In this document: positions 1-34,970 of the stretch, piece by piece | How positions within the stretch are numbered: position 1 is the stretch's first letter | How the letters are laid out: each line of letters begins with the position of its first letter | Source of the DNA: an uncultured Bacillales bacterium | Lineage (GTDB): Bacteria > Bacillota_I > Bacilli_A > RF39 > UBA660 | NCBI GenBank assembly: GCA_947303225.1 | Contig: CAMYXG010000001.1 | Coordinates: 1 to 34,970, forward strand | DNA: 34,970 bases | Direction of reading: 5' to 3' | Made by a program: the position numbers and the translations under genes | The notes under the pieces: model-generated | Database searches by the model: none | What the model saw: only the letters and a program-made list of their open reading frames with translations | What the model was told of the DNA's origin: nothing

Positions 1-1
1 A

Positions 2-583
2 AGTAAGTCAGCAATGAAAGGTTATTATAATAAACCAGAATTAACAGAGAAAACTTTTGAGGATGGAAGAGTTAGAACAGGTGATTTAGCTGAGATAGAT
101 GAAAATGGTTTTATTTATATCTGGGGTAGAGTGAAGGATTCAATAGATAGTACTGATAATGAAAAAATCTATTTATTTGATATAGCAAATAAAATAAAAG
201 AAAAAAACTTTATCAATGATGCTTTAGTTTTATCAATGCCATTAAAAGATAATAGTAATAATTTAGTTGCTCATATTGTGTGGAATGGAGATTTATCAGA
301 ATCTGAAAAGATTAATAATATTAAAGAATTAAATAATTTATTAAGGGATTTTCTTCCTATGGGAGTAACAGTATCTGCCTATTATGAGCATAGTATTATG
401 ATTCCTTATTCACCAACCACTATGAAAAAGGATAAAAATAAATTATCGCATCAATTGTCTGGTTATATTCAAGAACAAGATGGAGAATTAAAAGAGGTGG
501 AATTTCTTCCTGAGAATGAAGGATATTATTCAATGAAGATTAGACCTAGAACAAAAAATAAAGTTTTTTCATTAAAAAAATAA
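2..583 (+). CDS. AMP-dependent synthetase/ligase (ANL superfamily), C-terminal part; the 5' end lies upstream of the window
   Basis: The frame is open from base 2 (SKSA precedes the ATG at 14). MKGYYNKPELTEKTF...DGRVRTGDLAEIDENGFIYIWGRVKD matches the conserved GY-N-PE-T / TGD / GR-x-KD motifs of adenylate-forming enzymes. A hairpin terminator follows. Confidence 0.75.
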   Translation, partial: SKSAMKGYYNKPELTEKTFEDGRVRTGDLAEIDENGFIYIWGRVKDSIDSTDNEKIYLFDIANKIKEKNFINDALVLSMPLKDNSNNLVAHIVWNGDLSESEKINNIKELNNLLRDFLPMGVTVSAYYEHSIMIPYSPTTMKKDKNKLSHQLSGYIQEQDGELKEVEFLPENEGYYSMKIRPRTKNKVFSLKK

Positions 584-617
584 ACTAAGATTATAGAAAT
601 TTTCTTAGTTTTTTTTT
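583..617 (+). terminator. Rho-independent terminator
   Basis: An 8-bp stem aactaaga (583-590) pairs with tcttagtt (603-610), followed by a T-run at 611-617. Confidence 0.7.
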
Positions 618-690
618 ATAAAAATAGAAGTATATGCTATAATAAAGTTAGTATTGTAAGTTATAGTGATAATAAAGTGAGGTGTAGTTT

Positions 691-3240
691 ATGTGGAATA
701 TTATTTTTTTAATTACTGGGCTTTTTTTTATTGTATTATTAATGATAATATTTTTTTCCAAAGAAGTAATTGACTCAATGGAAAATAAATATTTTAAGAC
801 TTTATTAGTAGCCAATTTAGTAGGTTATGTTATTGAAATTCCATTGCAAGTATTAGTTCGAGTTTATGGTATTGAGTATCAATTTGTTGATTTATTTGTA
901 AGATTATATTTGGTTGCTATTTTTACATGGTTTTTCTTGTTTTCAATTTATACTTTTGTAGTTTGTCTAGATAATACAAATGAAGAAAAATATAATAAAC
1001 GTTTAAATACATTTAGGATAGTGAATATGCTATATTGGATTATTGGTGTTATATCATTATTAATTCTTAATATTGATAAGTATCATTCTTTAGATAAAAT
1101 GTATGCGTATGGTGCAGCTGTATATGCATTGAGAGTATTATCTGGTATTTATGTTGTTTTATTTATTATATTATTAATTAAAAATTATCGGCAACTTAAA
1201 AATAAAAAATATATTCCTATCTTTCTTATTCTTTTTCTATTAGTGTTAAACGTTATTATTCAGGCAATAGATCCAAGTATATTAATTGCTACGATGGTTG
1301 GAACTTTTATTTGTTATACAATGTCTTTTACAATTGAAAATCCTGATGTTAAGATGATTCAACAGTTAGAATATGCAAAAGAAACTGCTGATAAGGCTAA
1401 TCGGGCTAAGACTGATTTCTTAAGTAGTATGTCTCATGAGATTAGGACTCCTTTGAATGCTATTGTTGGTTTTAGTGATTGTATAATGGAAGCTAAAGAT
1501 TTGGGAGAAGCTCAAGAGAATGCTAAGGATATTGTTAATGCTAGTAAAACGTTATTAGAGATTGTTAATGGTATTTTGGATATTTCTAAGATAGAAGCTG
1601 GTAAGATTGAGATTGTTAATTCTACTTATAAAGCTCCTGATACTTTCCTAGAACTTGCTAAGTTGATTACTCCTAAGATGAAAGAAAAGGGATTAGATTT
1701 TACTTATAAGATTGCTCCTGATTTACCAAAAACATTATATGGAGATCATGCTAATTTGAAGAAAATTGTTACTAATTTGCTTAGTAATGCTTGCAAGTAT
1801 ACAGAACATGGTTATGTTCATTATGAAGTAAACTGTGTTAATACAAAAGATGTTTCTAAATTAATTATTTCTGTTGAAGATTCTGGTCGAGGTATAAAAC
1901 GTGAAAACATTGATAAAATGTTTACAAAATTTCAAAGATTGGATGAAGATAGAAATACTACGATTGAAGGAACTGGATTAGGTTTAGCAATTACAAAGCA
2001 ATTAATTGAATTAATGGGTGGAAAGATTATTGTTCATACGGTTTATGGAGAAGGATCTAAGTTTACAGTTGTTTTAAATCAAAGAATTGAAGCAGTGGAT
2101 ACTACTGAACAGGGTCATAGGGTAAAAACAACATTAGATTTACATAATATTCGTATTCTACTTGTAGATGATACTGCACTTAACTTAAAAGTTGCGACAA
2201 AGTTATTAGAACGATATCAAGCAAATAATATTGTAACTTGTGATAGTGGTTTTGAATGTCTTGATAGAATTAAGCGTGGCGAGATTTATGATTTAATATT
2301 ACTTGATGATATGATGCCTAAAATGAGTGGAGTGGAAACTCTAAAAAAATTAAAAGAAATTCCTGGATTTAGAATTCCTACAGTTGCATTAACGGCAAAT
2401 GCAATCACTGGTATGAGAGAAAAATATTTAAGAGATGGGTTTGATGACTATTTAGCTAAACCAATTGAGAAAGAACAGTTGATTCAAGTTGTTAATCAAA
2501 TTTTAGGTCGTAATGTTACAGAAGAGTTAGATTTTTCTAAGGAAGAAAAAATTACGAGTTATATGAATGGTCCTGTTACTCCTTCTATTCGTGGAGAAGA
2601 AATTCCTCAAGTAGATGATTTTGATAAAGCTGAGGAAGAGCGTAAGAAAAATGCAATTATTCCAGTTGAAGATAATATTGAAGAAATATTAGGTGATCAA
2701 TTAGATCGTAATTATGAGGAAGAAGAGGTTACATTAAATCCTACACCTGTTTCTGTTGAACATATTGAGAATGTTGAAGTGCTAGAAGATTCTTCTTCAG
2801 ATGTTCAGCCGATAGAGTTAATTCCTGTTGTGGATATTGATTTACCTACTGAGAAACTTGAGAAGGTTTATGATCGTAGTTATTTAGAAGAGAATGGGGT
2901 AGATGTTAATCACGCTTTAGAACTACTTGGAGATATGGATATGTATAATATGACAATATCTGATTTTATGAGTGAAGTAGAAGATAAGTGGAGACAGATT
3001 ATTGAATATAAAGATAGTAATAATATGTCAGAATATGCTATATTAGTTCATTCTTTAAAGAGTGATTGTAAGTATTTGGGATTTATGAAGTTAGCTGATA
3101 TTAGTTATCAGCATGAGTTAAAGAGTAAGGAAAATGATAGTGAGTTTGTTAATAGTCATTTTTCTGAGCTTGAAGAGGAATATAAAAAAGTTCTTGTAAT
3201 AGCAAAGACTTATGTGGAACATAATCCTGTTGAAAATTAA
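691..3240 (+). CDS. Hybrid sensor histidine kinase (polytopic membrane N-terminus, HisKA, HATPase, receiver, HPt)
   Basis: About 210 aa of hydrophobic N-terminus. H-box SHEIRTPLNAI. ATPase boxes NLLSNACKYT, EDSGRGI and GTGLGLAITKQL. Receiver motifs ILLVDD, LILLDDMMPKMSG and YLAKPI. C-terminal HPt-like HSLKSDCKYLG. Confidence 0.9.
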   Translation: MWNIIFLITGLFFIVLLMIIFFSKEVIDSMENKYFKTLLVANLVGYVIEIPLQVLVRVYGIEYQFVDLFVRLYLVAIFTWFFLFSIYTFVVCLDNTNEEKYNKRLNTFRIVNMLYWIIGVISLLILNIDKYHSLDKMYAYGAAVYALRVLSGIYVVLFIILLIKNYRQLKNKKYIPIFLILFLLVLNVIIQAIDPSILIATMVGTFICYTMSFTIENPDVKMIQQLEYAKETADKANRAKTDFLSSMSHEIRTPLNAIVGFSDCIMEAKDLGEAQENAKDIVNASKTLLEIVNGILDISKIEAGKIEIVNSTYKAPDTFLELAKLITPKMKEKGLDFTYKIAPDLPKTLYGDHANLKKIVTNLLSNACKYTEHGYVHYEVNCVNTKDVSKLIISVEDSGRGIKRENIDKMFTKFQRLDEDRNTTIEGTGLGLAITKQLIELMGGKIIVHTVYGEGSKFTVVLNQRIEAVDTTEQGHRVKTTLDLHNIRILLVDDTALNLKVATKLLERYQANNIVTCDSGFECLDRIKRGEIYDLILLDDMMPKMSGVETLKKLKEIPGFRIPTVALTANAITGMREKYLRDGFDDYLAKPIEKEQLIQVVNQILGRNVTEELDFSKEEKITSYMNGPVTPSIRGEEIPQVDDFDKAEEERKKNAIIPVEDNIEEILGDQLDRNYEEEEVTLNPTPVSVEHIENVEVLEDSSSDVQPIELIPVVDIDLPTEKLEKVYDRSYLEENGVDVNHALELLGDMDMYNMTISDFMSEVEDKWRQIIEYKDSNNMSEYAILVHSLKSDCKYLGFMKLADISYQHELKSKENDSEFVNSHFSELEEEYKKVLVIAKTYVEHNPVEN

Positions 3241-3272
3241 GAATAAAGCTTTTTTAAAACTTTATTCTTTTT
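3241..3272 (+). terminator. Rho-independent terminator
   Basis: Stem gaataaag (3241-3248) pairs with ctttattc (3260-3267), followed by ttttt. Confidence 0.7.
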
Positions 3273-3301
3273 GTATGTTATAATTAGAGTGAGGTTAGAA
3301 T

Positions 3302-3865
3302 ATGAGACTAAAAGAATTTATGATATTTATATTGATTTTTACTATTTGTTATATTGTCTTTTTTATTATCTTTGATAAGATTTGTATAATAAGGTCTATT
3401 AGAAAACAAAAAAAGTTAGCTAGGTCTTTAATTCATGGTGATCAGTATCTTATTTTTGCTAAGTTTTATGGAATTGAAGGGATTGCATCTTCTGATTTAA
3501 TATTTTCTGTTTTTGATTATTTACGTGATCACTATGAAAAATCACTTTCTTCTTTGGCTTCTTCTTATGGAGTTAGTAATTATGAAATGATTGTTATTCT
3601 TTTATATTTAGAGTACTTAAAATTAATTCCTAAAAAATGTTTTTCTTTGGATGATGATTATTTACAAAGTACTTCTTTTATTGATCAAAATATGATACAA
3701 AAATATGCTATTTTCTTTCAAAATAAGAATGATTTTCAAAGTATATCTTCTTCAGTGGGCGGAAATGTTTCTAATGACTTAGAATATATGGATAAGCATT
3801 TTTTAATGCCAGGAGTTCGTTTTGTTGATTCTAAGCTTTATTATGTAGGTGATTGTCATGAATAA
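3302..3865 (+). CDS. Hypothetical protein with a single N-terminal transmembrane segment
   Basis: Long ORF with RBS gaggt upstream and a hydrophobic N-terminus (FMIFILIFTICYIVFFIIF). It overlaps the next gene by 17 nt, suggesting an operon. No family recognised. Confidence 0.7.
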   Translation: MRLKEFMIFILIFTICYIVFFIIFDKICIIRSIRKQKKLARSLIHGDQYLIFAKFYGIEGIASSDLIFSVFDYLRDHYEKSLSSLASSYGVSNYEMIVILLYLEYLKLIPKKCFSLDDDYLQSTSFIDQNMIQKYAIFFQNKNDFQSISSSVGGNVSNDLEYMDKHFLMPGVRFVDSKLYYVGDCHE

Positions 3866-4724
3866 AAGAGTTATTATTTATTTTGTTTTGATTGTTTTCT
3901 TTTTTCTTTTTAATTTTTATTTTAGGCCTATTTCTGGTAATCCTTTTGTTACTAGTGAATATAAAAATACTTCTTCTTATATTAATGATTTATATTATAG
4001 TGAAGAATATTTTAAAAAAAAGTTACTTAATAAGGATGAATACATTATGTATGATAAAATGATTGAAGCTAGTTTGAAGAATGAATCGGAGGTTTCTATT
4101 CCTTGTGTTTCGAGAAATTGTACTAGTGCTTTTGTTAATTCTTATTATGCTATTTACTTAGATCATCCGGAATTAATTAGCTTTTTGGGAATTCATAGTT
4201 ATCGCGAAGAAGATGGTTTTCTTACTTATCATAATTATCAGAATTTGAGTAGTATTAAGAATTATTTTGCTACTAGAAGAATTGAGAGAGAAATGGAGAA
4301 TATTCGTAAAGATACTAAGAATATGAATGAAAAAGAAAAAATTATTTATGTTTATGATTATGTAGCAGCTCATCAATATGATCGCTTATTTACTTATATT
4401 GGAACTAATCAATCAGCTTATAGTTTCTTTACGAAAGGAAGTTCAGTATGTGCTGGTTTTGCTAAGGCATCTCAGCTTATTTTTCAAAATATTGGTATTT
4501 CATCTTATTTAGTATTATCTTCTGATCATATGTGGAATTATGTTGAGTATAAGGGAAAATACTATGTTTTTGATGCTACTATGGGAGCTAGTTTATCTGA
4601 TAAAAAGAATGTTCATTTTTATGATGGATTAGGGGAAACAACTACAGGTTCTAGTGTTGGATTGTTTTCGGAGAATTATCCTGTTATTGAAGAAACTGCT
4701 TTAAAGGATATTTTTAAATTATAA
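3849..4724 (+). CDS. Transglutaminase-like (cysteine protease fold) domain protein, N-terminally anchored
   Basis: GSSVCAGFAKASQLIFQNIGISSYLVLSSDHMWNYVEYKGKYYVFDAT fits the Cys...His...Asp transglutaminase-core pattern. N-terminal TM segment. Confidence 0.75.
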   Translation: MIVMNKRVIIYFVLIVFFFLFNFYFRPISGNPFVTSEYKNTSSYINDLYYSEEYFKKKLLNKDEYIMYDKMIEASLKNESEVSIPCVSRNCTSAFVNSYYAIYLDHPELISFLGIHSYREEDGFLTYHNYQNLSSIKNYFATRRIEREMENIRKDTKNMNEKEKIIYVYDYVAAHQYDRLFTYIGTNQSAYSFFTKGSSVCAGFAKASQLIFQNIGISSYLVLSSDHMWNYVEYKGKYYVFDATMGASLSDKKNVHFYDGLGETTTGSSVGLFSENYPVIEETALKDIFKL

Positions 4725-4747
4725 AGCATCACTTTTCAGTGATGCTT
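4724..4747. terminator. Bidirectional hairpin terminator between convergent genes
   Basis: A perfect 10-bp stem aagcatcact (4724-4733) pairs with agtgatgctt (4738-4747) around loop tttc. It lies between the + gene ending at 4724 and the - gene ending at 4746. Confidence 0.7.
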
Positions 4748-5204
4748 AAATGTTTAATAGATAGATACTAAGAGATAGAATGGTTGCAAATAGGGATAAT
4801 GCTATGTAAGGTATTAATAATTTTGAAACTTTATTATTTAAGAGTGAAGTTTCTTCATACAGAAATAGGGTTGATAGAAAAGTTCCTAGACAGGATACAA
4901 ATCCTAAGAAGTTATTTTTTAAACCGAAGAAGACTATTGTATAACTTTGATTCAATATATAATTTAGTAATAAAGTTACTTTATAGTTCTTAGGAATATC
5001 TCTCCATTTTTGAGATATGATGATATTGTAGGTAGTAATTGATATCAATATGTAAATGATTGTCCAAGCAATTGGGTAAAATATTCTTGGTGGGGCAAAG
5101 AATGGTTTTATAATTGTGTTATAATAATTGTAATCAACTGGTATAATATTATTAAGAAACCAGGGTAATAAGCATAAAATAAATAAAAGTATCTTTTTTA
5201 TCAT
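4746..5204 (-). CDS. tspO: TspO/MBR family tryptophan-rich sensory protein
   Basis: 152-aa five-TM protein. FFAPPRIFYPIAWTIIYILISITTY and LNQSYTIVFFGLKN resemble the conserved TspO motifs. Confidence 0.75.
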   Translation of the reverse strand: MIKKILLFILCLLPWFLNNIIPVDYNYYNTIIKPFFAPPRIFYPIAWTIIYILISITTYNIIISQKWRDIPKNYKVTLLLNYILNQSYTIVFFGLKNNFLGFVSCLGTFLSTLFLYEETSLLNNKVSKLLIPYIALSLFATILSLSIYLLNI

Positions 5205-5275
5205 ATTTTCATCTCCTCTTTTCTTATTTTATGTTTTATTGTATAATATTATTAGTTTTTTTTAGGAGGGATTTT

Positions 5276-6433
5276 ATGGAAGGTGAATTAATGCTTGATG
5301 ATAAGAGTGTTATTACAATGAAATTATTGCATTATTTTATTACTGAAAAAAATTATAATCCCATTATATTGCAAGGGGTTGAGAATGAAATATGGTTGGA
5401 AAATTTGGAAGAAGATTGTAAGGTTGTTCGTATTGTTTCTAATTATATTCATAATGATGAACAGTTTAATTTTGATGAATTTAAGACAAAAAGAATTGTT
5501 CAGAAGATAAAGAGAAAGACATTTTCACTTCATATTAATGTGATGAGTATTTTTTTGGATATGGGAGATAATGTTTCTAGGGATATAAATCATGATTCTA
5601 ATTTGATGTGTATTAATGTAAAAGAAGAAAATGATATTAAAAAGAATGATATTATTAAAAAAGTTTTTCCTGATTTAGGAAGTAAAATGAAGTACACAGA
5701 GAAAGGTGTAGAATTATTTGCTAAAATAACAAGTGATATTAATCGACATAATCGAGAAGATGCTAGTCGAATGGAGAAATTATTTAGAAGTAAAGTTCCT
5801 TATGTTACGTATTTCTTAATCTTAGTTAATATTATATTCTTTGTTGTTCCGATGTTATTTGGTTATGATGCTTATAATTCTATTGTTGAAAAGTATTGTA
5901 TTCATGGGCCTAGTATTCGTGTAGGGCAGTATTACCGCTTATTTACTGGAATATTACTGCATGGTGGATTTATGCATTTAGCTTTTAACTGCTATTCTTT
6001 ATATGTTATTGGTGCTCAGATTGAAAACTTTTTAGGAAAAGTAAAATTTTTGGTTATCTATTTATTCTCTGGTTTGATTGGTGCTTTATTTTCTATTACT
6101 TTTGGTGGAGGTGCAGCATCTATCGGAGCTAGTGGAGCTATCTTTGGATTAATGGGTGCTTTGCTTTATTTTGGATATTATTATCGAGTATATCTTGGAA
6201 ATGTTGTGAAGAGTCAAATTCTTCCTTTGATTGTATTAAACTTAGGAATTGGATTTATTACTCCTGGAATTGATAATTTTGCTCATATTGGGGGACTTAT
6301 TGGAGGTTTGTTGATGACAATGGCTTTGGGAGTAAAAGATAAAACTTCTTCTTTTGAAAGAATAAATGGATGGATTATTGTAGCTATTTTTACTATTTTT
6401 ATTTCATATTTTGCTTTTATCTATAGTGCTTAG
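5276..6433 (+). CDS. Rhomboid family intramembrane serine protease with an N-terminal cytoplasmic extension
   Basis: HGGFMHLAFNCYSLYVIG, the catalytic GASGAIFGLMGA and AHIGGLIGG. I place the start at ATG 5276, 5 nt after RBS taggaggg, rather than at the track start 5231. Confidence 0.9.
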   Translation: MEGELMLDDKSVITMKLLHYFITEKNYNPIILQGVENEIWLENLEEDCKVVRIVSNYIHNDEQFNFDEFKTKRIVQKIKRKTFSLHINVMSIFLDMGDNVSRDINHDSNLMCINVKEENDIKKNDIIKKVFPDLGSKMKYTEKGVELFAKITSDINRHNREDASRMEKLFRSKVPYVTYFLILVNIIFFVVPMLFGYDAYNSIVEKYCIHGPSIRVGQYYRLFTGILLHGGFMHLAFNCYSLYVIGAQIENFLGKVKFLVIYLFSGLIGALFSITFGGGAASIGASGAIFGLMGALLYFGYYYRVYLGNVVKSQILPLIVLNLGIGFITPGIDNFAHIGGLIGGLLMTMALGVKDKTSSFERINGWIIVAIFTIFISYFAFIYSA

Positions 6434-6497
6434 GTTGTAATTCAAAATAATAAATGTTAAAATAAATATAACTATAGAATATAGTGAGGTGATAATT

Positions 6498-6752
6498 ATG
6501 CCACAAGAACAGACAAGTTTGTTTGATATTCAAGAAATTGATACAGAATTAACCAGAAAAATCTTGAGAGAGGTTTATGAATCATTGGAGGAGAGAGGAT
6601 ATAATCCAACAAATCAGATTGTTGGATACTTGATTAGTGGAGATCCAGGATATATTTCTAGTTATAAAGATGCTAGAAATAAGATTCAAGAAATTGATCG
6701 CGCTAAGATAGTAGAAATTTTATTATTAGAATTTCAAAATAAGAAAAAATGA
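6498..6752 (+). CDS. ireB: IreB/YrzL (UPF0297) family regulatory phosphoprotein
   Basis: ILREVYESLEERGYNPTNQIVGYLISGDPGYISSYKDARNKIQEIDR is the conserved UPF0297 core. ATG 6498 follows RBS gaggtg. The track start at 6489 is a GTG inside the RBS. Confidence 0.85.
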   Translation: MPQEQTSLFDIQEIDTELTRKILREVYESLEERGYNPTNQIVGYLISGDPGYISSYKDARNKIQEIDRAKIVEILLLEFQNKKK

Positions 6753-7165
6753 GATATTTAGGTTTGGATTTAGGAAGTAGAACTTTAGGATTGGCTATTA
6801 GCGATGCGACTGGTTTTATTGCAAGTAGTTATCGAACAATACATCATAATGAAGAGTATGATAAGCTACTTAGTGAAGTGAAAGAAGTCGTTAAAGATTT
6901 AAACATTGAAGCAATTGTTTTGGGATATCCAAAGAATATGAATAATACGATTGGTCCTAAAGGTGAACTTAGTTTGAAATTTAAGAGTGAATTGGAGAAA
7001 ATATTAGAAATACCAATTTATTTGCAAGATGAGAGGTTATCTACGAAAAGTGCTACTGATGTGTTAATTCGTGGAAATGTTTCTAGAAAAAATCGAAAAA
7101 AAGTTGTGGATAGCTTAGCTGCCACGATTATCTTACAAAATTTTTTAGATAGGAGAGATTCATAA
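6749..7165 (+). CDS. ruvX: Holliday junction resolvase-like pre-16S rRNA nuclease RuvX (YqgF)
   Basis: MRYLGLDLGSRTLGLAISD and YLQDERLSTKSA motifs. ATGA start/stop overlap with the upstream gene. Conserved synteny. Confidence 0.9.
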   Translation: MRYLGLDLGSRTLGLAISDATGFIASSYRTIHHNEEYDKLLSEVKEVVKDLNIEAIVLGYPKNMNNTIGPKGELSLKFKSELEKILEIPIYLQDERLSTKSATDVLIRGNVSRKNRKKVVDSLAATIILQNFLDRRDS

Positions 7166-7462
7166 ATGAAAAAAAATACGTTTTCTATGTTAGATGAAAA
7201 TGGTAATGAGGTAGTATATGATGTTTTATTTACTTTTGAAAGTGATGAAACTCATAAAAATTATATTGTATATACGGATAATGAAAGGGATGCTAGTGGT
7301 AATATAGAGGTTTATGCTTCTATTTATTATCCTGATGATCCTCATAGTAAGTTGGAAGCAATTGAGACCGAAAAGGAATGGAAAGTAATTGAAACTATTC
7401 TTGATACATTACAAGAAGAAGTTCGTAATAAGAAGAATGAATTAGAAGATAATGAGCAATAG
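7166..7462 (+). CDS. DUF1292 (YrzB-like) protein
   Basis: Small acidic protein (DENGNEVVYDVLFTF...KNYIVYTD), located between ruvX and mltG as in Bacillus. Confidence 0.8.
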   Translation: MKKNTFSMLDENGNEVVYDVLFTFESDETHKNYIVYTDNERDASGNIEVYASIYYPDDPHSKLEAIETEKEWKVIETILDTLQEEVRNKKNELEDNEQ

Positions 7463-7487
7463 CTCTTTCTTTTATTCTGGAGGTTAT

Positions 7488-8525
7488 ATGATAGTAAAGA
7501 GAAAACCAAAACTACTTTTGATTTTAATTTTTTTTTCTGTTTTTCTCATTGTTATTGGAGGATTATGGCTTTTTTTATGTAGGCCAGTTAATTTTTTTGA
7601 CCATGATATTGTTGAAGTGCAAATTACTAGTGGGACTAGTACAAAGGAGATTTCTGATATATTAAAGGAAAAAAAATTAATTCGAAGTAGAATACTATTT
7701 GGAGTGTATATAAAATTAAATAGAGTATCTTCTTTAAAAGCTGGTACCTATCAGTTTCGAAGAGATATGTCTCTTTCTAAAATTGTTCAAACATTAGAAA
7801 GGGGAAGTAGTTATAATCCAAATTTGGTTGTTTTAACTTTTCATGAAGGTAAAAGAATAACGGATTATGCTAAGGTAATTGAGAAAAAAACAAATCATAC
7901 TTATGATGAAGTAATTGCTGTTTTTAAAGATAGAGATTATATGAAACAATTAATTGCTGAATATTGGTTTTTAACTGATGTTATTTTGAATGATGATATT
8001 TATTATCCTTTAGAGGGATATTTAGCACCGGATACTTATCATTTTGATAATAAAGATACTTACCCATATTTTCCATTGAATAAACCATATAAAGACTTAT
8101 TTGTAAATGAAATTCATCGATATTTAACAATGGCTTCTGTTGTGGAATTAGAGGGAACAAATACAGAAAATCGGAAGATGATTGTTGGTATTTTTGAAAA
8201 TCGACTTCATTCTGGAATGAATATGGGTAGTGATGTTACAACATATTATGGTTTACAAGTTGATATGACACAGGATTTATCTTCTAATCAGTTTTCAAGT
8301 GTAAATCCTTATAATACGAGATCAACTACAATGATTGGAAAATTGCCAATAGGACCTATTTGTACTCCTAGTTTATCTAGTATTGAAGCAAGTGTTCATC
8401 CAACAGATAGTGATTATTTATTCTTTGTTGCTGATAAACATGGTAATATATATTATACGAGGACGAATCAGGAGCATGATCAAAAAGTGGCGGAGATAAA
8501 GGCAAAAGGAGATTGGATTTGGTAA
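7488..8525 (+). CDS. mltG: Endolytic murein transglycosylase MltG (YceG-like)
   Basis: N-terminal TM segment, EGYLAPDTYHF, MASVVELEG and VGIFENRLHSGMNMGSDVTTYYG motifs. ATG 7488 sits 4 nt after ggagg (7479-7483). The track start 7452 overlaps the upstream gene. Confidence 0.9.
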   Translation: MIVKRKPKLLLILIFFSVFLIVIGGLWLFLCRPVNFFDHDIVEVQITSGTSTKEISDILKEKKLIRSRILFGVYIKLNRVSSLKAGTYQFRRDMSLSKIVQTLERGSSYNPNLVVLTFHEGKRITDYAKVIEKKTNHTYDEVIAVFKDRDYMKQLIAEYWFLTDVILNDDIYYPLEGYLAPDTYHFDNKDTYPYFPLNKPYKDLFVNEIHRYLTMASVVELEGTNTENRKMIVGIFENRLHSGMNMGSDVTTYYGLQVDMTQDLSSNQFSSVNPYNTRSTTMIGKLPIGPICTPSLSSIEASVHPTDSDYLFFVADKHGNIYYTRTNQEHDQKVAEIKAKGDWIW

Positions 8526-8526
8526 T

Positions 8527-9117
8527 ATGACAAAAGAAGATATTTTGAATCGTATAAAGGAAGATGCGTTGAATCAACAAGTTCCTATTATTTCTGATGA
8601 AGGTATTCAGTATTTAACACAGTATATACAAAAACATTCTGTTCATCGAATTTTAGAGGTAGGGGCAGCTGTTGGTTATTCTGCTATTATGATGTGTATG
8701 GCAGCAGATGATGTGACTGTTACTACTATTGAAAGAGATGAAACTCGTTATTTAGAAGCTTTGAAGAATATTAAACAAATGGGATTAGAAGATTGTATTC
8801 AGCTACTTTATCATGATGCTTTTGATGTATCTTTAGAAGAAGAATTTGATTTAATTTTTATTGATGCTGCAAAAGCTCAGAATCAAAAATTCTTTGAAAA
8901 GTTTGAGAAGAATTTAAGTTCTACGGGTACTATTATTACTGATAATATTGATTTTCATGGATTAGTAAATCGAGATTTGCAAGATATTCAAAGTAAAAAC
9001 TTGAGACAGATGGTTCGTAAGATTAAAAACTATATTTCTTTTTTGGAAGATAATACTCATTATAGAACTCGATTCTTAAAATTAGGAGATGGACTTGCTG
9101 TTAGTACGAGAATTTAA
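8527..9117 (+). CDS. trmR: Class I SAM-dependent O-methyltransferase (YrrM/TrmR-like)
   Basis: SAM-binding ILEVGAAVGYSAIMM and IFIDAAKAQ. The gene symbol rests on the yrrM-yrrN-yrrO-type synteny with the two U32 genes downstream. Confidence 0.7.
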   Translation: MTKEDILNRIKEDALNQQVPIISDEGIQYLTQYIQKHSVHRILEVGAAVGYSAIMMCMAADDVTVTTIERDETRYLEALKNIKQMGLEDCIQLLYHDAFDVSLEEEFDLIFIDAAKAQNQKFFEKFEKNLSSTGTIITDNIDFHGLVNRDLQDIQSKNLRQMVRKIKNYISFLEDNTHYRTRFLKLGDGLAVSTRI

Positions 9118-9140
9118 AAGAAAGTAATCTTTCTTTTTTT
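9117..9140 (+). terminator. Weak AT-rich hairpin terminator or attenuator
   Basis: Stem aaagaaag (9117-9124) pairs with ctttcttt (9129-9136) around loop taat, followed by a T-run. Confidence 0.45.
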
Positions 9141-9174
9141 CTTTCAATGATATATAATATGTGGGAGGTGTCAT

Positions 9175-10023
9175 ATGAAGTTATTAATAGAAGTTTGTAA
9201 TAAAAAAACATTATCTTTTATATCTTCGGATGGAGTTATTTTACCTTTAGAGCATTATGCTGTTGAATCAACTGCTTTTTTTTCTTTGGATGAGATTGAA
9301 CAAATTTCTTTGAATTATTCTGGAGAAATTTTTGTTAAGATTAATCGAAATTTATGGAATCAAGATATTGAAAAGGTACGTGATATACTAATTCAGTTGA
9401 ATCAAATGAATATTACTGGAATTCTTTTTTATGATCTGGCTATTTTGGAATTAAAAAAGGAATTAGGATTATCTATTGATTTAGTTTGGAATCAGACTCA
9501 TATGGTTCATAATACTAGAACTTGTGATTATTATTACTCTAAAGGAGTTTCATATGCTATTTTAGGAAAAGAGCTTACTTTAGAAGAGATTCAGACTATT
9601 ATTAAAAATAGTAAAATTACTAGTATGGTTGAGGTTGTTAGTAGGCCTAGTATTGCTTTCTCTAAAAGAAAATTATTAACAAATTATGGAAAAGATTTAG
9701 GACATAAGGTTTCTAATGATATAGTAATTCAGGAAAAAGTCAGTCATAAGAATATTCGAGTTTTAGAAAATCATGATGGTACTAGTTTCTTTTTAGATAT
9801 GATTATGAATGGAACTAGTATTCTTTCTGAACTATATCAAGTAGGTTGTCCTTATATAATTATGAAAGAGTATGGACTAGAAGATTGTTTTTCAGAGTTG
9901 GTTTTGGATACAATGAATTATATTCATGATGGATGTCTTGATGATACTTATGTGAAAAAGTATAAGAAGTTGGGAGATTATACTAATTTCTTTTTTCAAA
10001 AAACAATTTATAGGGTGAAGTAA
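9175..10023 (+). CDS. Peptidase U32 family protein (YrrN-like)
   Basis: U32-like pattern: GILFYDLAILELKKELG, VWNQTHMVHN and ILGKELTLEEI. It is paired with the second U32 gene as in Bacillus yrrN/yrrO. Confidence 0.75.
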   Translation: MKLLIEVCNKKTLSFISSDGVILPLEHYAVESTAFFSLDEIEQISLNYSGEIFVKINRNLWNQDIEKVRDILIQLNQMNITGILFYDLAILELKKELGLSIDLVWNQTHMVHNTRTCDYYYSKGVSYAILGKELTLEEIQTIIKNSKITSMVEVVSRPSIAFSKRKLLTNYGKDLGHKVSNDIVIQEKVSHKNIRVLENHDGTSFFLDMIMNGTSILSELYQVGCPYIIMKEYGLEDCFSELVLDTMNYIHDGCLDDTYVKKYKKLGDYTNFFFQKTIYRVK

Positions 10024-10024
10024 A

Positions 10025-11212
10025 ATGAAAAAAATAGAATTATTGTCTCCTGCAGGAGACTTGGAACGCTTGAAAGTAACTCTTTTATATGGAGCTGATG
10101 CTGTTTATATTGGAGGAGAAAAGTATAATTTAAGAGCGAATGCTCATAATTTTACATTTGATGAGATAAGAGAGGGATGTCTTTTTGCTCATCAATTAGG
10201 AAAAAAGGTTCATTTAACATTAAACATTGTTTTTCATGATGAAGATATGGATGGGGTAGAAGATTATATTGAAAAAGTAGTAGATTGTGGAATTGATGCT
10301 TTTATTGTAAGTGATCCTTTCTTAATTTCTTATATTAAAAATCATTTTCCACAGGTTGAGGTGCATTTATCTACACAAAATTCTACTAGTAATTATAAAG
10401 CAATTGAATTTTTTGAAAAAGAAGGAGTTAACCGAGTAGTTTTAGCGCGTGAACTTTCTAAAGATGAAATATTTGAAATTATTCAAAAGGTATCTTGTGA
10501 TATTGAAGTCTTTATTCATGGGGCTATGTGTACTTGCTTTTCTGGACGTTGTGCATTGTCTAATTATGTCACAAATCGTGATGCGAATCGAGGAGGATGT
10601 GCGCAAGTTTGTAGATTTTCTTTTGATTGTGAGTATGAGAAAGATTTTACTATGGCTTTGAAAGATATCAATATGGCAGAGTATATAGGAGATTTAATTG
10701 AAATAGGAGTTAGAAGTTTAAAAGTAGAGGGTAGGATGAGATCTTTGTATTATCTTGCTACAGTAATTGGGACATATCGTGAGATTATTGATTTGTATTA
10801 TGATCATCTTCTTACTTCTGATAAAATGAAATTATTTCAAGAGAGACTTGATCGAGTTGCGAATCGAGAAACATCTACTCATTATTTTATGAAGGAAGCT
10901 GATGATACGGATCAATATTATACAGGAAGAGTAGAGGTATCTAATCAAGATTATTTAGGACAAGTTATTGATTATCAAGATGGGTTTATTCAGTTTTATG
11001 AGAGAAACTATTTTGAAGTTGGTGATCTTGTAGAGGTTTTTACACCTGAAGCAGAGCATATTTCTTTTGTAGTTGAGGATTTGTATAATGATAAAAAAGA
11101 ATCTGTTTCTGTAGCTAGACATCCTGATTCTATTTATTATATTAAGTTAGAGGGAGATTATGTTATACCAGAATATTCTATGATAAAAATTATCAAAAGA
11201 GGGGAGAAATAA
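10025..11212 (+). CDS. Peptidase U32 family protein (YrrO-like)
   Basis: ELLSPAG, GADAVYIGG, VHLSTQ, VLARELS and the Cys-rich signature EVFIHGAMCTCFSGRCALSNY. Confidence 0.9.
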   Translation: MKKIELLSPAGDLERLKVTLLYGADAVYIGGEKYNLRANAHNFTFDEIREGCLFAHQLGKKVHLTLNIVFHDEDMDGVEDYIEKVVDCGIDAFIVSDPFLISYIKNHFPQVEVHLSTQNSTSNYKAIEFFEKEGVNRVVLARELSKDEIFEIIQKVSCDIEVFIHGAMCTCFSGRCALSNYVTNRDANRGGCAQVCRFSFDCEYEKDFTMALKDINMAEYIGDLIEIGVRSLKVEGRMRSLYYLATVIGTYREIIDLYYDHLLTSDKMKLFQERLDRVANRETSTHYFMKEADDTDQYYTGRVEVSNQDYLGQVIDYQDGFIQFYERNYFEVGDLVEVFTPEAEHISFVVEDLYNDKKESVSVARHPDSIYYIKLEGDYVIPEYSMIKIIKRGEK

Positions 11213-11215
11213 GAT

Positions 11216-12334
11216 ATGGATGTGATTGAAGTTGCAAGAAAGCATTTTTTAGACAATGAAAAGCACTTGTCAAAATATGCTTGTAGGGATAGTGATGCAG
11301 TTCGCTTTCAGAAAGAGGATTTTGATATACGACCTAATTATTTCCATGATATTGATCGTATTATTCATTCTTTATCTTATACTCGTTATTTAGATAAAAC
11401 TCAAGTTTTTAGTAGAAGTGATAATGATCATATTAGTAAGAGAATTACTCATGTACAATTGGTTAGTAAAATTGCTAGGACAATAGGAAGAGCTCTTTCT
11501 TTAAATGAAGATTTATGTGAAGCAATTGCTTTAGGTCATGATATTGGACATACTCCCTTAGGTCATGTTGGAGAATCTATTTTAAACGAAATATCTTTAA
11601 GAGAATTAGGAGAATATTTTGTCCATAATATTCAAAGCGTTAGGCATTTAATGATTGTGGAAAATCATGGAAATGGTTTTAATTTATGTTTACAAGTATA
11701 TGATGGAATTATGTGTCATAATGGAGAAATGTTATCTCCAAAATATACTCCTGTTAAAAAAGATAAAGAAGAGTTTTTAAGAGAGTTTGAAGAATCTTAT
11801 CATGATTTAAAAAAATCAAATCAAAATCATCCTATGACATTGGAAGGCTGTGTAGTTCGAATTAGTGATATTATTGGATATATTGGAAGAGATATCGAAG
11901 ATGCTATTATGATTGGTAAGATTAAAAGAGAAGATTTACCAAAAGAAATTGTTACTGTTTTGGGTGATACGAATCGTGATATTGTGAATACTATTATCTT
12001 AGATATTATTGAGCATAGTATGAATCAACCTTATATTGAAATGAGTGATGATGTTTATCAAGCTTTGTTTGCTTTAAAGAAATTTAATTATGAAAATATT
12101 TATCAATATAGTGTCACTTCTGAAGAATTAGAATATTATAAGAATGGAATGAATAAAATATTTGATAGATATTTAGATGATATCAAAAATCATCGTAAAG
12201 ATAGTATTATATATCGTATTTTTTTAGATCAACAAAGTGATGATTATTTGAAGCATACTGGCGATAAGAGAAAGGTCATTGATTTTATAGCAGGTATGAC
12301 AGATGAATTGTTTTATAAAGAAATTGAACGATGA
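11216..12334 (+). CDS. HD-domain dGTP triphosphohydrolase-like protein
   Basis: HVQLVSKIARTIG...EAIALGHDIGHTPLGHVGE and DFIAGMTDE motifs, typical of the dGTPase-like HD family. Confidence 0.85.
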   Translation: MDVIEVARKHFLDNEKHLSKYACRDSDAVRFQKEDFDIRPNYFHDIDRIIHSLSYTRYLDKTQVFSRSDNDHISKRITHVQLVSKIARTIGRALSLNEDLCEAIALGHDIGHTPLGHVGESILNEISLRELGEYFVHNIQSVRHLMIVENHGNGFNLCLQVYDGIMCHNGEMLSPKYTPVKKDKEEFLREFEESYHDLKKSNQNHPMTLEGCVVRISDIIGYIGRDIEDAIMIGKIKREDLPKEIVTVLGDTNRDIVNTIILDIIEHSMNQPYIEMSDDVYQALFALKKFNYENIYQYSVTSEELEYYKNGMNKIFDRYLDDIKNHRKDSIIYRIFLDQQSDDYLKHTGDKRKVIDFIAGMTDELFYKEIER

Positions 12335-12338
12335 TTGT

Positions 12339-12367
12339 TTGCTTTTTTTATCATAATATGATATAAT
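12339..12367 (+). promoter_or_regulatory. Sigma-A-type promoter with an extended -10
   Basis: ttgctt (12339-12344), a 17-nt spacer, then TGaTATAAT (12359-12367). Confidence 0.5.
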
Positions 12368-12395
12368 ATGTCCACTTTTTTAGAAAGGAATTTAT

Positions 12396-13037
12396 TTGTC
12401 TATGAAAGATTATTCTTTAAATGAAAAAGAACAGCAAGATTTTATTTTGAACGTTTATCAACAGGACAATAATACTTATACGATAGTATTTGCGGATGGT
12501 CGAGTTTTTGAAAATGTTGAAGTTTGTGATGAAAATTTTGAGAAGTTAACTGTTGCTCAAGAAGAACAAGCTAAGCGTGGAATTCAAAATATTGATCATT
12601 TTCGTAAGGTTGCTACAAAATCAGGTATTATGACTGGATTTGTTGGAGCGCTACTTGCTGCTGGGAGTGTAGGAATTTATTCTATGCCGATTATGCAGTC
12701 ACAAGATCCGATTATCTTGGCTAGTAGTTTAGGAATGATTACGATTCTTGGAACGATTCCTGCATTTGCTAAGTTAAAAGAAGATTGTGACAGAGTTCAT
12801 GAACTAGAAAAATTGCAATATCGTGATCGACATCTTGACACTTTATCTAGTTATTCAGAATATCCAAATGCTTTATCTGGATTGAGTCGAGAGAAAAAAT
12901 CTATGATGGGATATTTTGAAGATCCTTTTCATATTATGAATATGGATTCTTTTAGTGAAGAAGATCTTCGTACAATTGTATCTAATATCAAGAAAGAAAA
13001 AGCTTATCAATTCGTTTATCGTAAATCAGAAAAATAA
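12396..13037 (+). CDS. Hypothetical membrane protein (two central TM segments)
   Basis: ORF with central hydrophobic segments GIMTGFVGALLAAGSVGIY and ILASSLGMITILGTIPAF. The start could be TTG 12396 or ATG 12402. No family recognised. Confidence 0.65.
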   Translation: MSMKDYSLNEKEQQDFILNVYQQDNNTYTIVFADGRVFENVEVCDENFEKLTVAQEEQAKRGIQNIDHFRKVATKSGIMTGFVGALLAAGSVGIYSMPIMQSQDPIILASSLGMITILGTIPAFAKLKEDCDRVHELEKLQYRDRHLDTLSSYSEYPNALSGLSREKKSMMGYFEDPFHIMNMDSFSEEDLRTIVSNIKKEKAYQFVYRKSEK

Positions 13038-13053
13038 TTCATATAATAGGATA

Positions 13054-13082
13054 TTGAAAAAATAAAAATAATATGTTATACT
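13054..13082 (+). promoter_or_regulatory. Sigma-A-type promoter for greA
   Basis: TTGAAA (13054-13059), a 17-nt spacer, then TGtTATACT (13074-13082). Confidence 0.55.
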
Positions 13083-13148
13083 ATGGCAAGTTGAGTCTAG
13101 TACTCAGGATAATAAAAAAATAATGTAAATAATTATGAGGTGATGAAA

Positions 13149-13619
13149 ATGGCAAATAAAAATACAGTTTATTTAACTCAAGAAGGATTAGATGATTTAA
13201 AGAAAGAATTAGATGATTTAATAAATGTAAGAAGGCCAGAAAATATACAAGCTATTAAAGAAGCTAGAAGTTTAGGAGACTTATCTGAAAATGCAGAATA
13301 TGATGCAGCTAGAAATGAACAGGCTCAAATTGAGGGAAGAATTAAACAATTAGAGAAGATGCTTGAAAATGTTTCTATTATTACAGAAGTTGCTACTGAT
13401 AAGGTAGGAATTGGTAATACCGTTTCTATTAAATACGTTGATGATGATGAAGAAGATGAGTATAAGATTGTTGGAAGTCAAGAAGCAGATCCATTTGAAA
13501 GTAAGATTTCTAATGAAAGTCCAATTGCTCAAGCATTGTTTGATCATAAAGTAGGAGATATTGTTACTGTTGATAGTCCAAATGGAAATTATGAAGTAGA
13601 AATAATTGAGATTAAATAA
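13149..13619 (+). CDS. greA: Transcription elongation factor GreA
   Basis: YLTQEGLDDLKKELDDL...RPENIQAIKEARSLGDLSENAEYDAARNEQAQIEGRIKQLE is the GreA coiled-coil signature. ATG 13149 lies 6 nt after gaggtg. Confidence 0.95.
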   Translation: MANKNTVYLTQEGLDDLKKELDDLINVRRPENIQAIKEARSLGDLSENAEYDAARNEQAQIEGRIKQLEKMLENVSIITEVATDKVGIGNTVSIKYVDDDEEDEYKIVGSQEADPFESKISNESPIAQALFDHKVGDIVTVDSPNGNYEVEIIEIK

Positions 13620-13649
13620 TATAATTCGACAGTTTTTTTAAAGATGGTT

Positions 13650-13681
13650 ACTTATTCTAATAGTAGAATAAGTTTTTTTTT
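13650..13681 (+). terminator. Rho-independent terminator of greA
   Basis: A perfect 10-bp stem acttattcta (13650-13659) pairs with tagaataagt (13664-13673), followed by a 9-T run. Confidence 0.8.
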
Positions 13682-13690
13682 GGAGGAAAA

Positions 13691-14128
13691 ATGAAGAAGA
13701 TTTTTATATTATTATTTAGTTGTTTCTTTTTAACTGGGTGTTTTTCTAAAACTATGGCTATGCCTAAAGATATATTAGAAGAAGCTATTCCTATTCGAGA
13801 GAATGATAGGATTGTAGGAATGAATTATATGATTACGATACCAAAGGATTATCCTTTGAAGAATCGTATCTCTACACATATTGTGGATTCTATTGTACAT
13901 TATAAAGATTTGGATAATCTTGAATCATTTCCAGTTTCTGTTCTATTAAAAAATGAAATGGATGATGATTTTGAATTGGTGGAGGTTTCTATTGAAAAGG
14001 AACAAATTGTTTTAAAAAGTTTTTCTTATGATCTACTATTTTATCATCATGAAGCAAAGTCATTTTCTTTTTTTGTTGATAATTCTTTAACAAAAGATTG
14101 TCAAGTTGTATTAAAACTCAATAAATGA
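13691..14128 (+). CDS. Putative lipoprotein
   Basis: Signal peptide with lipobox LLFSCFFLTGC (L-T-G-C). RBS ggagg upstream. No family recognised. Confidence 0.75.
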   Translation: MKKIFILLFSCFFLTGCFSKTMAMPKDILEEAIPIRENDRIVGMNYMITIPKDYPLKNRISTHIVDSIVHYKDLDNLESFPVSVLLKNEMDDDFELVEVSIEKEQIVLKSFSYDLLFYHHEAKSFSFFVDNSLTKDCQVVLKLNK

Positions 14129-14138
14129 GTTTTTTTTA
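14114..14138 (+). terminator. Weak AT-rich terminator
   Basis: Stem aaactca (14114-14120) pairs with tgagttt (14126-14132), followed by a T-run. Confidence 0.4.
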
Positions 14139-14145
14139 TTTTTTC

Positions 14146-14174
14146 TTTTCATTTTATTTAAGATGCGATATACT
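14146..14174 (+). promoter_or_regulatory. Candidate promoter of cassette A
   Basis: ttttca, a 17-nt spacer, then TATACT (14169-14174). Its layout and flanking bases resemble the candidate promoter at 20000-20028. Confidence 0.35.
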
Positions 14175-14210
14175 CTTATTAGGATGTAGGATTGTAATGT
14201 AGGAGGATAT

Positions 14211-15927
14211 ATGAAGAAAAAAGTGGTTGTATTGTTAGTTATTGCTTTTATTTTAGCATTGGTGTGGTTTTTAGTTTTATCTCCAATTTTTACTTTTCGT
14301 CAAAATGAAAAGATGGTGGAGAATGCTGCTAGGGAATATTTTGAATTAAATTCTAGAGAATTACCTACTGGGGAAAGAGTAAAGACAGTATCTTTAAAGA
14401 CATTGTATTATAATAAATTTTTGGAAAAAGATATTTATGTTCCTTTTCAAAGGAAGAACTGTTCCTTAGATGATAGTTGGGTAAAGGTAAAACGTGTAGA
14501 TGGAAAATATGAATATTATACCTATTTGGATTGTGGAATTATCAAGTCTTCTATTGATGCTAAGGGTCCAGAAATTCGTTTAAAGGGTAATACTACTATG
14601 TCTTTAAGCTTAGGAGAAGAATATCAAGAATTAGGAGTATCTAGTGTTGTAGATGATGTGGATGGTAATTTAAAGGTTGATGATGTTGTTATTAAGGGAA
14701 GTGTTGATACTTCTAAGATAGGAAATTATGAGATTACTTATACGGCTTTTGATCATTTAAGTAATAAAACAACTGTTACTAGAACTGTTCGTGTAGTTCA
14801 AAAGTTATATCAAACAGTGAAGAAGCAACTAAATGATTCTACGAATTATGTTGGGTATCCTGAAAATAATTATTTAAGACTTTCTAATATGCTTTTTCGT
14901 ATTTATGGTGTGGATGATAATAAGAATGTTATTATTGTTGCAGATGAAGATGTTACAAATGTTAATTATTCTAAAATAGATAAATGGTTAAAATACTATT
15001 ATGATCATTTAAATAAAAAGACAAAGAAAATGATTGTTCCATCAAAATATTGTAATATGACAATAGATGAGGCTAATCTTGGTACAAAAGAATGTAGTTC
15101 CTATACAAATAATAAAAAGGTATATATCCCTTCTGTAGTGGAAGTTAATAAAGCTCAGGGTACTGATAATAATTTTATGAAGACTAGAACTATGTCTTGG
15201 GTTTCTAATATGCAGGATGCGAAGAAAGCTTATTTAACAAGAGATGTTTTCTATTATTAAGCATATGGAAAGAGTTTTTTAGCTTATGATGCTGATGAGA
15301 ATTATGGAATTCGACCAATGATGGTAATTAAAGGTGGATCTCAAATTCAGAGTGGTGATGGTAGTTATGAAAAGCCTTATACTTTTGGAGATAGTAAGTC
15401 TGGTTCTGGTGGTTCTCTTCTTAAAGAACGCTCTACTGGAGAATACTTAGAGCTTAGTGGAATTTTATTCCGAATTATAGATGTGTGAAAATTCTGATAA
15501 AATAACATATGATCCAGCTGATAAAACGAGTGTAGCTTATTTTATTAATAATCGAATTAGTGAATATATTGATACTTCATTCTTTCAAAAGCATGAAATC
15601 GAAGTGCCAGTTTATAAAGATAAGATTATTTATGGTGAAGAAATTTCTAAGAAAAAGTATACTGTTTTGTTAGCAGCACCAGATATGTATGAAATGTTTA
15701 GTGCACAATCATCTACTTTACAAGGAAACATTTCTTTGTCTTATTGGTTAAGGAATACTTCTCAAGCAGAAAGAATAGGGGCTGCTGTATATGATGCTGG
15801 AGTACCTGTTAATGAGAAGATTAATTCTTTTGATCAGTATGGAATACGTGTTGAAGGATTTATTAAGGGTGATAGTGTAATTAACCGAGGAAATGGTACT
15901 CTAGCTTCACCTTATAAATTGAGATGA
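14211..15927 (+). pseudogene. Disrupted paralog of the membrane-anchored Ig-like/adhesin-like gene at 21626-23428
   Basis: ORFs 14211-15260 and 15481-15927 align with the N- and C-terminal parts of the 600-aa protein. An in-frame TAA at 15258-15260 is followed by 220 nt that still read through in the same frame (AYGKSFLAYDADENYGIRPMMVIKGG...GILFRIID). About 29 codons present in the paralog are then missing, and the frame shifts near 15480. Confidence 0.8.
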
Positions 15928-15946
15928 TGCTTTTGGGGGGATTACA

Positions 15947-16744
15947 TTGAGGTTTAAAACTAAATATTTAATTATTAGTTGCTTATTGATTATTTTTGTT
16001 GTTGGAATATCATTTCTATTATCAAAAGAGAAAAGTCATTATCAAATTGAATCTAGGTTGTCAAATGTTCTTGCTACTAAGATTGATGTAGATAATGGGT
16101 TCCATACAATTGGTTGGATTCGTGTTCAAGGTACTAATATTGATTATCCTATTATTCGGTCGGATGATGTACATGCAAATTTTCCAGTTCAATTAGAAAG
16201 TTTTTCATGGTCTTTAAATCATGATGATCAATATCATAATCATATCATCTTGATGGGACATAATATTTTTAATCTTTCTGCTACTCCAAAAAGTCATGAT
16301 GAGAGATTTCATCGCTTTGAAGAATTAATGAATTTTGTTTATTATGATTTTGTAAAGGATAATCAGTTTATTCAATTAACGATTGATGGGAAAGAGTATC
16401 TTTATAGAGTGTTTGCTGTTGGTTTTTTAAATGAATCAGATCTTTATAGTCTTCTTTCTCCTGATGATTATTCAAAAAAAGATTTGAATCAGTATTATCA
16501 ATTGATGGATGATATTAATATTTATAATTATGATGTTGATGTGAATGAGAATGATGATATTATTACTCTTTCTACTTGTACTCGTCTTTTTGGAGATGGT
16601 TATAAAACTGGATTTTATGTAAGCGGAAGATTATTAAGAAAGGAAGAATCTACTTATCTTTCTTCCGTAAGAAAAAGTAAAAAGTATCAAGAAGTTGAAA
16701 AGATTTGGAAGGGAGATGTAACAGATAATGAAGATTATGCATAA
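15947..16744 (+). CDS. Sortase-fold protein, class B-like, N-terminally membrane anchored (cassette A)
   Basis: GWIRVQGTNIDYPII, IILMGHNIF (catalytic His context), YLYRVFAV and IITLSTCTR (catalytic Cys context) parallel the S. aureus SrtB motifs GWIKLSGTSLNYPVL, ILYGHH and IMTLSTC. TTG start after a gggggg RBS. Confidence 0.7.
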   Translation: MRFKTKYLIISCLLIIFVVGISFLLSKEKSHYQIESRLSNVLATKIDVDNGFHTIGWIRVQGTNIDYPIIRSDDVHANFPVQLESFSWSLNHDDQYHNHIILMGHNIFNLSATPKSHDERFHRFEELMNFVYYDFVKDNQFIQLTIDGKEYLYRVFAVGFLNESDLYSLLSPDDYSKKDLNQYYQLMDDINIYNYDVDVNENDDIITLSTCTRLFGDGYKTGFYVSGRLLRKEESTYLSSVRKSKKYQEVEKIWKGDVTDNEDYA

Positions 16745-19451
16745 AAAAATTATTATTCTTTTATTATTATTGATGGCTTTTATTCCTAGAACTGTATCAG
16801 CTACTATCAAAAAAGGGAATGGTTCTGAAACATGTACTAATTATATTAAAGACATGGATGATGGAACTGGATTTATTTCTAAGTATGGAATTAGTTTACA
16901 AACTAAGCAAGATAAGTTTGTTTTAAAAATAACTAAGTCAAAGATGTCTGCTGCTGCTAAAAAGGAAAAAGATGTTAAGTTTAAGATTGTGAAAATAGCA
17001 ACTTTTTCTCAGTATGATGATTATGACAATCCAATTTTCGATTCGGAAATTACTAGTGCAAAAGTGATTAAAAATGATTATATTCTATCTAATGATAATG
17101 CATTGGTTCCTGGTGGTACTTTAAATGTTAAGTTGATTGCAAAACCTGGGGTTGCTATATTTATAGAGCCAGATGGTTTTAGTGATTCTGAATTAACAAA
17201 AAAATGTGGTAGTAAAGCTTATTTTACTGTTTTATTTACTGGATTTCCTGCTGAAGGTGATATTCCAGAAACTGATGATGTAACAGATAAGGAAATAAAA
17301 AGTCCAGATGGTGACGATATTAGTAGTAAAAAAATCATAGATTGTAATAATTATAAGAATAAGGGGTGGAGTACATCTGGTTTTAATTATCAATTCTGTG
17401 ATGTTAAGACAAAAGCCATTCAAGCAAACGGTGGTGAAAAGAGTAATAGTGTTACTCAGAAATTGAAATGTGATGTTACAAAATGGAATTATACTTCAGA
17501 TTATTATGTCAATAAAACATATTTATGGAAAACGAAAACAAAAAATATTAAAAATGAAAAAGTTACTAATGAAGATGGTACAGAACAAAAACTTGGTAAT
17601 TTGGTTTATTATTATAACTATACTTGTGGAAATAAAAATGGGGATCCTCAGAATGTTGGTTCTTGTAAATTAACATGTGAAGAAGCTGTTATTGTTGAAT
17701 ATGGTCCTCCAATTGCTTCTAAAGCTGGACTTTGTTTTGAATATAAAGTGAAAGTTACAAGTCGTGTTAGTTGTGGTGTTGATCAATATCCACCAAAACC
17801 AACTAGAGGTAAATTATGTACGCCTTCTCCTCAATGTACGGTTCCAGGAAGTGGAATTGTGCATACACAAGGTGGACCTAATGAAGACTTTGATGCTTGT
17901 ATTCAATCTTGTGATGGTGGTAGTTATTCTGATAAGTGTAGTAATTTCTGTTATCAAAAAGTTTATGGCGATTCTAGTGTTAAAAAGACTTCTGGTTATG
18001 AGCTTAATTATGCAGATAAGTTAAATTCAGTAGTTAATTCTTCTACTGTAGAACAAGTTCGAAATGGAGCAACGACACATGAATACTATTGTGATAGTAA
18101 CAATAATATTATTTGGAATACTGGACCTACTGGTTTATCTAGAGATTCTAGTATGGGAAGGGGAAATCCAAATGATCCAAGATGGCATAGAGAGCATTCT
18201 AGTTGGGGTATTAGTCCAATGTCTGGCTATCAGTGTTATTCTGCAACTGGTATTCCAAGACGTTGTAATTGTGGAGAAACATGTACTTGGACAAAAGGAA
18301 GTTGCTCTAGTGTAACGAAATCTTATATGAATCCTGGTGAGGCTACTGATGCATATAATGATAATGTAGATCGTTATAATAATTACGTAAAGTATTGTAA
18401 TCGTGCTGCGACATGTACTACTACTACAGCTACTTTTACAATTAGTACTTCTGTAGGAAAAACTAAGTACACATTCCCATATTCTACGGATGCTGATCAA
18501 TTACAATATAAAGGACTAAAAACTAAGAAAACTATTCTTTCTAATAAAGGATGCTATTCTAGTGATGACTCAGAGGATCTTTCTCATGAATGGTATTTGG
18601 CAGAATGGAGTTTTCCTGGAACATTTATTCATAATAAGACTGGTGAGATATCTTATGAAAATAAAATAGAGAATTCTGGATGGCAAAAGGTTGATAAGAA
18701 ATTCTGTTTACCTCTTAATGCTCCTAGTGTTAATCAAAAATGGTGGAATTATTATTATACTAAAGAATCTAGTGGTTCTAAGACGTATTCTTTTGAGACA
18801 ACGGAATATAAAGATAATTGTCCTCAGACGTGTCGATTTACTACAGTTTCTAGTATTGCTCCTGGTGATATTTCAAAATGGAATATTAATGCTGTAACGA
18901 AAAAATTTGGACATTATGGTTGGAATATTACTATCTCTTGCTTCTATGCTTTAAATAATAATGTTACTTTAACGACAAAAAAATGTACAGTACCTGAGTG
19001 TAAAACATCTAATCCACAGGCTTATCGAATTCGTTCTGTTGATTTGGGTAACTTATTCCCTAATCCTGATGGTTCCTCAATATCTAATTATACTGAAATT
19101 GGAAGGGCTCCTGGATTCAATTGGAGTAGTAGCGCAAAAAATACTGTTAAGGATCCAAAATTAAAGAGTAATGCTAGTACCTATGCTAAGGCTGTTCAGA
19201 AGAAGGCTGATAAAGTATATAATTCTAGTTCTGAATTGGATTATCATATTTATTTGACTAAGGATATCATCAAAAAAATTAAATCAACTGGTCAGAATTA
19301 TACTTCATATTCAGGCTCTACAAGTATTACTAATGTTAGTCATTATCAAAGTGATTTAATTCGTAATGTAATTGGTGCAACTGAAATTCCTCAACCAGGA
19401 GATTTACAATGCAACAATTTACTTAATCGAAAATGTTCTACTAATAAATAA
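16728..19451 (+). CDS. Large secreted cysteine-rich protein of unknown family (cassette A, intact)
   Basis: 907-aa ORF. Signal peptide KKIIILLLLLMAFIPRTVSA|T. About 33 Cys by my count. No C-terminal sorting signal. Paralog of 24252-26930. Confidence 0.85.
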   Translation: MKIMHKKIIILLLLLMAFIPRTVSATIKKGNGSETCTNYIKDMDDGTGFISKYGISLQTKQDKFVLKITKSKMSAAAKKEKDVKFKIVKIATFSQYDDYDNPIFDSEITSAKVIKNDYILSNDNALVPGGTLNVKLIAKPGVAIFIEPDGFSDSELTKKCGSKAYFTVLFTGFPAEGDIPETDDVTDKEIKSPDGDDISSKKIIDCNNYKNKGWSTSGFNYQFCDVKTKAIQANGGEKSNSVTQKLKCDVTKWNYTSDYYVNKTYLWKTKTKNIKNEKVTNEDGTEQKLGNLVYYYNYTCGNKNGDPQNVGSCKLTCEEAVIVEYGPPIASKAGLCFEYKVKVTSRVSCGVDQYPPKPTRGKLCTPSPQCTVPGSGIVHTQGGPNEDFDACIQSCDGGSYSDKCSNFCYQKVYGDSSVKKTSGYELNYADKLNSVVNSSTVEQVRNGATTHEYYCDSNNNIIWNTGPTGLSRDSSMGRGNPNDPRWHREHSSWGISPMSGYQCYSATGIPRRCNCGETCTWTKGSCSSVTKSYMNPGEATDAYNDNVDRYNNYVKYCNRAATCTTTTATFTISTSVGKTKYTFPYSTDADQLQYKGLKTKKTILSNKGCYSSDDSEDLSHEWYLAEWSFPGTFIHNKTGEISYENKIENSGWQKVDKKFCLPLNAPSVNQKWWNYYYTKESSGSKTYSFETTEYKDNCPQTCRFTTVSSIAPGDISKWNINAVTKKFGHYGWNITISCFYALNNNVTLTTKKCTVPECKTSNPQAYRIRSVDLGNLFPNPDGSSISNYTEIGRAPGFNWSSSAKNTVKDPKLKSNASTYAKAVQKKADKVYNSSSELDYHIYLTKDIIKKIKSTGQNYTSYSGSTSITNVSHYQSDLIRNVIGATEIPQPGDLQCNNLLNRKCSTNK

Positions 19452-19473
19452 TAGTAAGGAGGGATAATAATAT

Positions 19474-19962
19474 ATGAATAAAGGTATGTTAACGGTTGGA
19501 ATTATTCTTTTGAGTGTTATTGCATTATTATTAATTAATGTTTTAAATAATTATATGACTGGTGGGGAACTTGATTATTATTTAGTGAAGGAAACTGCTG
19601 ATGCTGCTATGGAAGATGCAATGGATAAAATGTATTTAAGAACATGCGGATTGCCACGTATGGATAAGGAAAAATTTGTAGAAAATTTTGTTTATCGTTT
19701 TGCAAATAGTGTCGATTCTAATCGTGAATATGATTTGAAATTTTATGACTTAAATGAAGTTCCTCCAAAGATTACTGTAGAAGTAAACTCGTTGACCGTT
19801 TTATCTTTTAATGTATCTGGAGAAAAAAATAGTAAACAAGCAGCTAATATTTCTACAAAATATAGTGCTATAGCAGAGTCTTCTTATTATAGTGATCCTG
19901 CTGTAGAAGAAGGTTTTACAAATAATATTTCTAAAAAAGATCAATGTAAACCTTATAAATAG
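19474..19962 (+). CDS. Small prepilin-like / N-terminally anchored protein (cassette A)
   Basis: RBS aaggaggg. A 4-residue leader MNKG is followed by a 20-residue hydrophobic stretch MLTVGIILLSVIALLLINVL. Two conserved Cys. Paralog of 26946-27464. Confidence 0.8.
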   Translation: MNKGMLTVGIILLSVIALLLINVLNNYMTGGELDYYLVKETADAAMEDAMDKMYLRTCGLPRMDKEKFVENFVYRFANSVDSNREYDLKFYDLNEVPPKITVEVNSLTVLSFNVSGEKNSKQAANISTKYSAIAESSYYSDPAVEEGFTNNISKKDQCKPYK

Positions 19963-19963
19963 T

Positions 19964-19999
19964 AAAAAAAGATGACTTCATCTTTTTTTCTTTTTTTTC
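19964..19999 (+). terminator. Rho-independent terminator ending cassette A
   Basis: Stem aaaaaaagatg (19964-19974) pairs with catcttttttt (19979-19989) around loop actt, followed by an extended T-tract. Confidence 0.75.
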
Positions 20000-20028
20000 T
20001 TTCCAAATTTTATAAAATGAGATATACT
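20000..20028 (+). promoter_or_regulatory. Candidate promoter of the 20062 gene / cassette B / tad-like operon
   Basis: tttcca, a 17-nt spacer, then TATACT (20023-20028). It resembles 14146-14174. Confidence 0.35.
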
Positions 20029-20061
20029 TATATAGAATGATAATAGGGGAGTGTGAACTTT

Positions 20062-21615
20062 ATGATTTTTCGTAAACCTTATGCCTTTCTAATTAAGAAT
20101 TTTAAGAAAATTCATATATTTTTACTATTACTAAGTTTGTATGTTGCCTATAAATTAATTAATGTTAATCATTTTGTTGGGGAATTTATGAAATTTGGAT
20201 CTTACGATTATTTTCAAGATCCTATTACAAATCATATTACTATTTGGTTGAGGATATCTATTTTAGTATTAGTATTTGGTAGTACAGCATTACTATTTTT
20301 ATTACATCATAAAAAGAAGCCATGGAAAATATATTTAGTTCCTATTGTTGAATATCTTGCATTATTTTTTGTATTAGGAATGATTCGAAGTTTCTTTAAT
20401 AATTATTCTAGTGATATTGAGACGACAGATTTACGTCTATCTAGAGATTTATTAATGATATTTTTAATTGCTCAGATACCTGCAATTGGTATTTTTATGA
20501 TGCGTGTATTTGGGTTGGATATTCGTAAGTTTCATTTTAATTCTGATGAAGAATTCTTACAATTAAGTGAGGAAGATAGAGAAGAGTTTGAAGTTAATAT
20601 AAATATTGATCAGCATTCTTTTAAACGTGGTTATCGAAGATTTATTCGAAATATCAATTATTTTTATATAGAACATAAAAAAATATGTAGAACTATTATA
20701 GGAATTGTTGTTGCCGTAGCTCTTTTTCAGACCTATCGACTTATTTTTGTTACTCATAAGAGTTATCAAGAAGGAAATGACTATAGTGTTAATGGTTATA
20801 CTATAAAAGTACATAATAGTTACTATACAGATAAAGATTATACCGGAAATGTTATTTCTAAAAATAGCAATTTTATCGTAGTTGATTTAACGGTAACTAA
20901 TTATGATGCTCCTAGAAAGCTGAAAATAGATAATTTTCATATAAAAAATGGGACTAGTGATTTTGTATCTACTAGAAAAACATATGAAAAAGAGTTTCAA
21001 GATTTTGGGACTACTTATGAAAGTGTAAAAGAATTTAAAAGAGATGAATCTTTTCGGTTTATTATTATTTATAAAGTAGATAAAAATTTAAAGATTAATA
21101 ATTTTAATTTGTTTTATCAAGAACATGATTATTTACGTAAAATTAAATTACATGTAAAAGATTGTCGAGAAATAGAAGATGGAGGAACTATTTCTTCTGG
21201 AGATACTATGAATTTTATGCTTCAAGGAAAAGAGGAGAATATTTCATTTGATTATTTTGAATTTAATAGTGAAGTTTCTTATTTTGCAAGGTCTTGCAAT
21301 AGTGTGACTTGTTCAGTTAATGAGCAAACTTATACTGCAAGTGGTGATAATACGGTATTGAAAATTGACTTTGCTTCTGATACTTTTGAAGGAAAAGACA
21401 TGGTTGACTTTTCAAACGATTATGGTAAAATTGTTTATATAGATAATAGTAATGATGAGAATGAAAAGGTAGAGATTGATTTTCATTATCCTTTTTCTAA
21501 AAAAGCTACTGGTAAGTATTTGTATACTTTGGTTCCAAAGGTAGTTGAAAATTCTAGTAGTGTAGAAATTGTTTATACTGTTCGGAATAAGAGGTACGTA
21601 TATAAGTTGGTATAA
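20062..21615 (+). CDS. Polytopic membrane protein with a large C-terminal extracytoplasmic beta-rich domain
   Basis: Five hydrophobic segments in the first roughly 235 aa, then about 280 aa of non-hydrophobic sequence (YSVNGYTIKVHNSYY...FIVVDLTVTNYD...FHIKNG) reminiscent of DUF4352-type Ig-like domains. ATG 20062 is better spaced from RBS ggggag than the track GTG 20053. Confidence 0.7.
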   Translation: MIFRKPYAFLIKNFKKIHIFLLLLSLYVAYKLINVNHFVGEFMKFGSYDYFQDPITNHITIWLRISILVLVFGSTALLFLLHHKKKPWKIYLVPIVEYLALFFVLGMIRSFFNNYSSDIETTDLRLSRDLLMIFLIAQIPAIGIFMMRVFGLDIRKFHFNSDEEFLQLSEEDREEFEVNINIDQHSFKRGYRRFIRNINYFYIEHKKICRTIIGIVVAVALFQTYRLIFVTHKSYQEGNDYSVNGYTIKVHNSYYTDKDYTGNVISKNSNFIVVDLTVTNYDAPRKLKIDNFHIKNGTSDFVSTRKTYEKEFQDFGTTYESVKEFKRDESFRFIIIYKVDKNLKINNFNLFYQEHDYLRKIKLHVKDCREIEDGGTISSGDTMNFMLQGKEENISFDYFEFNSEVSYFARSCNSVTCSVNEQTYTASGDNTVLKIDFASDTFEGKDMVDFSNDYGKIVYIDNSNDENEKVEIDFHYPFSKKATGKYLYTLVPKVVENSSSVEIVYTVRNKRYVYKLV

Positions 21616-21625
21616 GGAGATATAT

Positions 21626-23428
21626 ATGAAAACAATAAATGATAATTTAAAATTAGTAGTTACTATCTTAATTGTTGGTTTATTTTTATGGTTTTTAGTT
21701 CTTTATCCTATCATTAATTTTCATAATAATGAAAGTTTATTAGAAAATGCTGCTAGAAGGTATTTTGAATTAAATCCAAATGATTTACCAACTGGTGAGA
21801 GAGTGAAAACTGTTACATTGGAGACGTTGTATCATAAGTCTTTTTTAGAAAAAGATTTATATGCTCCATATACAAGGAAGAATTGCTCTATCAGTAAAAG
21901 TTGGGTAAAGGTTCGTCGTGAAAACAATCAATATCAGTATTATGTTTATCTAGATTGTGGAGGTGCTCTACATTCCTTAACAGATCATAAAGGTCCTGAG
22001 ATACGGTTAAATGGAGATTTAGATGTTTCTGTTTCTCTTGGAGAAGATTTTACTGATCCTGGAGTAAAAAGTGTAATTGATGGAGTTGATGGTCGTTTAA
22101 AAAATGCTGAAGTTGTTACTAAGGGTAAAGTAGATACTTCTAAAGTTGGTACGTATGAGATTACTTATACAGCAACTGATCAATTGAGTAATAAGACAAC
22201 TGTTACTAGGACTGTTCAAGTTGTTCAAAAACTATATCAAACTATCCTTCAAAAATTAGATAATAGTCGTAATTTTGTGGGGAATCCTGATGATAATTAT
22301 TTAATACTATCTAATATGATGTTTCGTATTTATGGTGTTGATGATGCGAATGTTTTGATTGTTGCAGATGAAGATGTTGCCAATGTTAACTATTCTAAAT
22401 TAGATAGTTGGTTAGAGTATTATTACAATCATTTAAATTCAAAAACTAAAAAGATGATTGTTGCTTCTCAATTTTGTAATATGAAGGTAACAGATACTAG
22501 TTTAGATACTACGCAGTGTAATTCTTATACAAGAAAAAGAAGTGTATATATTCCTTCGATAGTGGAAGTTAATAAAGCTGGTACTATGGAAGATAATTTT
22601 ATGAAGACTTCTACCATGTCTTGGGTTGCTAATTCAAAGAGTGATAAACAGGCTTATGTTACACGTGATCTTTTCTTTGGTGATTCTTATGGTAAAAGTT
22701 ATTTACCATATAATATCACTGATAATTATGGAGTTAGACCTATGATGTTTATTAAGGGTGATTCTTTAATAACTGGTGGTGATGGTACTAGAGAGAATCC
22801 ATTTGTATTTGGTGATACGAAAAAAGGATCGACTGGTAAGCTTGTTCATGATCGATTTACAGGTGAATATATTACAGATGGTGGACTTTTATGGAGAATT
22901 ATTGAGCCTATAGACGATGGAACGACTAAAATCATTAGTGTTTCTAGTATTATTAATACTTCAGCAGATGTGACTTTTTATCCTGATCCAGATAGTGATA
23001 TTATTCAATATAATCCAAAAGATAAGATGAGTGTTGGATACTTTATTGAAAATGGGATTCGTTCTTACGTGGATACTTCTAAGTTTGTACGACATGTTGT
23101 AGAAGTTCCTATCTATAAAAATAAGATTATTTATGGTGAAGAGGTTGATACCAAAAAATATGAAGTAATGTTATCAGCACCGAATATGTATGAATTATTT
23201 AGTGCTCAAACAAAAAATATTATTGGAGAGTATTCTAAATCATATTGGTTAATTAATAGTTCTAATGGTAAACGTATTGCTGGAGCGATTACGGATATTG
23301 GAGTTCCAATTAATGAGCCGATTGAGTCATATGATTCATTAGGTGTGAGGGTTGTTGGATATTTGAAAAAAGATATCACTATAAGTAGTGGAAAGGGTAC
23401 AGAGGTTTCCCCTTATAGGATTAAATAG
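21626..23428 (+). CDS. Membrane-anchored surface protein: pilin-like N-terminus, Ig-like (DUF5011-type) domain, two WxxxS...GVRP-type modules (cassette B, intact)
   Basis: ATG 21626 lies 6 nt after aaggag; the track start 21569 overlaps the upstream gene. TM segment LVVTILIVGLFLWFLVL. GPEIRLNGDLDVSVSLGEDFTDPGV...GTYEITYTATDQLSNKTTVTRTVQVV resembles DUF5011 Ig-like domains. MSWVANS...NYGVRPMMFIKGD...GDGTRENPFVF and SYWLINS...LGVRVVGYL...GTEVSPYRI resemble the DUF6273-type motif. Confidence 0.8.
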   Translation: MKTINDNLKLVVTILIVGLFLWFLVLYPIINFHNNESLLENAARRYFELNPNDLPTGERVKTVTLETLYHKSFLEKDLYAPYTRKNCSISKSWVKVRRENNQYQYYVYLDCGGALHSLTDHKGPEIRLNGDLDVSVSLGEDFTDPGVKSVIDGVDGRLKNAEVVTKGKVDTSKVGTYEITYTATDQLSNKTTVTRTVQVVQKLYQTILQKLDNSRNFVGNPDDNYLILSNMMFRIYGVDDANVLIVADEDVANVNYSKLDSWLEYYYNHLNSKTKKMIVASQFCNMKVTDTSLDTTQCNSYTRKRSVYIPSIVEVNKAGTMEDNFMKTSTMSWVANSKSDKQAYVTRDLFFGDSYGKSYLPYNITDNYGVRPMMFIKGDSLITGGDGTRENPFVFGDTKKGSTGKLVHDRFTGEYITDGGLLWRIIEPIDDGTTKIISVSSIINTSADVTFYPDPDSDIIQYNPKDKMSVGYFIENGIRSYVDTSKFVRHVVEVPIYKNKIIYGEEVDTKKYEVMLSAPNMYELFSAQTKNIIGEYSKSYWLINSSNGKRIAGAITDIGVPINEPIESYDSLGVRVVGYLKKDITISSGKGTEVSPYRIK

Positions 23429-23443
23429 AAAAGGAGTAGTAGT

Positions 23444-24286
23444 ATGAGTTGGAAAAAGAAAAGAATTTCAAAAAAAGAAAAAAAACAAAGACAAGTGATT
23501 TTATTAGTATCTCTTGTTGCATTGATTATTTTACTATTTGTAATAATGCTATGTGAAATATTTGTTACTCATAAAGATTTTTATGAAATGGAATCAAGAG
23601 TTTCCAATGTGGCGTTGGCACAAGATAGTAATAATGATAATTATCAAACTGCTGGTTGGTTGAAGGTTCAAGGAACTAACTTGGATTTGCCAGTTTTAAC
23701 AGGAATTGATAATGATATTGATTTTCCAGTAGAGATGGAAAAATATGTTTGGAATGTTGGTAATAAAAGAGGATTTCAAAAGAAAATTGATATAATGGGA
23801 CATAATATTTTTAATTTGTCTTCATCTCCTAAACTAACATCTGATTCTTTTAATCGATTTGAAGAATTGATGGGATTTGTTTATTATGATTTTGCAAAAG
23901 ATAATAAATATTTTCAAATTACAATTGATGGAAAAGATTATCTCTATAAAATATTCTCTGTAGATTTTATAGATGCTGTTGATGTAGATATGTTTCCAAG
24001 TGGAGATTATACAAGGGACGATATTCAATATCAGCTTGATTTATTTAAGAAAAATACGATTTATGATTATGATGTTGATGTAAATGAAGATGATAGTTTT
24101 GCTTCTTTGATTACCTGTACAAGATTTTTTGGAACGGAAGAATATATTGACTTTTTAGTTAATGGAAGACTTGTTCGTTCTAATGAAAAAATAAAAGATT
24201 ATGATATTAAGAAAACAAAAAATTATGCAAAAGTTGAAAAAGTATTGAAAGGTGATGATGACAATGATACGGACAGTTCGATGTAA
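23444..24286 (+). CDS. Sortase-fold protein, class B-like, N-terminally membrane anchored (cassette B)
   Basis: GWLKVQGTNLDLPVL, IDIMGHNIF, YLYKIFSV and ASLITCTR. Paralog of 15947-16744 with the candidate catalytic His and Cys conserved. Confidence 0.7.
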   Translation: MSWKKKRISKKEKKQRQVILLVSLVALIILLFVIMLCEIFVTHKDFYEMESRVSNVALAQDSNNDNYQTAGWLKVQGTNLDLPVLTGIDNDIDFPVEMEKYVWNVGNKRGFQKKIDIMGHNIFNLSSSPKLTSDSFNRFEELMGFVYYDFAKDNKYFQITIDGKDYLYKIFSVDFIDAVDVDMFPSGDYTRDDIQYQLDLFKKNTIYDYDVDVNEDDSFASLITCTRFFGTEEYIDFLVNGRLVRSNEKIKDYDIKKTKNYAKVEKVLKGDDDNDTDSSM

Positions 24287-24569
24287 GAGAATATTGGGGT
24301 TATCTATTCTAGTGCTTATTGTATCTGTTTTTTCATTCTTACAAGTTCAAGCAAAAACAAAAGAAGAATGGAAAGCATATTGTAAGGATTATCTTCCTAA
24401 TACGAAGTTTGTTTCAAGATATAATGCTACGATTGAAGAAGTTGATATTACAGATAGTGGTCTTGCTTCTAAATATAAAATATCAATTAATCCAAAGTCA
24501 TCTGATGCAGATTTAAAAAAGGCTTTGAGAAAAATTGTTTTTGTAGTTTCAGAGGTTAATGGTAAGTAA
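24252..24569 (+). CDS. N-terminal (signal-peptide) fragment of the cassette B cysteine-rich protein, ended by an in-frame TAA
   Basis: Signal peptide RILGLSILVLIVSVFSFLQVQA|K. It is in the same frame as 24654-26930, and the 84 nt between them contain no other stop. Confidence 0.6.
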   Translation: MMMTMIRTVRCKRILGLSILVLIVSVFSFLQVQAKTKEEWKAYCKDYLPNTKFVSRYNATIEEVDITDSGLASKYKISINPKSSDADLKKALRKIVFVVSEVNGK

Positions 24570-24653
24570 CAAGATGGAAAACAAACTGTTTCTTATAAAT
24601 ATCCACTTATCATTAAGGGTAGTTTTACAAAAGATTCTTCTGGAGAACAGAAG

Positions 24654-26930
24654 ATGGAAGTAAAGTTGACTTCTGTTGAAGAAAATGCTGATCCACATTG
24701 TATTGGAAAAGTTAATTTTACTCTTACTGTTGAAAAAATGGGAGATTCTTTTACTACTAAAGAACCAGTTAATCCTATTGTGGATGAGTTTGGTCAAACC
24801 GATGGTCAAGCTATTGACTGTAGTAAACCTCAAACTGAAGCTTTTGAAAAAGCATTTTGTGAGGCAAAAAATGGTGCTATGGCAGCTGATCCAAATAAGA
24901 AATTAGGATTAAACTATGATGGTAAATTTAATGATCACAAGACGTTTAAAGATGTTTTATCTGGTTATAAGGAATTAAAGTGTAGTGTAACTAATTTTAA
25001 TACAGTAAATGGTTATTATGTAAATAAGACATATTTATATGGATCTGGTGAAAACAATATGACGTTTGGTACTTATAAATATCATTATTCTCCAGGTGCT
25101 ATTACAAAAGGTGCTACTGTTAAATGTAAAGTAAAATGTGAGGAATCTGTTGTTGTTGAATATGGTCCTCCAATAGCTTCTAAAGCTGGATTGTGTTTTG
25201 AATATAAAGTAAAAGTAACGAGTCGTGTTAGTTGTAGTATGAGTGAAAAACCTGTTGTTCCTGAAGTACAAGATTCTTATTGTACTCCTACACCTATTTG
25301 TAGAACTAGTGCTGGTACTTATACTAATCAAGGTGGACCTAATGAAGAGTTTGATGCTTGTGTTAAGGCTTGTGATGGTGGTAAATATACTGATAAATGT
25401 TCTAAAAAATGTTATAGTAAAGTATATGGTAATGATTCCGCAAGTAAAACAACAACGGCTGGTAGAGAGTATTTAACGGAGAGACTTGCTTATTCTGAAA
25501 GTGCATTTAGTTTAGGAACTTGTATAAAAGAAAGCAGTTACCATGGATGTTATTATAGAAGTGGTGGCGGTATTAATTGGAAAGGACAAGCTGTTTCTAC
25601 TCCAGGAAGATGGTATTTAGTATATCCTCATAAAGATTTATCAGAATATGCTGTCTTTGGAAATGGAATTTATCGTCATGTATATTCTGATGGAAATCAT
25701 TGTCATGATGTTTGCTGGTGGGCAGGATGTAGTGGTAATGTTTATTTGAATCCTGGTCAAGCAGAAAAAGATAGAGAAAATAATAAAGAAATTTATGATA
25801 AAGCAGTTGCTAAATGTAAAGCTACTGCAACTTGTACAACAACTACTGCTGATTTTACAATCTCTGTTAATTATAAAGATGGTAGCAATACTGTTAAAAC
25901 GATTAACTTCCCTTATACAGAAAACAATAATTCAAAGGATCATTTAACTTCTAAAGGTGCTGCTAATGGTTACCAAGATACTGCTACGAATCATAATACT
26001 ACAATTCTAGATTATTCTGGATGTTATAAAGAAAAGAAAGCTTATCGTATTTATATGACTGAATGGAGTTTCCCAGGATCATGGATTAATAATAAGACAG
26101 GTGAAATTTCATATGTTAATAAGAATAATAATACTGCATGGCAAACATTAAAAGAAAAATTCTGTATACCTCTAGATGCTCAGAATGTTAATCAAAAATG
26201 GTGGAATTACTATTATAGTCGCGATATTATAAATCCAAATTATTCTACAAATAGTAGTTCATATCAACAAAATTGTATTGATCAGGGATATGGTGCTAAA
26301 CTTATTAAAACGATTACAGAAGATGATATTGAAGACTGGAATATTAAGGCACATACTAAGAACTTTGGATACTTTGGATGGAATATTAAGATTTCTTGCT
26401 TCTATGCATTGAATACTAATCCATCAAGTGTAACTAATACCAATTCTTCTACAAGTGTTCCTGATGCATGTCAATCTGGTTCTGCTTATCGAATTCGTTC
26501 TGTTGATTTAAATAATTTGTTCCCTGCTACAGATGGTTCAAATAATTCTAGAACACCTGGATTCAACTGGAGTGAATATGCAACTGTTACGAAGAAAGCA
26601 GAAAATGCTGCAAATAATTATTACACAATTAAGCCTGCAGAGTATGCTACGAAAGTACAAAAAGTTGGAGATAGTGTTTATTCTGATGAGTACTTAAATT
26701 ATTCAATTGATTTAACTCGTTCTATGATTGCTGCTTTGAAGAAGGAAAATAAAGCAATTGAAAATAATTATTCTGATTTCTCTGGAAAAACTGATACCAA
26801 TTATGTTATTAACTACCGTAGTCCATTATTTAGAGATGGTGGAATATTGAGTAGTAGTTCAAAATATCCTAATGAGGAATCATTAAAATGTAATAATATG
26901 AAGAAATTTAATGGTGGTTGTGAAGGATAG
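24654..26930 (+). CDS. Body of the cassette B cysteine-rich protein (no signal peptide of its own; probably one gene with 24252-24569)
   Basis: 758-aa ORF with about 28 Cys. It is colinear with residues from about 150 to the end of the 907-aa paralog and shares identical blocks: VEYGPPIASKAGLCFEYKVKVTSRVSC, ATCTTTTA, NKTGEISY, VNQKWWNYYY and AYRIRSVDL. Confidence 0.8.
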   Translation: MEVKLTSVEENADPHCIGKVNFTLTVEKMGDSFTTKEPVNPIVDEFGQTDGQAIDCSKPQTEAFEKAFCEAKNGAMAADPNKKLGLNYDGKFNDHKTFKDVLSGYKELKCSVTNFNTVNGYYVNKTYLYGSGENNMTFGTYKYHYSPGAITKGATVKCKVKCEESVVVEYGPPIASKAGLCFEYKVKVTSRVSCSMSEKPVVPEVQDSYCTPTPICRTSAGTYTNQGGPNEEFDACVKACDGGKYTDKCSKKCYSKVYGNDSASKTTTAGREYLTERLAYSESAFSLGTCIKESSYHGCYYRSGGGINWKGQAVSTPGRWYLVYPHKDLSEYAVFGNGIYRHVYSDGNHCHDVCWWAGCSGNVYLNPGQAEKDRENNKEIYDKAVAKCKATATCTTTTADFTISVNYKDGSNTVKTINFPYTENNNSKDHLTSKGAANGYQDTATNHNTTILDYSGCYKEKKAYRIYMTEWSFPGSWINNKTGEISYVNKNNNTAWQTLKEKFCIPLDAQNVNQKWWNYYYSRDIINPNYSTNSSSYQQNCIDQGYGAKLIKTITEDDIEDWNIKAHTKNFGYFGWNIKISCFYALNTNPSSVTNTNSSTSVPDACQSGSAYRIRSVDLNNLFPATDGSNNSRTPGFNWSEYATVTKKAENAANNYYTIKPAEYATKVQKVGDSVYSDEYLNYSIDLTRSMIAALKKENKAIENNYSDFSGKTDTNYVINYRSPLFRDGGILSSSSKYPNEESLKCNNMKKFNGGCEG

Positions 26931-26945
26931 GAGGTTTAAGATTAT

Positions 26946-27464
26946 ATGAATAAAGGTATGTTAACAGTTGGAATTATTTTGCTTAGTGTTATTGCTTTAT
27001 TATTAGTCAATGTACTATCTAGTTATTCCACTGGAAGTGAATTAGATTATTACTTAGTAAAAGAAACTACAGATGCTGCTATGGAAGATTCTATTGATAA
27101 GGTCTTCCTTAGACAGTGTGGTTTGTATCGAATTGATAAAGAAAAGTTCGTTGAGAGCTTTCTTTATCGATTTGCTGATAGTGTGGATGCTTCTCGTGAT
27201 TATCATATTAAATTTTATGATATTAATGAAGTTCCTCCAAAAGTAAGTGTTAAAGTAGATTCATTAACGGTTCTTTCTTTTAATGCTAAGACTGCTAATG
27301 GACAAACGAAGAATGCCGCAGATATTACTACAAACTATGATGCTATTTTGGAAACTAAATACTTATCTGATTTAGCTGTGGAAAATGGTTTGAAAGAGTC
27401 TGAACCAAGTTCAATTACTTATGATCAGTGTAGGGCATTAATTGAAATGAATGGAAAGAAATAA
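26946..27464 (+). CDS. Small prepilin-like / N-terminally anchored protein (cassette B)
   Basis: The first 20 residues, MNKGMLTVGIILLSVIALLL, are identical to the cassette A paralog. RBS aggagg. Confidence 0.8.
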   Translation: MNKGMLTVGIILLSVIALLLVNVLSSYSTGSELDYYLVKETTDAAMEDSIDKVFLRQCGLYRIDKEKFVESFLYRFADSVDASRDYHIKFYDINEVPPKVSVKVDSLTVLSFNAKTANGQTKNAADITTNYDAILETKYLSDLAVENGLKESEPSSITYDQCRALIEMNGKK

Positions 27465-27482
27465 TCGAAAGGAGAGAATAAA

Positions 27483-28295
27483 ATGGGTAATTTATCTACT
27501 GGGTTAAAAAAGTTTATGCAAAATAAGAATACTGTTACAGTAGTTGGTGTTGTTGCTGCTATTATTGTATTGTATTTTGCTTATACTATGCGTATTAGTT
27601 CTGCTATTAATCCAATTCGAGTTCCTTATGCAAAGGAACAAATTCCTGCAGGTACTCAAATTACGGAAGCAATGATTGAGACGATGGAAGTACCTCCTTC
27701 AATGCTAGAGGGTGATGTAATTCAAAATACTGGTGAAATCATTGATAAGTATGCTGCTGCTGATACTGTTATTCCAGCTGGAAGTTTGTTTTATAAGCGA
27801 GCAGTGGTAGAAAAAGAACAATTGCCTGCTAATATTATTTTGGAATATCCAAAGGGATATGTTTTATATAATTTATCTGTTGATACTACTTCTACTTATG
27901 GTAATTCTGTATATCCAGGTAATTATATTGATATTTATTTAAAAGCAGTAAATGTTGTTGATGAGTCTAGTCCTGCTAATTTAACAAAAGATGCTGATAA
28001 GATTATGTTAGGAAAACTAATGGCTAATATTGAGGTATTAGCAGTTAAGGATGCTGATGGTCAACCAGTTTTCCAAAATATTGATGAGAATAGAGTTCCT
28101 GCTATGGTTGTATTTGCTCTTCCTGAGGAATACTATGTTCTTCTAAAAAAAGCAGAAGAGATGAGAACTTATGATACTTCAATTATTTTAGTTCCTACGA
28201 ATGAAAGTTTAAAAGATGAGCCAGCTGAACTTGAAATTAGTAGTGAACAATTAAAAGATTGGATTAATACTAATACTTTTTGGACAGATAATTAA
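27483..28295 (+). CDS. cpaB: Flp pilus assembly protein CpaB/RcpC-like (SAF plus RcpC-type domains)
   Basis: N-terminal TM segment. SAF-like IRVPYAKEQIPAGTQITEAMIETMEVPPSML...TVIPAGSLF, then RcpC-like GYVLYNLSVDTTSTYGNSVYPGNYIDIYL...IEVLAV...MVVFALPEEYYVLLKKAEE...IILVP. Confidence 0.75.
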   Translation: MGNLSTGLKKFMQNKNTVTVVGVVAAIIVLYFAYTMRISSAINPIRVPYAKEQIPAGTQITEAMIETMEVPPSMLEGDVIQNTGEIIDKYAAADTVIPAGSLFYKRAVVEKEQLPANIILEYPKGYVLYNLSVDTTSTYGNSVYPGNYIDIYLKAVNVVDESSPANLTKDADKIMLGKLMANIEVLAVKDADGQPVFQNIDENRVPAMVVFALPEEYYVLLKKAEEMRTYDTSIILVPTNESLKDEPAELEISSEQLKDWINTNTFWTDN

Positions 28296-28319
28296 GATTT
28301 AGAAAAGGATGTGAGTTAA

Positions 28320-29909
28320 ATGAACGAAAATATTTTTGATAAGTTAGATTTTGGACCTTTTCGTTCCTTATTGGATAATGATGATATAACTGATATTTCC
28401 TATGATAATAATGGTCAAATTTGGATTCGTTCTTTGACTCAGGGTTCTCTTAGAGTTGAAGTTGAAGGTGCGACTCCTGAATTTGTGGAAAAATTAGCTT
28501 TTCAATGTTCTAATGTTATGGGTACTACTTTTAATAATGCTAAACCTTTTTTAGATGCTGAATCTGCAGAGTTACGTATGAACTTTGTTCATCAAAGTAT
28601 TGCGACGAATGGGATTGCTCTTGTTATACGTAAAACTCCTGCTAAGATTCGTTTGGAAAAAGAAAAGTTAATTCAAGAAGATTATTTTACTCCTGCGATT
28701 CATGATTTTCTTATTAAATGTGTTGAGGGACATTGTAATATTATGGTTGCTGGAGAAACTGGTTCTGGTAAAACTGAGTTTGTTAAGTATTTGGCGAGTC
28801 ATACAAAGACTAATGAGAAAATTATTACGATTGAGGATACTTTGGAATTGCATTTAGATAAGATATTCCCTCAGCGTGATATTGTTTCTATGAAAACGAA
28901 TAATGTTGCTAGTTATTCTGATGTTTTAGTTACTTGTATGCGTCAGAATCCAAAATGGATTCTACTTTCGGAAGTTCGTTCCGCAGAGGCTGTTTCTGCT
29001 GTTCGTAACTCTATTTCATCAGGACATAATATTTTATCCACAATTCATGCGGATAAAGCATCTGCTATTCCATATCGTTTATATTCTTTGATGGAAACTG
29101 ATTTGGATGTTCATCAGTTTTTAACAACGATTTATCGTTATATTCAATTAGGTGTACATATTAAGGCTTTTTATAGTAAAGAATATGGAAAGTTTCATCG
29201 TGAATTAGATGAAGTTTGTGAATTTTATGTAGATGATGATAATGTTCCTCGTTCAAGGATTATTTATCAAAAACTATTTGGAAAACCTATGATGTGTAAA
29301 CCAAGTGCACATTTGGTTGAATATTTGGAAAATCAAAATATTCAAGTTCAAGATATTATTAAGGATTTGCCTGAAGAACTTCCTATACATAAATTTGAAG
29401 AGGAAAAGGATACTCAAGCAAAAGAAGGGGATACTCAAGAAGTATCTAAAGATGAAGAAACGGTTGCTCAGGAAACTGTTGCTGAAAATGATAATACTTC
29501 ATTAAATGATTCTATTGATTCTGCACAGGATGCTTCGGAGGTGGAAAAAACTCCAGATGTGATATCTCCACCAGTTTCAGTTACTCCTGATGCTAGTAGT
29601 GTTGTTTCATCTGTTCCAGAAGACGTTTCTGTAGCTTCTACACCTCCTACTGTTTCAGCACCTGCAGTTCCAGAGGTTACTCCTGTTGCGCCTACTTCTA
29701 CTGTTGAACAAGTTTCACAAGTTAATGATAGTGTAGGATCTGTTGCACCTGCTGTGAGTGTTCCGGTACCATCTGTTGCTAGTATTGCACCTGCGGTAAG
29801 TCCTATTGTTCCACAACAACAAGTTGTGATTCAAGCTAATGTTCCACCAACAGTTCCTCCTGTTGTTGGAGTTGCACCTGCTGTTGCAGTGGCTAAGCTT
29901 GGAGAATAA
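28320..29909 (+). CDS. tadA: TadA/CpaF-like (VirB11-type) secretion ATPase with a long low-complexity C-terminal tail
   Basis: Walker A VAGETGSGKTEF, Walker B-like WILLSEVRSAEA and His-box GHNILSTIHADKA. The last 170 aa or so are acidic and then P/V/S/A-rich. Confidence 0.85.
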   Translation: MNENIFDKLDFGPFRSLLDNDDITDISYDNNGQIWIRSLTQGSLRVEVEGATPEFVEKLAFQCSNVMGTTFNNAKPFLDAESAELRMNFVHQSIATNGIALVIRKTPAKIRLEKEKLIQEDYFTPAIHDFLIKCVEGHCNIMVAGETGSGKTEFVKYLASHTKTNEKIITIEDTLELHLDKIFPQRDIVSMKTNNVASYSDVLVTCMRQNPKWILLSEVRSAEAVSAVRNSISSGHNILSTIHADKASAIPYRLYSLMETDLDVHQFLTTIYRYIQLGVHIKAFYSKEYGKFHRELDEVCEFYVDDDNVPRSRIIYQKLFGKPMMCKPSAHLVEYLENQNIQVQDIIKDLPEELPIHKFEEEKDTQAKEGDTQEVSKDEETVAQETVAENDNTSLNDSIDSAQDASEVEKTPDVISPPVSVTPDASSVVSSVPEDVSVASTPPTVSAPAVPEVTPVAPTSTVEQVSQVNDSVGSVAPAVSVPVPSVASIAPAVSPIVPQQQVVIQANVPPTVPPVVGVAPAVAVAKLGE

Positions 29910-29923
29910 AAAGGGGTGATGTT

Positions 29924-30826
29924 ATGTATATTGAAGAGTTATTCATTATTATTGTCTTTGTAGTTGCTATTTATTTATATAGAAATTATCAGGGAGATAA
30001 TGTAGGTAAATATGTATTGGAACAAGTACAAGGAGCTTACGATCGTTTTGCACCTTATTCTTTTAAGGTTGTTCGTGAAAAGACAAAGCAGTTGGGAGAA
30101 GAGTATACTCCTAGACAATATGCTATACAAGTTTCTTTATTTGCTTCTTTTGCTGCAGTTGTTACTTATTTATACTTTTATAATTTAATTATTAGTATTA
30201 TTTATGCTTTAATTGCTGTATCATTTGTTCCTTATTTGACTTATTTAAGATGTAAAAAGACTTATTCCGAATTTTTATTTGAACAAGTTCAAGTATACAC
30301 TTCTAATACTATTATGGAGTTTGCTACTACGCAGTCTTTTGTTAAAGCACTAGAAGGTGTTGCCAATTCCGGTATTTTGGAAGATCCTGTTCTTAGTGAT
30401 GTTCGTCAAATGATTACTATGTCTTATGATAATGGTACGATTGATGAAGCATTAGAATATATGAGTAAGTTATATCCTTATTATATTGTTAAGAATATGC
30501 ATCAGTTGTTTTTACAAATAACTAAAGAGGGTGCTCAAAATTCTGCAGATTCTCTTGAAAATATGCAGTTAGATATCGATATGCTTGTTGAAAGTGTGTA
30601 TCGAGATCGTATTGAACGTGCATCTTTCCACAAATCCTTTTTACAGTTTGGTATTATGCTGTATTTAATGGTTATGTTAGTTCAGTATTTGTTGGGAAGA
30701 GAAACCTATTTGGTACTACTAGAACGATGGTATATTCAAGTTCTAATGCATGGAGTACTGATTATTAATACATATTTCCTTTTAAAAGGTGAAAAATACT
30801 ATAATGAAAATGTAGGTGCTGAGTAA
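29924..30826 (+). CDS. tadB: TadB-like inner-membrane platform protein (T2SSF-type topology)
   Basis: Topology is N-terminal TM, TM pair, about 130-aa soluble domain, then C-terminal TM pair. It sits immediately after the ATPase and is coupled to the next gene by a TAATG overlap. The call rests on topology and synteny, not on a strong motif. Confidence 0.6.
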   Translation: MYIEELFIIIVFVVAIYLYRNYQGDNVGKYVLEQVQGAYDRFAPYSFKVVREKTKQLGEEYTPRQYAIQVSLFASFAAVVTYLYFYNLIISIIYALIAVSFVPYLTYLRCKKTYSEFLFEQVQVYTSNTIMEFATTQSFVKALEGVANSGILEDPVLSDVRQMITMSYDNGTIDEALEYMSKLYPYYIVKNMHQLFLQITKEGAQNSADSLENMQLDIDMLVESVYRDRIERASFHKSFLQFGIMLYLMVMLVQYLLGRETYLVLLERWYIQVLMHGVLIINTYFLLKGEKYYNENVGAE

Positions 30827-31629
30827 TGGAAATACTAATCGTAGGAGCTATTATTATCTTTATTTTAATCTATAATAATACCATCGATAAAGATAAGTTT
30901 TTTGCTGATAATCAAAAGTATTTGGAAGCATTAAAAGAGGATGATTATCAGTTCTTAGTTTATGCTCGTTATGGTGAAGATGTTGATGTTGATCAACTTT
31001 ATTCTAAAAGAGTTACTTATGCATTTATTGCTTTTCTTGTTGTATTAGTATTATCCATTTCTAATAATAATAGTGTGGAGATTATTAATTCTCAATTTTT
31101 CTTAAACTTAGTTTTATCTATTGTTGTTGCTGTTGTTATTTTTAAGGTACCATATAGTCAGTTAAAAAGTTATTATAAACAGCATTTACATGAAATAGAT
31201 GTTATGTTGCCATATTATTTGAAAAGTTTAGAGATTTTAATACAGCATTATACAGTTCCTGTTGCTATTGGTAAATCTATTGGTGATGCGCCTGATATTT
31301 TTAAGCCAGGATTACGTCGTATGATAGATCGTATCAATTCAGGTGATGCATCTGTTGATCCTTATATGGAATTTGCGAATACATATCCTGTTCGAGATTC
31401 TATGAGAATGATGCGTTTGCTATATCGTTTAGGAATTGGTTCACAAGAGAAAAAACAAGAAAGATTGATGATGTTTTCAAGAACTGTATCTTCTTTACAG
31501 AATAAAGCGAGAGAGACAAAATATAAAGAACGTTTAAATCACATGGAAAGTCAAACAATGATTATGTTGGTTGTAACTGGTGTTGGAGTTATGCTTGTCA
31601 TTTTGATTTCTATGATGATGATGTTCTAA
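30826..31629 (+). CDS. tadC: TadC-like inner-membrane platform protein (T2SSF-type topology)
   Basis: Same architecture as the preceding gene (N-terminal TM, TM pair, soluble domain, C-terminal TM). Second of the usual TadB/TadC pair. Confidence 0.6.
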   Translation: MEILIVGAIIIFILIYNNTIDKDKFFADNQKYLEALKEDDYQFLVYARYGEDVDVDQLYSKRVTYAFIAFLVVLVLSISNNNSVEIINSQFFLNLVLSIVVAVVIFKVPYSQLKSYYKQHLHEIDVMLPYYLKSLEILIQHYTVPVAIGKSIGDAPDIFKPGLRRMIDRINSGDASVDPYMEFANTYPVRDSMRMMRLLYRLGIGSQEKKQERLMMFSRTVSSLQNKARETKYKERLNHMESQTMIMLVVTGVGVMLVILISMMMMF

Positions 31630-31635
31630 AAAAGA

Positions 31636-31664
31636 TTGATATTTTATTTATGATTTGTTATAAT
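31636..31664 (+). promoter_or_regulatory. Near-consensus sigma-A promoter inside the operon, in front of the small pilin-like ORF
   Basis: TTGATA (31636-31641), exactly 17 nt, then TGtTATAAT (31656-31664). Confidence 0.65.
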
Positions 31665-31698
31665 TTTATTGTATGATTAAGAAAGGATAGGTGAGTTG

Positions 31699-31866
31699 AT
31701 GAAAGCTGCTACAGGTGAATTAAACTTAACAGTTATTACTTTGATTGCAATTGCTGCTGTTATTGGATTTTTCTGGATGATGTGGCCAAAAATTCAGAGT
31801 TCTATTAATACTCAATGGGATGATATCAATACTTATAAATCAAATAGCCAAAGTAAAGGAAGTTAA
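31699..31866 (+). CDS. 55-aa Flp-like pilin candidate (absent from the ORF track)
   Basis: ATG 31699 follows RBS aaagga. The product is MKAATGELNLTVITLIAIAAVIGFFWMMWPKIQSSINTQWDDINTYKSNSQSKGS: a short leader ending in Gly, a hydrophobic helix of roughly 20 residues and a short polar tail. It occupies the flp position between the tadC-like and tadE-like genes. Confidence 0.6.
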   Translation: MKAATGELNLTVITLIAIAAVIGFFWMMWPKIQSSINTQWDDINTYKSNSQSKGS

Positions 31867-31944
31867 TTAGATTATAAAAGAATTGATTACTTAAATTGGT
31901 TATAATATGTTATTTTCATCTTATGATGATGGGAGGATTTGTCC

Positions 31945-32379
31945 ATGCAAGATGCTTTTGGTGGTATTTTAAATATTGTATTAATTGTTATATTTCTTGT
32001 TATTGTAGAGGGAATATTAGGGTTTACTGTCAACTATACAAAGGCTTTTAAAATGAAAAATATAGTTATTTCTGCAATCGAAGAATATGAAGATGCTAAT
32101 TGTACTGATACTTCAAAGAGTACTAGTGCTTGTCGTCAGAAGATTAAGAGTGGTGCTATGCGCATTGGATATTCTCCCACTCAATTGAATTGTCCTAGTG
32201 GTTCTGAATGGAAAAAAATCGATGGTTTATTTTGTGTCAAGAGATCTAAATCTCATAGTGGATATTATATTTATCGTATTGTAACACAGGTAGATATTAA
32301 TATTCCTATTGTTAGAAATATTATGGGATTTTCTTTTTTTCAAGTATCAGGAGATACTAGAGTTGTTCAAAAACAATAG
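31945..32379 (+). CDS. Pseudopilin-like protein (TadE/TadF position), 144 aa
   Basis: ATG 31945 lies 8 nt after gggagg; the track TTG 31939 is too close to the RBS. Leader MQDAFGG, then ILNIVLIVIFLVIV and VNYTKAFKMKN. Four Cys conserved with the next gene. Confidence 0.6.
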   Translation: MQDAFGGILNIVLIVIFLVIVEGILGFTVNYTKAFKMKNIVISAIEEYEDANCTDTSKSTSACRQKIKSGAMRIGYSPTQLNCPSGSEWKKIDGLFCVKRSKSHSGYYIYRIVTQVDINIPIVRNIMGFSFFQVSGDTRVVQKQ

Positions 32380-32396
32380 GATAGGTAGGTGTTTTT

Positions 32397-32831
32397 ATGC
32401 GTGATGCTCTTGGAGGAACTGTTAATATTGTAATTATTGTTGTTTTTATTGTTGTTGTAGCTTATTTAGCTTTTAATGTAAATTATACAAAGGCATTTCG
32501 TATGAAAAATAAGATTATTGCTACTTATGAGGATTATGGTGGAAATTGTGATTCAAAATGTAGAAAAGTAATTAAAAATTATGCAAATGATGTTGGATAT
32601 AATGTAGGTGGACATATCTCTTGTCAAAGTGATTGGAAACCTGATTCTACTAATTTGTTTTGTTATAGAGAAATTACTGTAAATCAAAGAACTAGTGATA
32701 CTAGTGTTGATGAAAAAGATTCAAAGCATTATTATAAGATTGCTACTAGAATTAATATTGAAATTCCCATTATACAAAATATTTTTAGTTATCAATTGTT
32801 TTGGGTTACTGGTGATACAAAGAGTTTTTAA
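32397..32831 (+). CDS. Pseudopilin-like protein (TadE/TadF position), 144 aa, paralog of the preceding gene
   Basis: Leader MRDALGG, then TVNIVIIVVFIVVV and VNYTKAFRMKN. It shares the C-terminal motifs I-x-IPI-x-x-NI and GDT. Confidence 0.6.
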   Translation: MRDALGGTVNIVIIVVFIVVVAYLAFNVNYTKAFRMKNKIIATYEDYGGNCDSKCRKVIKNYANDVGYNVGGHISCQSDWKPDSTNLFCYREITVNQRTSDTSVDEKDSKHYYKIATRINIEIPIIQNIFSYQLFWVTGDTKSF

Positions 32832-32856
32832 AAAAGTAAAAAGGATGTTGATATAG

Positions 32857-33873
32857 ATGAATGTAATTGTAGCAAATGAACAGCAAAATCAATTGTCTAA
32901 TTTAGATATTGATATTATAAAAAGTGTTAGTGGTGTTTATGATGCTTCTGAAATTGTAGAAATGTTCAAGAGCTTTTTTTATAGTAAGATGATTTTAGAT
33001 GTTTCTTCTCTTAAAAACTACTCTGATATAAAGACATATGAATTGTTAGTACAAGGATTAGATGCTGATAAAATTATTTTTTTATTGCCAGAAGGTAGTC
33101 AACTATGTACGCCTAATTTTTTATCGCAATTGATTTCTATTGGAATTTATAATTTTACTACTAATTTAAATGGTATTAAGTATTTATTAAAGAAACCTAA
33201 TTCTTTGAAAGATGTAGAACATATTCGCAATATGGCAACGATTCATGATTCTGATGAAGCAGGAGCTGCTGTAGCGACTGTTGCTACTACTTCAAAAGTT
33301 CAAGATGGATCTACAATTATTGGGGTAAAAAATATTACGGAACATGCTGGTGCTACTACGTTTATTTATTTATTAAAAAAAGAGTTAGCTTTTACGTATG
33401 GTGCAGACAATGTTATTGCTATTGAAATTGATAAGAATGATTTTCAATTATTTCGAGATAAAAATATGATTTCTGTTAAACAAGCGGAAATTAAGAATGC
33501 TATACAAAAGTATTCTTCAGCATCTTTTATTTTAATTGATTTGAATACTTCAACAGATGATAGTTTTTGTGGTGATGTCTTGTATTTAATGGAACCTAGT
33601 ACTATTCGATTAAATCGTTTGGTTACTAGAAATAAGTTTGTGTTTACGAAATTAGTTAATAAAAAAGTTGTTTTAAATCAGAGCTTATTATTAAATAATG
33701 ATGTTTTTGATTTTGAAAAAGAAGCGGGTATTAAAGTATTTTATAATATGCCTCCTCTTGATGAAAGAAAGAGGAATGGTGTTGTAAATGATTTTCTTTC
33801 AAAATTGGGTGTTTTGAATGAAAAGAATCATAATAGTAATTCTGGTAAAATATTTGGATTATTTCGTCGTTAA
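32857..33873 (+). CDS. TadZ/CpaE-like protein: receiver-like N-domain plus MinD/ParA-like domain with a degenerate Walker A
   Basis: STIIGVKNITEHAGATTFIYLLKKELA sits where the deviant Walker A (KGGxGKT) would be, followed by a FILIDLN Walker-B-like strand. The N-terminal ~110 aa alternate hydrophobic strand-like and polar segments in a receiver-like way, but I see no obvious phosphoacceptor. Assignment is weak. Confidence 0.45.
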   Translation: MNVIVANEQQNQLSNLDIDIIKSVSGVYDASEIVEMFKSFFYSKMILDVSSLKNYSDIKTYELLVQGLDADKIIFLLPEGSQLCTPNFLSQLISIGIYNFTTNLNGIKYLLKKPNSLKDVEHIRNMATIHDSDEAGAAVATVATTSKVQDGSTIIGVKNITEHAGATTFIYLLKKELAFTYGADNVIAIEIDKNDFQLFRDKNMISVKQAEIKNAIQKYSSASFILIDLNTSTDDSFCGDVLYLMEPSTIRLNRLVTRNKFVFTKLVNKKVVLNQSLLLNNDVFDFEKEAGIKVFYNMPPLDERKRNGVVNDFLSKLGVLNEKNHNSNSGKIFGLFRR

Positions 33874-33876
33874 GAA

Positions 33877-33906
33877 TTGACAAATTCTATTTATTAATAT
33901 TATAAT
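33877..33906 (+). promoter_or_regulatory. Consensus sigma-A promoter
   Basis: TTGACA (33877-33882), 18 nt, then TATAAT (33901-33906). Confidence 0.65.
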
Positions 33907-33931
33907 ATTGTTATGAAAGAGAGGTTGTATT

Positions 33932-34237
33932 ATGGATTCTTGTATGGGTTTGACGCCAATTGTTAGAGTTATTAAGCATGGAGTTTTTCCTATTGTACAA
34001 TTGGGAATTCCTATTCTTTTGATTGTATTTGGAACTATTGACTTAGGTAAAGCAGTTATTGCTAGTGAAGAAAAAGAAGTTAAGGCTGCTCAAAGTCGTT
34101 TAATTAAGAGATTTATTTATGCTGCACTTGTATTCTTTATTTCTACAATGGTTTATGCACTTATGAATATTGTAGGAACAGGTGGAGCAGAAGATGCTAA
34201 CACTAGTAGTTGGGCTAGATGTTGGGAAGATGCTTAA
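33932..34237 (+). CDS. Small two-TM membrane protein, VirB2/TrbC-like (pilin-like conjugal-transfer-protein type)
   Basis: Two-TM hairpin: GVFPIVQLGIPILLIVFGTIDLGKAV, then the charged loop ASEEKEVKAAQSRLIKR, then FIYAALVFFISTMVYALMNIV. The pattern resembles Gram-positive and mollicute VirB2-like pilins. Confidence 0.5.
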   Translation: MDSCMGLTPIVRVIKHGVFPIVQLGIPILLIVFGTIDLGKAVIASEEKEVKAAQSRLIKRFIYAALVFFISTMVYALMNIVGTGGAEDANTSSWARCWEDA

Positions 34238-34249
34238 TTATTAAAAATA

Positions 34250-34280
34250 AAATAGTAATTTCATTGCTATTTTTTTTTTG
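34250..34280 (+). terminator. Rho-independent terminator
   Basis: A 10-bp stem aaatagtaat (34250-34259) pairs with attgctattt (34263-34272), including one G-U pair, followed by a T-run. Confidence 0.6.
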
Positions 34281-34306
34281 TTCTGTTATACTTATTATGA
34301 TATAAT
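34278..34306 (+). promoter_or_regulatory. Sigma-A promoter with an extended -10
   Basis: ttgttc (34278-34283), 17 nt, then TGaTATAAT (34298-34306). Confidence 0.55.
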
Positions 34307-34323
34307 ATAGTTGGAGTGATTTT

Positions 34324-34818
34324 ATGAAAAAGACGTTTATTATGATATTTTTTGTTGGTATTCTATTTTTTTGTTCTCCAACAACTAGTTATGCTTTAGA
34401 TGTTCATTCTTTTTCATCTTATTTTTCGAATTCTATATCTATTTTAGAAAAAAAAGAAGTGAATGGTGGAATTGGTTCTGTTGATGATGCTGGAATAGAT
34501 ATGAGTAAATATAATCAAGATGTAGATTGTGAAGGTTTATTGGGAAATCCGGCATCTGATACTGAATCTGTGGCTTGGCTAATACAAAAGGCATTAGATA
34601 TTGTAAAGATAGTTGGGCCTTTATTGGTTGTTGTTTTAAGTAGTGTTGATTTTGCAAAAGTTATTGTAACAAGTGATGATGAAGCAATGGCTAAAGCTGC
34701 TAAAAAGTTAGCAATACGATTAGTGTTAGCAGCTGCATTGTTCTTTATTCCTGTTTTAACTACAGCTATGTTACAAGTTTTTGGTATTTTTGGAGATCCA
34801 ACTTGCAATATTCAATAA
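34324..34818 (+). CDS. Secreted/membrane VirB2/TrbC-like protein, longer paralog-type of 33932-34237
   Basis: Signal peptide IMIFFVGILFFCSPTTSYA|L, then the hairpin IVKIVGPLLVVVLSSVDFAKVIV / TSDDEAMAKAAKKLAIR / LVLAAALFFIPVLTTAMLQVFG. Confidence 0.5.
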   Translation: MKKTFIMIFFVGILFFCSPTTSYALDVHSFSSYFSNSISILEKKEVNGGIGSVDDAGIDMSKYNQDVDCEGLLGNPASDTESVAWLIQKALDIVKIVGPLLVVVLSSVDFAKVIVTSDDEAMAKAAKKLAIRLVLAAALFFIPVLTTAMLQVFGIFGDPTCNIQ

Positions 34819-34833
34819 ATGAGGTGATGATGA

Positions 34834-34970
34834 ATGGGTGAAACTGATTTAACAAAAGCAGATTTTCAACATGATGTTATTCGTTTGGCTTTTTCAATGC
34901 TTGATAGGCCCTTTTTTTGGTTGCTTACACTTTTGTATCAATTGTTTTTTAATGTTGCTTCTGTTGAATT
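34834..34970 (+). CDS. Partial ORF (5' end only) continuing beyond the window
   Basis: ATG 34834 lies 6 nt after gaggtga. It reads MGETDLTKADFQHDVIRLAFSMLDRPFFWLLTLLYQLFFNVASVE and is open to the window edge, with a hydrophobic segment beginning. Function unknown. Confidence 0.45.
   Translation, partial: MGETDLTKADFQHDVIRLAFSMLDRPFFWLLTLLYQLFFNVASVE

Follow-up and report, generated by a model that had tools for sequence, protein, structure and literature searches.

The DNA analyzed here, a stretch of 34,970 nt (the window), is in our reading, held with moderate confidence, part of a chromosomal cluster of ~33 kb and ~28 genes that joins a surface cassette, a Tad-like module, and a conjugation-type type IV secretion system (T4SS) of the monoderm kind. 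We think it fairly probable that the window carries the leading two thirds of this operon. The first module consists of TM520, an Ig-like/DUF6273 protein, a SrtB-like transpeptidase, a Cys-rich orphan, and a pilin-like DUF5411 protein. Genes of the second encode a CpaB-like protein, an ATPase resembling CpaF/FlaI, a platform protein of the GspF family together with another polytopic partner, a 55-aa Flp-like subunit that has a conserved promoter to itself, and either one or two pseudopilin-like proteins. The third contains a pair of pilin paralogs resembling VirB2, along with VirB6/TrbL, VirB4 in split form, a wall hydrolase of the SpoIID/M23 type, and VirD4. The combination is apparently undescribed, and the literature searched contained no published account of such a cassette combined with a type IV-filament-like module. 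All data come from metagenome assemblies.

Gene order, T4SS continuation, and genomic setting

Nineteen genes, all in one direction on the + strand, occupy positions 14211-34818, in line with the ~20 co-directional genes of a first-pass annotation. The conserved order, TM520, Ig-like, sortase, Cys-rich, DUF5411, cpaB, and ATPase, followed by t300, t267, flp, pseudopilin, t338, t101, and t164, was repeated in 79 species-level genome loci, and so in at least 79 species, as well as in 18 out of 18 long metagenome loci. Linkage of the cassette with the Tad-like genes is far beyond chance. The first-pass annotation had proposed that type IV-filament-like machinery is linked with a sortase-containing cassette, while allowing that the two might be adjacent in this one genome only. 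The recurrence in at least 79 species bears out the linkage, speaks decisively against a single-genome coincidence, and supports a physical and evolutionary tie between the two modules. The hosts are uncultured small-genome gut Bacilli, at least partly of the order RF39.

The surface cassette evolves fast, and the Tad-like module is very strongly conserved. The Cys-rich protein had a median identity to the window of 33%, the sortase 40%, and TM520 and the Ig-like protein 46-49%; the median was 81% for the platform proteins (73-98% identical between species), 79% for the Flp-like protein, and 71% for the ATPase.

The upstream flank and the part of the T4SS within the window are as follows:

13140-13682, + strand: greA and a terminator-like hairpin with U-run, the conserved upstream flank, outside the system
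33932-34237 and 34324-34818, + strand: t101 and t164, two T4SS-pilin-like (VirB2-like) paralogs with two transmembrane (TM) helices (Pfam T4SS_pilin)
34834-34970, + strand: 5' end of a TrbL_4/VirB6-like channel gene, the final 137 bases, cut at the contig end

The T4SS_pilin model was matched by 24 out of 38 t101/t164 family members scanned (best 6.1e-7), with the 164-aa window copy at 16.5 bits, below the cutoff; the two window copies are paralogous (E 5e-7). The genes had been described as running off the 3' edge, and a TrbL/VirB6-like gene indeed starts in the last 137 bases. Its first 45 codons (34834-34968) share 54% identity over 39 aa (E 4e-15) with the N-terminus of the protein encoded at L119:12043-14403, which matches Pfam TrbL_4 (7e-11). 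In syntenic loci, TrbL is followed by VirB4 (NF045975, 1e-103), a wall hydrolase (SpoIID and M23), VirD4 (NF045973, 293 bits, cutoff 250), and then housekeeping genes. Judging from this synteny, the T4SS genes of this organism beyond the 45 VirB6 codons would lie outside the window. The role of the operon as a T4SS front end was overlooked in the first-pass annotation. VirD4 is split in some contigs, where the transfer function could perhaps be decaying. DNA transfer by the T4SS is only a guess, because no relaxase was found.

The cluster appears, on balance, to be chromosomally fixed between housekeeping genes, given greA upstream, rhodanese and RmuC downstream, the lack of integrase or relaxase, and protein identity that tracks greA. 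The greA hairpin and U-run lie at ~13650-13682 (z-score -2.9), and greA precedes the cluster in 59 out of 79 loci. Rhodanese and RmuC genes follow VirD4 in two of three contigs examined (L161 and L164), with tRNA-synthetase genes further downstream in L161. For most locus proteins, identity rises and falls with that of greA (Spearman 0.37-0.73); for the ATPase and the Cys-rich protein it does not.

Alternatively, the cluster could be an integrated conjugative element (ICE) inserting site-specifically beside greA, its genes devoted to its own transfer, with the cassette as a mating adhesin module comparable to PrgB or the pLS20 TIE protein. This would suit a VirB4 closest to the Mycoplasma ICE family, a VirD4 that passes the cutoff of the CD1115 conjugation family, an ATPase and platform protein homologous to pLS20 conjugation genes, and a cassette that is duplicated and swapped in the fashion of an accessory module. 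The ICEs of Mycoplasma, too, are not known to carry a classical relaxase. We nevertheless consider an ICE unlikely: the flanks are shared, with greA upstream in 59 out of 79 loci and rhodanese/RmuC in both contigs that show the downstream end; no integrase, transposase, or relaxase families were found in the cluster, and no change in GC content was seen across it; the highly similar platform proteins follow greA in identity; and none of 72,556 plasmids carried a sortase, Cys-rich, or DUF5411 homolog.

The Tad-like module and its relatives

Within the favored three-module cluster, the Tad-like module and the adjoining t338 gene comprise:

27483-28295, + strand: CpaB/RcpC-like protein, TM helix at the N-terminus, domains SAF and RcpC
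28320-29909, + strand: secretion ATPase (CpaF/FlaI/VirB11 superfamily), tail of ~185 aa rich in Pro/Val/Ser
29924-30826, + strand: t300, GspF/TadB-family platform protein by remote homology (via intermediates and fold)
30826-31629, + strand: t267, another polytopic membrane protein, placed where TadC would be, at most a tentative homolog
31636-31664, + strand: extended -10 promoter 5' of the Flp-like gene (TTGATA, 17-nt spacer, TGnTATAAT)
31699-31866, + strand: 55-aa Flp-like small pilin candidate (alignment of 63 loci)
31945-32379 and 32397-32831, + strand: pseudopilin-like paralog pair, four Cys each
32857-33873, + strand: t338, conserved cytoplasmic protein, in 62 out of 79 loci

Labels assigned earlier to these genes held up unevenly. 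The cpaB-like label stands through Pfam SAF (23.1 bits, cutoff 21), with RcpC (26.4 bits, cutoff 28.8) and TIGR03177 (2.2e-10; 40 bits, cutoff 71) below their cutoffs, and the tadA/cpaF-like ATPase matches Pfam T2SSE (1.5e-27). Among PDB structures, the ATPase is nearest to FlaI (4.6e-19) and CpaF (3.4e-18), followed by VirB11 (7e-14), and its top NCBIfam match is VirB11 (3.7e-32). For t300, called tadB-like, there was no direct Pfam or PDB sequence match, and the label rests on a transitive link through the distant relatives P0388 and P0357, which score 32.4 and 24.8 bits against Pfam T2SSF (cutoff 25.2). The AF2 model of t300 is closest to the cytoplasmic domains of EpsF/OutF (TM 0.64-0.68, rmsd 3.1-3.4 Å, probability 0.84-0.93), with Foldseek E-values that are not significant. 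The tadC-like label of t267 is without HMM support, as we found no Pfam or PDB match and no detectable family, and TadZ was likewise unsupported for t338, which matched no Pfam, NCBIfam, or PDB profile.

The small proteins resemble pilins in outline. The promoter before the 55-aa gene matches consensus at 11 out of 12 positions, with a -10 box at the equivalent place in 50 out of 53 loci, and the encoded N-terminus, MKAATGELNLTVITLIAIAAVIGFFW, is nearly invariant across the 63 loci. The two pseudopilin-like proteins start with M(R/K)DAxGG and continue into a hydrophobic helix; they are paralogs (36% identity, E 2e-23), as previously proposed, of a gene that is single-copy in most loci. A short charged leader, Gly, and a hydrophobic helix are common to three protein families of the locus. 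A Flp identity was unsupported for the 55-aa protein (no Pfam Flp_Fap match in 20 members), as was the TadE/F label for the pseudopilin-like proteins (no Pfam TadE match in 30 members), and the G/XXXXEY motif is absent from both. Since these models fail and the motif is missing, the Flp-like and pseudopilin-like proteins are candidate subunits of a putative filament. No prepilin peptidase gene was found within the cluster.

Compared with Tad/Flp systems (type IVc; Caulobacter Cpa and Bifidobacterium breve Tad), the window shares a CpaF-like ATPase, a CpaB-like SAF/RcpC protein, a GspF-family platform, a ~50-aa pilin-sized subunit, and pseudopilin-like proteins, in the common order ATPase, platform, platform, pilin, pseudopilins. 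It differs in lacking the Flp motif, Flp and TadE Pfam matches, TadZ/CpaE, and prepilin peptidase, and in placing the module in a T4SS operon behind a sortase cassette. Divergent Tad-like loci have been described in uncultured gut Firmicutes (the TANB77 pilus locus, PMC11680825), as has a DUF5411-containing predicted secretion operon in Roseburia, Ruminococcus, and Eubacterium (PMC9523054). These loci share CpaB, a CpaF/TadA ATPase, TadB/C proteins unrecognizable by sequence, and several small pilin-like proteins, and the latter operons carry DUF5411 alongside CpaF and a PilC/GspF protein. However, their descriptions mention no sortase, Cys-rich giant, or T4SS genes, and they come from class Clostridia, whereas the window comes from Mycoplasma-related Bacilli.

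The nearest studied relative is the conjugation operon of Bacillus subtilis pLS20 (genes 36-45, within genes 34-54), whose layout has been described (PMC8557374; also PMC8092201) and with which the Tad-like and T4SS modules are collinear from gene 36 to gene 54. Sequence comparison demonstrated homology for the ATPase (36.7% identity to gene 37, 4e-41, its best plasmid match) and the platform protein (t300 versus p38, hhalign probability 96.5%, E 9e-10). The weak best pLS20 matches of DUF5411, t267, and t101 are the positional equivalents p36, p39, and p45. The Tad-like module and the VirB11 segment of this operon are homologous. Published work has not read genes 37-41 as a Tad-like module (PMC8557374, PMC8092201). 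Both operons run from a large secreted adhesin without sorting signal, and a small protein whose N-terminus forms a TM helix, to an ATPase of the VirB11/TadA type, a pair of polytopic membrane proteins, and small proteins of one or two TM helices, with VirD4, VirB6, VirB4, VirB8, and a wall hydrolase later. In contrast to the cluster, which sits in the chromosome among housekeeping genes and in which no relaxase was found, pLS20 is a plasmid that has a relaxase and quorum control. It is without sortase, CpaB, Cys-rich protein, Ig-like/DUF6273 protein, and TM520, and its adhesin, which has a thioester domain, bears no relation to the Cys-rich family.

These comparisons also bear on a reading in which the ATPase and its two membrane partners drive the T4SS as a VirB11-type energizer with no filament, the small hydrophobic proteins form channel or stalk, and the sortase anchors a protein encoded elsewhere. 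The VirB11 NCBIfam match, the name VirB11 given to the pLS20 homolog in the literature (PMC8557374), the failed Flp, TadE, and TadZ models, and the missing prepilin peptidase would all fit. We regard it as quite improbable, however, as a GspF-family platform and CpaB are both present and VirB11 proteins pair with neither; the ATPase sequence is nearer to the FlaI and CpaF than to the VirB11 structures; the 55-aa gene is served by a strong, conserved promoter of its own, as major pilin genes are; and leader, Gly, and helix recur in three families.

The surface cassette and its sortase

Upstream of the Tad-like module favored above, two cassettes lie in tandem:

14211-15927, + strand: cassette A Ig-like/DUF6273 pseudogene (ORF pieces 14211-15260 and 15481-15927)
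15947-16744, + strand: cassette A class-B-sortase-like transpeptidase with N-terminal TM helix
16728-19451, + strand: cassette A Cys-rich secreted orphan, intact, 907 aa, Sec signal peptide
19474-19962, + strand: cassette A DUF5411 protein, pilin-like, N-terminus MNKG then hydrophobic helix
19964-19999, + strand: terminator-like hairpin and T-run at the end of cassette A (11-bp stem, loop ACTT)
20053-21615, + strand: TM520, polytopic membrane protein with C-terminal DUF4352-like ectodomain, opening the canonical operon
21626-23428, + strand: intact cassette B Ig-like/DUF6273 protein with an N-terminal TM helix as anchor
23444-24286, + strand: cassette B class-B-sortase-like transpeptidase (Pfam Sortase 2.3e-4, below cutoff)
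24252-26930, + strand: cassette B Cys-rich gene, interrupted (ORF pieces 24252-24569 and 24654-26930)
26946-27464, + strand: cassette B DUF5411 protein (Pfam DUF5411 1.3e-44)

The two cassettes described in the first-pass annotation are not a design feature. A single cassette (TM520, Ig-like, sortase, Cys-rich, DUF5411) is the norm in the 79 genome and 18 long metagenome loci; the window has one more, with one broken gene in each, and the second cassette is a recent, lineage-specific duplication with complementary gene decay. The DNA of the cassette A Ig-like gene shows an in-frame stop codon (TAA, 15258-15260) and a change of frame near 15480; in tblastn, the 619-aa paralog aligned in two frames, through residues 28-446 in one and 463-619 in the other. 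In cassette B, a TAA at 24567-24569 interrupts the reading frame of the Cys-rich gene, which was matched by the A copy in one frame over 24288-26900. Both in-frame stops could have arisen through errors of assembly or sequencing. The cassette B Cys-rich and sortase sequences are 63% and 64% identical to their resident L005 orthologs, and the sortase is 42% identical to its A copy. Given its terminal hairpin at 19964-19989, which a GC-based scan did not pick up, cassette A is probably a separate transcription unit. The gap between cassette B and cpaB (27465-27482) showed no hairpin on folding, in line with the first-pass annotation, which saw no terminator there.

Three of the four cassette protein types named in the first-pass annotation were recovered by HMM: Sortase (A above cutoff, B below), Ig-like/DUF6273, and pilin-like DUF5411 (A copy 6.7e-40). 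TM520 lies upstream of the cassette in ~73 out of 79 loci, and 7 out of 12 family members match DUF4352 (best 2.2e-7). The Ig-like copies match Pfam Bact_surface_Ig-like (A, 8e-19; B, 8e-20), the B copy also DUF6273 (3.6e-7); its conserved start is ATG 21626, versus TTG 21569 for the listed ORF. The predicted ~900-aa protein with ~30 Cys has 33 in the 907-aa A copy and 30 in B, with 19 invariant and 8 near-invariant Cys among 90 sequences. It is a true orphan: no Pfam or PDB profile matched it, its AF2 model (pLDDT 80.6) found no fold match in PDB or BFVD (viral), and of at least 318 homologs none has a Pfam domain or an informative name.

The cassette A sortase passes the Pfam Sortase cutoff (4.7e-8; 33.3 bits, cutoff 26.6), and TIGR03064 matches A (5e-14, below cutoff) and B (3e-10). 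Both fall in a subfamily that is specific to the clade and numbers at least 363 clusters, with C. difficile SrtB as the nearest solved structure (E 5e-13). Since the catalytic residues are conserved among 82 sequences (His105 and Cys211, in TLSTC, 98%; Arg213 93%; Arg228 85%), we predict a SrtB-like, active-looking transpeptidase. Fold family, TLSTC, His, and Arg are shared with class B sortases (C. difficile SrtB 5GYJ, S. aureus SrtB), but the window enzymes fall far short of the SrtB equivalog model (52 bits, cutoff 154) and have no nearby substrate bearing a C-terminal sorting signal. C. difficile SrtB anchors adhesins carried by conjugative transposons, an arrangement comparable to the sortase-plus-T4SS pairing here.

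Nothing in the loci points to a sortase-built pilus, because all 79 lack an LPXTG-type pilin or any other protein with a C-terminal sorting signal (motif, TM helix, and basic tail). The only two conserved candidate sortase sites, both picked after inspection of the data, are LPTG ~30 aa past the TM helix of the Ig-like protein (95% of 77 sequences) and VPTN 34 aa before the CpaB C-terminus (100% of 74 sequences); a looser motif pattern set beforehand showed no enrichment (P = 0.28). A self-contained surface-fiber system, in which a Tad pilus and sortase-polymerized fibers are built together with Cys-rich giants as tip or cargo, the fusion proposed in the first-pass annotation, is therefore very doubtful: sortases with conserved catalytic residues do share an operon with a Tad-like ATPase and CpaB, the linkage is kept in at least 79 species, and the Cys-rich protein is secreted and fast-evolving like an adhesin, but no sorting signal was found in any of these loci, profile searches found no CnaB or SpaA pilin-type domains, one cassette is usual rather than two, and the T4SS continuation is left unexplained.

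Proposed role of the combined operon

For the cluster read as cassette, Tad-like module, and T4SS, we suggest that the ATPase and platform would use the Flp-like and pseudopilin-like proteins as subunits to build a short pilus or piston, which would span the wall beside the T4SS channel and may present or position the variable surface proteins for contact with cells, after which the T4SS would move DNA or protein. More speculatively, the sortase-like enzyme may process or covalently tether a part of the machine rather than polymerize pilins. Gram-positive conjugation-type T4SS are thought to lack pili, hence the interest of a Tad-like pilus motor in such an operon.

Gene layout and conservation across species

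We found the surface cassette and the Tad-like genes joined in a common gene order that recurs in 79 species-level loci, so the linkage noticed in the first-pass annotation extends beyond one genome. We note that filament formation, the substrate moved and the sortase target are all putative functions; metagenome assemblies underlie the whole analysis, together with remote homology. The scan sampled one genome per species, and every locus came from uncultured Bacilli, labelled Erysipelotrichaceae, Mollicutes or Tenericutes. Two of the 79 are from Candidatus Faecimonas (order RF39 in GTDB), in which the type genome of one species measures 1.4 Mb. The order runs (x213), greA, TM520, Ig-like protein, sortase, Cys-rich protein and DUF5411 in its first part, and cpaB, ATPase, t300, t267, flp, one or two pseudopilin-like genes, t338, t101 and t164 in its second.

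The window is a contig taken whole (34,970 bp, GC about 29%), and every gene except one lies on its plus strand. The strongly positive GC skew across the whole window (0.1 to 0.4 per kb), together with the co-orientation of nearly all genes, is consistent with a leading-strand location. Genes at 691-12334 encode a hybrid histidine kinase, a transglutaminase-like protein, TspO, a rhomboid protease, YceG/MltG, two U32 peptidases and an HD phosphohydrolase. About 20 co-directional genes had been claimed, and we counted 19 between 14211 and 34818. The operon does run past the 3' edge, as had been proposed.

Features of the window
4746-5204, minus strand: TspO, the sole minus-strand gene
12396-13037, plus strand: x213, a 213-aa protein of unknown function before greA, conserved in that position in 38 of 79 loci
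14211-19962, plus strand: cassette A
15947-16744, plus strand: sortase gene of cassette A
19964-19999: AT-rich terminator-like hairpin and T-run directly after the cassette A DUF5411 stop, overlooked by a GC-based terminator scan
20000-20066: promoter-like hexamers after the cassette A hairpin
21626-27464, plus strand: cassette B
23444-24286, plus strand: sortase gene of cassette B
27483-28295, plus strand: CpaB-like gene
28320-29909, plus strand: TadA/CpaF-type ATPase gene
31636-31664: extended -10 promoter TGnTATAAT upstream of the 55-aa Flp-like gene, at the same position in 50 of 53 loci
34834-34970, plus strand: start of a TrbL_4/VirB6-like gene, truncated by the contig end

Divergence from the window was very uneven among the locus proteins, as the table shows; x213 shares only about 33% identity between species.

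Median identity of locus proteins to the window
t300 and t267 (polytopic membrane proteins): 81%
Flp-like: 79%
ATPase: 71%
CpaB: 69%
Ig-like protein: 49%
TM520: 46%
Sortase: 40%
Cys-rich protein: 33%

A Tad-like module within a type IV secretion operon

The assignment of the ATPase to the TadA/CpaF type was borne out by Pfam T2SSE (96.6 bits, cutoff 24.9), and its PDB matches placed FlaI (4.6e-19) and CpaF (3.4e-18) ahead of VirB11 (7e-14). Its C-terminal tail of about 185 aa (window ~29350-29909) is rich in Pro, Val, Ser and Ala, and the total length of the ATPase protein across loci ranges from 73 to 734 aa, truncated copies included. The CpaB-like label held for the SAF domain (23.1 bits, cutoff 21) but fell below threshold for TIGR03177 (E 2.2e-10, 40 bits, cutoff 71) and Pfam RcpC (26.4 bits, cutoff 28.8). 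Together, the ATPase and CpaB suggest that the middle module is Tad-like.

Labels for the remaining genes of this module fared less well. Of the two platform proteins, t300 kept its tadB label only through its relatives and its fold, and the tadC label of t267 found no family match in Pfam, PDB profile or ortholog scans. A full-library search with t300 returned distant full-length relatives, two of which, P0388 and P0357, score 32.4 and 24.8 bits against Pfam T2SSF (cutoff 25.2). The t300 model (pLDDT 81.5) superposes best on the cytoplasmic domains of EpsF and OutF (TM 0.64-0.68; Foldseek E-values non-significant). Direct profile searches of PDB sequences gave no match for t300, t267 or the cytoplasmic protein t338, and hhalign detected no signal of paralogy between t300 and t267. 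The TadZ/CpaE label for t338 was not supported: neither it nor 15 orthologs match any family.

The small pilin-like proteins likewise matched none of the Tad families proposed for them. Pfam Flp_Fap is matched by neither the 55-aa window protein nor 20 orthologs, and its N-terminus MKAATGELNLTV has the Gly and a Glu at +1 with no EY, unlike the G/XXXXEY processing motif. Pfam TadE is matched by none of 30 orthologs and by neither window pseudopilin-like protein; all that these share with TadE/TadF is a layout of leader, Gly and hydrophobic helix. The Flp-like, pseudopilin-like and DUF5411 proteins have in common a short charged leader followed by Gly and a hydrophobic helix. A prepilin peptidase (TadV, Peptidase_A24) was absent from the cluster in every locus examined. 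The 55-aa gene also has a conserved upstream ribosome-binding site, GAAAGGA, and its conserved extended -10 promoter suggests an abundant structural subunit.

Beyond the window, the cluster continues as a type IV secretion system (T4SS). A metagenome scan seeded with t338 gave 18 loci of at least 20 kb, all with one gene order in which conserved genes continue past t164: a TrbL_4/VirB6-like gene, VirB4 split in two, a SpoIID and M23 wall hydrolase, and VirD4. In these syntenic loci, which reach beyond the window edge, VirD4 matches NF045973 of the CD1115 family (293 bits, cutoff 250) and Pfam T4SS-DNA_transf (2.6e-28). VirB4 matches NF045975 of the Mycoplasma-ICE family (1.2e-103) and NF045971 (1e-47); its 347 bits against NF045975 fall under the cutoff of 590, as separate genes encode its N-terminal and ATPase parts. 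TrbL_4 scores 42.4 bits (cutoff 27) in locus L119, and its N-terminus is encoded at window 34834-34968. Since this gene starts in the last 137 bases, the T4SS part begins inside the window; save for 45 codons, the T4SS genes of this organism are predicted from synteny. Pfam T4SS_pilin is matched by 24 of 38 orthologs of the VirB2-like pilin paralogs t101 and t164 (best 6.1e-7).

Among plasmid proteins, the ATPase best matches the product of gene 37 of the Bacillus subtilis conjugative plasmid pLS20 (36.7% identity, 4e-41), which has been named a VirB11 homolog, a protein otherwise missing from Gram-positive T4SSs (PMC8557374). The pLS20 gene order resembles that of the cluster: gene 34 encodes an adhesin with no sorting signal, gene 36 a small protein that has a TM helix at its N-terminus, gene 37 the ATPase, genes 38 and 39 polytopic proteins and genes 40, 41 and 45 small TM proteins, followed by VirD4, VirB6, VirB4, VirB8 and VirB1. 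A diverse t300 profile aligned with pLS20 p38 at 96.5% probability. With narrow clade-only profiles, DUF5411, t300, t267 and t101 each found their positional equivalent as the best partner in pLS20, each score being insignificant. The sortase, Cys-rich protein and DUF5411 found no match in plasmids.

Several observations bear on whether the cluster is mobile. A 108-kb contig shows two unknown genes after VirD4, with housekeeping genes beyond them, and no recognisable relaxase or integrase family occurs among the cluster genes or those two. Of the 79 loci, 59 keep the same upstream flank, and the downstream flank (rhodanese and RmuC) is the same in the two of three contigs showing that stretch. 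For most locus proteins, identity climbs with greA identity. Together, these patterns suggest that the cluster is chromosomal and vertically inherited.

In two contigs, L161 (10001-11480; 336 plus 65 aa) and L163 (10001-12405; 426 plus 384 aa), VirD4 is split in two ORFs; a decaying coupling protein or an error in assembly could account for this. L163 (JAFUAL010000013.1), another Bacilli MAG, carries a related T4SS of VirB6-like, TraC-like, VirB4, hydrolase and VirD4 genes. Upstream of it lie a MerR gene and small unannotated genes, with no Tad-like annotation among the called genes shown, some of which lack Pfam matches. A thioester-domain plus SpaA adhesin is encoded a few kb downstream.

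Surface cassettes and the sortase

A single cassette was the rule across loci, and an extra copy occurred only in the window and a few others, so the paired arrangement is not the design of the system. In cassette B, the Cys-rich protein and sortase share 63% and 64% identity with their orthologs in locus L005, and B is the resident copy, A a divergent extra one. Both copies carry interruptions in this metagenome assembly: the cassette A Ig-like gene is broken by an in-frame TAA (15258-15260) and a frameshift near 15480, and an in-frame TAA at 24567-24569 interrupts the Cys-rich gene of cassette B. The hairpin and T-run after cassette A, followed by promoter-like hexamers, suggest that it is probably a separate transcription unit. 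At the 18-nt junction ahead of cpaB, a fold scan showed no hairpin, in agreement with the first-pass view that a terminator is lacking there.

The Cys-rich protein is 907 aa long and has 33 Cys. Among 90 homologs, 19 Cys are invariant and 8 nearly so. Searches of Pfam, NCBIfam and the PDB gave the protein no match, including a Pfam scan of 16 diverse members and a PDB profile search, and its confident structure model (pLDDT 80.6) found no fold match at E <= 0.001 in the PDB or among viral structures. These proteins are an orphan family of large surface proteins, defined by their locus. As for the other cassette proteins, the 619-aa protein contains a bacterial surface Ig-like domain and DUF6273, and two window genes match DUF5411. 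Conserved Cys occur in even or paired numbers in many predicted extracytoplasmic proteins of the operon (14211-34818), with 4 in the Ig-like protein, 4 in each pseudopilin-like protein, 2 in t101, 2 in DUF5411 and about 27 in the Cys-rich protein. This pairing may point to surface parts stabilised by disulfides in a gut anaerobe.

The sortase-fold enzymes were confirmed, as both genes match Pfam Sortase, A above the cutoff and B below it. Against the SrtB equivalog model TIGR03064 they score far under the cutoff of 153.75 (52.2 and 39.7 bits), and the solved structure closest to them is that of C. difficile SrtB (E 5e-13); we read them as SrtB homologs, not equivalogs. More distant outgroup sortases were searched for, and only members of the same clade were returned. 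The catalytic His-Cys-Arg triad expected of a pilus sortase is present: across 82 sequences, His105 and Cys211 (in TLSTC) are 98% conserved, and the Arg has two candidates, Arg213 (93%) and Arg228 (85%).

A sortase-built pilus, as first envisaged, found no support in the candidate substrates. A search of 10,116 ORFs in the window and 79 loci for a C-terminal sorting signal (LPXTG-like motif, TM helix and basic tail) returned just two spurious antisense ORFs, leaving no signal in any locus. No operon protein contains a CnaA, CnaB or SpaA pilin domain by Pfam (the Cys-rich model is also without PDB match), and a conserved xPxT[GN] motif is absent from every family alignment scanned. The single match to a search for xPxT[GNSAD], PPVAS in the Cys-rich protein, was discarded as part of a core beta-strand. 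The locus shows a sortase subfamily without a canonical substrate.

The sole conserved sortase-like motifs in operon proteins are LPTG, about 30 residues past the TM anchor of the Ig-like protein (95% of 77 sequences), and VPTN, 34 residues from the CpaB C-terminus (100% of 74). Enrichment of the strict motif pattern gave P = 0.01, but this pattern was defined post hoc and a looser one showed no enrichment, so we keep both motifs as a lead only. Peptidoglycan is predicted in most RF39 (PMC10868615), and YceG/MltG in the window implies a peptidoglycan wall, which makes a wall-directed sortase reaction possible.

Significance of the combined system

We found no paper describing this cluster in the literature on DUF5411, sortase/Tad, class B sortases and type IV pili, pili or type IV secretion in RF39, and TadA or a pilus in pLS20, in keeping with the initial impression that it maps onto no described system. 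Divergent Tad-like loci have been reported from uncultured gut Clostridia (PMC11680825), and DUF5411 has been seen adjoining CpaF and PilC (PMC9523054); unlike the present cluster, both are described without a sortase, a Cys-rich giant or a T4SS. A monoderm T4SS in which a Tad-like module is embedded is already known. What is new here is its chromosomal fixation and an unprecedented accessory cassette.

One joint reading, which we put forward as speculative and rather unlikely, is that the cluster encodes a non-mobile core-genome organelle of RF39-type gut bacteria, a monoderm T4SS with its own Tad-like pilus. A repurposed sortase would covalently couple or release machine parts, cutting CpaB at VPTN and the Ig-like protein at LPTG, rather than anchoring LPXTG proteins, and the hypervariable Cys-rich protein would be a partner- or host-recognition determinant. 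If true, this would explain how the T4SSs of Gram-positive bacteria reach partner cells and hold on to them, and pLS20-family conjugative plasmids would also carry the same hidden pilus module.

Recent papers describe Gram-positive conjugation systems apparently without pili, and a Tad-like ATPase, platform protein and pilin-like genes inside a T4SS operon bear on the pilus question for these systems. Because the ATPase and platform protein have homologs among the conserved but unexplained genes of pLS20, the question is directly testable in Bacillus subtilis. The 33-kb cluster would take up about 2% of a genome of about 1.4 Mb, the size in at least one carrier genus, the RF39 genus Candidatus Faecimonas. 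Kept in at least 79 species, with a membrane core 73-98% identical, the machine is likely central to the life of these gut bacteria.

Follow-up and report, generated by a model that had tools for sequence, protein, structure and literature searches.

An old extra surface-protein cassette and the probable recent loss of one copy of each of two large genes in a Tad-like locus of an uncultured gut Bacilli bacterium

The stretch of DNA that was analysed (the window, 34,970 nucleotides in full) is best explained as carrying the accessory half of a divergent Tad-like (type IV filament) locus, in which a cassette of four genes, G1 to G4, is present in two copies, A and B. The account of the locus that is considered probable is that cassette A is an old extra copy and that one G1 gene and one G3 gene were lost recently, in an unprogrammed manner and under partial redundancy. 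Three recent mutations would have inactivated A1 (a nonsense mutation and a 77-nt deletion) and B3 (a nonsense mutation), leaving the cell with B1, A3, both sortase genes and both genes for DUF5411 proteins. The features of the locus are the following.

14211-19962, + strand: cassette A, gene order G1-G2-G3-G4
14211-15927, + strand: A1, G1-family pseudogene with N-terminal membrane anchor, Bact_surface_Ig-like domain and DUF6273-type C-terminal region
15947-16744, + strand: A2, intact class-B sortase homologue with N-terminal anchor (PF04203, 33.3 bits, cut-off 26.6)
16728-19451, + strand: A3, intact G3-family gene for a predicted secreted protein of 907 aa with 33 Cys
19474-19962, + strand: A4, intact, 162 aa, N-terminal hydrophobic helix (DUF5411, E 6.7e-40)
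19964-19998, + strand: AT-rich hairpin with U-run immediately after A4, probable intrinsic terminator (z = -3.6)
20053-21615, + strand: SP, 520 aa, five predicted membrane spans and a large C-terminal domain
21626-27464, + strand: cassette B, gene order G1-G2-G3-G4
21626-23428, + strand: B1, intact G1, 600 aa (Bact_surface_Ig-like and DUF6273)
23444-24286, + strand: B2, intact class-B sortase homologue (PF04203, 21.3 bits, below the cut-off of 26.6)
24252-26930, + strand: B3, G3-family gene broken by one stop, its frame otherwise open throughout
26946-27464, + strand: B4, intact, 172 aa (DUF5411, E 1.3e-44)
27483-28295, + strand: CpaB/RcpC-like protein of the Tad-like core (27483-31629)
28320-29909, + strand: T2SSE/VirB11/TadA-type ATPase with Pro/Val/Ser-rich tail (PF00437)
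29924-30826 and 30826-31629, + strand: TadB/TadC-like polytopic proteins, so named from position, size (300 and 267 aa) and topology
31696-32831, + strand: candidate pilins or pseudopilins with N-terminal hydrophobic helices (a 56-aa orf and tandem paralogues of 146 and 144 aa)

The comparison set consisted of 79 related loci from uncultured gut Bacilli of low GC content, which are filed under the names Mollicutes, Tenericutes, Erysipelotrichaceae or "Mycoplasma sp. CAG:877". The context of the locus is chromosomal, with synteny across all 79, and the usual operon reads GreA / SP-G1-G2-G3-G4-CpaB-ATPase-TadB-TadC. The canonical layout with a single cassette is found in approximately 60 of the 79 loci, layouts with two cassettes being a minority, and the order CpaB-ATPase-TadB-TadC is kept in approximately 70. 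Judged by the canonical order of the relatives, cassette A is the extra copy. A reading made from the sequence alone had the cassettes separated by an inserted membrane-protein gene and a terminator/promoter pair. The hairpin is there, although a simple scan for GC-rich terminators missed it, and is followed by promoter-like hexamers at about 20000-20044; the insertion has to be abandoned, as SP is the conserved first gene of the operon, preceding G1 in approximately 60 loci and lying 10 nt from B1 in the window. Hairpins also occur at the equivalent site after A4 in two related loci, L001 and L002, and that of the window probably closes cassette A as a separate transcription unit. An origin of the cassettes from a phage or plasmid was considered and rejected: no cassette protein had a PHROG match, and G3 had no fold match in BFVD.

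That the two cassettes are true paralogues in matching order was borne out by blastn alignment and protein identities. A collinear segment (14265-15481 against 21689-22905) is 71% identical over 1225 nt (E 1e-171), further blastn segments at 68-76% extend across G2, G3 and G4, and families of direct repeats recur between the cassettes at a spacing of 7.42-7.54 kb. The protein identities between A and B are 60-63% for G1, 40% for G2, 38-40% for G3 and 65% for G4. When genomes were compared, the A copies of the window paired with the A copies of L001 and L002, and the B copies with the B copies of L001, L002 and L007. Because each set groups with its orthologues in other genomes, the duplication is, on these pairings, old and not young. 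Identity to L002 is 50% for A2 compared with 80% for B2, and 46% for A3 compared with 70% for B3, while the neighbouring GreA and ATPase are 99% and 96% identical; by this measure, cassette A evolves faster than cassette B. The lineage of the window would thus carry an old, faster-evolving second set of G1-G4 upstream of SP, apparently with its own terminator.

All eight cassette genes are intact in L001 and L002, and none is internally broken in L007, where A1 is truncated by the end of the contig. No cassette gene is broken in the relatives that share the A-SP-B layout, which suggests that both cassettes would normally be useful, probably as alternative surface variants. Cassette duplication arose repeatedly and independently in several lineages. 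An additional G2-G3-G4 set that lacks G1 is present in L045, and the pairs L051 with L079 and L057 with L043, each split over contigs, are inferred to represent additional cassettes that lack G1 as well; since other lineages hold such sets, G1 is evidently shareable between cassettes.

The pattern of broken and intact genes described in the sequence-only reading, A1 broken with A3 intact and B1 intact with an in-frame stop in B3, was confirmed, with the refinement that A1 has two lesions. An in-frame TAA at 15258-15260 replaces a codon that is GAA in the orthologues of L002 and L001, and a frameshifting deletion of 77 nt has its junction at 15484/15485, where there is at most 4-5 nt of microhomology and no long repeat. 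L001 and L002 have intact A1 orthologues of 595-599 aa. B3 has one lesion only, an in-frame TAA at 24567-24569 opposite a Gln in the L002 orthologue; the change would be CAA to TAA, judging from the aligned Gln of L002 rather than from the DNA of L002. The 105 codons upstream of the stop contain the signal peptide, whereas the downstream orf of 758 codons lacks an export signal, and B3 orthologues of 887-904 aa span the position of the stop. Since A2, A3, A4, B1, B2 and B4 are intact, the count of one intact copy for each large gene and two for the sortase and G4 genes also stands. An alternative genetic code was considered and rejected: both stops are TAA, which is the ordinary stop of neighbouring intact genes, and the other orfs are long.

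Among approximately 80 G1 and 85 G3 copies that are complete within their contigs, only A1 and B3 of the window are broken. The shortest such copies outside the window are 587 aa (G1) and 893 aa (G3), and the asterisks in tblastn matches from other loci mark natural stop codons. At protein identities of 46-80% the synonymous sites are saturated, which makes dN/dS unsuitable, and relative distances were compared in its place: A1 is 64% identical to L001 in the window and 64% in L002, and B3 is 63% in both. As the window and L002 are equidistant from L001, and A1 and B3 keep the invariant residues of their families (in B3, every one), both lesions look recent. Decay after duplication is right in the limited sense that two paralogues have been inactivated and each large gene keeps one intact copy, but the duplication is old and the decay is not general, L001 and L002 being intact. 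The loss in the window is most likely a recent, strain-specific event in a partly redundant pair. Its simplest mechanism would be mutational loss tolerated through partial redundancy, and not a programmed process; A3 presumably substitutes for B3, a redundancy that is assumed between proteins with 38% identity.

Several other explanations of the lesions have to be weighed against such a loss. If one or more of them were artefacts of assembly or sequencing, such as a consensus error in B3 or a graph shortcut in A1, both cassettes would truly be intact. The window is evidently a contig from a metagenome. With all of the approximately 165 other G1 and G3 copies intact, a break is unexpected a priori, and B3 has only one lesion, a single base change that might reflect an error in the consensus or an allele in the minority. 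However, A1 holds two independent lesions of different kinds, and the microhomology at its deletion junction is too short to mislead an assembler. The other approximately 30 genes of the ~35-kb window are full length, none evidently broken, and each of the eight that precede cassette A is as long as its L001 orthologue. The three lesions are confined to two genes that have paralogues, which relaxed selection predicts and random error does not; an artefact is improbable. More doubtful still is that the complementary losses are adaptive, B1 and A3 having been selected by, for example, escape from host immunity or from a phage that targets B3. Each large gene is left with exactly one intact copy, and G3 is the fastest-evolving product, as expected of an exposed target, but neutral loss of redundant copies would give the same outcome, this is a single genome without replication, and the equal-rate test shows no acceleration. 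The subfunctionalisation proposed in the earlier reading is unsupported; nothing here separates selection from drift.

The least credible explanation is a programmed switchable repertoire (phase or antigenic variation) in which the stops are current OFF states. The much faster evolution of the cassette proteins than of neighbouring housekeeping genes would suit it, as would the recurrent duplication of cassettes in independent lineages. So would the homogenisation of G4 in L037, L045 and L055, where G4 paralogues are 98.5% identical in DNA beside adjacent G3 genes that are 55-75% identical, which implies recombination or gene conversion between cassettes. In the window, however, the G4 pair is 72.5% identical, so no recent conversion has occurred there; such conversion is seen in other genomes only. 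The switchable or variable repertoire of the earlier reading is unsupported: long inverted repeats were not found, no recombinase domain was present among the proteins scanned (a subset of the window's orfs), and there is no homopolymer or short tandem repeat at 15258, 15484 or 24567. Substitutions and a 77-nt deletion are also not readily reversible, and an OFF copy is seen in no other genome. In Neisseria, pilC1 and pilC2 are paralogous genes for large type IV pilus-associated adhesins, one of which is often OFF. The window resembles them in having two diverged copies of a gene for a large non-pilin protein that belongs with a type IV filament system, one inactivated and the other intact, but the Neisseria switch is a reversible poly-G frameshift, whereas B3 has a nonsense substitution and no repeat tract. 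G3 has no match to any solved structure.

A different history of cassette A itself, its acquisition by recombination from a related lineage with a replacement now under way in which the incoming A3 displaces the resident B3 while B1 is retained, is possible but unlikely. Neighbour-joining trees place A-type G2 and G3 beside the single cassettes of L004 and L009 and beside the CpaB-proximal copy in L003, a locus with two cassettes. The B-type copies cluster with those of L005, L008, L047 and L033, each of which has one cassette only; therefore each type is the only cassette in some genomes. The near-identical G4 genes beside diverged G3 genes elsewhere also suggest that G4 could be an anchor for recombination. 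Ancient duplication followed by differential loss yields the same tree, however, neighbour-joining is weak on proteins that are 35-50% identical, and the G1 and G4 trees show the pattern less clearly. No mobile-element genes were found flanking cassette A. An old duplication followed by recent mutational loss of A1 and B3 is preferred over these alternatives.

The functions of the cassette proteins are inferred from genomic context and topology. The domain search found Bact_surface_Ig-like in both A1 and B1, and DUF6273 in B1. B1 has a conserved LPTGxR motif after its membrane anchor; this motif of G1 was rejected as a sortase site because it contains no LPXTG pentapeptide and adjoins the N-terminal anchor. 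The matches of G2 to TIGR03064 (A2 5e-14, B2 3e-10) are below the equivalog cut-off, and the PDB matches are to SrtB of Clostridioides difficile, C. perfringens and Staphylococcus aureus (E 4e-9 to 7e-6), the best for B2 being C. difficile SrtB (6kyc, E 4e-9). From these profile and structure matches, G2 is a member of the sortase superfamily, in a divergent subfamily. The catalytic motifs GHN, TCTR and R are all present in A2 and B2; of 87 members of the G2 family, at least 90% retain GHN and TCTR, and at least 60% retain the downstream Arg. Inspection revealed no canonical C-terminal sorting signal in any cassette protein or in the small proteins encoded downstream, and no C-terminal hydrophobic segment in G1, G3 or G4.

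G3, the largest and fastest-evolving product of the locus, is predicted to be exported by way of Sec and to be rich in disulfides; it has ~900 aa, and its fold has no known match. It has no Pfam family, a profile search against PDB sequences gave chance-level matches only, and its AF2 model (pLDDT 76.5) matched no fold in PDB or BFVD at E<=0.001. The family is restricted and forms 670 clusters at 50% identity; B3 has its closest orthologue at 69-70%, and a metagenome scan gave one relative, at 44%. G4 matches DUF5411 (PF17424) over its full length with 136.6 bits for A4 and 151.9 bits for B4 against a cut-off of 30, and its best relative is 86% identical. Its previous description as prepilin-like is not established: in the N-terminal MNKG/MLTVG, Gly occupies the position at which Glu+5 of a class III signal peptide would be expected, and its AF2 model, in which a long N-terminal helix leads into a sheet of three strands at modest confidence (pLDDT 66.7), had no PDB match at E<=0.001.

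The five accessory products (SP, G1, G2, G3 and G4) are all predicted to be extracytoplasmic and would jointly form or decorate the exposed part of a filament or secretion apparatus, with G3 as its proposed displayed or adhesive component. Searches of the literature on RF39, Tad, sortase and CpaB combined gave no account of an SP-G1-G2-G3-G4 module. It is tentatively suggested, though not favoured, that these genes constitute an undescribed display module in which G1-G4 is an exchangeable "serotype" unit, swapped by way of G4 and pruned. If so, a Tad-like ATPase machine and a class-B sortase-type enzyme without canonical substrates would act together in deploying a protein of ~900 aa that is rich in disulfides and has a new fold, and the window would be one step in a turnover of cassettes by duplication, swapping and pruning. 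The pseudogene pattern matters little, being a routine outcome of redundancy; the otherwise uncharacterised and widely conserved module is the more interesting part. An order-level group of uncultured gut Bacilli with small genomes keeps a nine-gene surface locus beside greA, which is a plausible determinant of attachment to host or particles in organisms not yet grown, and the recurrent duplication, the homogenisation of G4 and the loss of G1 are testable hints on interchangeable parts.

Paralogous cassettes are also a feature of Corynebacterium diphtheriae, in which spaABC, spaDEF and spaHIG are sortase-dependent pilus islands. Like the window, these comprise multiple paralogous cassettes, each with its own sortase and a large surface protein, that diverge fast; in contrast, the proteins of the window lack an LPXTG-type C-terminal signal and the cassette is coupled to a Tad-like machine that an ATPase drives. 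For that machine, one comparison among Tad/Flp (type IVc) loci of monoderms is the tad locus of Bifidobacterium breve. The window likewise has a CpaB-like protein, an ATPase of the TadA/CpaF/VirB11 superfamily, two platform-like proteins and small proteins with N-terminal helices, but adds the conserved upstream five-gene module and lacks a recognised Flp pilin, a TadE/TadF HMM match and a prepilin peptidase. Another comparison among monoderm Tad/Flp loci is the TANB77 Tad-like cluster (PMC11680825). DUF5411 had already been associated with CpaF/PilC operons predicted in Clostridia, namely a predicted type IV pilus/T2SS-like operon of Roseburia, Ruminococcus and Eubacterium (Miller et al. 2022, PMC9523054), beyond which no mention of the domain was found in the literature. 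Compared by description only, that operon resembles the locus in combining DUF5411 with an ATPase of the CpaF family, a membrane protein similar to PilC/GspF and a large surface protein, but its hosts are Clostridia rather than Bacilli, and the paper makes no mention of a sortase or of the Cys-rich G3 family.

Unlike most matches of the core, which are below curated cut-offs, that of the ATPase to PF00437 (T2SSE, E 1.5e-27) is above its cut-off and indicates a secretion ATPase of the TadA/CpaF type; its top NCBIfam matches are VirB11, the TadA family and FlaI, all under equivalog cut-offs. The CpaB/RcpC-like protein scored 26.4 bits with PF16976 (cut-off 28.8) and 40 bits with TIGR03177 (E 2e-10, cut-off 71), and the TadB/TadC-like proteins had no Pfam or NCBIfam match. 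There were no Flp, TadE or peptidase A24 matches in the window, and a prepilin peptidase may be encoded elsewhere in the genome. No family matches were found for the small proteins at 31696-32831; the 56-aa candidate (31696-31866) lacks the Flp motif G/XXXXEY on inspection, and the 146-aa and 144-aa tandem paralogues are 36% identical to each other.

The two cassettes, of four genes each (A1-A4 and B1-B4, belonging to families G1-G4), lie in a window of ~28% G+C in which the + strand carries nearly all genes:

14211-19962, + strand, cassette A
21626-27464, + strand, cassette B

Collinear blastn segments of 68-76% identity (the best being 1225 nt, E 1e-171) and the recovery of the A/B pairs by a repeat finder at a spacing of 7.42-7.54 kb bear out the proposal that the cassettes are real paralogues. 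Protein identity between them is ~60% for G1, 40% for G2, 38-40% for G3 and 65% for G4. G1 has an N-terminal anchor and a Bact_surface_Ig-like domain, with an additional match to DUF6273 in B1; G2 is anchored and homologous to class-B sortases, whose His, Cys and Arg motifs it keeps family-wide; G3 is a protein of ~900 aa with a Sec signal and 30-33 cysteines that matched no Pfam or NCBIfam family; and G4, with 160-170 aa and a hydrophobic N-terminal helix, belongs to DUF5411. A C-terminal sorting signal is absent from every cassette protein. About 25 residues past the membrane anchor, G1 has an LPTGxR motif that differs from the canonical LPXTG signal and is kept in at least 90% of 81 sequences:

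14347-14376, LPTGxR region of A1
21771-21800, LPTGxR region of B1

The observation that one large gene is broken in each cassette was confirmed. A1 has an in-frame TAA (15258-15260) where its orthologues in two related loci, L001 and L002, have GAA, and a 77-nt deletion (junction 15484/15485) by which ~27 codons are gone and the frame is shifted. B3 is open from 24252 to 26930 apart from one TAA (24567-24569), which probably arose as CAA>TAA since a Gln is aligned there in the closest orthologue. The 105 codons on the 5′ side of this stop contain the signal peptide, and the 758-codon orf on its 3′ side lacks a hydrophobic N-terminus, so that a re-initiated product, if any, is predicted not to be exported. 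The remaining six of the eight cassette genes (A2, A3, A4, B1, B2 and B4) are intact, and the sequence-only reading was right in its count, which gave each large gene a single intact copy and each small gene two. Of ~80 G1 and ~85 G3 genes, none but A1 (349 + 148 aa) and B3 (758 aa) is internally broken; in all loci outside the window, copies that are complete on their contigs range down to 587 aa for G1 and 893 aa for G3, and where tblastn matches there were flagged for stops, these are the natural ones at the ends of genes.

Layouts were mapped by tblastn of eleven window proteins against 77 loci from a scan of one genome per species, plus two metagenomic contigs. All 77 loci are from uncultured gut or rumen Bacilli, under record labels that vary (Mollicutes, Tenericutes, Erysipelotrichaceae, Bacilli, 'Mycoplasma sp. 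CAG:877'). The order GreA-(lipoprotein)-SP-G1-G2-G3-G4-CpaB-ATPase-TadB-TadC is found in ~60 loci, where SP is the 520-aa polytopic membrane protein encoded between the cassettes of the window (20053-21615). The operon therefore begins with SP, a conserved gene and not an insertion as had been supposed; of the two cassettes, B is the resident one and A is extra. Two cassettes occur in a minority of loci: in A-SP-B order in the window, L001, L002 and L007; in tandem in L003 (after SP) and L055 (of which the contig begins inside the first cassette); and in L045 with an additional set that lacks G1 (G2-G3-G4-SP-G1-G2-G3-G4), a layout apparently shared by two loci split across contigs (L051 with L079, and L057 with L043). 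L037 has at least a second G3-G4 upstream of SP. Judged by nearest-neighbour distances and neighbour-joining trees, two-cassette layouts arose independently at least three or four times. Three CpaB-like genes in L065 (1916-2683, 9090-9890 and 10045-10851), one of them between SP and G1, indicate that the CpaB component too is duplicated in some lineages. Immediately after greA, L071 (1092-1703) and L072 (3247-3858) have an extra, highly divergent sortase-like gene (214 aa, 23-26% identity to B2) that is separated from SP by ~1.2-3.3 kb.

In three of the two-cassette loci, G4 genes are paired at 98.5% DNA identity with a sharp boundary to adjoining G3 genes of only 55-75%, which suggests gene conversion, or use of G4 as a recombination anchor for cassette exchange; A4 and B4 of the window are 72.5% identical.

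L037, 4354-4854 and 11795-12295, near-identical G4 pair
L045, 11969-12466 and 19422-19919, near-identical G4 pair
L055, 5639-6190 and 11872-12414, near-identical G4 pair

In the window, A-copies have their partners among the A-copies of L001 and L002, and B-copies among the B-copies of L001, L002 and L007; therefore, the duplication (or acquisition) is older than the split of these species-level lineages. All eight cassette genes of both L001 and L002 were called full length, and none is internally broken in L007, where A1 is truncated by the contig end. Identity to L001 is the same for the window as for L002 (64% and 64% for A1, 63% and 63% for B3), B3 retains all invariant residues of the family alignment, and A1 retains the conserved G1 positions outside the deletion, comparisons that argue that the lesions are recent. 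The proposed decay after duplication thus stands as a recent loss of one large gene per copy, in this genome only, but the duplication of this accessory cassette in a conserved Tad-like locus is itself old and normally maintained. Between the window and L002, identities are 50% for A2 and 80% for B2, 46% for A3 and 70% for B3, compared with 99% for GreA and 96% for the ATPase; by this measure cassette A is evolving faster than cassette B, and both much faster than GreA or the ATPase. The extra cassettes without G1 in other lineages suggest that G1 can serve both cassettes, making the loss of A1 unsurprising. Loss of a resident G3 is unique in the sample, and A3 presumably covers for B3.

A switchable repertoire, also put forward from the sequence, is unsupported: no long inverted repeats were found in the window, no recombinase domain among the subset of its orfs that was scanned, and no homopolymer or short repeat at any A1 or B3 lesion, and substitutions and a deletion do not readily revert. 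Less probably, the lesions are assembly or sequencing artefacts, a reading for which the collections searched offered no conspecific genome as a check. The B3 stop, a single base, is the weaker case for genuine loss. For A1, three points speak against an artefact: it was hit twice, independently and by lesions of unlike kind; the three lesions are confined to the two genes that have a paralogue; and the window's other ~30 genes are of full length, those upstream of cassette A (eight) equalling their L001 orthologues in length.

Directly 3′ of A4 is a probable intrinsic terminator, which a GC-biased scan missed:

19964-19998, hairpin followed by a U-run (-9.7 kcal/mol, z = -3.6)

L001 and L002 have hairpins at the equivalent position that differ in sequence. 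Promoter-like hexamers follow that of the window, and the gap between SP and B1 is 10 nt and contains a Shine-Dalgarno sequence. Accordingly, cassette A looks like its own transcription unit, with SP and cassette B running into the genes downstream.

The genes downstream of B4 point to a divergent system of Tad-like type, for a type IV filament or for secretion: a CpaB/RcpC-like protein (matching under curated cut-offs), a T2SSE ATPase (best NCBIfam matches VirB11, TadA and FlaI), two polytopic proteins that occupy the TadB and TadC positions with no HMM match, and several small proteins with hydrophobic N-terminal helices, including a tandem paralogue pair. The ATPase (28320-29909) has a ~170-aa low-complexity C-terminal tail (residues ~360-529) rich in Pro, Val, Ser and Ala, unusual for the Tad/VirB11-type family; its L007 homologue is 80% identical over 528 aligned positions. 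A 56-aa orf directly 3′ of the TadC-like gene (31696-31866, MMKAATGELNLTVITLIAIAAV...) has one hydrophobic helix and is a candidate major pilin, without a Flp motif; the site upstream of it is the most promoter-like in the region (31636-31664, 11/12 matches plus a TG extension). Small Cys-containing proteins with N-terminal helices are encoded in tandem at 31939-32379 and 32397-32831 (36% identical, E 2e-23), as are two proteins with two membrane spans each and a weak T4SS_pilin resemblance at 33932-34237 and 34324-34818 (30% identity over 71 aa).

The two pseudogenes form an ordinary pattern; more interest attaches to the module, which is uncharacterised. SP and G1-G4, all predicted to be extracytoplasmic, are fixed in the order SP-G1-G2-G3-G4 immediately upstream of the Tad-like core in ~70 species, and DUF5411 was noted earlier within predicted CpaF/PilC operons of Clostridia (PMC9523054). 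A3 has hundreds of full-length homologues, none with a Pfam domain and few with any name, that being only "hypothetical protein"; of 1.84 billion cluster representatives searched with a profile, 670 matched at E<=0.001. The AF2 model of A3 (104 sequences, pLDDT 76.5, pTM 0.66) had no PDB or BFVD match at E<=0.001. The G4 model (pLDDT 66.7) combines a long helix at the N-terminus with a small sheet, in outline like a pilin, and had no structural match. From its context, the module may build or decorate the exposed end of the apparatus, on which G3 would be the fast-evolving component on display. About 11 kb upstream of the cassettes, 691-3240 encodes a hybrid histidine kinase with HisKA, HATPase_c, receiver and Hpt domains.

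Follow-up and report, generated by a model that had tools for sequence, protein, structure and literature searches.

What do two sortases do in a locus where no protein ends in a sorting signal? We addressed this question in a 34,970-nucleotide stretch of DNA from an uncultured RF39 bacterium (contig CAMYXG010000001.1; here, the window), for which an original prediction from the letters had named two class-B-like sortase paralogs. All genes given below with coordinates lie on the + strand. Sortase copy 1 (15947..16744) encodes 265 amino acids, with an N-terminal transmembrane (TM) helix at residues 3-25 and a conserved C-terminal extension at 236-254. Copy 2 (23444..24286) encodes 280 amino acids. 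The copies are 42% identical, and good ribosome-binding sites precede both genes. The SrtB landmarks that had been claimed were present in both ORFs as described: IGWIRVQGTNIDYPII, LMGHNIFNLS, and TLSTCTRLF in copy 1 and AGWLKVQGTNLDLPVL, IMGHNIFNLS, and SLITCTRFF in copy 2.

Copy 1 passes the Pfam Sortase cut-off of 26.6 bits (33.3 bits), and copy 2 fails it (21.3 bits). The TIGR03064 (SrtB) profile matched copies 1 and 2 with E values of 5e-14 and 3e-10, at 52.2 and 39.7 bits, which is far below its equivalog cut-off of 153.75. The top phmmer match in the PDB was Clostridioides difficile SrtB (E = 5e-13), and a profile built from the family matched that protein at 8e-18. An AF2 model (pLDDT 90.1, pTM 0.84) had the sortase β-barrel fold with class-B-specific helices. 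When the model was compared with the PDB by Foldseek, ranks 1-19 were all class B sortases (E = 4e-13 to 3e-8; target-normalised TM-score, TMt, 0.59-0.77). Homology was far above chance by Pfam, TIGR03064, phmmer, the family profile, and the fold. Both ORFs are genuine but unusual class-B-type sortases (MEROPS C60B type). Sequence profiles and predicted fold thus confirm the two predicted paralogs, and the sortase fold was upheld by the comparison with SrtB structures that had been proposed as a check.

Sortases have been described as enzymes with a strictly conserved Cys/His/Arg triad that act on C-terminal sorting signals, and in every known sortase the Arg comes at the beginning of strand β8 (PMC3019223). 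We aligned 110 sortase relatives and examined residue conservation. His105 and Cys211 (copy 1 numbering) were present in all 110. In the AF2 model, strands 99-103 and 205-211 put the His at the tip of β4 and the Cys (TLxTC) at the tip of β7, with residues 221-222 at the start of β8. In copy 1 the codons of His105, Cys211, and Arg213 (of TCTR) are at 16259-16261, 16577-16579, and 16583-16585. Their copy 2 counterparts are His120 (23801-23803), Cys225 (24116-24118), and Arg227 (24122-24124).

The column of the canonical catalytic Arg is position 222. It aligns with R217 of C. difficile SrtB (the residue mutated in PDB 6kyd, R217A) and with the Arg of the nearest outgroup sortases ('QRFVVMARLL'). 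Here the family has Glu (42 sequences), Asp (37), Asn (9), Gly (7), Thr (5), Gln (4), or Ser (3), and Arg or Lys in 0 of 110. Copy 1 has Gly222 (16610-16612) and copy 2 has Asp236 (24149-24151). The canonical β8 Arg is absent across the 110 sequences, rather than just hard to place. The original prediction had said that no Arg could be placed with confidence, which stands, and had offered GRL(L/V)R as the only conserved candidate, which does not. We rejected the GRL Arg (Arg228 in copy 1) as the catalytic residue: it is found at the distal end of β8, its counterpart in C. difficile SrtB is the non-catalytic HGRL, and that enzyme has this motif in addition to its true R217. An invariant Arg had also been overlooked. 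Arg213, two residues after the Cys, is Arg in 109 of 110 relatives and Lys in the other, and it is the sole invariant Arg near the Cys. The β8 Arg was lost solely in the clade linked to a filament context, and free-standing relatives retain it. Since this residue is needed for efficient catalysis in studied sortases, its loss could reduce or alter activity.

We then looked for substrates. A hydropathy and motif scan for a motif, hydrophobic stretch, and basic tail was run on the window and on 3,023 ORFs from 79 related loci. No window protein had this tripartite signal, in agreement with the original prediction, whose list of C-termini (...RKCSTNK, ...NGGCEG, ...SPYRIK, ...QCKPYK, ...EMNGKK, and ...TCNIQ) was correct. 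There was also none in the module and operon proteins of the 79 loci. The single possible signal among the 3,023 ORFs was in an unrelated gene about 6 kb upstream in locus L035, on the opposite strand. It encodes an adhesin-like protein of 500-600 amino acids that ends ...IQIPNTLSRASIYFSIIGICLILIGCLILFMIYRRYHQY, with QIPNTLS, a TM segment, and the basic tail YRRYHQY. The neighbours that we call IG, CYS, and DUF5411 had no C-terminal hydrophobic anchor, so the adjacent sorting-signal pilins with acceptor Lys that mark a pilus sortase were not found among them. No NEAT or Isd genes that would suggest a role in haem uptake were found in the window. In the window and the 79 loci, we identified no recognition motif, cleavage site, acceptor, substrate, or reaction for these sortases. 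With no conventional target nearby, they probably act on neighbouring pilus-associated proteins in a manner undescribed so far.

The sortase gene stands third of five in a conserved module, with the order MEM, IG, sortase, CYS, DUF5411. MEM (20053..21615), its first gene, encodes a polytopic membrane protein of 520 amino acids with a large C-terminal extracytoplasmic domain. IG has an N-terminal anchor and a bacterial Ig-like domain. Copy 1 of IG (14211..15927) is disrupted by an in-frame TAA at 15258-15260 and a frame change or deletion near 15487. Copy 2 (21626..23428) encodes 600 amino acids from the ATG at 21626, with an N-terminal TM segment, a conserved 'LPTG' about 25 residues after it, Bact_surface_Ig-like and DUF6273 domains, and the C-terminal pattern GxGTxxxPYxIK. 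CYS copy 1 (16728..19451) encodes a Cys-rich protein of 907 amino acids with a Sec signal and no known domain or fold, and its start overlaps the stop of sortase copy 1 by 17 nt. CYS copy 2 (24252..26930) has an in-frame TAA at 24567-24569, and its start overlaps the sortase copy 2 stop by 35 nt. Neither Pfam nor NCBIfam matched CYS and no homologue was detectable; its AF2 model (pLDDT 75) gave a best PDB match at E = 0.36 and so no clue to function. A conserved P-x6-C-N-N-x5-C loop near its C terminus looks structural. The DUF5411 proteins (copy 1, 19474..19962, 162 amino acids; copy 2, 26946..27464, 172 amino acids) have the invariant N terminus MNKG-MLTVGIILL, a putative pilin-like signal anchor. 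Profile searches of the PDB for a pilin-like nature of the IG N-terminal domain and DUF5411 returned nothing.

Filament genes follow the module. A CpaB/RcpC-like protein (27483..28295) has SAF and RcpC domains, scoring 23.1 bits for SAF (cut-off 21), 26.4 for RcpC (cut-off 28.8), and 40.2 for TIGR03177 (cut-off 71). An invariant VPT(N/S)E directly follows its RcpC domain, 28 amino acids from the C terminus. A search for distant CpaB homologues gave only relatives that are 78-86% identical, and phmmer against the PDB gave nothing. The next gene (28320..29909) encodes a secretion or pilus ATPase of the T2SSE superfamily with a long Pro/Val/Ser/Ala-rich C-terminal tail. It scored 96.6 bits for Pfam T2SSE; its best NCBIfam matches were VirB11 (111.6 bits) and the TadA family (102.9 bits), both far below their cut-offs. 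Two polytopic membrane proteins of 300 and 267 amino acids (29924..31629), labelled TadB/TadC from position only, had no Pfam match even at E ≤ 5, and T2SSF was not found in them. A small Flp-like pilin (31696-31866; MMKAATG/ELNLTVIT...) reads KAATG/ELNLTV and is without the G/xxxxEY signature. Two paralogous pseudopilin-like proteins (31939-32379 and 32397-32831), a protein in the TadZ position with no family match (32857-33873), and two small membrane proteins (33932-34237 and 34324-34818, the second with a weak T4SS_pilin match) complete the set.

There is no A24 prepilin peptidase in the window. We considered a sortase as a stand-in for this enzyme on the Flp-like pilin (…TG/E…) and rejected it on topology, because a prepilin leader should be on the cytoplasmic side and the sortase domain outside. 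We considered a wall-less host unlikely on account of its MltG/YceG and IreB genes. The hosts are gut Bacilli that are widespread, uncultured, low in GC, and reduced in genome, with surface structures that have scarcely been described.

To place the module in a wider setting, we searched species-representative genomes. There were 344 hits, from which 79 loci with about 1.4 Mb of flanking DNA were taken, and the sortase family formed about 70 clusters at 50% identity. IG, sortase, CYS, and DUF5411 were adjacent in nearly all 79 loci, followed by CpaB, the ATPase, and the two membrane proteins. In the present lineage the module thus adjoins CpaB and the ATPase. In a distant lineage (L085 and L086) the complete module is beside other type IV filament genes, which encode a T2SSF protein and an A24 prepilin peptidase, not CpaB and the ATPase. 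Two loci (L050 and L054) are without MEM and IG and keep sortase, CYS, and DUF5411. The cassette was duplicated as a unit in the window, where both sortase paralogues stay intact, and in L003, L028, and L038, and in part in L065.

The module also diverges as a group. Mean pairwise identity was 0.43 for the sortase and 0.34 for CYS, compared with 0.69-0.79 for the filament core. Residual distances of the sortase correlated with those of CYS (0.49), IG (0.48), and MEM (0.48; Mantel p ≤ 5e-4 for all), with CpaB at 0.14 (p = 0.07) and the filament core at about 0. Therefore, the sortase co-diverges with module proteins and not with the filament core, although transfer of the whole cassette together, and not physical interaction, can also produce such a pattern. 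On these sequence comparisons, the sortases are best read as dedicated parts of a conserved surface module tied to Tad-like type IV filament machinery. Three explanations had been offered for the missing substrates: a non-canonical signal, action on neighbouring proteins, and substrates encoded elsewhere. Synteny in 79 loci, the gene overlap, co-duplication, the distant-lineage module, and co-divergence favour the first two over the third.

How does this compare with known systems? C. difficile SrtB (PDB 5gyj, 4ux7, and 6kyd), the best PDB sequence match, shares the fold, the N-terminal anchor, the GHN His, the TLSTCT Cys motif, and HGRL/GRL at the end of β8. However, it has the catalytic R217 where the present family has Glu, Asp, Gly, and similar residues, and the present family is set apart by an 11-residue insertion after GHN, an invariant Arg at Cys+2, and a conserved C-terminal extension of about 40 amino acids. 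The substrates of C. difficile SrtB are (S/P)PxTG proteins that have ordinary sorting signals, and proteins of this type were not found at the present locus. Streptococcus pyogenes Spy0129 (3psq) and the Streptococcus pneumoniae type II pilus sortase B (4y4q) share the class B fold (TMt 0.66-0.77). They are also within a pilus locus, are dedicated to neighbouring pilus proteins, and use non-LPXTG motifs such as (E/Q/V)(V/P)PTG. However, they polymerise sortase-type pilins with C-terminal sorting signals and keep Cys/His/Arg, whereas the present locus has type IV filament-like genes, no neighbour with a sorting signal, and no β8 Arg.

The nearest outgroup in an HMM search of the whole library (107-137 bits) was a set of uncharacterised clostridial-type sortases, 'TLSTCTR...QRFVVMARLLRPGE' (P0456-P0506). 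The post-His insertion and TCTR are common to them and the present family, but their β8 Arg is intact and their N-terminal regions are long and of low complexity. The two contexts that were informative show no filament or module genes next to them, and two other contigs are too short to tell. Among filament systems, the locus resembles Tad (type IVc) in its CpaB/RcpC-like protein, TadA/VirB11-like ATPase, two membrane proteins in the TadB/C position, and Flp-like pilin with pseudopilin-like paralogues. It differs from Tad in that family scores miss the curated cut-offs; T2SSF, G/xxxxEY, and a prepilin peptidase were not found in the window; and a sortase-containing module is added. DUF5411 type IV pilus-like operons of Roseburia, Ruminococcus, and Eubacterium (PMC9523054) are also from gut Firmicutes and combine a CpaF-type ATPase, a platform membrane protein, DUF5411, and a large adhesin-like protein. 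However, their description mentions no sortase, and Cys-rich and MEM proteins are not reported there.

We give about an even chance to a filament-dedicated sortase variant whose targets are its cassette partners, recognised by a non-canonical signal. The sortases would be cysteine enzymes of class B sortase descent, anchored in the membrane and working outside the cytoplasm, and each would handle its own cassette partner or partners. The likeliest partners would be the Sec-secreted Cys-rich protein, whose overlapping gene is probably translationally coupled to that of the sortase, and the pilin-like DUF5411 protein, one or both. The signal recognised would differ from an LPXTG-type motif with a hydrophobic stretch and basic tail. 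The Cys-His dyad, probably aided by Arg213, would cleave the partner and might go on to link it covalently to the wall or to a pilin-like protein anchored in the membrane. In this way the Cys-rich protein, which has no anchor of its own, would be matured for the filament or fixed to it. In the fully specified form, the re-wired site (Cys-His plus the Cys+2 Arg, no β8 Arg) would use a signal unrelated to LPXTG, TM, and basic tail. It would couple the Sec-secreted, adhesin-like Cys-rich protein covalently to a pilin-like subunit (DUF5411 or IG) in a type IV/Tad-like filament, or else to the wall around that filament. This form is tentative and rather unlikely to hold in every part. If true, it would merge sortase-built and type IV assembly, the two pilus paradigms of Gram-positive bacteria. 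The clade matters because it is conserved under selection with Cys and His kept, Arg lost, no sorting-signal substrates in the operon, and a tie to type IV filament genes. If these enzymes are active on their neighbours, the chemistry and substrate recognition known for sortases would become broader, which bears on sortase-based protein ligation tools, and they would show how large secreted proteins are added to type IV filaments in monoderm bacteria.

Could they instead be housekeeping enzymes that anchor conventional sorting-signal proteins encoded elsewhere, with a place in the filament operon that is merely historical? All characterised sortases use C-terminal sorting signals, the L035 adhesin-like protein may have one, and the residues kept constant in the groove (HNIFNLS, TCTRFFG) point to a conserved motif. 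RF39 genomes have also been scored as srtA/B-positive, in annotations that do not specify which genes and substrates are meant (PMC10868615). However, the module position is invariant in the 79 loci and recurs in a distant lineage whose filament machinery differs, and the sortase gene overlaps CYS. Both paralogues outlasted the cassette duplication intact, the sortase co-diverges with module proteins, only the context-linked clade lost the Arg, and the flanks yielded one signal in about 1.4 Mb. We therefore consider a housekeeping role unlikely. It is more improbable still that the sortases are pseudo-enzymes, acting as chaperones or scaffolds, or plain hydrolases that mature proteins and do not transpeptidate. 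The absence of the canonical Arg from all 110 relatives fits this, and the C-terminal extension, confidently packed in the AF2 model, could be an interaction surface. There is a precedent in SipA, an inactive processing-enzyme homologue reported to serve as a pilus chaperone in S. pyogenes (PMC4049620). However, the constancy of His, Cys, and the TCTR Arg at a mean identity of 43% argues for selection on catalysis, and the hydrolase version overlaps with the filament-dedicated reading.

Two operon proteins have motifs that might be cut. The CpaB/RcpC-like protein could be cleaved at VPT|(N/S)E and its new C terminus linked to peptidoglycan, forming a wall-anchored conduit in place of the RcpC-secretin contact of diderm Tad systems. 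VPT and N/S are each conserved in 63 of 63 sequences and E in 61, right after the domain and ahead of a tail of 26-31 amino acids. P-T-(G/N) resembles class B sortase motifs such as that of Spy0129, and the MltG/YceG gene suggests that there is a wall. In Pseudomonas aeruginosa, RcpC contacts the secretin through a C-terminal hairpin that is needed for function (PMC12307814). However, mean identity is 0.69 throughout the protein, so conservation of VPT is not exceptional, and the tail is conserved and not hydrophobic. CpaB also has little co-divergence with the sortase, was not duplicated along with it, and is not adjacent to the distant module in L085. This makes it an improbable substrate. 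Cleavage of IG at LPT|G, which would free the ectodomain from its N-terminal anchor, seems very improbable. The motif is membrane-proximal and conserved across 80 aligned IG sequences (L 97%, P 100%, T 89%, G 99%), and xLPTG resembles EVPTG of the Spy0129 substrate. However, the Thr becomes Ile, Val, Leu, Ser, or Glu in several loci with an intact sortase, distant module members have LPKE and LPTE, and L050 and L054 have a sortase and no IG. We rejected LPTG as the main sortase site on these grounds. The orientation is also inverted, so that the acyl-enzyme would hold the anchor fragment, and the pattern around LPTG may resemble the helix-end motif of pseudopilins.

A division of the cassettes into two ancient types was also considered and is not proposed, because best-hit typing was inconsistent across loci. 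Seven further MAGs have two loci each.

The two genes at 15947-16744 (sortase 1, 265 aa) and 23444-24286 (sortase 2, 280 aa), both on the + strand, had been predicted to encode class-B-like sortases, and this was borne out. Pfam Sortase scores were 33.3 bits for copy 1 and 21.3 bits for copy 2. The SrtB model TIGR03064 matched both (E values of 5e-14 and 3e-10, respectively), with scores far under its equivalog cut-off. The closest solved structures by sequence were SrtB of C. difficile, C. perfringens, and S. aureus, and the C. difficile match rose to an E value of 8e-18 with a family profile. We built an AlphaFold2 model from 110 homologues (pLDDT 90.1, pTM 0.84). Its 19 top PDB matches were class B sortases only, among them Spy0129, which builds pili, and the sortase of the S. 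pneumoniae type II pilus. A non-sortase fold can therefore be rejected. Both genes are intact, with the ribosome-binding sites GGGGGG and AAGGAG.

His105 and Cys211 (copy 1 numbering) are unchanged in all 110 family members. The original prediction could not place the catalytic Arg and offered the Arg of a GRL motif as the only candidate. The family profile "...stCtRffgedeetefyvsgRl" pairs with "STCTYEFD---DARMVIHGRL" of C. difficile SrtB, in which the catalytic R217 is the R of DARMV (the deposited R217A mutant, 6kyd, has DAAMV). The family column facing R217 contains E (42), D (37), N (9), G (7), T (5), Q (4), and S (3) but never Arg or Lys among the 110 members; copies 1 and 2 have Gly222 and Asp236 there, respectively. 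The identical column emerged from an independent MAFFT alignment that took in the nearest outgroup. In the model, Cys211 is at the tip of β7 (205-211) and residues 221-222 are at the start of β8 (221-229). The Spy0129 structure paper placed an Arg at the β8 start in every sortase then known and called the triad strictly conserved (PMC3019223). The GRL Arg (R228) lies at the opposite end of β8. It is not the equivalent of the catalytic Arg, because C. difficile SrtB has HGRL as well as R217. The prediction was right that no canonical Arg could be placed, but GRL is not a candidate and Arg213 of TCTR was overlooked. This residue, at Cys+2 (109 Arg and 1 Lys in 110), is the sole invariant basic residue near the nucleophile. 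Both ORFs encode class-B-derived sortases that are under selection for Cys and His and have lost the canonical Arg.

Searched with the family profile, 1.84 billion cluster representatives yielded 4,156 sortase-like proteins at E ≤ 1e-3, of which 114 reached E ≤ 1e-30. About 70 full-length representatives (250-285 aa, > 190 bits) make up the subfamily. Proteins in the next tier (107-137 bits, 290-515 aa) have long low-complexity N-termini. They have TCTR and the same insertion after GHN, but they read "...QRFVVMARLLRPGE" and therefore keep the canonical Arg. In the two of four contexts that lay on contigs long enough to be informative, they were free-standing, with neighbours of unrelated function. 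Since these free-standing sortases retain the Arg, its loss is a derived trait of the filament-locus clade.

The window has a GC content of 28%, and all but one of its genes are on the + strand. GC skew is strongly positive across 1-34970 (0.11-0.40 per kb), and skew and strand bias are consistent with leading-strand placement on one replichore. Up to ~13.6 kb the genes are housekeeping: a hybrid histidine kinase with receiver and HPt domains (691-3240), a 400-aa rhomboid protease (5231-6433), IreB, RuvX, MltG/YceG, an O-methyltransferase, two U32 peptidases, an HD protein, and GreA. A transglutaminase-like protein (3849-4724) and TspO (4746-5204, - strand) are also encoded here; in relatives, none of the genes for the kinase, these two proteins, and the rhomboid protease is kept beside the operon. 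There was no + strand terminator-like site from ~13.6 kb to the window end, and we read this region as one long operon. It begins with a lipoprotein and an Ig-like protein (IG 1, 14211-15927, disrupted), followed by sortase 1, a Cys-rich secreted protein (CYS 1, 16728-19451), and a DUF5411 protein (DUF5411-1, 19474-19962). A polytopic membrane protein (MEM, 20053-21615), IG 2 (21626-23428), sortase 2, CYS 2 (24252-26930, one in-frame TAA), and DUF5411-2 (26946-27464) come next, all on the + strand. Then come a CpaB/RcpC-like protein, a T2SSE-superfamily ATPase, two polytopic membrane proteins, a Flp-like pilin, two pseudopilin-like paralogues, a TadZ-position protein, and two small membrane proteins. 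The cassette lesions are complementary: IG 1 has an in-frame TAA (15258-15260) and a frame change or deletion near 15487, CYS 2 has its TAA at 24567-24569, and both sortase and both DUF5411 genes are intact. Possible causes are true pseudogenisation, switching akin to phase variation, or an assembly error in the MAG.

In a scan with one genome per species, 344 stretches encoded a sortase relative, and we fetched 79 loci, each with 10-kb flanks. The relatives are uncultured "Bacilli," "Erysipelotrichaceae," "Tenericutes," and "Mycoplasma sp. CAG:877" MAGs and Ca. Faecimonas, from the guts of humans, rodents, rabbits, and ruminants; they probably belong to the RF39/RFN20-type group treated in PMC10868615. 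Gene order is near-invariant: U32-U32-HD-GreA, (lipoprotein)-MEM-IG-sortase-CYS-DUF5411, and then CpaB-ATPase-two membrane proteins-Flp-like-pseudopilin(s)-TadZ-position protein-small membrane protein. The sortase stop and CYS start overlap by 17 and 35 nt in the window and by 44 nt in L050. The IG-sortase-CYS-DUF5411 cassette is tandemly duplicated in the window, L003, L028, and L038, and partly in L065; seven further MAGs have two loci apiece. Two loci of the "Mycoplasma sp. CAG:877" type (L050 and L054) have no MEM or IG, and GreA is followed directly by sortase-CYS-DUF5411-CpaB. Two divergent sortases extend the picture. P0445 is in a lipoprotein-IG-like-sortase context (L084). P0466 (L085/L086) is in the order T2SSF (561 aa)-A24 prepilin peptidase-CvpA-thioredoxin-MEM-like-212 aa-lipoprotein-IG-like-sortase-CYS-like-DUF5411, then OMT-U32-U32-GreA, with CpaB and the ATPase absent alongside. 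The L085 proteins match MEM, IG, and CYS significantly (E values of 5e-18, 1e-16, and 3e-12, respectively). Because L085/L086 keep the module beside other filament genes, the conserved unit is MEM-IG-sortase-CYS-DUF5411, docked to differing type IV filament machineries. In L085 (1686-5177), which belongs to a distant lineage, the thioredoxin might help to form disulfide bonds in the Cys-rich protein. DUF5411 was seen earlier in uncharacterised CpaF/PilC-type operons of gut Clostridia, with no mention of a sortase (PMC9523054).

Over 44 loci sharing all genes, mean pairwise identity was 0.87 for GreA, 0.79 and 0.78 for the TadB- and TadC-position proteins, 0.74 for the ATPase, and 0.69 for CpaB. 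Module values were 0.62 (DUF5411), 0.50 (IG), 0.46 (MEM), 0.43 (sortase), and 0.34 (CYS). The window paralogues follow the same order as between loci (DUF5411, 65%; IG, 63%; sortase, 42%; CYS, 38%). We used regression to remove the filament-core and housekeeping background from the pairwise distances and then correlated the residuals (Mantel test). The sortase correlated with CYS (0.49), IG (0.48), MEM (0.48), and DUF5411 (0.29), each at p ≤ 5e-4; the value for CpaB was 0.14 (p 0.07), and there was no correlation with the filament core. The sortase and the module have a common history, a signal that physical co-evolution and cassette co-transfer give alike.

No recognisable substrate had been reported in the locus. 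The C-termini quoted then are correct, and a hydropathy and motif scan of the window proteins found no tripartite sorting signal. Across 3,023 ORFs of the window and related loci, no operon protein had a motif, TM segment, and basic tail, and a C-terminal hydrophobic segment was absent from all ~80 IG, ~80 CYS, and 73 DUF5411 sequences. The sole sorting-signal-like tail in the 79 loci (IQIPNTLS-TM-YRRYHQY) is on an adhesin-like protein from an unrelated upstream gene in L035 (549-2459, - strand). The protein combines a CnaB-like C-terminal domain with a TQIALW motif that resembles those of thioester domains. The earlier observation is confirmed, and its interpretation holds in part and in sharpened form, as to class B sortases without a conventional operon substrate, though not as to the GRL Arg. 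These sortases are part of a conserved, fast-evolving, co-duplicating surface module in a type IV filament operon in which no protein has a conventional sorting signal.

A screen of the aligned families for conserved motifs of the form Pro-(x)-Thr gave three candidates. One is xLPTG in IG, ~25 residues past the N-terminal anchor, which resembles the (E/Q/V)(V/P)PTG recognised by Spy0129. However, its Thr is I, V, L, S, or E in several loci with intact sortases, distant modules have LPKE or LPTE, IG is missing in L050/L054, and the topology is inverted. We regard the motif as structural, and cleavage of IG there is very improbable. Another is VPT(N/S)E in CpaB (27483-28295, residues 237-242), invariant in 63/63 sequences, which directly follows the RcpC domain and lies 26-31 residues short of the C-terminus; the tail beyond it is conserved and amphipathic (...SSEQLKDWIN..T.W...). 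The site has appeal because in P. aeruginosa it is the RcpC hairpin at the C-terminus that contacts the secretin (PMC12307814), and CpaB anchored to the wall would make an elegant counterpart in a monoderm. However, CpaB is conserved throughout, was not duplicated along with the sortase, shows no co-divergence with it, and is missing beside the distant module; wall anchoring of the CpaB tail by the sortase is unlikely. The third candidate is WSFPGTW, mid-protein in CYS.

We infer that the sortases act on their own cassette partners (probability about 0.5). CYS is the most constant and tightly linked partner (gene overlap, highest co-divergence, and presence where IG and MEM are missing), and it is large and secreted, with a normal Sec signal peptide and no anchor of its own. 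DUF5411, always the next gene, has a pilin-like N-terminus. Most economically, the sortase would process CYS and possibly couple it to DUF5411, IG, or the wall, and CYS would thereby join the filament or mature for it; the covalent-coupling version is doubtful. A housekeeping sortase with substrates encoded elsewhere is possible but similarly doubtful, and a pseudo-enzyme or scaffold is as unlikely as the CpaB reading. CYS has > 20 invariant or near-invariant Cys residues and the motifs GLCFEYKVKV, GGPNEDFDxCxxxCDGGxY, and CFYAL. It had no Pfam or NCBIfam domain and no PDB match by sequence or fold, and its AlphaFold2 model is moderately confident (pLDDT 75). A near-C-terminal P-x6-C-N-N-x5-C loop is invariant, looks like a disulfide-closed structural element, and is followed by a variable acidic tail.

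The enzymes are sortase-like and of the class B structural lineage but differ from SrtB proper on three counts: they lack the β8 Arg, score below the curated cut-off, and have no cognate sorting-signal substrate in the operons. They share dedication to a pilus locus with pilus-specific class B sortases, whereas pilus type and substrates differ. This is a known enzyme kind in variant form and new context, and such a well-supported, widespread family contradicts the picture of a strictly conserved triad plus C-terminal signal. A full-text literature search returned no paper with a sortase inside a Tad/type IV pilus operon or with an Arg-lacking sortase clade, although such absence is not proof.

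At most, the filament genes can be called Tad-like: CpaB and the ATPase score under the cut-offs, TadB/TadC assignment is by position only, and the window has no prepilin peptidase. The ATPase (28320-29909) has a ~180-aa Pro/Val/Ser/Ala-rich low-complexity C-terminal tail (residues ~350-529), unusual for a cytoplasmic motor ATPase, and homologues range from 396 to 737 aa. The Flp-like pilin (31696-31866) is 56 aa (MMKAATG/ELNLTVIT...) without the usual G/xxxxEY signature, and in the pseudopilin-like paralogues (31939-32831) the N-termini read ...(F/L)GG... and Cys pairs are conserved. The small membrane proteins that end the operon (33932-34237, kept in 48/79 loci, and 34324-34818, with a weak PF18895 match at E 0.009) have two TM helices each and resemble VirB2/TrbC-like T4SS pilins.

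Follow-up and report, generated by a model that had tools for sequence, protein, structure and literature searches.

What is a gene for a 907-residue, cysteine-rich exported protein without known relatives doing among the genes of a predicted pilus and secretion machine? The locus that raises this question lies in a 34,970-nt stretch of DNA, here called the window. A preliminary description had proposed that the gene encodes a secreted protein of ~900 residues, with a Sec signal peptide cleaved after VSA, about 33 cysteines and no recognizable family, and that a paralog is present nearby.

A cysteine-rich exoprotein gene and its paralog

We named the two genes CYS1 and CYS2. Their main features are as follows.

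16728..19451, + strand: CYS1, cysteine-rich exoprotein gene (907 aa, 33 Cys, intact by ORF and translation), the main finding
16728..16802, + strand: predicted Sec-type signal peptide, residues 1-25, from the sequence pattern (cut after VSA, before 16803)
16803..17597, + strand: variable N-terminal head of CYS1, residues ~26-290, with conserved C36, C160, C206, C224 and C248
17598..19448, + strand: conserved Cys-rich core of CYS1, residues ~291-907, from the AlphaFold2 model and invariant columns
17898..17951, + strand: twin CX3C motif, C391-x3-C395-x8-C404-x3-C408, all four Cys invariant
24252..26930, + strand: CYS2, paralog of CYS1 (30 Cys), with an in-frame TAA at 24567-24569 (codon 106)

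CYS1 is a real gene for a probably exported and disulfide-rich protein of 907 residues without known relatives. Its reading frame is intact, exactly 33 cysteines were counted, and all eight cysteine clusters quoted in the preliminary description are present. The N terminus, MKIMHKK-IIILLLLLMAFI-PRTVSA followed by T, is organized like a Sec signal peptide, with a basic stretch, a hydrophobic stretch and an AxA-type motif. The basic and hydrophobic N-terminal pattern recurs in 215 of 219 full-length homologs, and the family consensus of the region ends in VxA. It is this sequence pattern, seen across the family, that supports the predicted export of the product. Beyond residue 40, the maximum Kyte-Doolittle mean in 19-residue windows was 1.06; apart from the signal peptide, no TM-like segment was found in CYS1 with these windows or among the 219 full-length homologs. 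CYS1 also lacks an LPXTG-type sorting signal, a TM segment and a lipobox, which leaves no visible anchoring mechanism.

The preliminary description had pointed to profile, AlphaFold and Foldseek comparisons and to the distribution of the family as informative. Pfam gave CYS1 no match above threshold (one below, E=0.029) and NCBIfam none; PDB sequences gave none with the single sequence and none above threshold with the family profile (one below, E=0.081). Foldseek with the AlphaFold model found nothing in the PDB or BFVD, and neither sequence nor fold revealed an adhesin, lectin, Ig, vWA or propeller domain in CYS1. A word-indexed search recovered 318 homologs and an exhaustive profile search recovered 669 clusters at 50% identity, all without names or Pfam domains. 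In these searches, the family was compact, and all its members came from uncultured low-GC gut and rumen Bacilli. Sequence and model together suggest a soluble, multi-domain, extracellular protein whose predicted fold has no known relative.

CYS2 is 36% identical to CYS1 overall, with 23% identity over residues 1-290 and 42% over residues 291-907, in agreement with the earlier remark that divergence is concentrated in the N-terminal ~250 residues, a stretch that these figures put at ~250-300. Each of the nine identical blocks quoted for the paralog was found, but its reading frame, previously taken as continuous, is not intact. The ORF caller splits CYS2 into 24252-24569 and 24654-26930, and the stop at codon 106 leaves a 105-aa fragment with the signal peptide and a 758-aa ORF without one. 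This in-frame TAA makes CYS2 a probable pseudogene in assembly GCA_947303225.1; a base-call error is the less likely explanation.

Paired cysteines, conserved core and variable head

Cysteines make up 3.64% of CYS1, compared with 1.0% (91 in 9132 aa) of the other 33 ORFs in the window (binomial P = 5e-10). Among non-identical family members, 266 of 296 had an odd number of cysteines in the mature chain, with count classes running from 23 to 41 (naive P = 2e-48). The parity was strict over ten count classes and was absent from the cytoplasmic proteins of the cluster. Cysteines were also gained and lost in correlated pairs, as seen for residues 503/513 (r=0.99) and 206/224 (r=0.97). Losses were joint for 313/557 (6/6) and 336/660 (4/4), and also for 895/903, while 364 and 526 were lost together 6 times, out of 8 losses of the former and 11 of the latter. 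The co-losses suggest disulfides C313-C557, C336-C660, C364-C526 and C895-C903 in CYS1, and the correlated presence and absence suggests C503-C513; the family C terminus would end in the conserved C895-C903 loop. Since odd counts are combined with paired gain and loss, the protein probably contains about 13-16 disulfides and one conserved unpaired cysteine. A bias toward even cysteine counts is a published indicator of disulfide use (PMC2823432). Disulfide formation, a guess in the preliminary description, is thus strongly indicated by the parity and the pairwise changes.

That description had also regarded a cysteine-rich exoprotein as unusual for low-GC Gram-positives. The cysteine content of CYS1 is indeed extreme, but the evidence for cysteine exclusion from exported proteins comes from aerobic Firmicutes (Daniels et al., PMC2823432) and does not extend to anaerobic gut lineages. 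Because other exported proteins of the CYS operon also carry even numbers of cysteines, the lineage evidently uses disulfides, and CYS1 is evidently an extreme case within it rather than an isolated anomaly.

Column conservation in the family was 0.15-0.5 in the head versus 0.5-0.73 in the core. Of the 84 family ORFs in 78 genomes, phmmer recognized the CYS1 head in just one, and in some relatives an unrelated N terminus replaces it, which in two carries a PF09479 repeat (Listeria-Bacteroides surface repeat). Within one species-level cluster, the few substitutions were not concentrated in the head. The AlphaFold2 model of CYS1 (pLDDT 79.8, pTM 0.60) orders the core as a beta-rich domain, a helical hairpin, an irregular Cys-rich segment, a long helix, a second beta-rich domain and a C-terminal alpha/beta domain. 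Sequence comparison therefore supports a predicted architecture in which a variable N-terminal head sits on a conserved Cys-rich core. This retains the variable head of the original proposal but not its stalk, as no repeat or stalk architecture was found in CYS1; nor was a toxin domain or cell-wall anchor found, and the idea of toxin-like cargo is left unsupported.

A conserved cluster of predicted pilus and secretion genes

The neighboring genes in the window are listed here.

14211..15927, + strand: Ig-like/DUF6273 surface-protein gene of module 1, decayed (PF16403, E=8e-19)
15947..16744, + strand: class-B-like sortase gene 1 (Pfam Sortase, E=4.7e-8)
19474..19962, + strand: DUF5411 gene a, bitopic membrane protein, directly 3′ of CYS1 (PF17424, E=6.7e-40)
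20053..21615, + strand: 520-aa polytopic membrane protein, normally opening the cluster
21569..23428, + strand: Ig-like/DUF6273 gene of module 2, intact (PF16403, E=8e-20; PF19789, E=3.6e-7)
23444..24286, + strand: class-B-like sortase gene 2 (Pfam Sortase, E=2.3e-4, below gathering)
26946..27464, + strand: DUF5411 gene b (PF17424, E=1.3e-44)
27483..28295, + strand: CpaB/RcpC-like protein (PF08666 SAF, 23.1 bits, over cut-off)
28320..29909, + strand: FlaI/CpaF-type secretion/pilus ATPase (PF00437, E=1.5e-27)
29924..31629, + strand: two polytopic membrane proteins (300 and 267 aa), labeled TadB/TadC by position, size and topology only
31696..31866, + strand: 56-aa Flp-like pilin candidate from the small-ORF listing, MMKAATG followed by ELNLTVITLIAIAAVIGFFW...
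31939..32831, + strand: two pseudopilin-like proteins (146 and 144 aa) with an M(R/K)DAxGG leader and hydrophobic helix
32857..33873, + strand: 338-aa protein, labeled TadZ by position only
33932..34818, + strand: two small membrane proteins, VirB2-type pilin-like (PF18895, E=0.009); the window ends 152 nt later

The order Ig-like gene, sortase-like gene, CYS, DUF5411, CpaB-like gene, ATPase, two membrane proteins, 49-66-aa Flp-like pilin, pseudopilin-like genes, 338-aa protein and two VirB2-like genes is conserved in 78 species-level genomes, where the cluster usually adjoins greA; the gene of the 520-aa membrane protein precedes the Ig-like gene in almost every one of the 78 loci. On two longer contigs (L080 and L081), VirB6-, VirB4- and VirD4-like genes and a SpoIID-domain gene come after the VirB2-like pair, and the L081 orthologs of the pair match PF18895 at E=0.001 and 0.0025. 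As judged from these sequences, this undescribed cluster joins a predicted Tad-like (type IVc/archaeal-type) pilus machine to a predicted monoderm type IV secretion gene set. It is chromosomal and vertically inherited in uncultured low-GC gut and rumen Bacilli, and was absent from the plasmid and phage collections searched. CYS is a fixed member of a three-gene core of sortase-like enzyme, Cys-rich protein and DUF5411 membrane protein, a module at the front of the Tad-like pilus cluster. Several genomes have duplicated the whole module, and it can also occur by itself at another place in a genome (L079).

Sortase gene 1 matched TIGR03064 (E=5e-14, under the family cut-off), its top PDB matches were SrtB of C. 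difficile and C. perfringens, and 82 homologs conserve the sortase-like GHN His, TC Cys and Arg. The 3′ end of this gene runs 17 nt into CYS1; sortase gene 2, 41% identical to gene 1, overlaps the CYS2 start by 35 nt. Reading of positions 15200-15500 against the intact 619-aa copy showed that the module 1 Ig-like gene has decayed through an in-frame TAA (15258-15260) and then a frameshift or deletion near 15487. The module 2 protein, conserved in 76 homologs, has an N-terminal TM helix and a likely start at ATG 21626. In the model of DUF5411 gene a (pLDDT 71.6), a long helix at the N terminus (residues 3-48) leads into a small alpha/beta domain; despite its pilin-like topology, the model matched no fold in the PDB, those of pilins included. 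DUF5411 gene b is 67-86% identical to the best homologs among the matches listed.

The CpaB/RcpC-like protein also matched PF16976 RcpC slightly under gathering (E=7e-6). The ATPase, which ends in a long Ser/Pro/Val-rich tail, had FlaI (4.6e-19) and CpaF (3.4e-18) as top PDB matches, ahead of VirB11 (7e-14). The N-terminal 26-27 residues of the Flp-like candidate are identical in the same-position genes of L080 and L081; the pseudopilin-like leader and helix are conserved over the 78 loci by N-terminal comparison, mostly with four cysteines. The 338-aa protein has 3984 homologs, the best among the matches listed being 71-88% identical. No Pfam family was found for the 520-aa protein copy in the window or for the 146- and 144-aa proteins, and neither a Pfam nor a PDB match for the 300-, 267- and 338-aa proteins. 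The 34,970 nt contain no prepilin peptidase gene, and no terminator-like site lies on the + strand between 13000 and 32000.

Evolutionary rates differ widely within the cluster. Across the 78 genomes, median identity was 33% for CYS, 39% for the sortase-like protein, 64% for DUF5411, 69% for CpaB, 70% for the ATPase, 80% for the membrane proteins and 90% for GreA, so that CYS is the fastest-evolving gene of the cluster, compared with 70-80% identity for the motor.

Possible roles and known systems

We propose, at a probability of roughly 0.45, that the CYS product is presented on the surface as the contact or adhesin subunit of a chromosomal apparatus made up of a Tad-like pilus and type IV secretion. 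The ~600-residue disulfide-stapled core would dock on the machine or its fiber, with DUF5411, the sortase-like protein and the pseudopilins as candidate partners. The fast-evolving ~270-residue head would bind a target, either another cell or a host surface, and extra module copies would supply alternative heads. Because CYS1 has no adhesin-type domain by sequence or fold, the argument for an adhesin role comes from context and rate, and since DUF5411 has no structural match to pilins, a tip-complex model lacks direct support. The want of a visible anchor also counts against this role, as do the few substitutions within one species-level cluster, which did not gather in the head.

CYS could instead be a structural part of the envelope, a wall-spanning conduit or cap that, with the CpaB-like and DUF5411 proteins, serves the pilus or secretion channel as a monoderm substitute for secretin and alignment complex, its disulfides giving rigidity. 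Consistent with such a part, CYS accompanies the machine one to one in 78 genomes and lies two genes ahead of the CpaB-like gene, its large core has many invariant residues, and no adhesin domain was detected in CYS1. We nevertheless consider it unlikely, as CYS evolves far faster than the recognized machine parts (33% versus 64-80% identity), its head is practically unalignable between genomes, extra module copies occur away from the machine genes (L079), and CYS1 has no TM or amphipathic anchoring segment.

Quite unlikely, too, is that CYS is a sortase substrate, which the enzyme of the overlapping gene would, through a non-canonical signal, either attach covalently to peptidoglycan or polymerize into a sortase-type fiber. 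The two genes overlap in both copies within the window and also on L080 and L081, the sortase-like gene directly precedes CYS in all but two family ORFs (78 loci), its catalytic residues are conserved, and no genes of the cluster evolve faster than these two, which would suit an enzyme and a substrate that co-evolve. However, a C-terminal sorting motif, hydrophobic segment and basic tail are absent from CYS1 and from any + strand cluster gene in 82 sources, the family C terminus ends in the conserved disulfide loop, and a Lys motif of the pilin type was not recognized.

CYS could also be an effector or other secreted substrate of the apparatus, the toxin-like cargo of the preliminary description, which would leave the cell by Sec and then be released or passed to a target cell. 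This would account for the signal peptide without an anchor, the fast evolution and the variable N termini, and disulfide-rich architecture is common in secreted toxins. Type IV secretion substrates, however, are normally cytoplasmic and not Sec-exported. Toxin, enzyme and immunity-like features were not detected, a small cognate immunity gene is missing, the neighboring genes encode a sortase-like enzyme and a membrane protein that is highly conserved, and the most conserved part is a large core rather than a delivery domain, all of which makes this role improbable. Metal binding or redox chemistry by the cysteines (zinc ribbons, Fe-S, a thiol relay) in place of structural disulfides, to which CX3C and CxC spacings able to ligate metals, a presumably anaerobic organism in a reducing habitat and one unpaired conserved cysteine might point, is more improbable still, as pairwise gain and loss with strict parity fit two-partner bonds rather than four-ligand sites, co-lost partners lie 200-320 residues apart, and no His/Asp co-ligand pattern or cofactor-binding family was detected.

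The proposed contact subunit has functional analogs in PilY1/PilC of Pseudomonas and Neisseria, which are Sec-exported, non-pilin, type IV pilus tip-associated adhesins of ~1000 aa, encoded in a type IV filament cluster and likewise divided into a variable N-terminal and a conserved C-terminal part. CYS is not a member of this group, as it has no beta-propeller by Pfam or Foldseek; it is Cys-rich, coupled to a sortase-like gene and part of a monoderm Tad-like rather than type IVa system. In the IncI1 plasmid R64, with its type IVb thin pilus, conjugative type IV secretion and PilV adhesins, and in PAPI-1-type elements, type IV pilus genes are also physically joined to type IV secretion genes, and variable adhesin ends select the partner cell. 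Those are mobile elements of diderm Proteobacteria whose adhesin, a true pilin, varies through a shufflon, whereas the CYS cluster is chromosomal and syntenic beside greA in dozens of species, and its variable protein is not a pilin. TraN of F-type conjugation, a large, exported, cysteine-rich outer-membrane protein of diderms that mediates partner-cell contact, resembles CYS as a component of a DNA-transfer apparatus by analogy only; CYS1 matched neither its Pfam family nor, by Foldseek, its fold.

An uncharacterized, predicted operon of gut Gram-positives (Roseburia, Ruminococcus and Eubacterium) combines CpaF, PilC/GspF, DUF5411 and internalin-like genes; DUF5411, a CpaF-type ATPase and a gene for a surface protein are common to it and the CYS cluster (Miller et al. 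2022, PMC9523054). Its hosts are Clostridia, a different class, and its description, in the available part of that source, mentions no Cys-rich giant, sortase-like or type IV secretion genes. Epibiotic Patescibacteria, of another phylum, carry a monoderm-type type IV secretion set fixed in the chromosome, and type IV pili, in reduced genomes, and this secretion has been proposed to help cells associate rather than to spread plasmids (PMC12102498; PMC10633639); the available text names no Tad system, sortase or Cys-rich protein. At a smaller scale, the twin CX3C motif resembles the C-x3-C-x8-C-x3-C hairpins of twin CX3C/CHCH proteins such as the small Tim proteins, to which CYS1 has no homology. 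In CYS1, it is an 18-residue element of a 900-residue bacterial exoprotein, and its cysteines, invariant in the 296 family members, lie in two consecutive modeled helices (H386-396 and H402-413; AlphaFold2).

A cysteine-rich exoprotein family and its broken paralog

Two related genes in the window encode large cysteine-rich (Cys-rich) proteins.

16728-19451, + strand: CYS1, intact ORF, 907 aa
24252-26930: CYS2, its paralog, with an in-frame TAA at codon 106 (24567-24569)

The N-terminus of the CYS1 product, MKIMHKK-IIILLLLLMAFI-PRTVSA/T, is laid out like a Sec signal peptide, with basic, hydrophobic and AxA parts, and from this pattern the protein is predicted to be exported. Beyond the signal peptide its hydrophobicity is everywhere too low for a membrane span, and a TM-like segment past residue 60 was absent in 219/219 homologs. 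The preliminary description had put the Cys content at about 33, often in tight clusters; the count is exactly 33 (3.64%), and every quoted cluster was found in CYS1. The remaining 33 ORFs of the window contain 91 Cys in 9132 residues (1.0%; binomial P versus CYS1 = 5e-10). These data show that CYS1 is a real gene whose product carries an export signal.

The same description had presented CYS2 as a paralog sharing identical blocks with CYS1. The blocks are all present, but the stop codon, which had been overlooked, splits the gene into a 105-aa leader fragment and a 758-aa ORF without a signal peptide; as assembled, CYS2 is a pseudogene. Identity between the two products, which are old paralogs, is 36% overall, 23% in residues 1-290 and 42% in the remainder, in agreement with the divergent N-terminus noted earlier. 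Each of the duplicated modules to which they belong has one broken gene: the Cys-rich gene in the module nearer the pilus genes, and in the distal module the Ig-like gene, which has an in-frame TAA at 15258-15260 and a frameshift or deletion at ~15487. The intact genes are complementary, Cys-rich in the distal and Ig-like in the proximal module.

Neither copy gave anything above threshold in Pfam or NCBIfam scans, and the sole Pfam match to the Cys-rich protein, Alpha-amy_C_pro (E = 0.029), was sub-threshold and treated as noise. A PDB sequence search with the single protein returned no match; an 82-sequence profile matched only a collagenase, over a 37-residue stretch and at a sub-threshold E of 0.081. 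An AlphaFold2 model of the CYS1 product, built on the 82-sequence alignment, was reasonably confident (mean pLDDT 79.8, pTM 0.60). In order from the N-terminus, it comprises a mixed alpha/beta region, a first beta-rich domain (243-371), a hairpin of two helices (386-413), a Cys-rich stretch of irregular structure, a long helix spanning 538-560, another beta-rich domain at 568-742 and finally an alpha/beta domain. Foldseek with the full model found no match at E<0.1 in PDB and none below 0.26 in BFVD, and the best matches in these databases (E 0.26-0.4, TM <0.1) were all discarded. The protein had been said to belong to no recognisable family, and none of the sequence, profile or structure searches gave a usable match.

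A word-indexed search recovered 318 homologs, none of them named and none with a Pfam domain. The window protein had no entry under an exact query of the assembly index, and members of its cluster likewise carried no names. An exhaustive profile search of 1.84 billion representatives yielded 669 clusters at 50% identity (466 at E<=1e-30), and 175 relatives turned up when each GTDB species was scanned through a single genome. The 78 retained loci all come from MAGs (78/78) of gut or rumen, labelled uncultured Erysipelotrichaceae, Bacilli, Mollicutes, Tenericutes or 'Mycoplasma sp. CAG:877', which we take to be reduced-genome gut Bacilli such as RF39. The family is compact and lineage-restricted. 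It is new, its fold has no known relative in the databases searched, and it is confined to abundant, uncultured gut and rumen Bacilli.

Composition of the chromosomal cluster

The order of the genes around the Cys-rich gene is almost invariant over 78 loci.

Gene order of the cluster (phmmer-based synteny table, 78 loci) and, where given, median identity of the window protein to its orthologs in 78 genomes
Adjoining, GreA: 90%
1, polytopic membrane protein, 520 aa
2, Ig-like/DUF6273 protein, ~600 aa, N-terminally anchored: 49%
3, class-B-like sortase, ~275 aa: 39%
4, Cys-rich protein: 33% (lowest)
5, DUF5411: 64%
6, CpaB/RcpC-like protein: 69%
7, T2SSE ATPase: 70%
8, membrane protein, 300 aa: 80%
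9, membrane protein, 267 aa: 80%
10, one or two pseudopilin-like proteins
11, ~338-aa protein
12, two small VirB2-like membrane proteins

No + strand terminator-like site was found in window positions 13000-32000. Lineages without the Ig-like and 520-aa genes retain the order sortase-like, Cys-rich, DUF5411; all three are seen in one such comparison locus (L068), and another (L077) stops after the Cys-rich gene. A second module is present in some genomes. In locus L079 (4480-10489), an Ig-like, sortase-like, Cys-rich (974 aa) and DUF5411 module stands alone, distant from pilus and secretion genes and flanked by an ABC transporter and housekeeping genes. Searches by tblastn with the Cys-rich protein against plasmid and phage collections, and with DUF5411 against the plasmid collection, gave no match. 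This absence, together with the placement next to greA in 57/78 genomes, argues against current mobility of the cluster. A Tad-like pilus cluster on the chromosome has the Cys-rich gene as a fixed component.

Window GC content is 26-34% and GC skew is strongly positive throughout (0.16-0.38), with substantial genes all on the + strand except 4746-5204. By reading, the flank upstream of the cluster encodes a histidine kinase, rhomboid, RuvX-like and MltG-like proteins, U32 peptidases, an HD protein and GreA, of which U32, HD and GreA match precomputed Pfam on the orthologs in locus L080; no integrase or other mobility gene was noticed in this flank.

The ATPase (28320-29909; PF00437, E = 1.5e-27) is of the CpaF/TadA type that characterises Tad systems, and its best PDB matches were FlaI (residues 5-301) and CpaF (residues 5-256). 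Its C-terminus (residues ~380-529) is a ~150-residue low-complexity tail rich in Ser, Pro, Val and Ala, unusual for a cytoplasmic motor ATPase, and in different genomes the orthologs are between 376 and 737 aa long. The CpaB/RcpC-like protein has a SAF domain above cut-off and scored 26.4 bits for RcpC against a gathering score of 28.8 bits. Candidates for TadB, TadC and TadZ, the 300-, 267- and ~338-aa proteins respectively, fit in size, topology and position; searches of Pfam (T2SSF domain for TadB/TadC), NCBIfam and PDB sequences gave no match and no detectable homology, and these labels are positional only. A scan of 29 window ORFs (13691-34818) turned up no A24 prepilin peptidase (TadV). 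The distance from CYS2 downstream to the pseudopilin-like genes is 5 kb, and from CYS1 it is 12.5 kb. The model of DUF5411 has a pilin-like long N-terminal helix, yet Foldseek found no pilin; DUF5411 could possibly be a minor pilin.

An unannotated gene for a candidate Flp-like pilin of 49-66 aa separates the 267-aa gene from the pseudopilin-like genes and was located in three lineages as follows.

Window, 31696-31866, + strand
L080, 14523-14723
L081, 8863-9012

The first 26-27 residues of this protein, beginning MKAATG/ELNLTVITLIAIAAVIGFFW..., are identical in all three. It does not follow the G/xxxxEY Flp processing motif, reading KAATG/ELNLTV with no EY at +5/+6. The region's best + strand promoter-like site, TTGATA-17-TATAAT with an extended TG, lies upstream of the gene (31636-31664).

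In CYS1, CYS2, L080 and L081 alike, the Cys-rich gene begins inside a dedicated sortase-like gene. The enzyme is nearest clostridial SrtB, with catalytic His, Cys and Arg conserved in 82 sequences. A motif scan of the + strand cluster genes in the window and 81 loci found no LPXTG/NPQTN-type sorting signal, and the cluster provides this sortase-like enzyme with no canonical substrate. The Cys-rich protein itself, which has no C-terminal motif followed by a hydrophobic segment and basic tail, is not a canonical sortase-anchored protein or pilin; the internal resemblances to such motifs, NKTGE and NPQ (near residue 762), were judged coincidental, being either not conserved or inside a confidently folded domain. 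The Ig-like/DUF6273 proteins (window 21569-23428, residues ~73-78; 76 homologs) have a conserved 'LPTGxR' just outside the N-terminal TM helix, which resembles a sortase site but sits at the wrong end of the protein.

The window contig ends ahead of the type IV secretion region, and of that region only the two VirB2-like genes lie inside. Past the positions corresponding to the window's last genes, L080 (17627-20489) and L081 (11988-21011) carry TrbL/VirB6-like, VirB4-like, 800-aa SpoIID-domain and VirD4/TrwB-like genes (Pfam TrbL_4, AAA_10/P-loop_TraG, SpoIID and T4SS-DNA_transf/TrwB). Both loci, which extend no further than the coupling-protein gene, thus hold the VirB4, VirB6-like protein, cell-wall hydrolase and VirD4 of monoderm type IV secretion, and because of these downstream genes the Tad-like cluster is physically continuous with a monoderm type IV secretion set. 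One conserved cluster of ~25-30 kb thus brings together pilus genes of Tad-like type and genes for type IV secretion, along with a sortase-like enzyme that lacks a canonical substrate. The second VirB2-like protein (window 34324-34818; orthologs in L023-L076) is ~150-200 aa long in some lineages, whereas in others it reaches 360-500 aa and as many as 13 Cys, which suggests a lineage-specific extracellular extension.

Probable cysteine pairing and sequence divergence

We analyzed Cys conservation in 296 non-identical full-length family members. In this set 27 Cys are conserved in at least 75% of members, and 10 of these are never lost. The mature-chain Cys count is odd in 266/296 members, in classes of 23, 25, 27 ... 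41, and the parity of such counts has been published as a computational sign that disulfides are used (Daniels et al., PMC2823432). No comparable bias was seen in cytoplasmic proteins of the cluster (ATPase, even in 34 and odd in 27; TadB-like, even in 22 and odd in 36). Presence and absence were correlated for Cys pairs 503/513 (r=0.99), 206/224 (r=0.97) and 895/903 (r=0.88), and 451/482 and 489/510 were likewise gained or lost as pairs. Joint loss was found for Cys 313 and 557 in 6/6 cases and for Cys 336 and 660 in 4/4; for Cys 364 and 526, with 8 and 11 losses, respectively, 6 were joint. Because several co-varying partners lie 160-320 residues apart, the core would be cross-stapled. The invariant C391-x3-C395-x8-C404-x3-C408 spans two consecutive predicted helices and may form a twin-CX3C helical hairpin, a structure in which two disulfides link antiparallel helices; here Cys 391/395 would pair with 404/408.

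Taken together, we strongly infer that the cysteines of the Cys-rich protein form structural disulfides. The consistently odd count implies that one conserved Cys is left unpaired, and this residue may engage in reactive-thiol chemistry. The thioester-domain (TED) adhesins of Gram-positive bacteria differ in having a TED fold with a Cys-Gln thioester pair; for the Cys-rich protein there was no TED family in Pfam and no TED structure among the Foldseek PDB matches. Both the proposed disulfide pairs and the odd Cys are directly testable.

Cys counts are even in the operon's other exported products, at 0 or 2 in 68/72 DUF5411 sequences and mostly 4 in the pseudopilin-like proteins, and these too appear to use disulfides. 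The earlier remark that low-GC Gram-positives deplete Cys from exported proteins needs to be qualified on this account, and the exclusion itself has been demonstrated for aerobic Firmicutes (PMC2823432). In contrast to the usual picture of cysteine avoidance, at least one Firmicute lineage appears to make heavily disulfide-bonded exoproteins.

Judged by median identities, the Cys-rich protein is the most rapidly diverging part of the cluster. Its head (residues 26-290) was found by phmmer in only 1/84 orthologous ORFs, and several family members have an unrelated N-terminus, with a Listeria-Bacteroides surface repeat in two. At strain level, one 90% cluster of the protein had only 30 variable columns; these were not concentrated in the head, and there is therefore no sign of diversifying selection.

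A possible role in cell contact

We infer, with a probability of roughly 45%, that the Cys-rich protein functions as a surface-presented contact or adhesin subunit. The conserved core would dock on the pilus/secretion machine or fibre, and the variable head would bind the target. If so, the protein would be the specificity determinant for partner or host binding by these unculturable organisms and would give a starting point for co-culture work, for raising antibodies and for tests of dependence on cell-cell contact. Its setting in the cluster makes the protein more interesting than it would be alone. Working analogies may be drawn with PilY1/PilC of type IV pili and with R64, in which an adhesin-bearing thin pilus is linked to transfer genes. 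PilY1/PilC tip adhesins are large non-pilin proteins with a Sec signal peptide, encoded beside minor pilins in a type IV filament cluster, and have a C-terminal beta-propeller. The Cys-rich protein has a predicted signal peptide and a place in the Tad-like cluster, and the protein encoded next to it, DUF5411, is a possible minor pilin. Membership in the PilY1/PilC and R64 thin-pilus adhesin families was tested and failed; for PilY1/PilC there was no Pfam match and no Foldseek PDB match at E<0.1, and the C-terminal region of the model is alpha/beta rather than a propeller. Nor was there a Pfam or PDB match to F-type TraN.

A structural part that spans the cell wall is an unlikely alternative to a contact subunit, as it is disfavoured by the high evolutionary rate of the protein and by the existence of stand-alone modules. 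That the protein is a non-canonical substrate of the adjacent sortase would fit the contact-subunit reading as a tethering mechanism, but it has no sorting signal, and we hold this to be rather improbable. A secreted effector has a slim chance of being correct, and metal or redox chemistry by the cysteines a slimmer one.

Neither the cluster nor the Cys-rich family was described in any paper that came up in literature searches on DUF5411, on RF39 with Tad and on Firmicute Tad with VirB4. Miller et al. (PMC9523054) flag a DUF5411, CpaF and PilC/GspF operon in Clostridia computationally, leaving it uncharacterised, and the tad locus of Bulleidia (PMC12786226) is of the conventional kind and differs from this cluster. 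The Cys-rich exoprotein family is the marker of a so far undescribed cluster of uncultured gut Bacilli, a hybrid of pilus and secretion genes.

A broader and doubtful proposal is that the sortase-like/Cys-rich/DUF5411 module is the partner-recognition device of an undescribed hybrid nanomachine, combining a Tad-like pilus with monoderm type IV secretion, to which the Cys-rich protein is covalently tethered by a new route. Tethering would rely on the conserved unpaired Cys or on a sortase that needs no sorting signal at the C-terminus. Such a machine would be chromosomally fixed in reduced-genome, uncultured gut and rumen Bacilli, would serve attachment to other cells and exchange of DNA or proteins, and would be a Firmicute counterpart to the pili and type IV secretion of Patescibacteria epibionts. 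Patescibacteria have chromosomal monoderm-type type IV secretion systems as well as type IV pili (PMC12102498), which provides a conceptual parallel to the present cluster.

Follow-up and report, generated by a model that had tools for sequence, protein, structure and literature searches.

A conserved glycine-ended N-terminal box in three adjacent pilin-like proteins of a divergent Tad-like locus of RF39-type gut Bacilli

Three pilin-like genes beside a putative filament machine

The window, by which we mean the whole analysed stretch of 34,970 nucleotides, contains three adjacent genes for small proteins that start with a short polar box and a hydrophobic helix. They follow the genes of a putative Tad-like machine (Table 1) that almost every member of one family of RF39-type gut Bacilli with small genomes possesses. 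We refer to the three as the pilin gene, pp1 and pp2.

Table 1. Features of the window, and the peptidase gene on contig 23 (C23), that are discussed in the text
Feature	Position	Strand	Remarks
Rhomboid intramembrane serine protease	5231..6433	+	PF01694 E 2.3e-36; housekeeping part of the window, outside the locus
DUF5411 protein, cassette copy 1	19474..19962	+	PF17424 E 7e-40; plain N-terminal anchor, outside the shared box
DUF5411 protein, cassette copy 2	26946..27464	+	PF17424 E 1e-44; plain N-terminal anchor, outside the shared box
CpaB/RcpC-like protein	27483..28295	+	SAF domain above Pfam threshold; RcpC 26.4 bits and TIGR03177 E 2e-10, both below cut-offs
TadA/VirB11-type traffic ATPase, low-complexity C-terminal tail	28320..29909	+	PF00437 (T2SSE) E 1.5e-27, above cut-off
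Two polytopic membrane proteins, TadB and TadC positions	29924-30826 and 30826-31629	+	Always present, highly conserved
Pilin-like gene, 55-aa Flp-sized major-subunit candidate	31699..31866	+	Ribosome-binding site and ATG at 31699; no Pfam match
pp1, 144-aa minor-subunit candidate	31945..32379	+	GGGAGGA ribosome-binding site 8 nt upstream of ATG 31945; MQDAFGG, then TM helix
pp2, 144-aa minor-subunit candidate	32397..32831	+	ATG 32397; MRDALGG, then TM helix
338-aa cytoplasmic protein, TadZ position	32857..33873	+	Conserved in all loci
PilD-type A24 peptidase, Cys-rich N-domain	C23:3594-4361		Adjoins pilC

Translated from its ATG, the pilin begins with MKAATGELNLTVITLIAI, which comprises the box MKAATG, Glu7 and a hydrophobic helix of about 21-22 residues. 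TTG 31696 was rejected as a start; MK are the first residues in 114 of the 120 listed gene calls among its database relatives, which form more than 1100 clusters. Across 118 database and 76 locus sequences, positions M1, K2, A4, G6, E7, L8, N9, T11, V12, I13 and T14 are invariant or nearly so, with no exception at Gly6, and the conservation of positions 1-14 extends to remoter members of the family. The box itself varies as MK(A/E)A(T/S)G. Conservation is highest in the N-terminal 30 residues and the C-terminus is variable, with extensions rich in Cys in some relatives; as aligned, this conservation profile is pilin-like. The gene occupies the flp position, is often tandemly duplicated across loci and is preceded by a strong promoter-like site of its own. 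Searches of Pfam and NCBIfam with the window pilin gave zero matches, Flp_Fap and Flp1_like included, and no EY follows its Gly. A cut at Gly6 would place Glu at +1 and Thr at +5.

The products of pp1 and pp2 are paralogs (44% identical) that begin with MQDAFGGILNIVLIVIFLV and, from the ATG in Table 1, MRDALGGTVNIVIIVVFIV, respectively. For pp1, the TTG at 31939 given in the open-reading-frame listing was rejected in favour of the ATG behind the ribosome-binding site. No Pfam family scored above threshold for pp1, and none of the 340 database relatives of pp2 is named or carries a Pfam domain. Within the pp family, Gly is found at position 6 in 130 of 131 sequences and at position 7 in 124, an acidic residue (D/E) at position 3 in 126, and A or S at position 4 in all 131. 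The residue before Gly6 is F, L or I rather than T, and the helix holds no conserved acidic residue in any column of the 131 sequences. In pp2, four Cys and the C-terminal ITGDTKxF are conserved, while the head as a whole is variable and prone to insertions in the alignment. The AF2 model of pp2 (pLDDT 84, pTM 0.73) predicts a continuous 44-residue N-terminal helix (residues 3-46) and an alpha/beta head with a second helix (53-66) and three strands; compared with PDB folds, solved pilins included, the model gave no significant match. Pfam and NCBIfam scans of the pilin, pp and DUF5411 families returned no pilin family, and 121 pp family members had zero matches to PF07811 (TadE-like) at E ≤ 1.

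The neighbouring genes place the three proteins in the context of a traffic ATPase of the T2SSE family, as in Tad and other type IV filament systems. In NCBIfam this ATPase comes closest to VirB11, the TadA family and FlaI, without reaching the cut-off of any of them. A platform protein of the T2SSF family was not found by sequence: the two polytopic membrane proteins match neither T2SSF (PF00482), nor the genome's own PilC, nor PDB sequences. Aligned with that PilC by hhalign, the TadC-like protein reached a probability of 1%, and its profile had no match among PDB sequences. We call the two proteins TadB/C-like by position and topology only. Similarly, it is its position that makes the 338-aa protein TadZ-like, as it had no match in Pfam or, by phmmer, among PDB sequences.

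The shared box as a candidate class III signal

The pilin, pp1 and pp2 have in common the box M-(K/R)-(D/E/A)-(A/S)-x-G, which directly precedes about 21 hydrophobic residues and in the pp family takes the form M(R/K)(D/E)(A/S)xG. Gly6 is kept in essentially all of the more than 300 pilin and pp orthologs; judged by these orthologs, the conservation of the box is not chance. The longer pattern G-x-(L/V)-N-(I/L)-(V/T)-x-I, which the initial annotation had read from the same three N-termini with V, L or I before the last residue, was found in all of them. The Asn at +3 that it had also pointed out is family-wide in the pilin but occurs in just 91 of 131 pp sequences.

The initial annotation had assigned a class III-like signal to five proteins, of which the three above retain it and the two DUF5411 proteins do not. 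At position 4, the end of the proposed MNKG↓ site, 82 DUF5411 sequences have G (36), A (31), S (10) or another residue (5), and remoter orthologs begin with MKES, MKWS or MKET. The four-residue "leader" can thus end in G, A, S, V or T, and because the site is not conserved, the motif is limited to three of the five proteins. In the AF2 model of copy 2 (pLDDT 79), a TM helix (residues 3-28) is followed by a break at the invariant G30 and an alpha/beta domain, with no significant match among PDB folds. From their sequences, the DUF5411 proteins look like ordinary N-terminally anchored accessory proteins and not like prepilins.

Class III signals combine a hydrophilic leader of about 6-26 aa ending in Gly, some 21 hydrophobic residues right after it, and Glu or Asp at +5. 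The pilin and pp proteins display the first two of these features. The acidic residue at +5 is absent from both families, and both fail the PilFind rule [GAS]-x4-[DE]. The Gly at the leader end is "absolutely critical" for prepilin peptidases and Glu5 is "always dispensable for processing"; at 6 aa, the box is as long as the shortest classical leaders, such as that of Pseudomonas aeruginosa PilA, and class III signals are oriented by the positive-inside rule (PMC4471445). The pp leader has a net charge of 0 in 113 of 139 sequences and a negative one in 23, with +2 to +4 on the far side of the helix, and the pilin leader has a net charge of 0 or -1. In the same genome there are at least 11 canonical pilins, with a basic leader (net charge +1 to +4 throughout) and the sequence G↓F(T/S)L(I/V)ELL with its Glu5, for example the C11 protein MKNEKG↓FTLVELL. 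Because these G↓F(T/S)LxELL pilins are present in the same genome, the locus signals, with no Glu5 and a neutral or negative leader, are truly deviant. The prepilin-like layout without Glu5 described in the initial annotation is real, and it is strongly conserved for three adjacent genes in a CpaB/T2SSE-ATPase context. A double-glycine (C39) leader was considered for MRDAxGG and rejected on inspection, as the leader is too short and does not have the leader consensus.

Peptidases in the window and in the genome

That the window encodes no A24 prepilin peptidase was correctly noted at the outset: the genome's sole match to PF01478 (E ≤ 1) lies on contig 23. Given this unlinked PilD-type enzyme elsewhere in the genome, its absence from the window is ordinary, and the explanation initially offered as perhaps trivial, that the peptidase is merely unlinked, turned out to be the right one. 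A truncated TadV-type peptidase was found nowhere in the genome. Across the order, 296 of 300 genomes (≥90% complete) encode an A24 peptidase, never inside the locus; an A24 is also encoded by 119 of the 121 genomes of the family and by 12 of the 13 locus carriers outside it. The remaining carrier, G132, was considered as an A24-free locus carrier and rejected. A24 is missing from all three genomes of its family, a second AsnRS on the locus contig is 64% identical to that of an RF39 genome, and the bin's other AsnRS matches a genus-mate; since the two copies match different lineages, the locus contig is probably mis-binned. We also discarded co-occurrence as a test of dependence. A24 is present with or without the locus, and because it always lies beside pilC, also in locus-free genomes, its co-occurrence cannot discriminate.

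The two sortase-fold enzymes had been regarded as the only proteases of the window, which overlooked the rhomboid protease. Two members of the Peptidase_U32 family and one protein resembling transglutaminases are encoded in the window as well. A 520-aa membrane protein was examined as a hidden aspartyl peptidase and rejected: its two conserved Asp lie on opposite sides of one TM helix, and it has no GxGD.

Readings of the box and comparison with known systems

In our estimate, there is an even chance that the short box is a leader removed by a PilD-type peptidase. The pilin, pp1 and pp2 would then build the filament of a divergent machine of the Tad-like (type IV filament) kind, with one 55-aa, Flp-sized major subunit and two 144-aa minor subunits, in which a long helix at the N-terminus leads into a small alpha/beta head. 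The box would be a minimal leader, removed at the cytoplasmic face after Gly6 or possibly, in the minor subunits, after Gly7. The genome's single unlinked PilD-type A24 would cut it, shared with the canonical pilins; we infer the cleavage, its site and its enzyme alike. Several observations speak against a leader. Neither the pilin nor the pp leaders have a net positive charge, and residues within them are near-invariant (A4; D/E at position 3), which is unusual for a discarded peptide. After a cut at Gly6, the mature pilin would start with Glu and the mature pp proteins with Gly, both without Glu5, and comparisons of sequence and fold matched the locus subunits to neither Flp nor TadE nor any solved pilin.

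Neutral or acidic leaders and the extreme conservation of every box position also speak for subunits that are left uncut, the box being the mature N-terminus and prepilin-peptidase processing playing no part, a possibility that we take seriously but consider doubtful. Glu7, whose spacing from Met1 is constant, might then act as the classical Glu5, and the box could tentatively be seen as the cytoplasmic peptide by which the platform, the ATPase or the TadZ-like protein recognises the subunit. The N-terminal peptide of PilN, which binds PilM, offers an analogy. In an ungapped profile-profile alignment from Met1 (hhalign probability 84%, E 7e-6), the RF39 pilins and their Erysipelotrichaceae sisters have M1, K2 and E7 in common and differ at position 6 (Gly versus Glu) and position 9 (Asn versus Gly). 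Because the Erysipelotrichaceae homologues share Glu7 and have Glu in place of Gly6, the box may be either a short PilD-cut leader or an uncut N-terminus, and the Gly at the putative -1 is not positionally conserved. All 83 sister pilin sequences start with MKAFFEEYG, whose only Gly is at position 9. The codon before their Lys reads L, V or I in L-starting gene calls and extended reading frames and is a possible alternative start, so the sister pilins have no longer leader. Three of them are called "Flp pilus assembly pilin Flp" by JGI; a single one scored 21.8 bits against Flp1_like, below the cut-off of 33.5, and phmmer found no PDB sequence for the sister pilin. If M-K alone precedes the mature end, their E-Y would occupy +5/+6 of the Flp rule. 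The RF39 and Erysipelotrichaceae Tad-like clade might then have no removable leader, its proteins starting two residues before the classical Flp mature end, although we would put this forward with considerable reserve. Against uncut subunits, the invariant Gly6 in two protein families is most simply a -1 residue, and in its last residues, K-E-A-T-G, the box is similar to the K-D-E-S-G with which alphaproteobacterial Flp leaders close. Furthermore, a three-residue indel is possible in so short a hydrophobic alignment, and the sister pilins would then be cut after Gly9. A filament core of uncut subunits would need room for the hydrophilic M-K-E tip. No type IV filament system that works without leader removal is known (PMC4471445).

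The charges of the pp proteins (0 before the helix, +2 to +4 after it) predict an N-out/C-in orientation by the positive-inside rule. Together with the missing matches to solved-pilin folds and Pfam pilin families, this might suit small bitopic membrane components or basal parts of the PilN/PilO kind, in which the box is a membrane-proximal motif; the same succession of TM helix, long helix and small alpha/beta domain is found in PilN and PilO. We nevertheless think it unlikely that the three proteins are not pilins, as the size, flp position, promoter-like site and tandem duplicates of the 55-aa protein point to a major pilin, the variable, insertion-prone pp head with its four conserved Cys is typical of exposed domains, and the relatives' pilins carry Cys-rich C-terminal extensions. 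Removal of the tag by another protease, be it the sortase-fold enzymes of the locus, the rhomboid or signal peptidase I, is very improbable. Sortase-like genes are fixed in the loci of close relatives and the A-T-G of the pilin box is loosely like the T-G of sortase motifs, but the residue before the pp Gly is not T, and none of the pilin, pp1 and pp2 has a C-terminal sorting signal (LPXTG-type plus hydrophobic tail). The tag would lie on the inner side of the membrane, but sortase domains act on the outer side; a sortase is missing within 20 kb of nine of ten distant loci, and two genomes (G082 and G045, 94-98% complete) possess the locus and the box and no sortase at all. On this evidence of sequence and gene content, processing of the box by a sortase, which the initial annotation had raised as a speculation, is excluded. 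The rhomboid is encoded in the window, and the rhomboid AarA clips a short N-terminal extension from TatA; however, the gene lies about 8 kb before the locus, among housekeeping genes. Being the best conserved part of the pilin, the hydrophobic segment is not a disposable Sec signal.

Two rules are regarded as near-universal for bacterial type IV filaments, the removal of the leader after Gly-1 and the need for Glu5 in assembly. In this widespread gut lineage, a single genome combines many textbook pilins with a further filament-like machine, whose subunits keep the Gly and have neither Glu5 nor a basic leader. If PilD cuts the box, this would show how far the substrate rules can relax, and the question becomes how Glu5-less subunits polymerise. 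If PilD does not, the universality of prepilin processing falls; uncut subunits would mean assembly independent of any prepilin peptidase, and such a lack of leader processing would be a first among type IV filament systems. Cut or uncut, these subunits are missed by motif-based finders such as PilFind.

The Flp, TadE and TadF proteins of Tad (type IVc) pili, processed by TadV, CpaA or FppA, are similar in that a major subunit of about 50 aa follows the platform genes and precedes one or two larger minor subunits, with a CpaB/RcpC-like protein and a TadA-type ATPase nearby and a short Gly-ending leader before the hydrophobic helix. The locus differs from Tad pili in subunits that lack the Glu5/Tyr6 "Flp motif" and match neither Flp_Fap nor TadE, in a leader of only 6 aa that is not basic, in platform proteins without a T2SSF match, and in a sole A24 that is PilD-type and pilC-linked with a Cys-rich N-domain, and not of the truncated TadV type. 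With the genome's own type IVa/Com pilins, the locus subunits share a leader ending in Gly (5-9 residues in those pilins), about 21 hydrophobic residues and the same sole candidate peptidase; the locus leaders are neutral or acidic, with +1 occupied by E or G and Glu5 missing. Archaeal class III signals (FlaK/PibD/EppA) often lack Glu5 and have very short leaders, as here (PMC4471445), whereas the archaeal enzymes and the typical basic residues at -2/-3 are absent from this bacterium with its PilD-type enzyme.

Gram-positive Tad-like loci "without any apparent prepilin signal" (Imam et al. 2011, PMC3244431) and the TANB77 pilus cluster (PMC11680825) are likewise divergent Firmicutes clusters of the tadA/tadC/rcpC type, with small single-TM proteins that fail [GAS]-x4-[DE]. 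Their tadV and tadZ homologs are recognisable by sequence or fold, while the RF39 locus has no linked peptidase and no recognisable TadB, TadC or TadZ, and is combined with sortase cassettes and T4SS-like genes. A seven-gene locus of Erysipelotrichaceae encodes, in order, a DUF5411-like protein, RcpC, T2SSE, two membrane proteins including a homologous TadC-like protein, the pilin and a protein of about 110 aa. It differs from the RF39 locus in having no sortase cassettes, TadZ-like gene or T4SS genes, and hhalign of the RF39 pp with its protein of about 112 aa was not significant (probability 6%). Because this homologous locus, with a pilin of 48 aa, is carried by the cultured Erysipelothrix inopinata (CP060715, 262-279 kb), the question of cleavage can be tested at the bench.

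Gene neighbourhood and the N-terminal box

The source MAG is 58% complete (28% GC, 1.12 Mb, 129 contigs), and the window is its entire 34,970-base contig C1. Downstream of housekeeping genes, co-directional genes occupy the contig from position ~14.2 kb to its end. They start with two diverged cassettes, each encoding an Ig-like surface protein, a sortase-like enzyme, a Cys-rich giant protein and a DUF5411 protein. These are followed by genes for a CpaB/RcpC-like protein, a T2SSE-family ATPase, two polytopic membrane proteins, a 55-aa ORF (the pilin), two 144-aa paralogs (pp1 and pp2, of the pp family), a 338-aa cytoplasmic protein and small T4SS-pilin-like proteins. Gene order was identical in all related loci fetched. 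These come from public MAGs that bear the names Bacilli, Tenericutes, 'Mycoplasma sp. CAG:877' or Candidatus Faecimonas, names that suggest the RF39-type lineage of small-genome gut Bacilli.

The initial annotation described a shared signal in five proteins of this locus. For the pilin, pp1 and pp2 the N-termini had been read correctly. Their starts are set by ribosome-binding sites and database gene calls; the pilin start lies at MK in 114 of the 120 gene calls listed. The pilin family comprises more than 1100 database clusters. Residues 1-14 are practically invariant among close relatives, and M1, K2, A4, G6, E7 and T11 are still invariant over the whole bacterial family. The 144-aa proteins form an unnamed family of 340 clusters with no Pfam domain. 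Their N-terminus reads M-(R/K/Q)-(D/E)-(A/S)-x-G-G, with Gly6 in 130 and Gly7 in 124 of 131 sequences, and a second near-invariant block, NVNYTKAFRMKNKII, lies downstream of the helix. Judged by sequence conservation, the motif shared by the three adjacent genes is far from chance, and the non-canonical, prepilin-like N-terminus that they encode is real and strongly conserved. Asn at +3, part of the proposed signal, is a family-wide feature of the pilin only and not of the pp family (91/131). Nor does the signal extend to the two DUF5411 proteins, where the proposed cleavage position, residue 4, is not conserved (Gly in 36, Ala in 31, Ser in 10 and another residue in 5 of 82 sequences). Distant DUF5411 orthologs begin MKES, MKWS or MKET. 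The AF2 model of DUF5411 consists of a TM helix, a break at the invariant Gly30 and an alpha/beta domain, a predicted fold that matched no solved structure.

In several relatives the pilin gene is duplicated in tandem, and many of the distant pilins are extended at the C-terminus, beyond the conserved first 30 residues, by Cys-rich stretches of up to 94 aa (loci L036, L039, L040; L034, L037, L038, L041, L042). At two loci the pilin tag lacks any basic residue, as do the tags of a few pp orthologs (MEDAYGG, MDNAIGG or MNEGVGS); pp1 in the window itself begins MQDAFGG. The pp family also has four conserved Cys (C51, C55, C76, C89) and, in its alignment A1 and at the C-terminus of pp2, a conserved (V/I)(T/S)G(D/N)TK(S/T)(F/Y) motif, separated from the stop by only a few residues. 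Promoter-like hexamers, found by eye ahead of the pilin and pp1, suggest that the subunit genes are transcribed separately and strongly.

Coordinates of the features discussed (window, contigs C of the source genome, related loci L)
Feature	Location	Strand	Remarks
Transglutaminase-like protein	window 3849-4724		
Rhomboid-family intramembrane serine protease	window 5231-6433	+	PF01694, E 2e-36
Two Peptidase_U32 family genes	window 9175-11212		
DUF5411 proteins	window 19474-19962, 26946-27464		cassette gene products
Promoter-like pair ahead of pilin	window 31636-31664		TTGATA-17-TATAAT
Pilin	window 31699-31866		ATG 31699, ribosome-binding site
Promoter-like pair ahead of pp1	window 31883-31912		TTGATT...TATAAT
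pp1	window 31945-32379		ATG 31945, ribosome-binding site
pp2	window 32397-32831		ATG 32397, ribosome-binding site
Pilin variants	L036 8722-9201, L039 12768-13210, L040 12999-13496		
Pilin tag without basic residue	L121 2369-2536, L122 5812-5979		MQAATGE
Sortase-like-domain ORF, 524 aa	L042 10817-12391		inserted between pilin and pp genes; E 1e-12, locus sortase profile
Seven-gene homolog of the machine	L159, Erysipelothrix inopinata CP060715, 262360-278506		also L124, L147-L154
Textbook class III proteins	C5:16321-19218, C18:8243-10369, C22:3258-7304, C75, C83:757-3819		basic leader, G then F(T/S)LxELL
Textbook class III proteins	C11:868-2114, C34, C36, C7:15940-17369		basic leader, G then F(T/S)LxELL

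Prepilin peptidase and other proteases

The initial annotation had allowed that the lack of a prepilin peptidase in the window might be trivial, with the gene unlinked, and proposed a whole-genome search for A24-family peptidases. Searching the source genome for PF01478 bore this out: exactly one gene was found, on contig 23, encoding an ordinary 255-aa PilD-type enzyme with a CxxC...CxxC N-domain, directly after pilC. This unlinked PilD explains the missing peptidase. A24 peptidases occur in 119 of the 121 family genomes (one match in 117, two in two) and, at the level of the order, in 296 of 300 genomes with a completeness of at least 90%. The pp family is present in 101 of the 121 family genomes. 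All placed copies compared adjoin pilC and none lies within the Tad-like locus. Because genomes that lack the locus have A24 just as often, serving the type IV pilus, its presence is no proof of action on the locus proteins. Even in its incomplete state, the source genome has genes for at least 11 textbook substrates, in which a basic leader and a Gly precede F(T/S)L(I/V)ELL. Given a genome size of roughly 1-2 Mb, the type IV pilin repertoire is large, and several of these substrates are giant pilin-headed proteins of 700-1350 aa.

No verified carrier of the locus lacked A24. The public MAG G132, from outside the order, seemed to combine an intact locus with the lack of any A24 peptidase but was rejected as such a carrier: its locus-bearing contig C76 (L146, L155) is probably mis-binned, since a second AsnRS on it is closest to RF39 genomes (64% identical to one), while the other copy, on that MAG's C34, matches a genus-mate at 58%. 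G132 looks chimeric. On its C76 the Tad-like genes continue into VirB6-, VirB3- and VirB4-like genes, a T4SS-like reading from size and topology only, and then a large protein.

Processing by the sortases, on which the initial annotation had speculated, is excluded, as the tag would be cytoplasmic and sortase-less carriers keep intact boxes. Sortase genes were absent within 20 kb at nine of ten more distant loci, and G082 and G045 (94% and 98% complete genomes) have the locus with intact boxes and no sortase anywhere in the genome. The sortases are also not the window's only protease-fold genes, given the rhomboid, Peptidase_U32 and transglutaminase-like genes; the rhomboid, amid housekeeping genes, is unlikely to be the processing enzyme.

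The Erysipelotrichaceae sister locus and possible pilin cleavage

A profile of the TadC-position protein detected distant homologs in other Bacilli families, mostly in Erysipelotrichaceae MAGs but also in the cultured Erysipelothrix inopinata. The Erysipelotrichaceae locus is a minimal version with seven genes, encoding a DUF5411-like protein, RcpC, T2SSE, two membrane proteins, a 47-48-aa pilin and a protein of about 110 aa. There is a 17-nt overlap between the end of the TadC-position gene and the pilin gene. These sister pilins start invariantly with MKAFFEEYGLV. The N-terminus is fixed by those sequences that have L, V or I before Lys (calls beginning at L and extended ORFs), where this codon is a possible alternative start. 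Profile-profile comparison gave an ungapped alignment of RF39 and sister pilins starting at Met1 (probability 84%, E 7e-6). Opposite Gly6 of the RF39 pilin stands Glu6 in the sister pilins; Glu7 pairs with Glu7, and Asn9 with their only Gly. Thus, the presumed -1 Gly is not positionally conserved, whereas Glu is.

Cleavage by PilD after Gly6 would be the most economical mechanism, and we consider the chances of it about even. Each lineage would then have a separate cleavage site, after Gly6 in the RF39 pilin and after Gly9 in the sister pilins. Resemblances to Flp pilins are arguable both ways: E-Y-G of the sister pilins could be the mature Flp motif, or K-E-A-T-G of the RF39 pilin could be the end of an Flp leader. 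In a less probable explanation, neither pilin is cleaved, and Glu7, which is conserved, would take the role of Glu5. This model is kept alive by the tag, which is highly conserved and neutral or acidic, and by the sister-family comparison.

Comparison with class III signals

In the AF2 model of pp2 (pLDDT 84, pTM 0.73) the N-terminal helix spans 44 residues and is accompanied by another helix and three strands, a predicted outline that is pilin-like. The model matched no solved structure, and no pp family member matched the pilin Pfam families. The locus leaders have a net charge of 0 or -1, never net positive, and in the pp family positive charges (+2 to +4) lie on the far side of the helix; leaders of the canonical pilins in the source genome carry +1 to +4. 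Class III signals consist of a hydrophilic leader, 6-26 residues long, whose terminal Gly is critical for cleavage as Gly-1, followed by 21 mainly hydrophobic residues with a nearly invariant Glu5 (Berry and Pelicic, PMC4471445). The locus signals share the leader with its terminal Gly and the 21 mainly hydrophobic residues and, as the initial annotation had recognised, depart from class III in lacking the nearly invariant Glu5.
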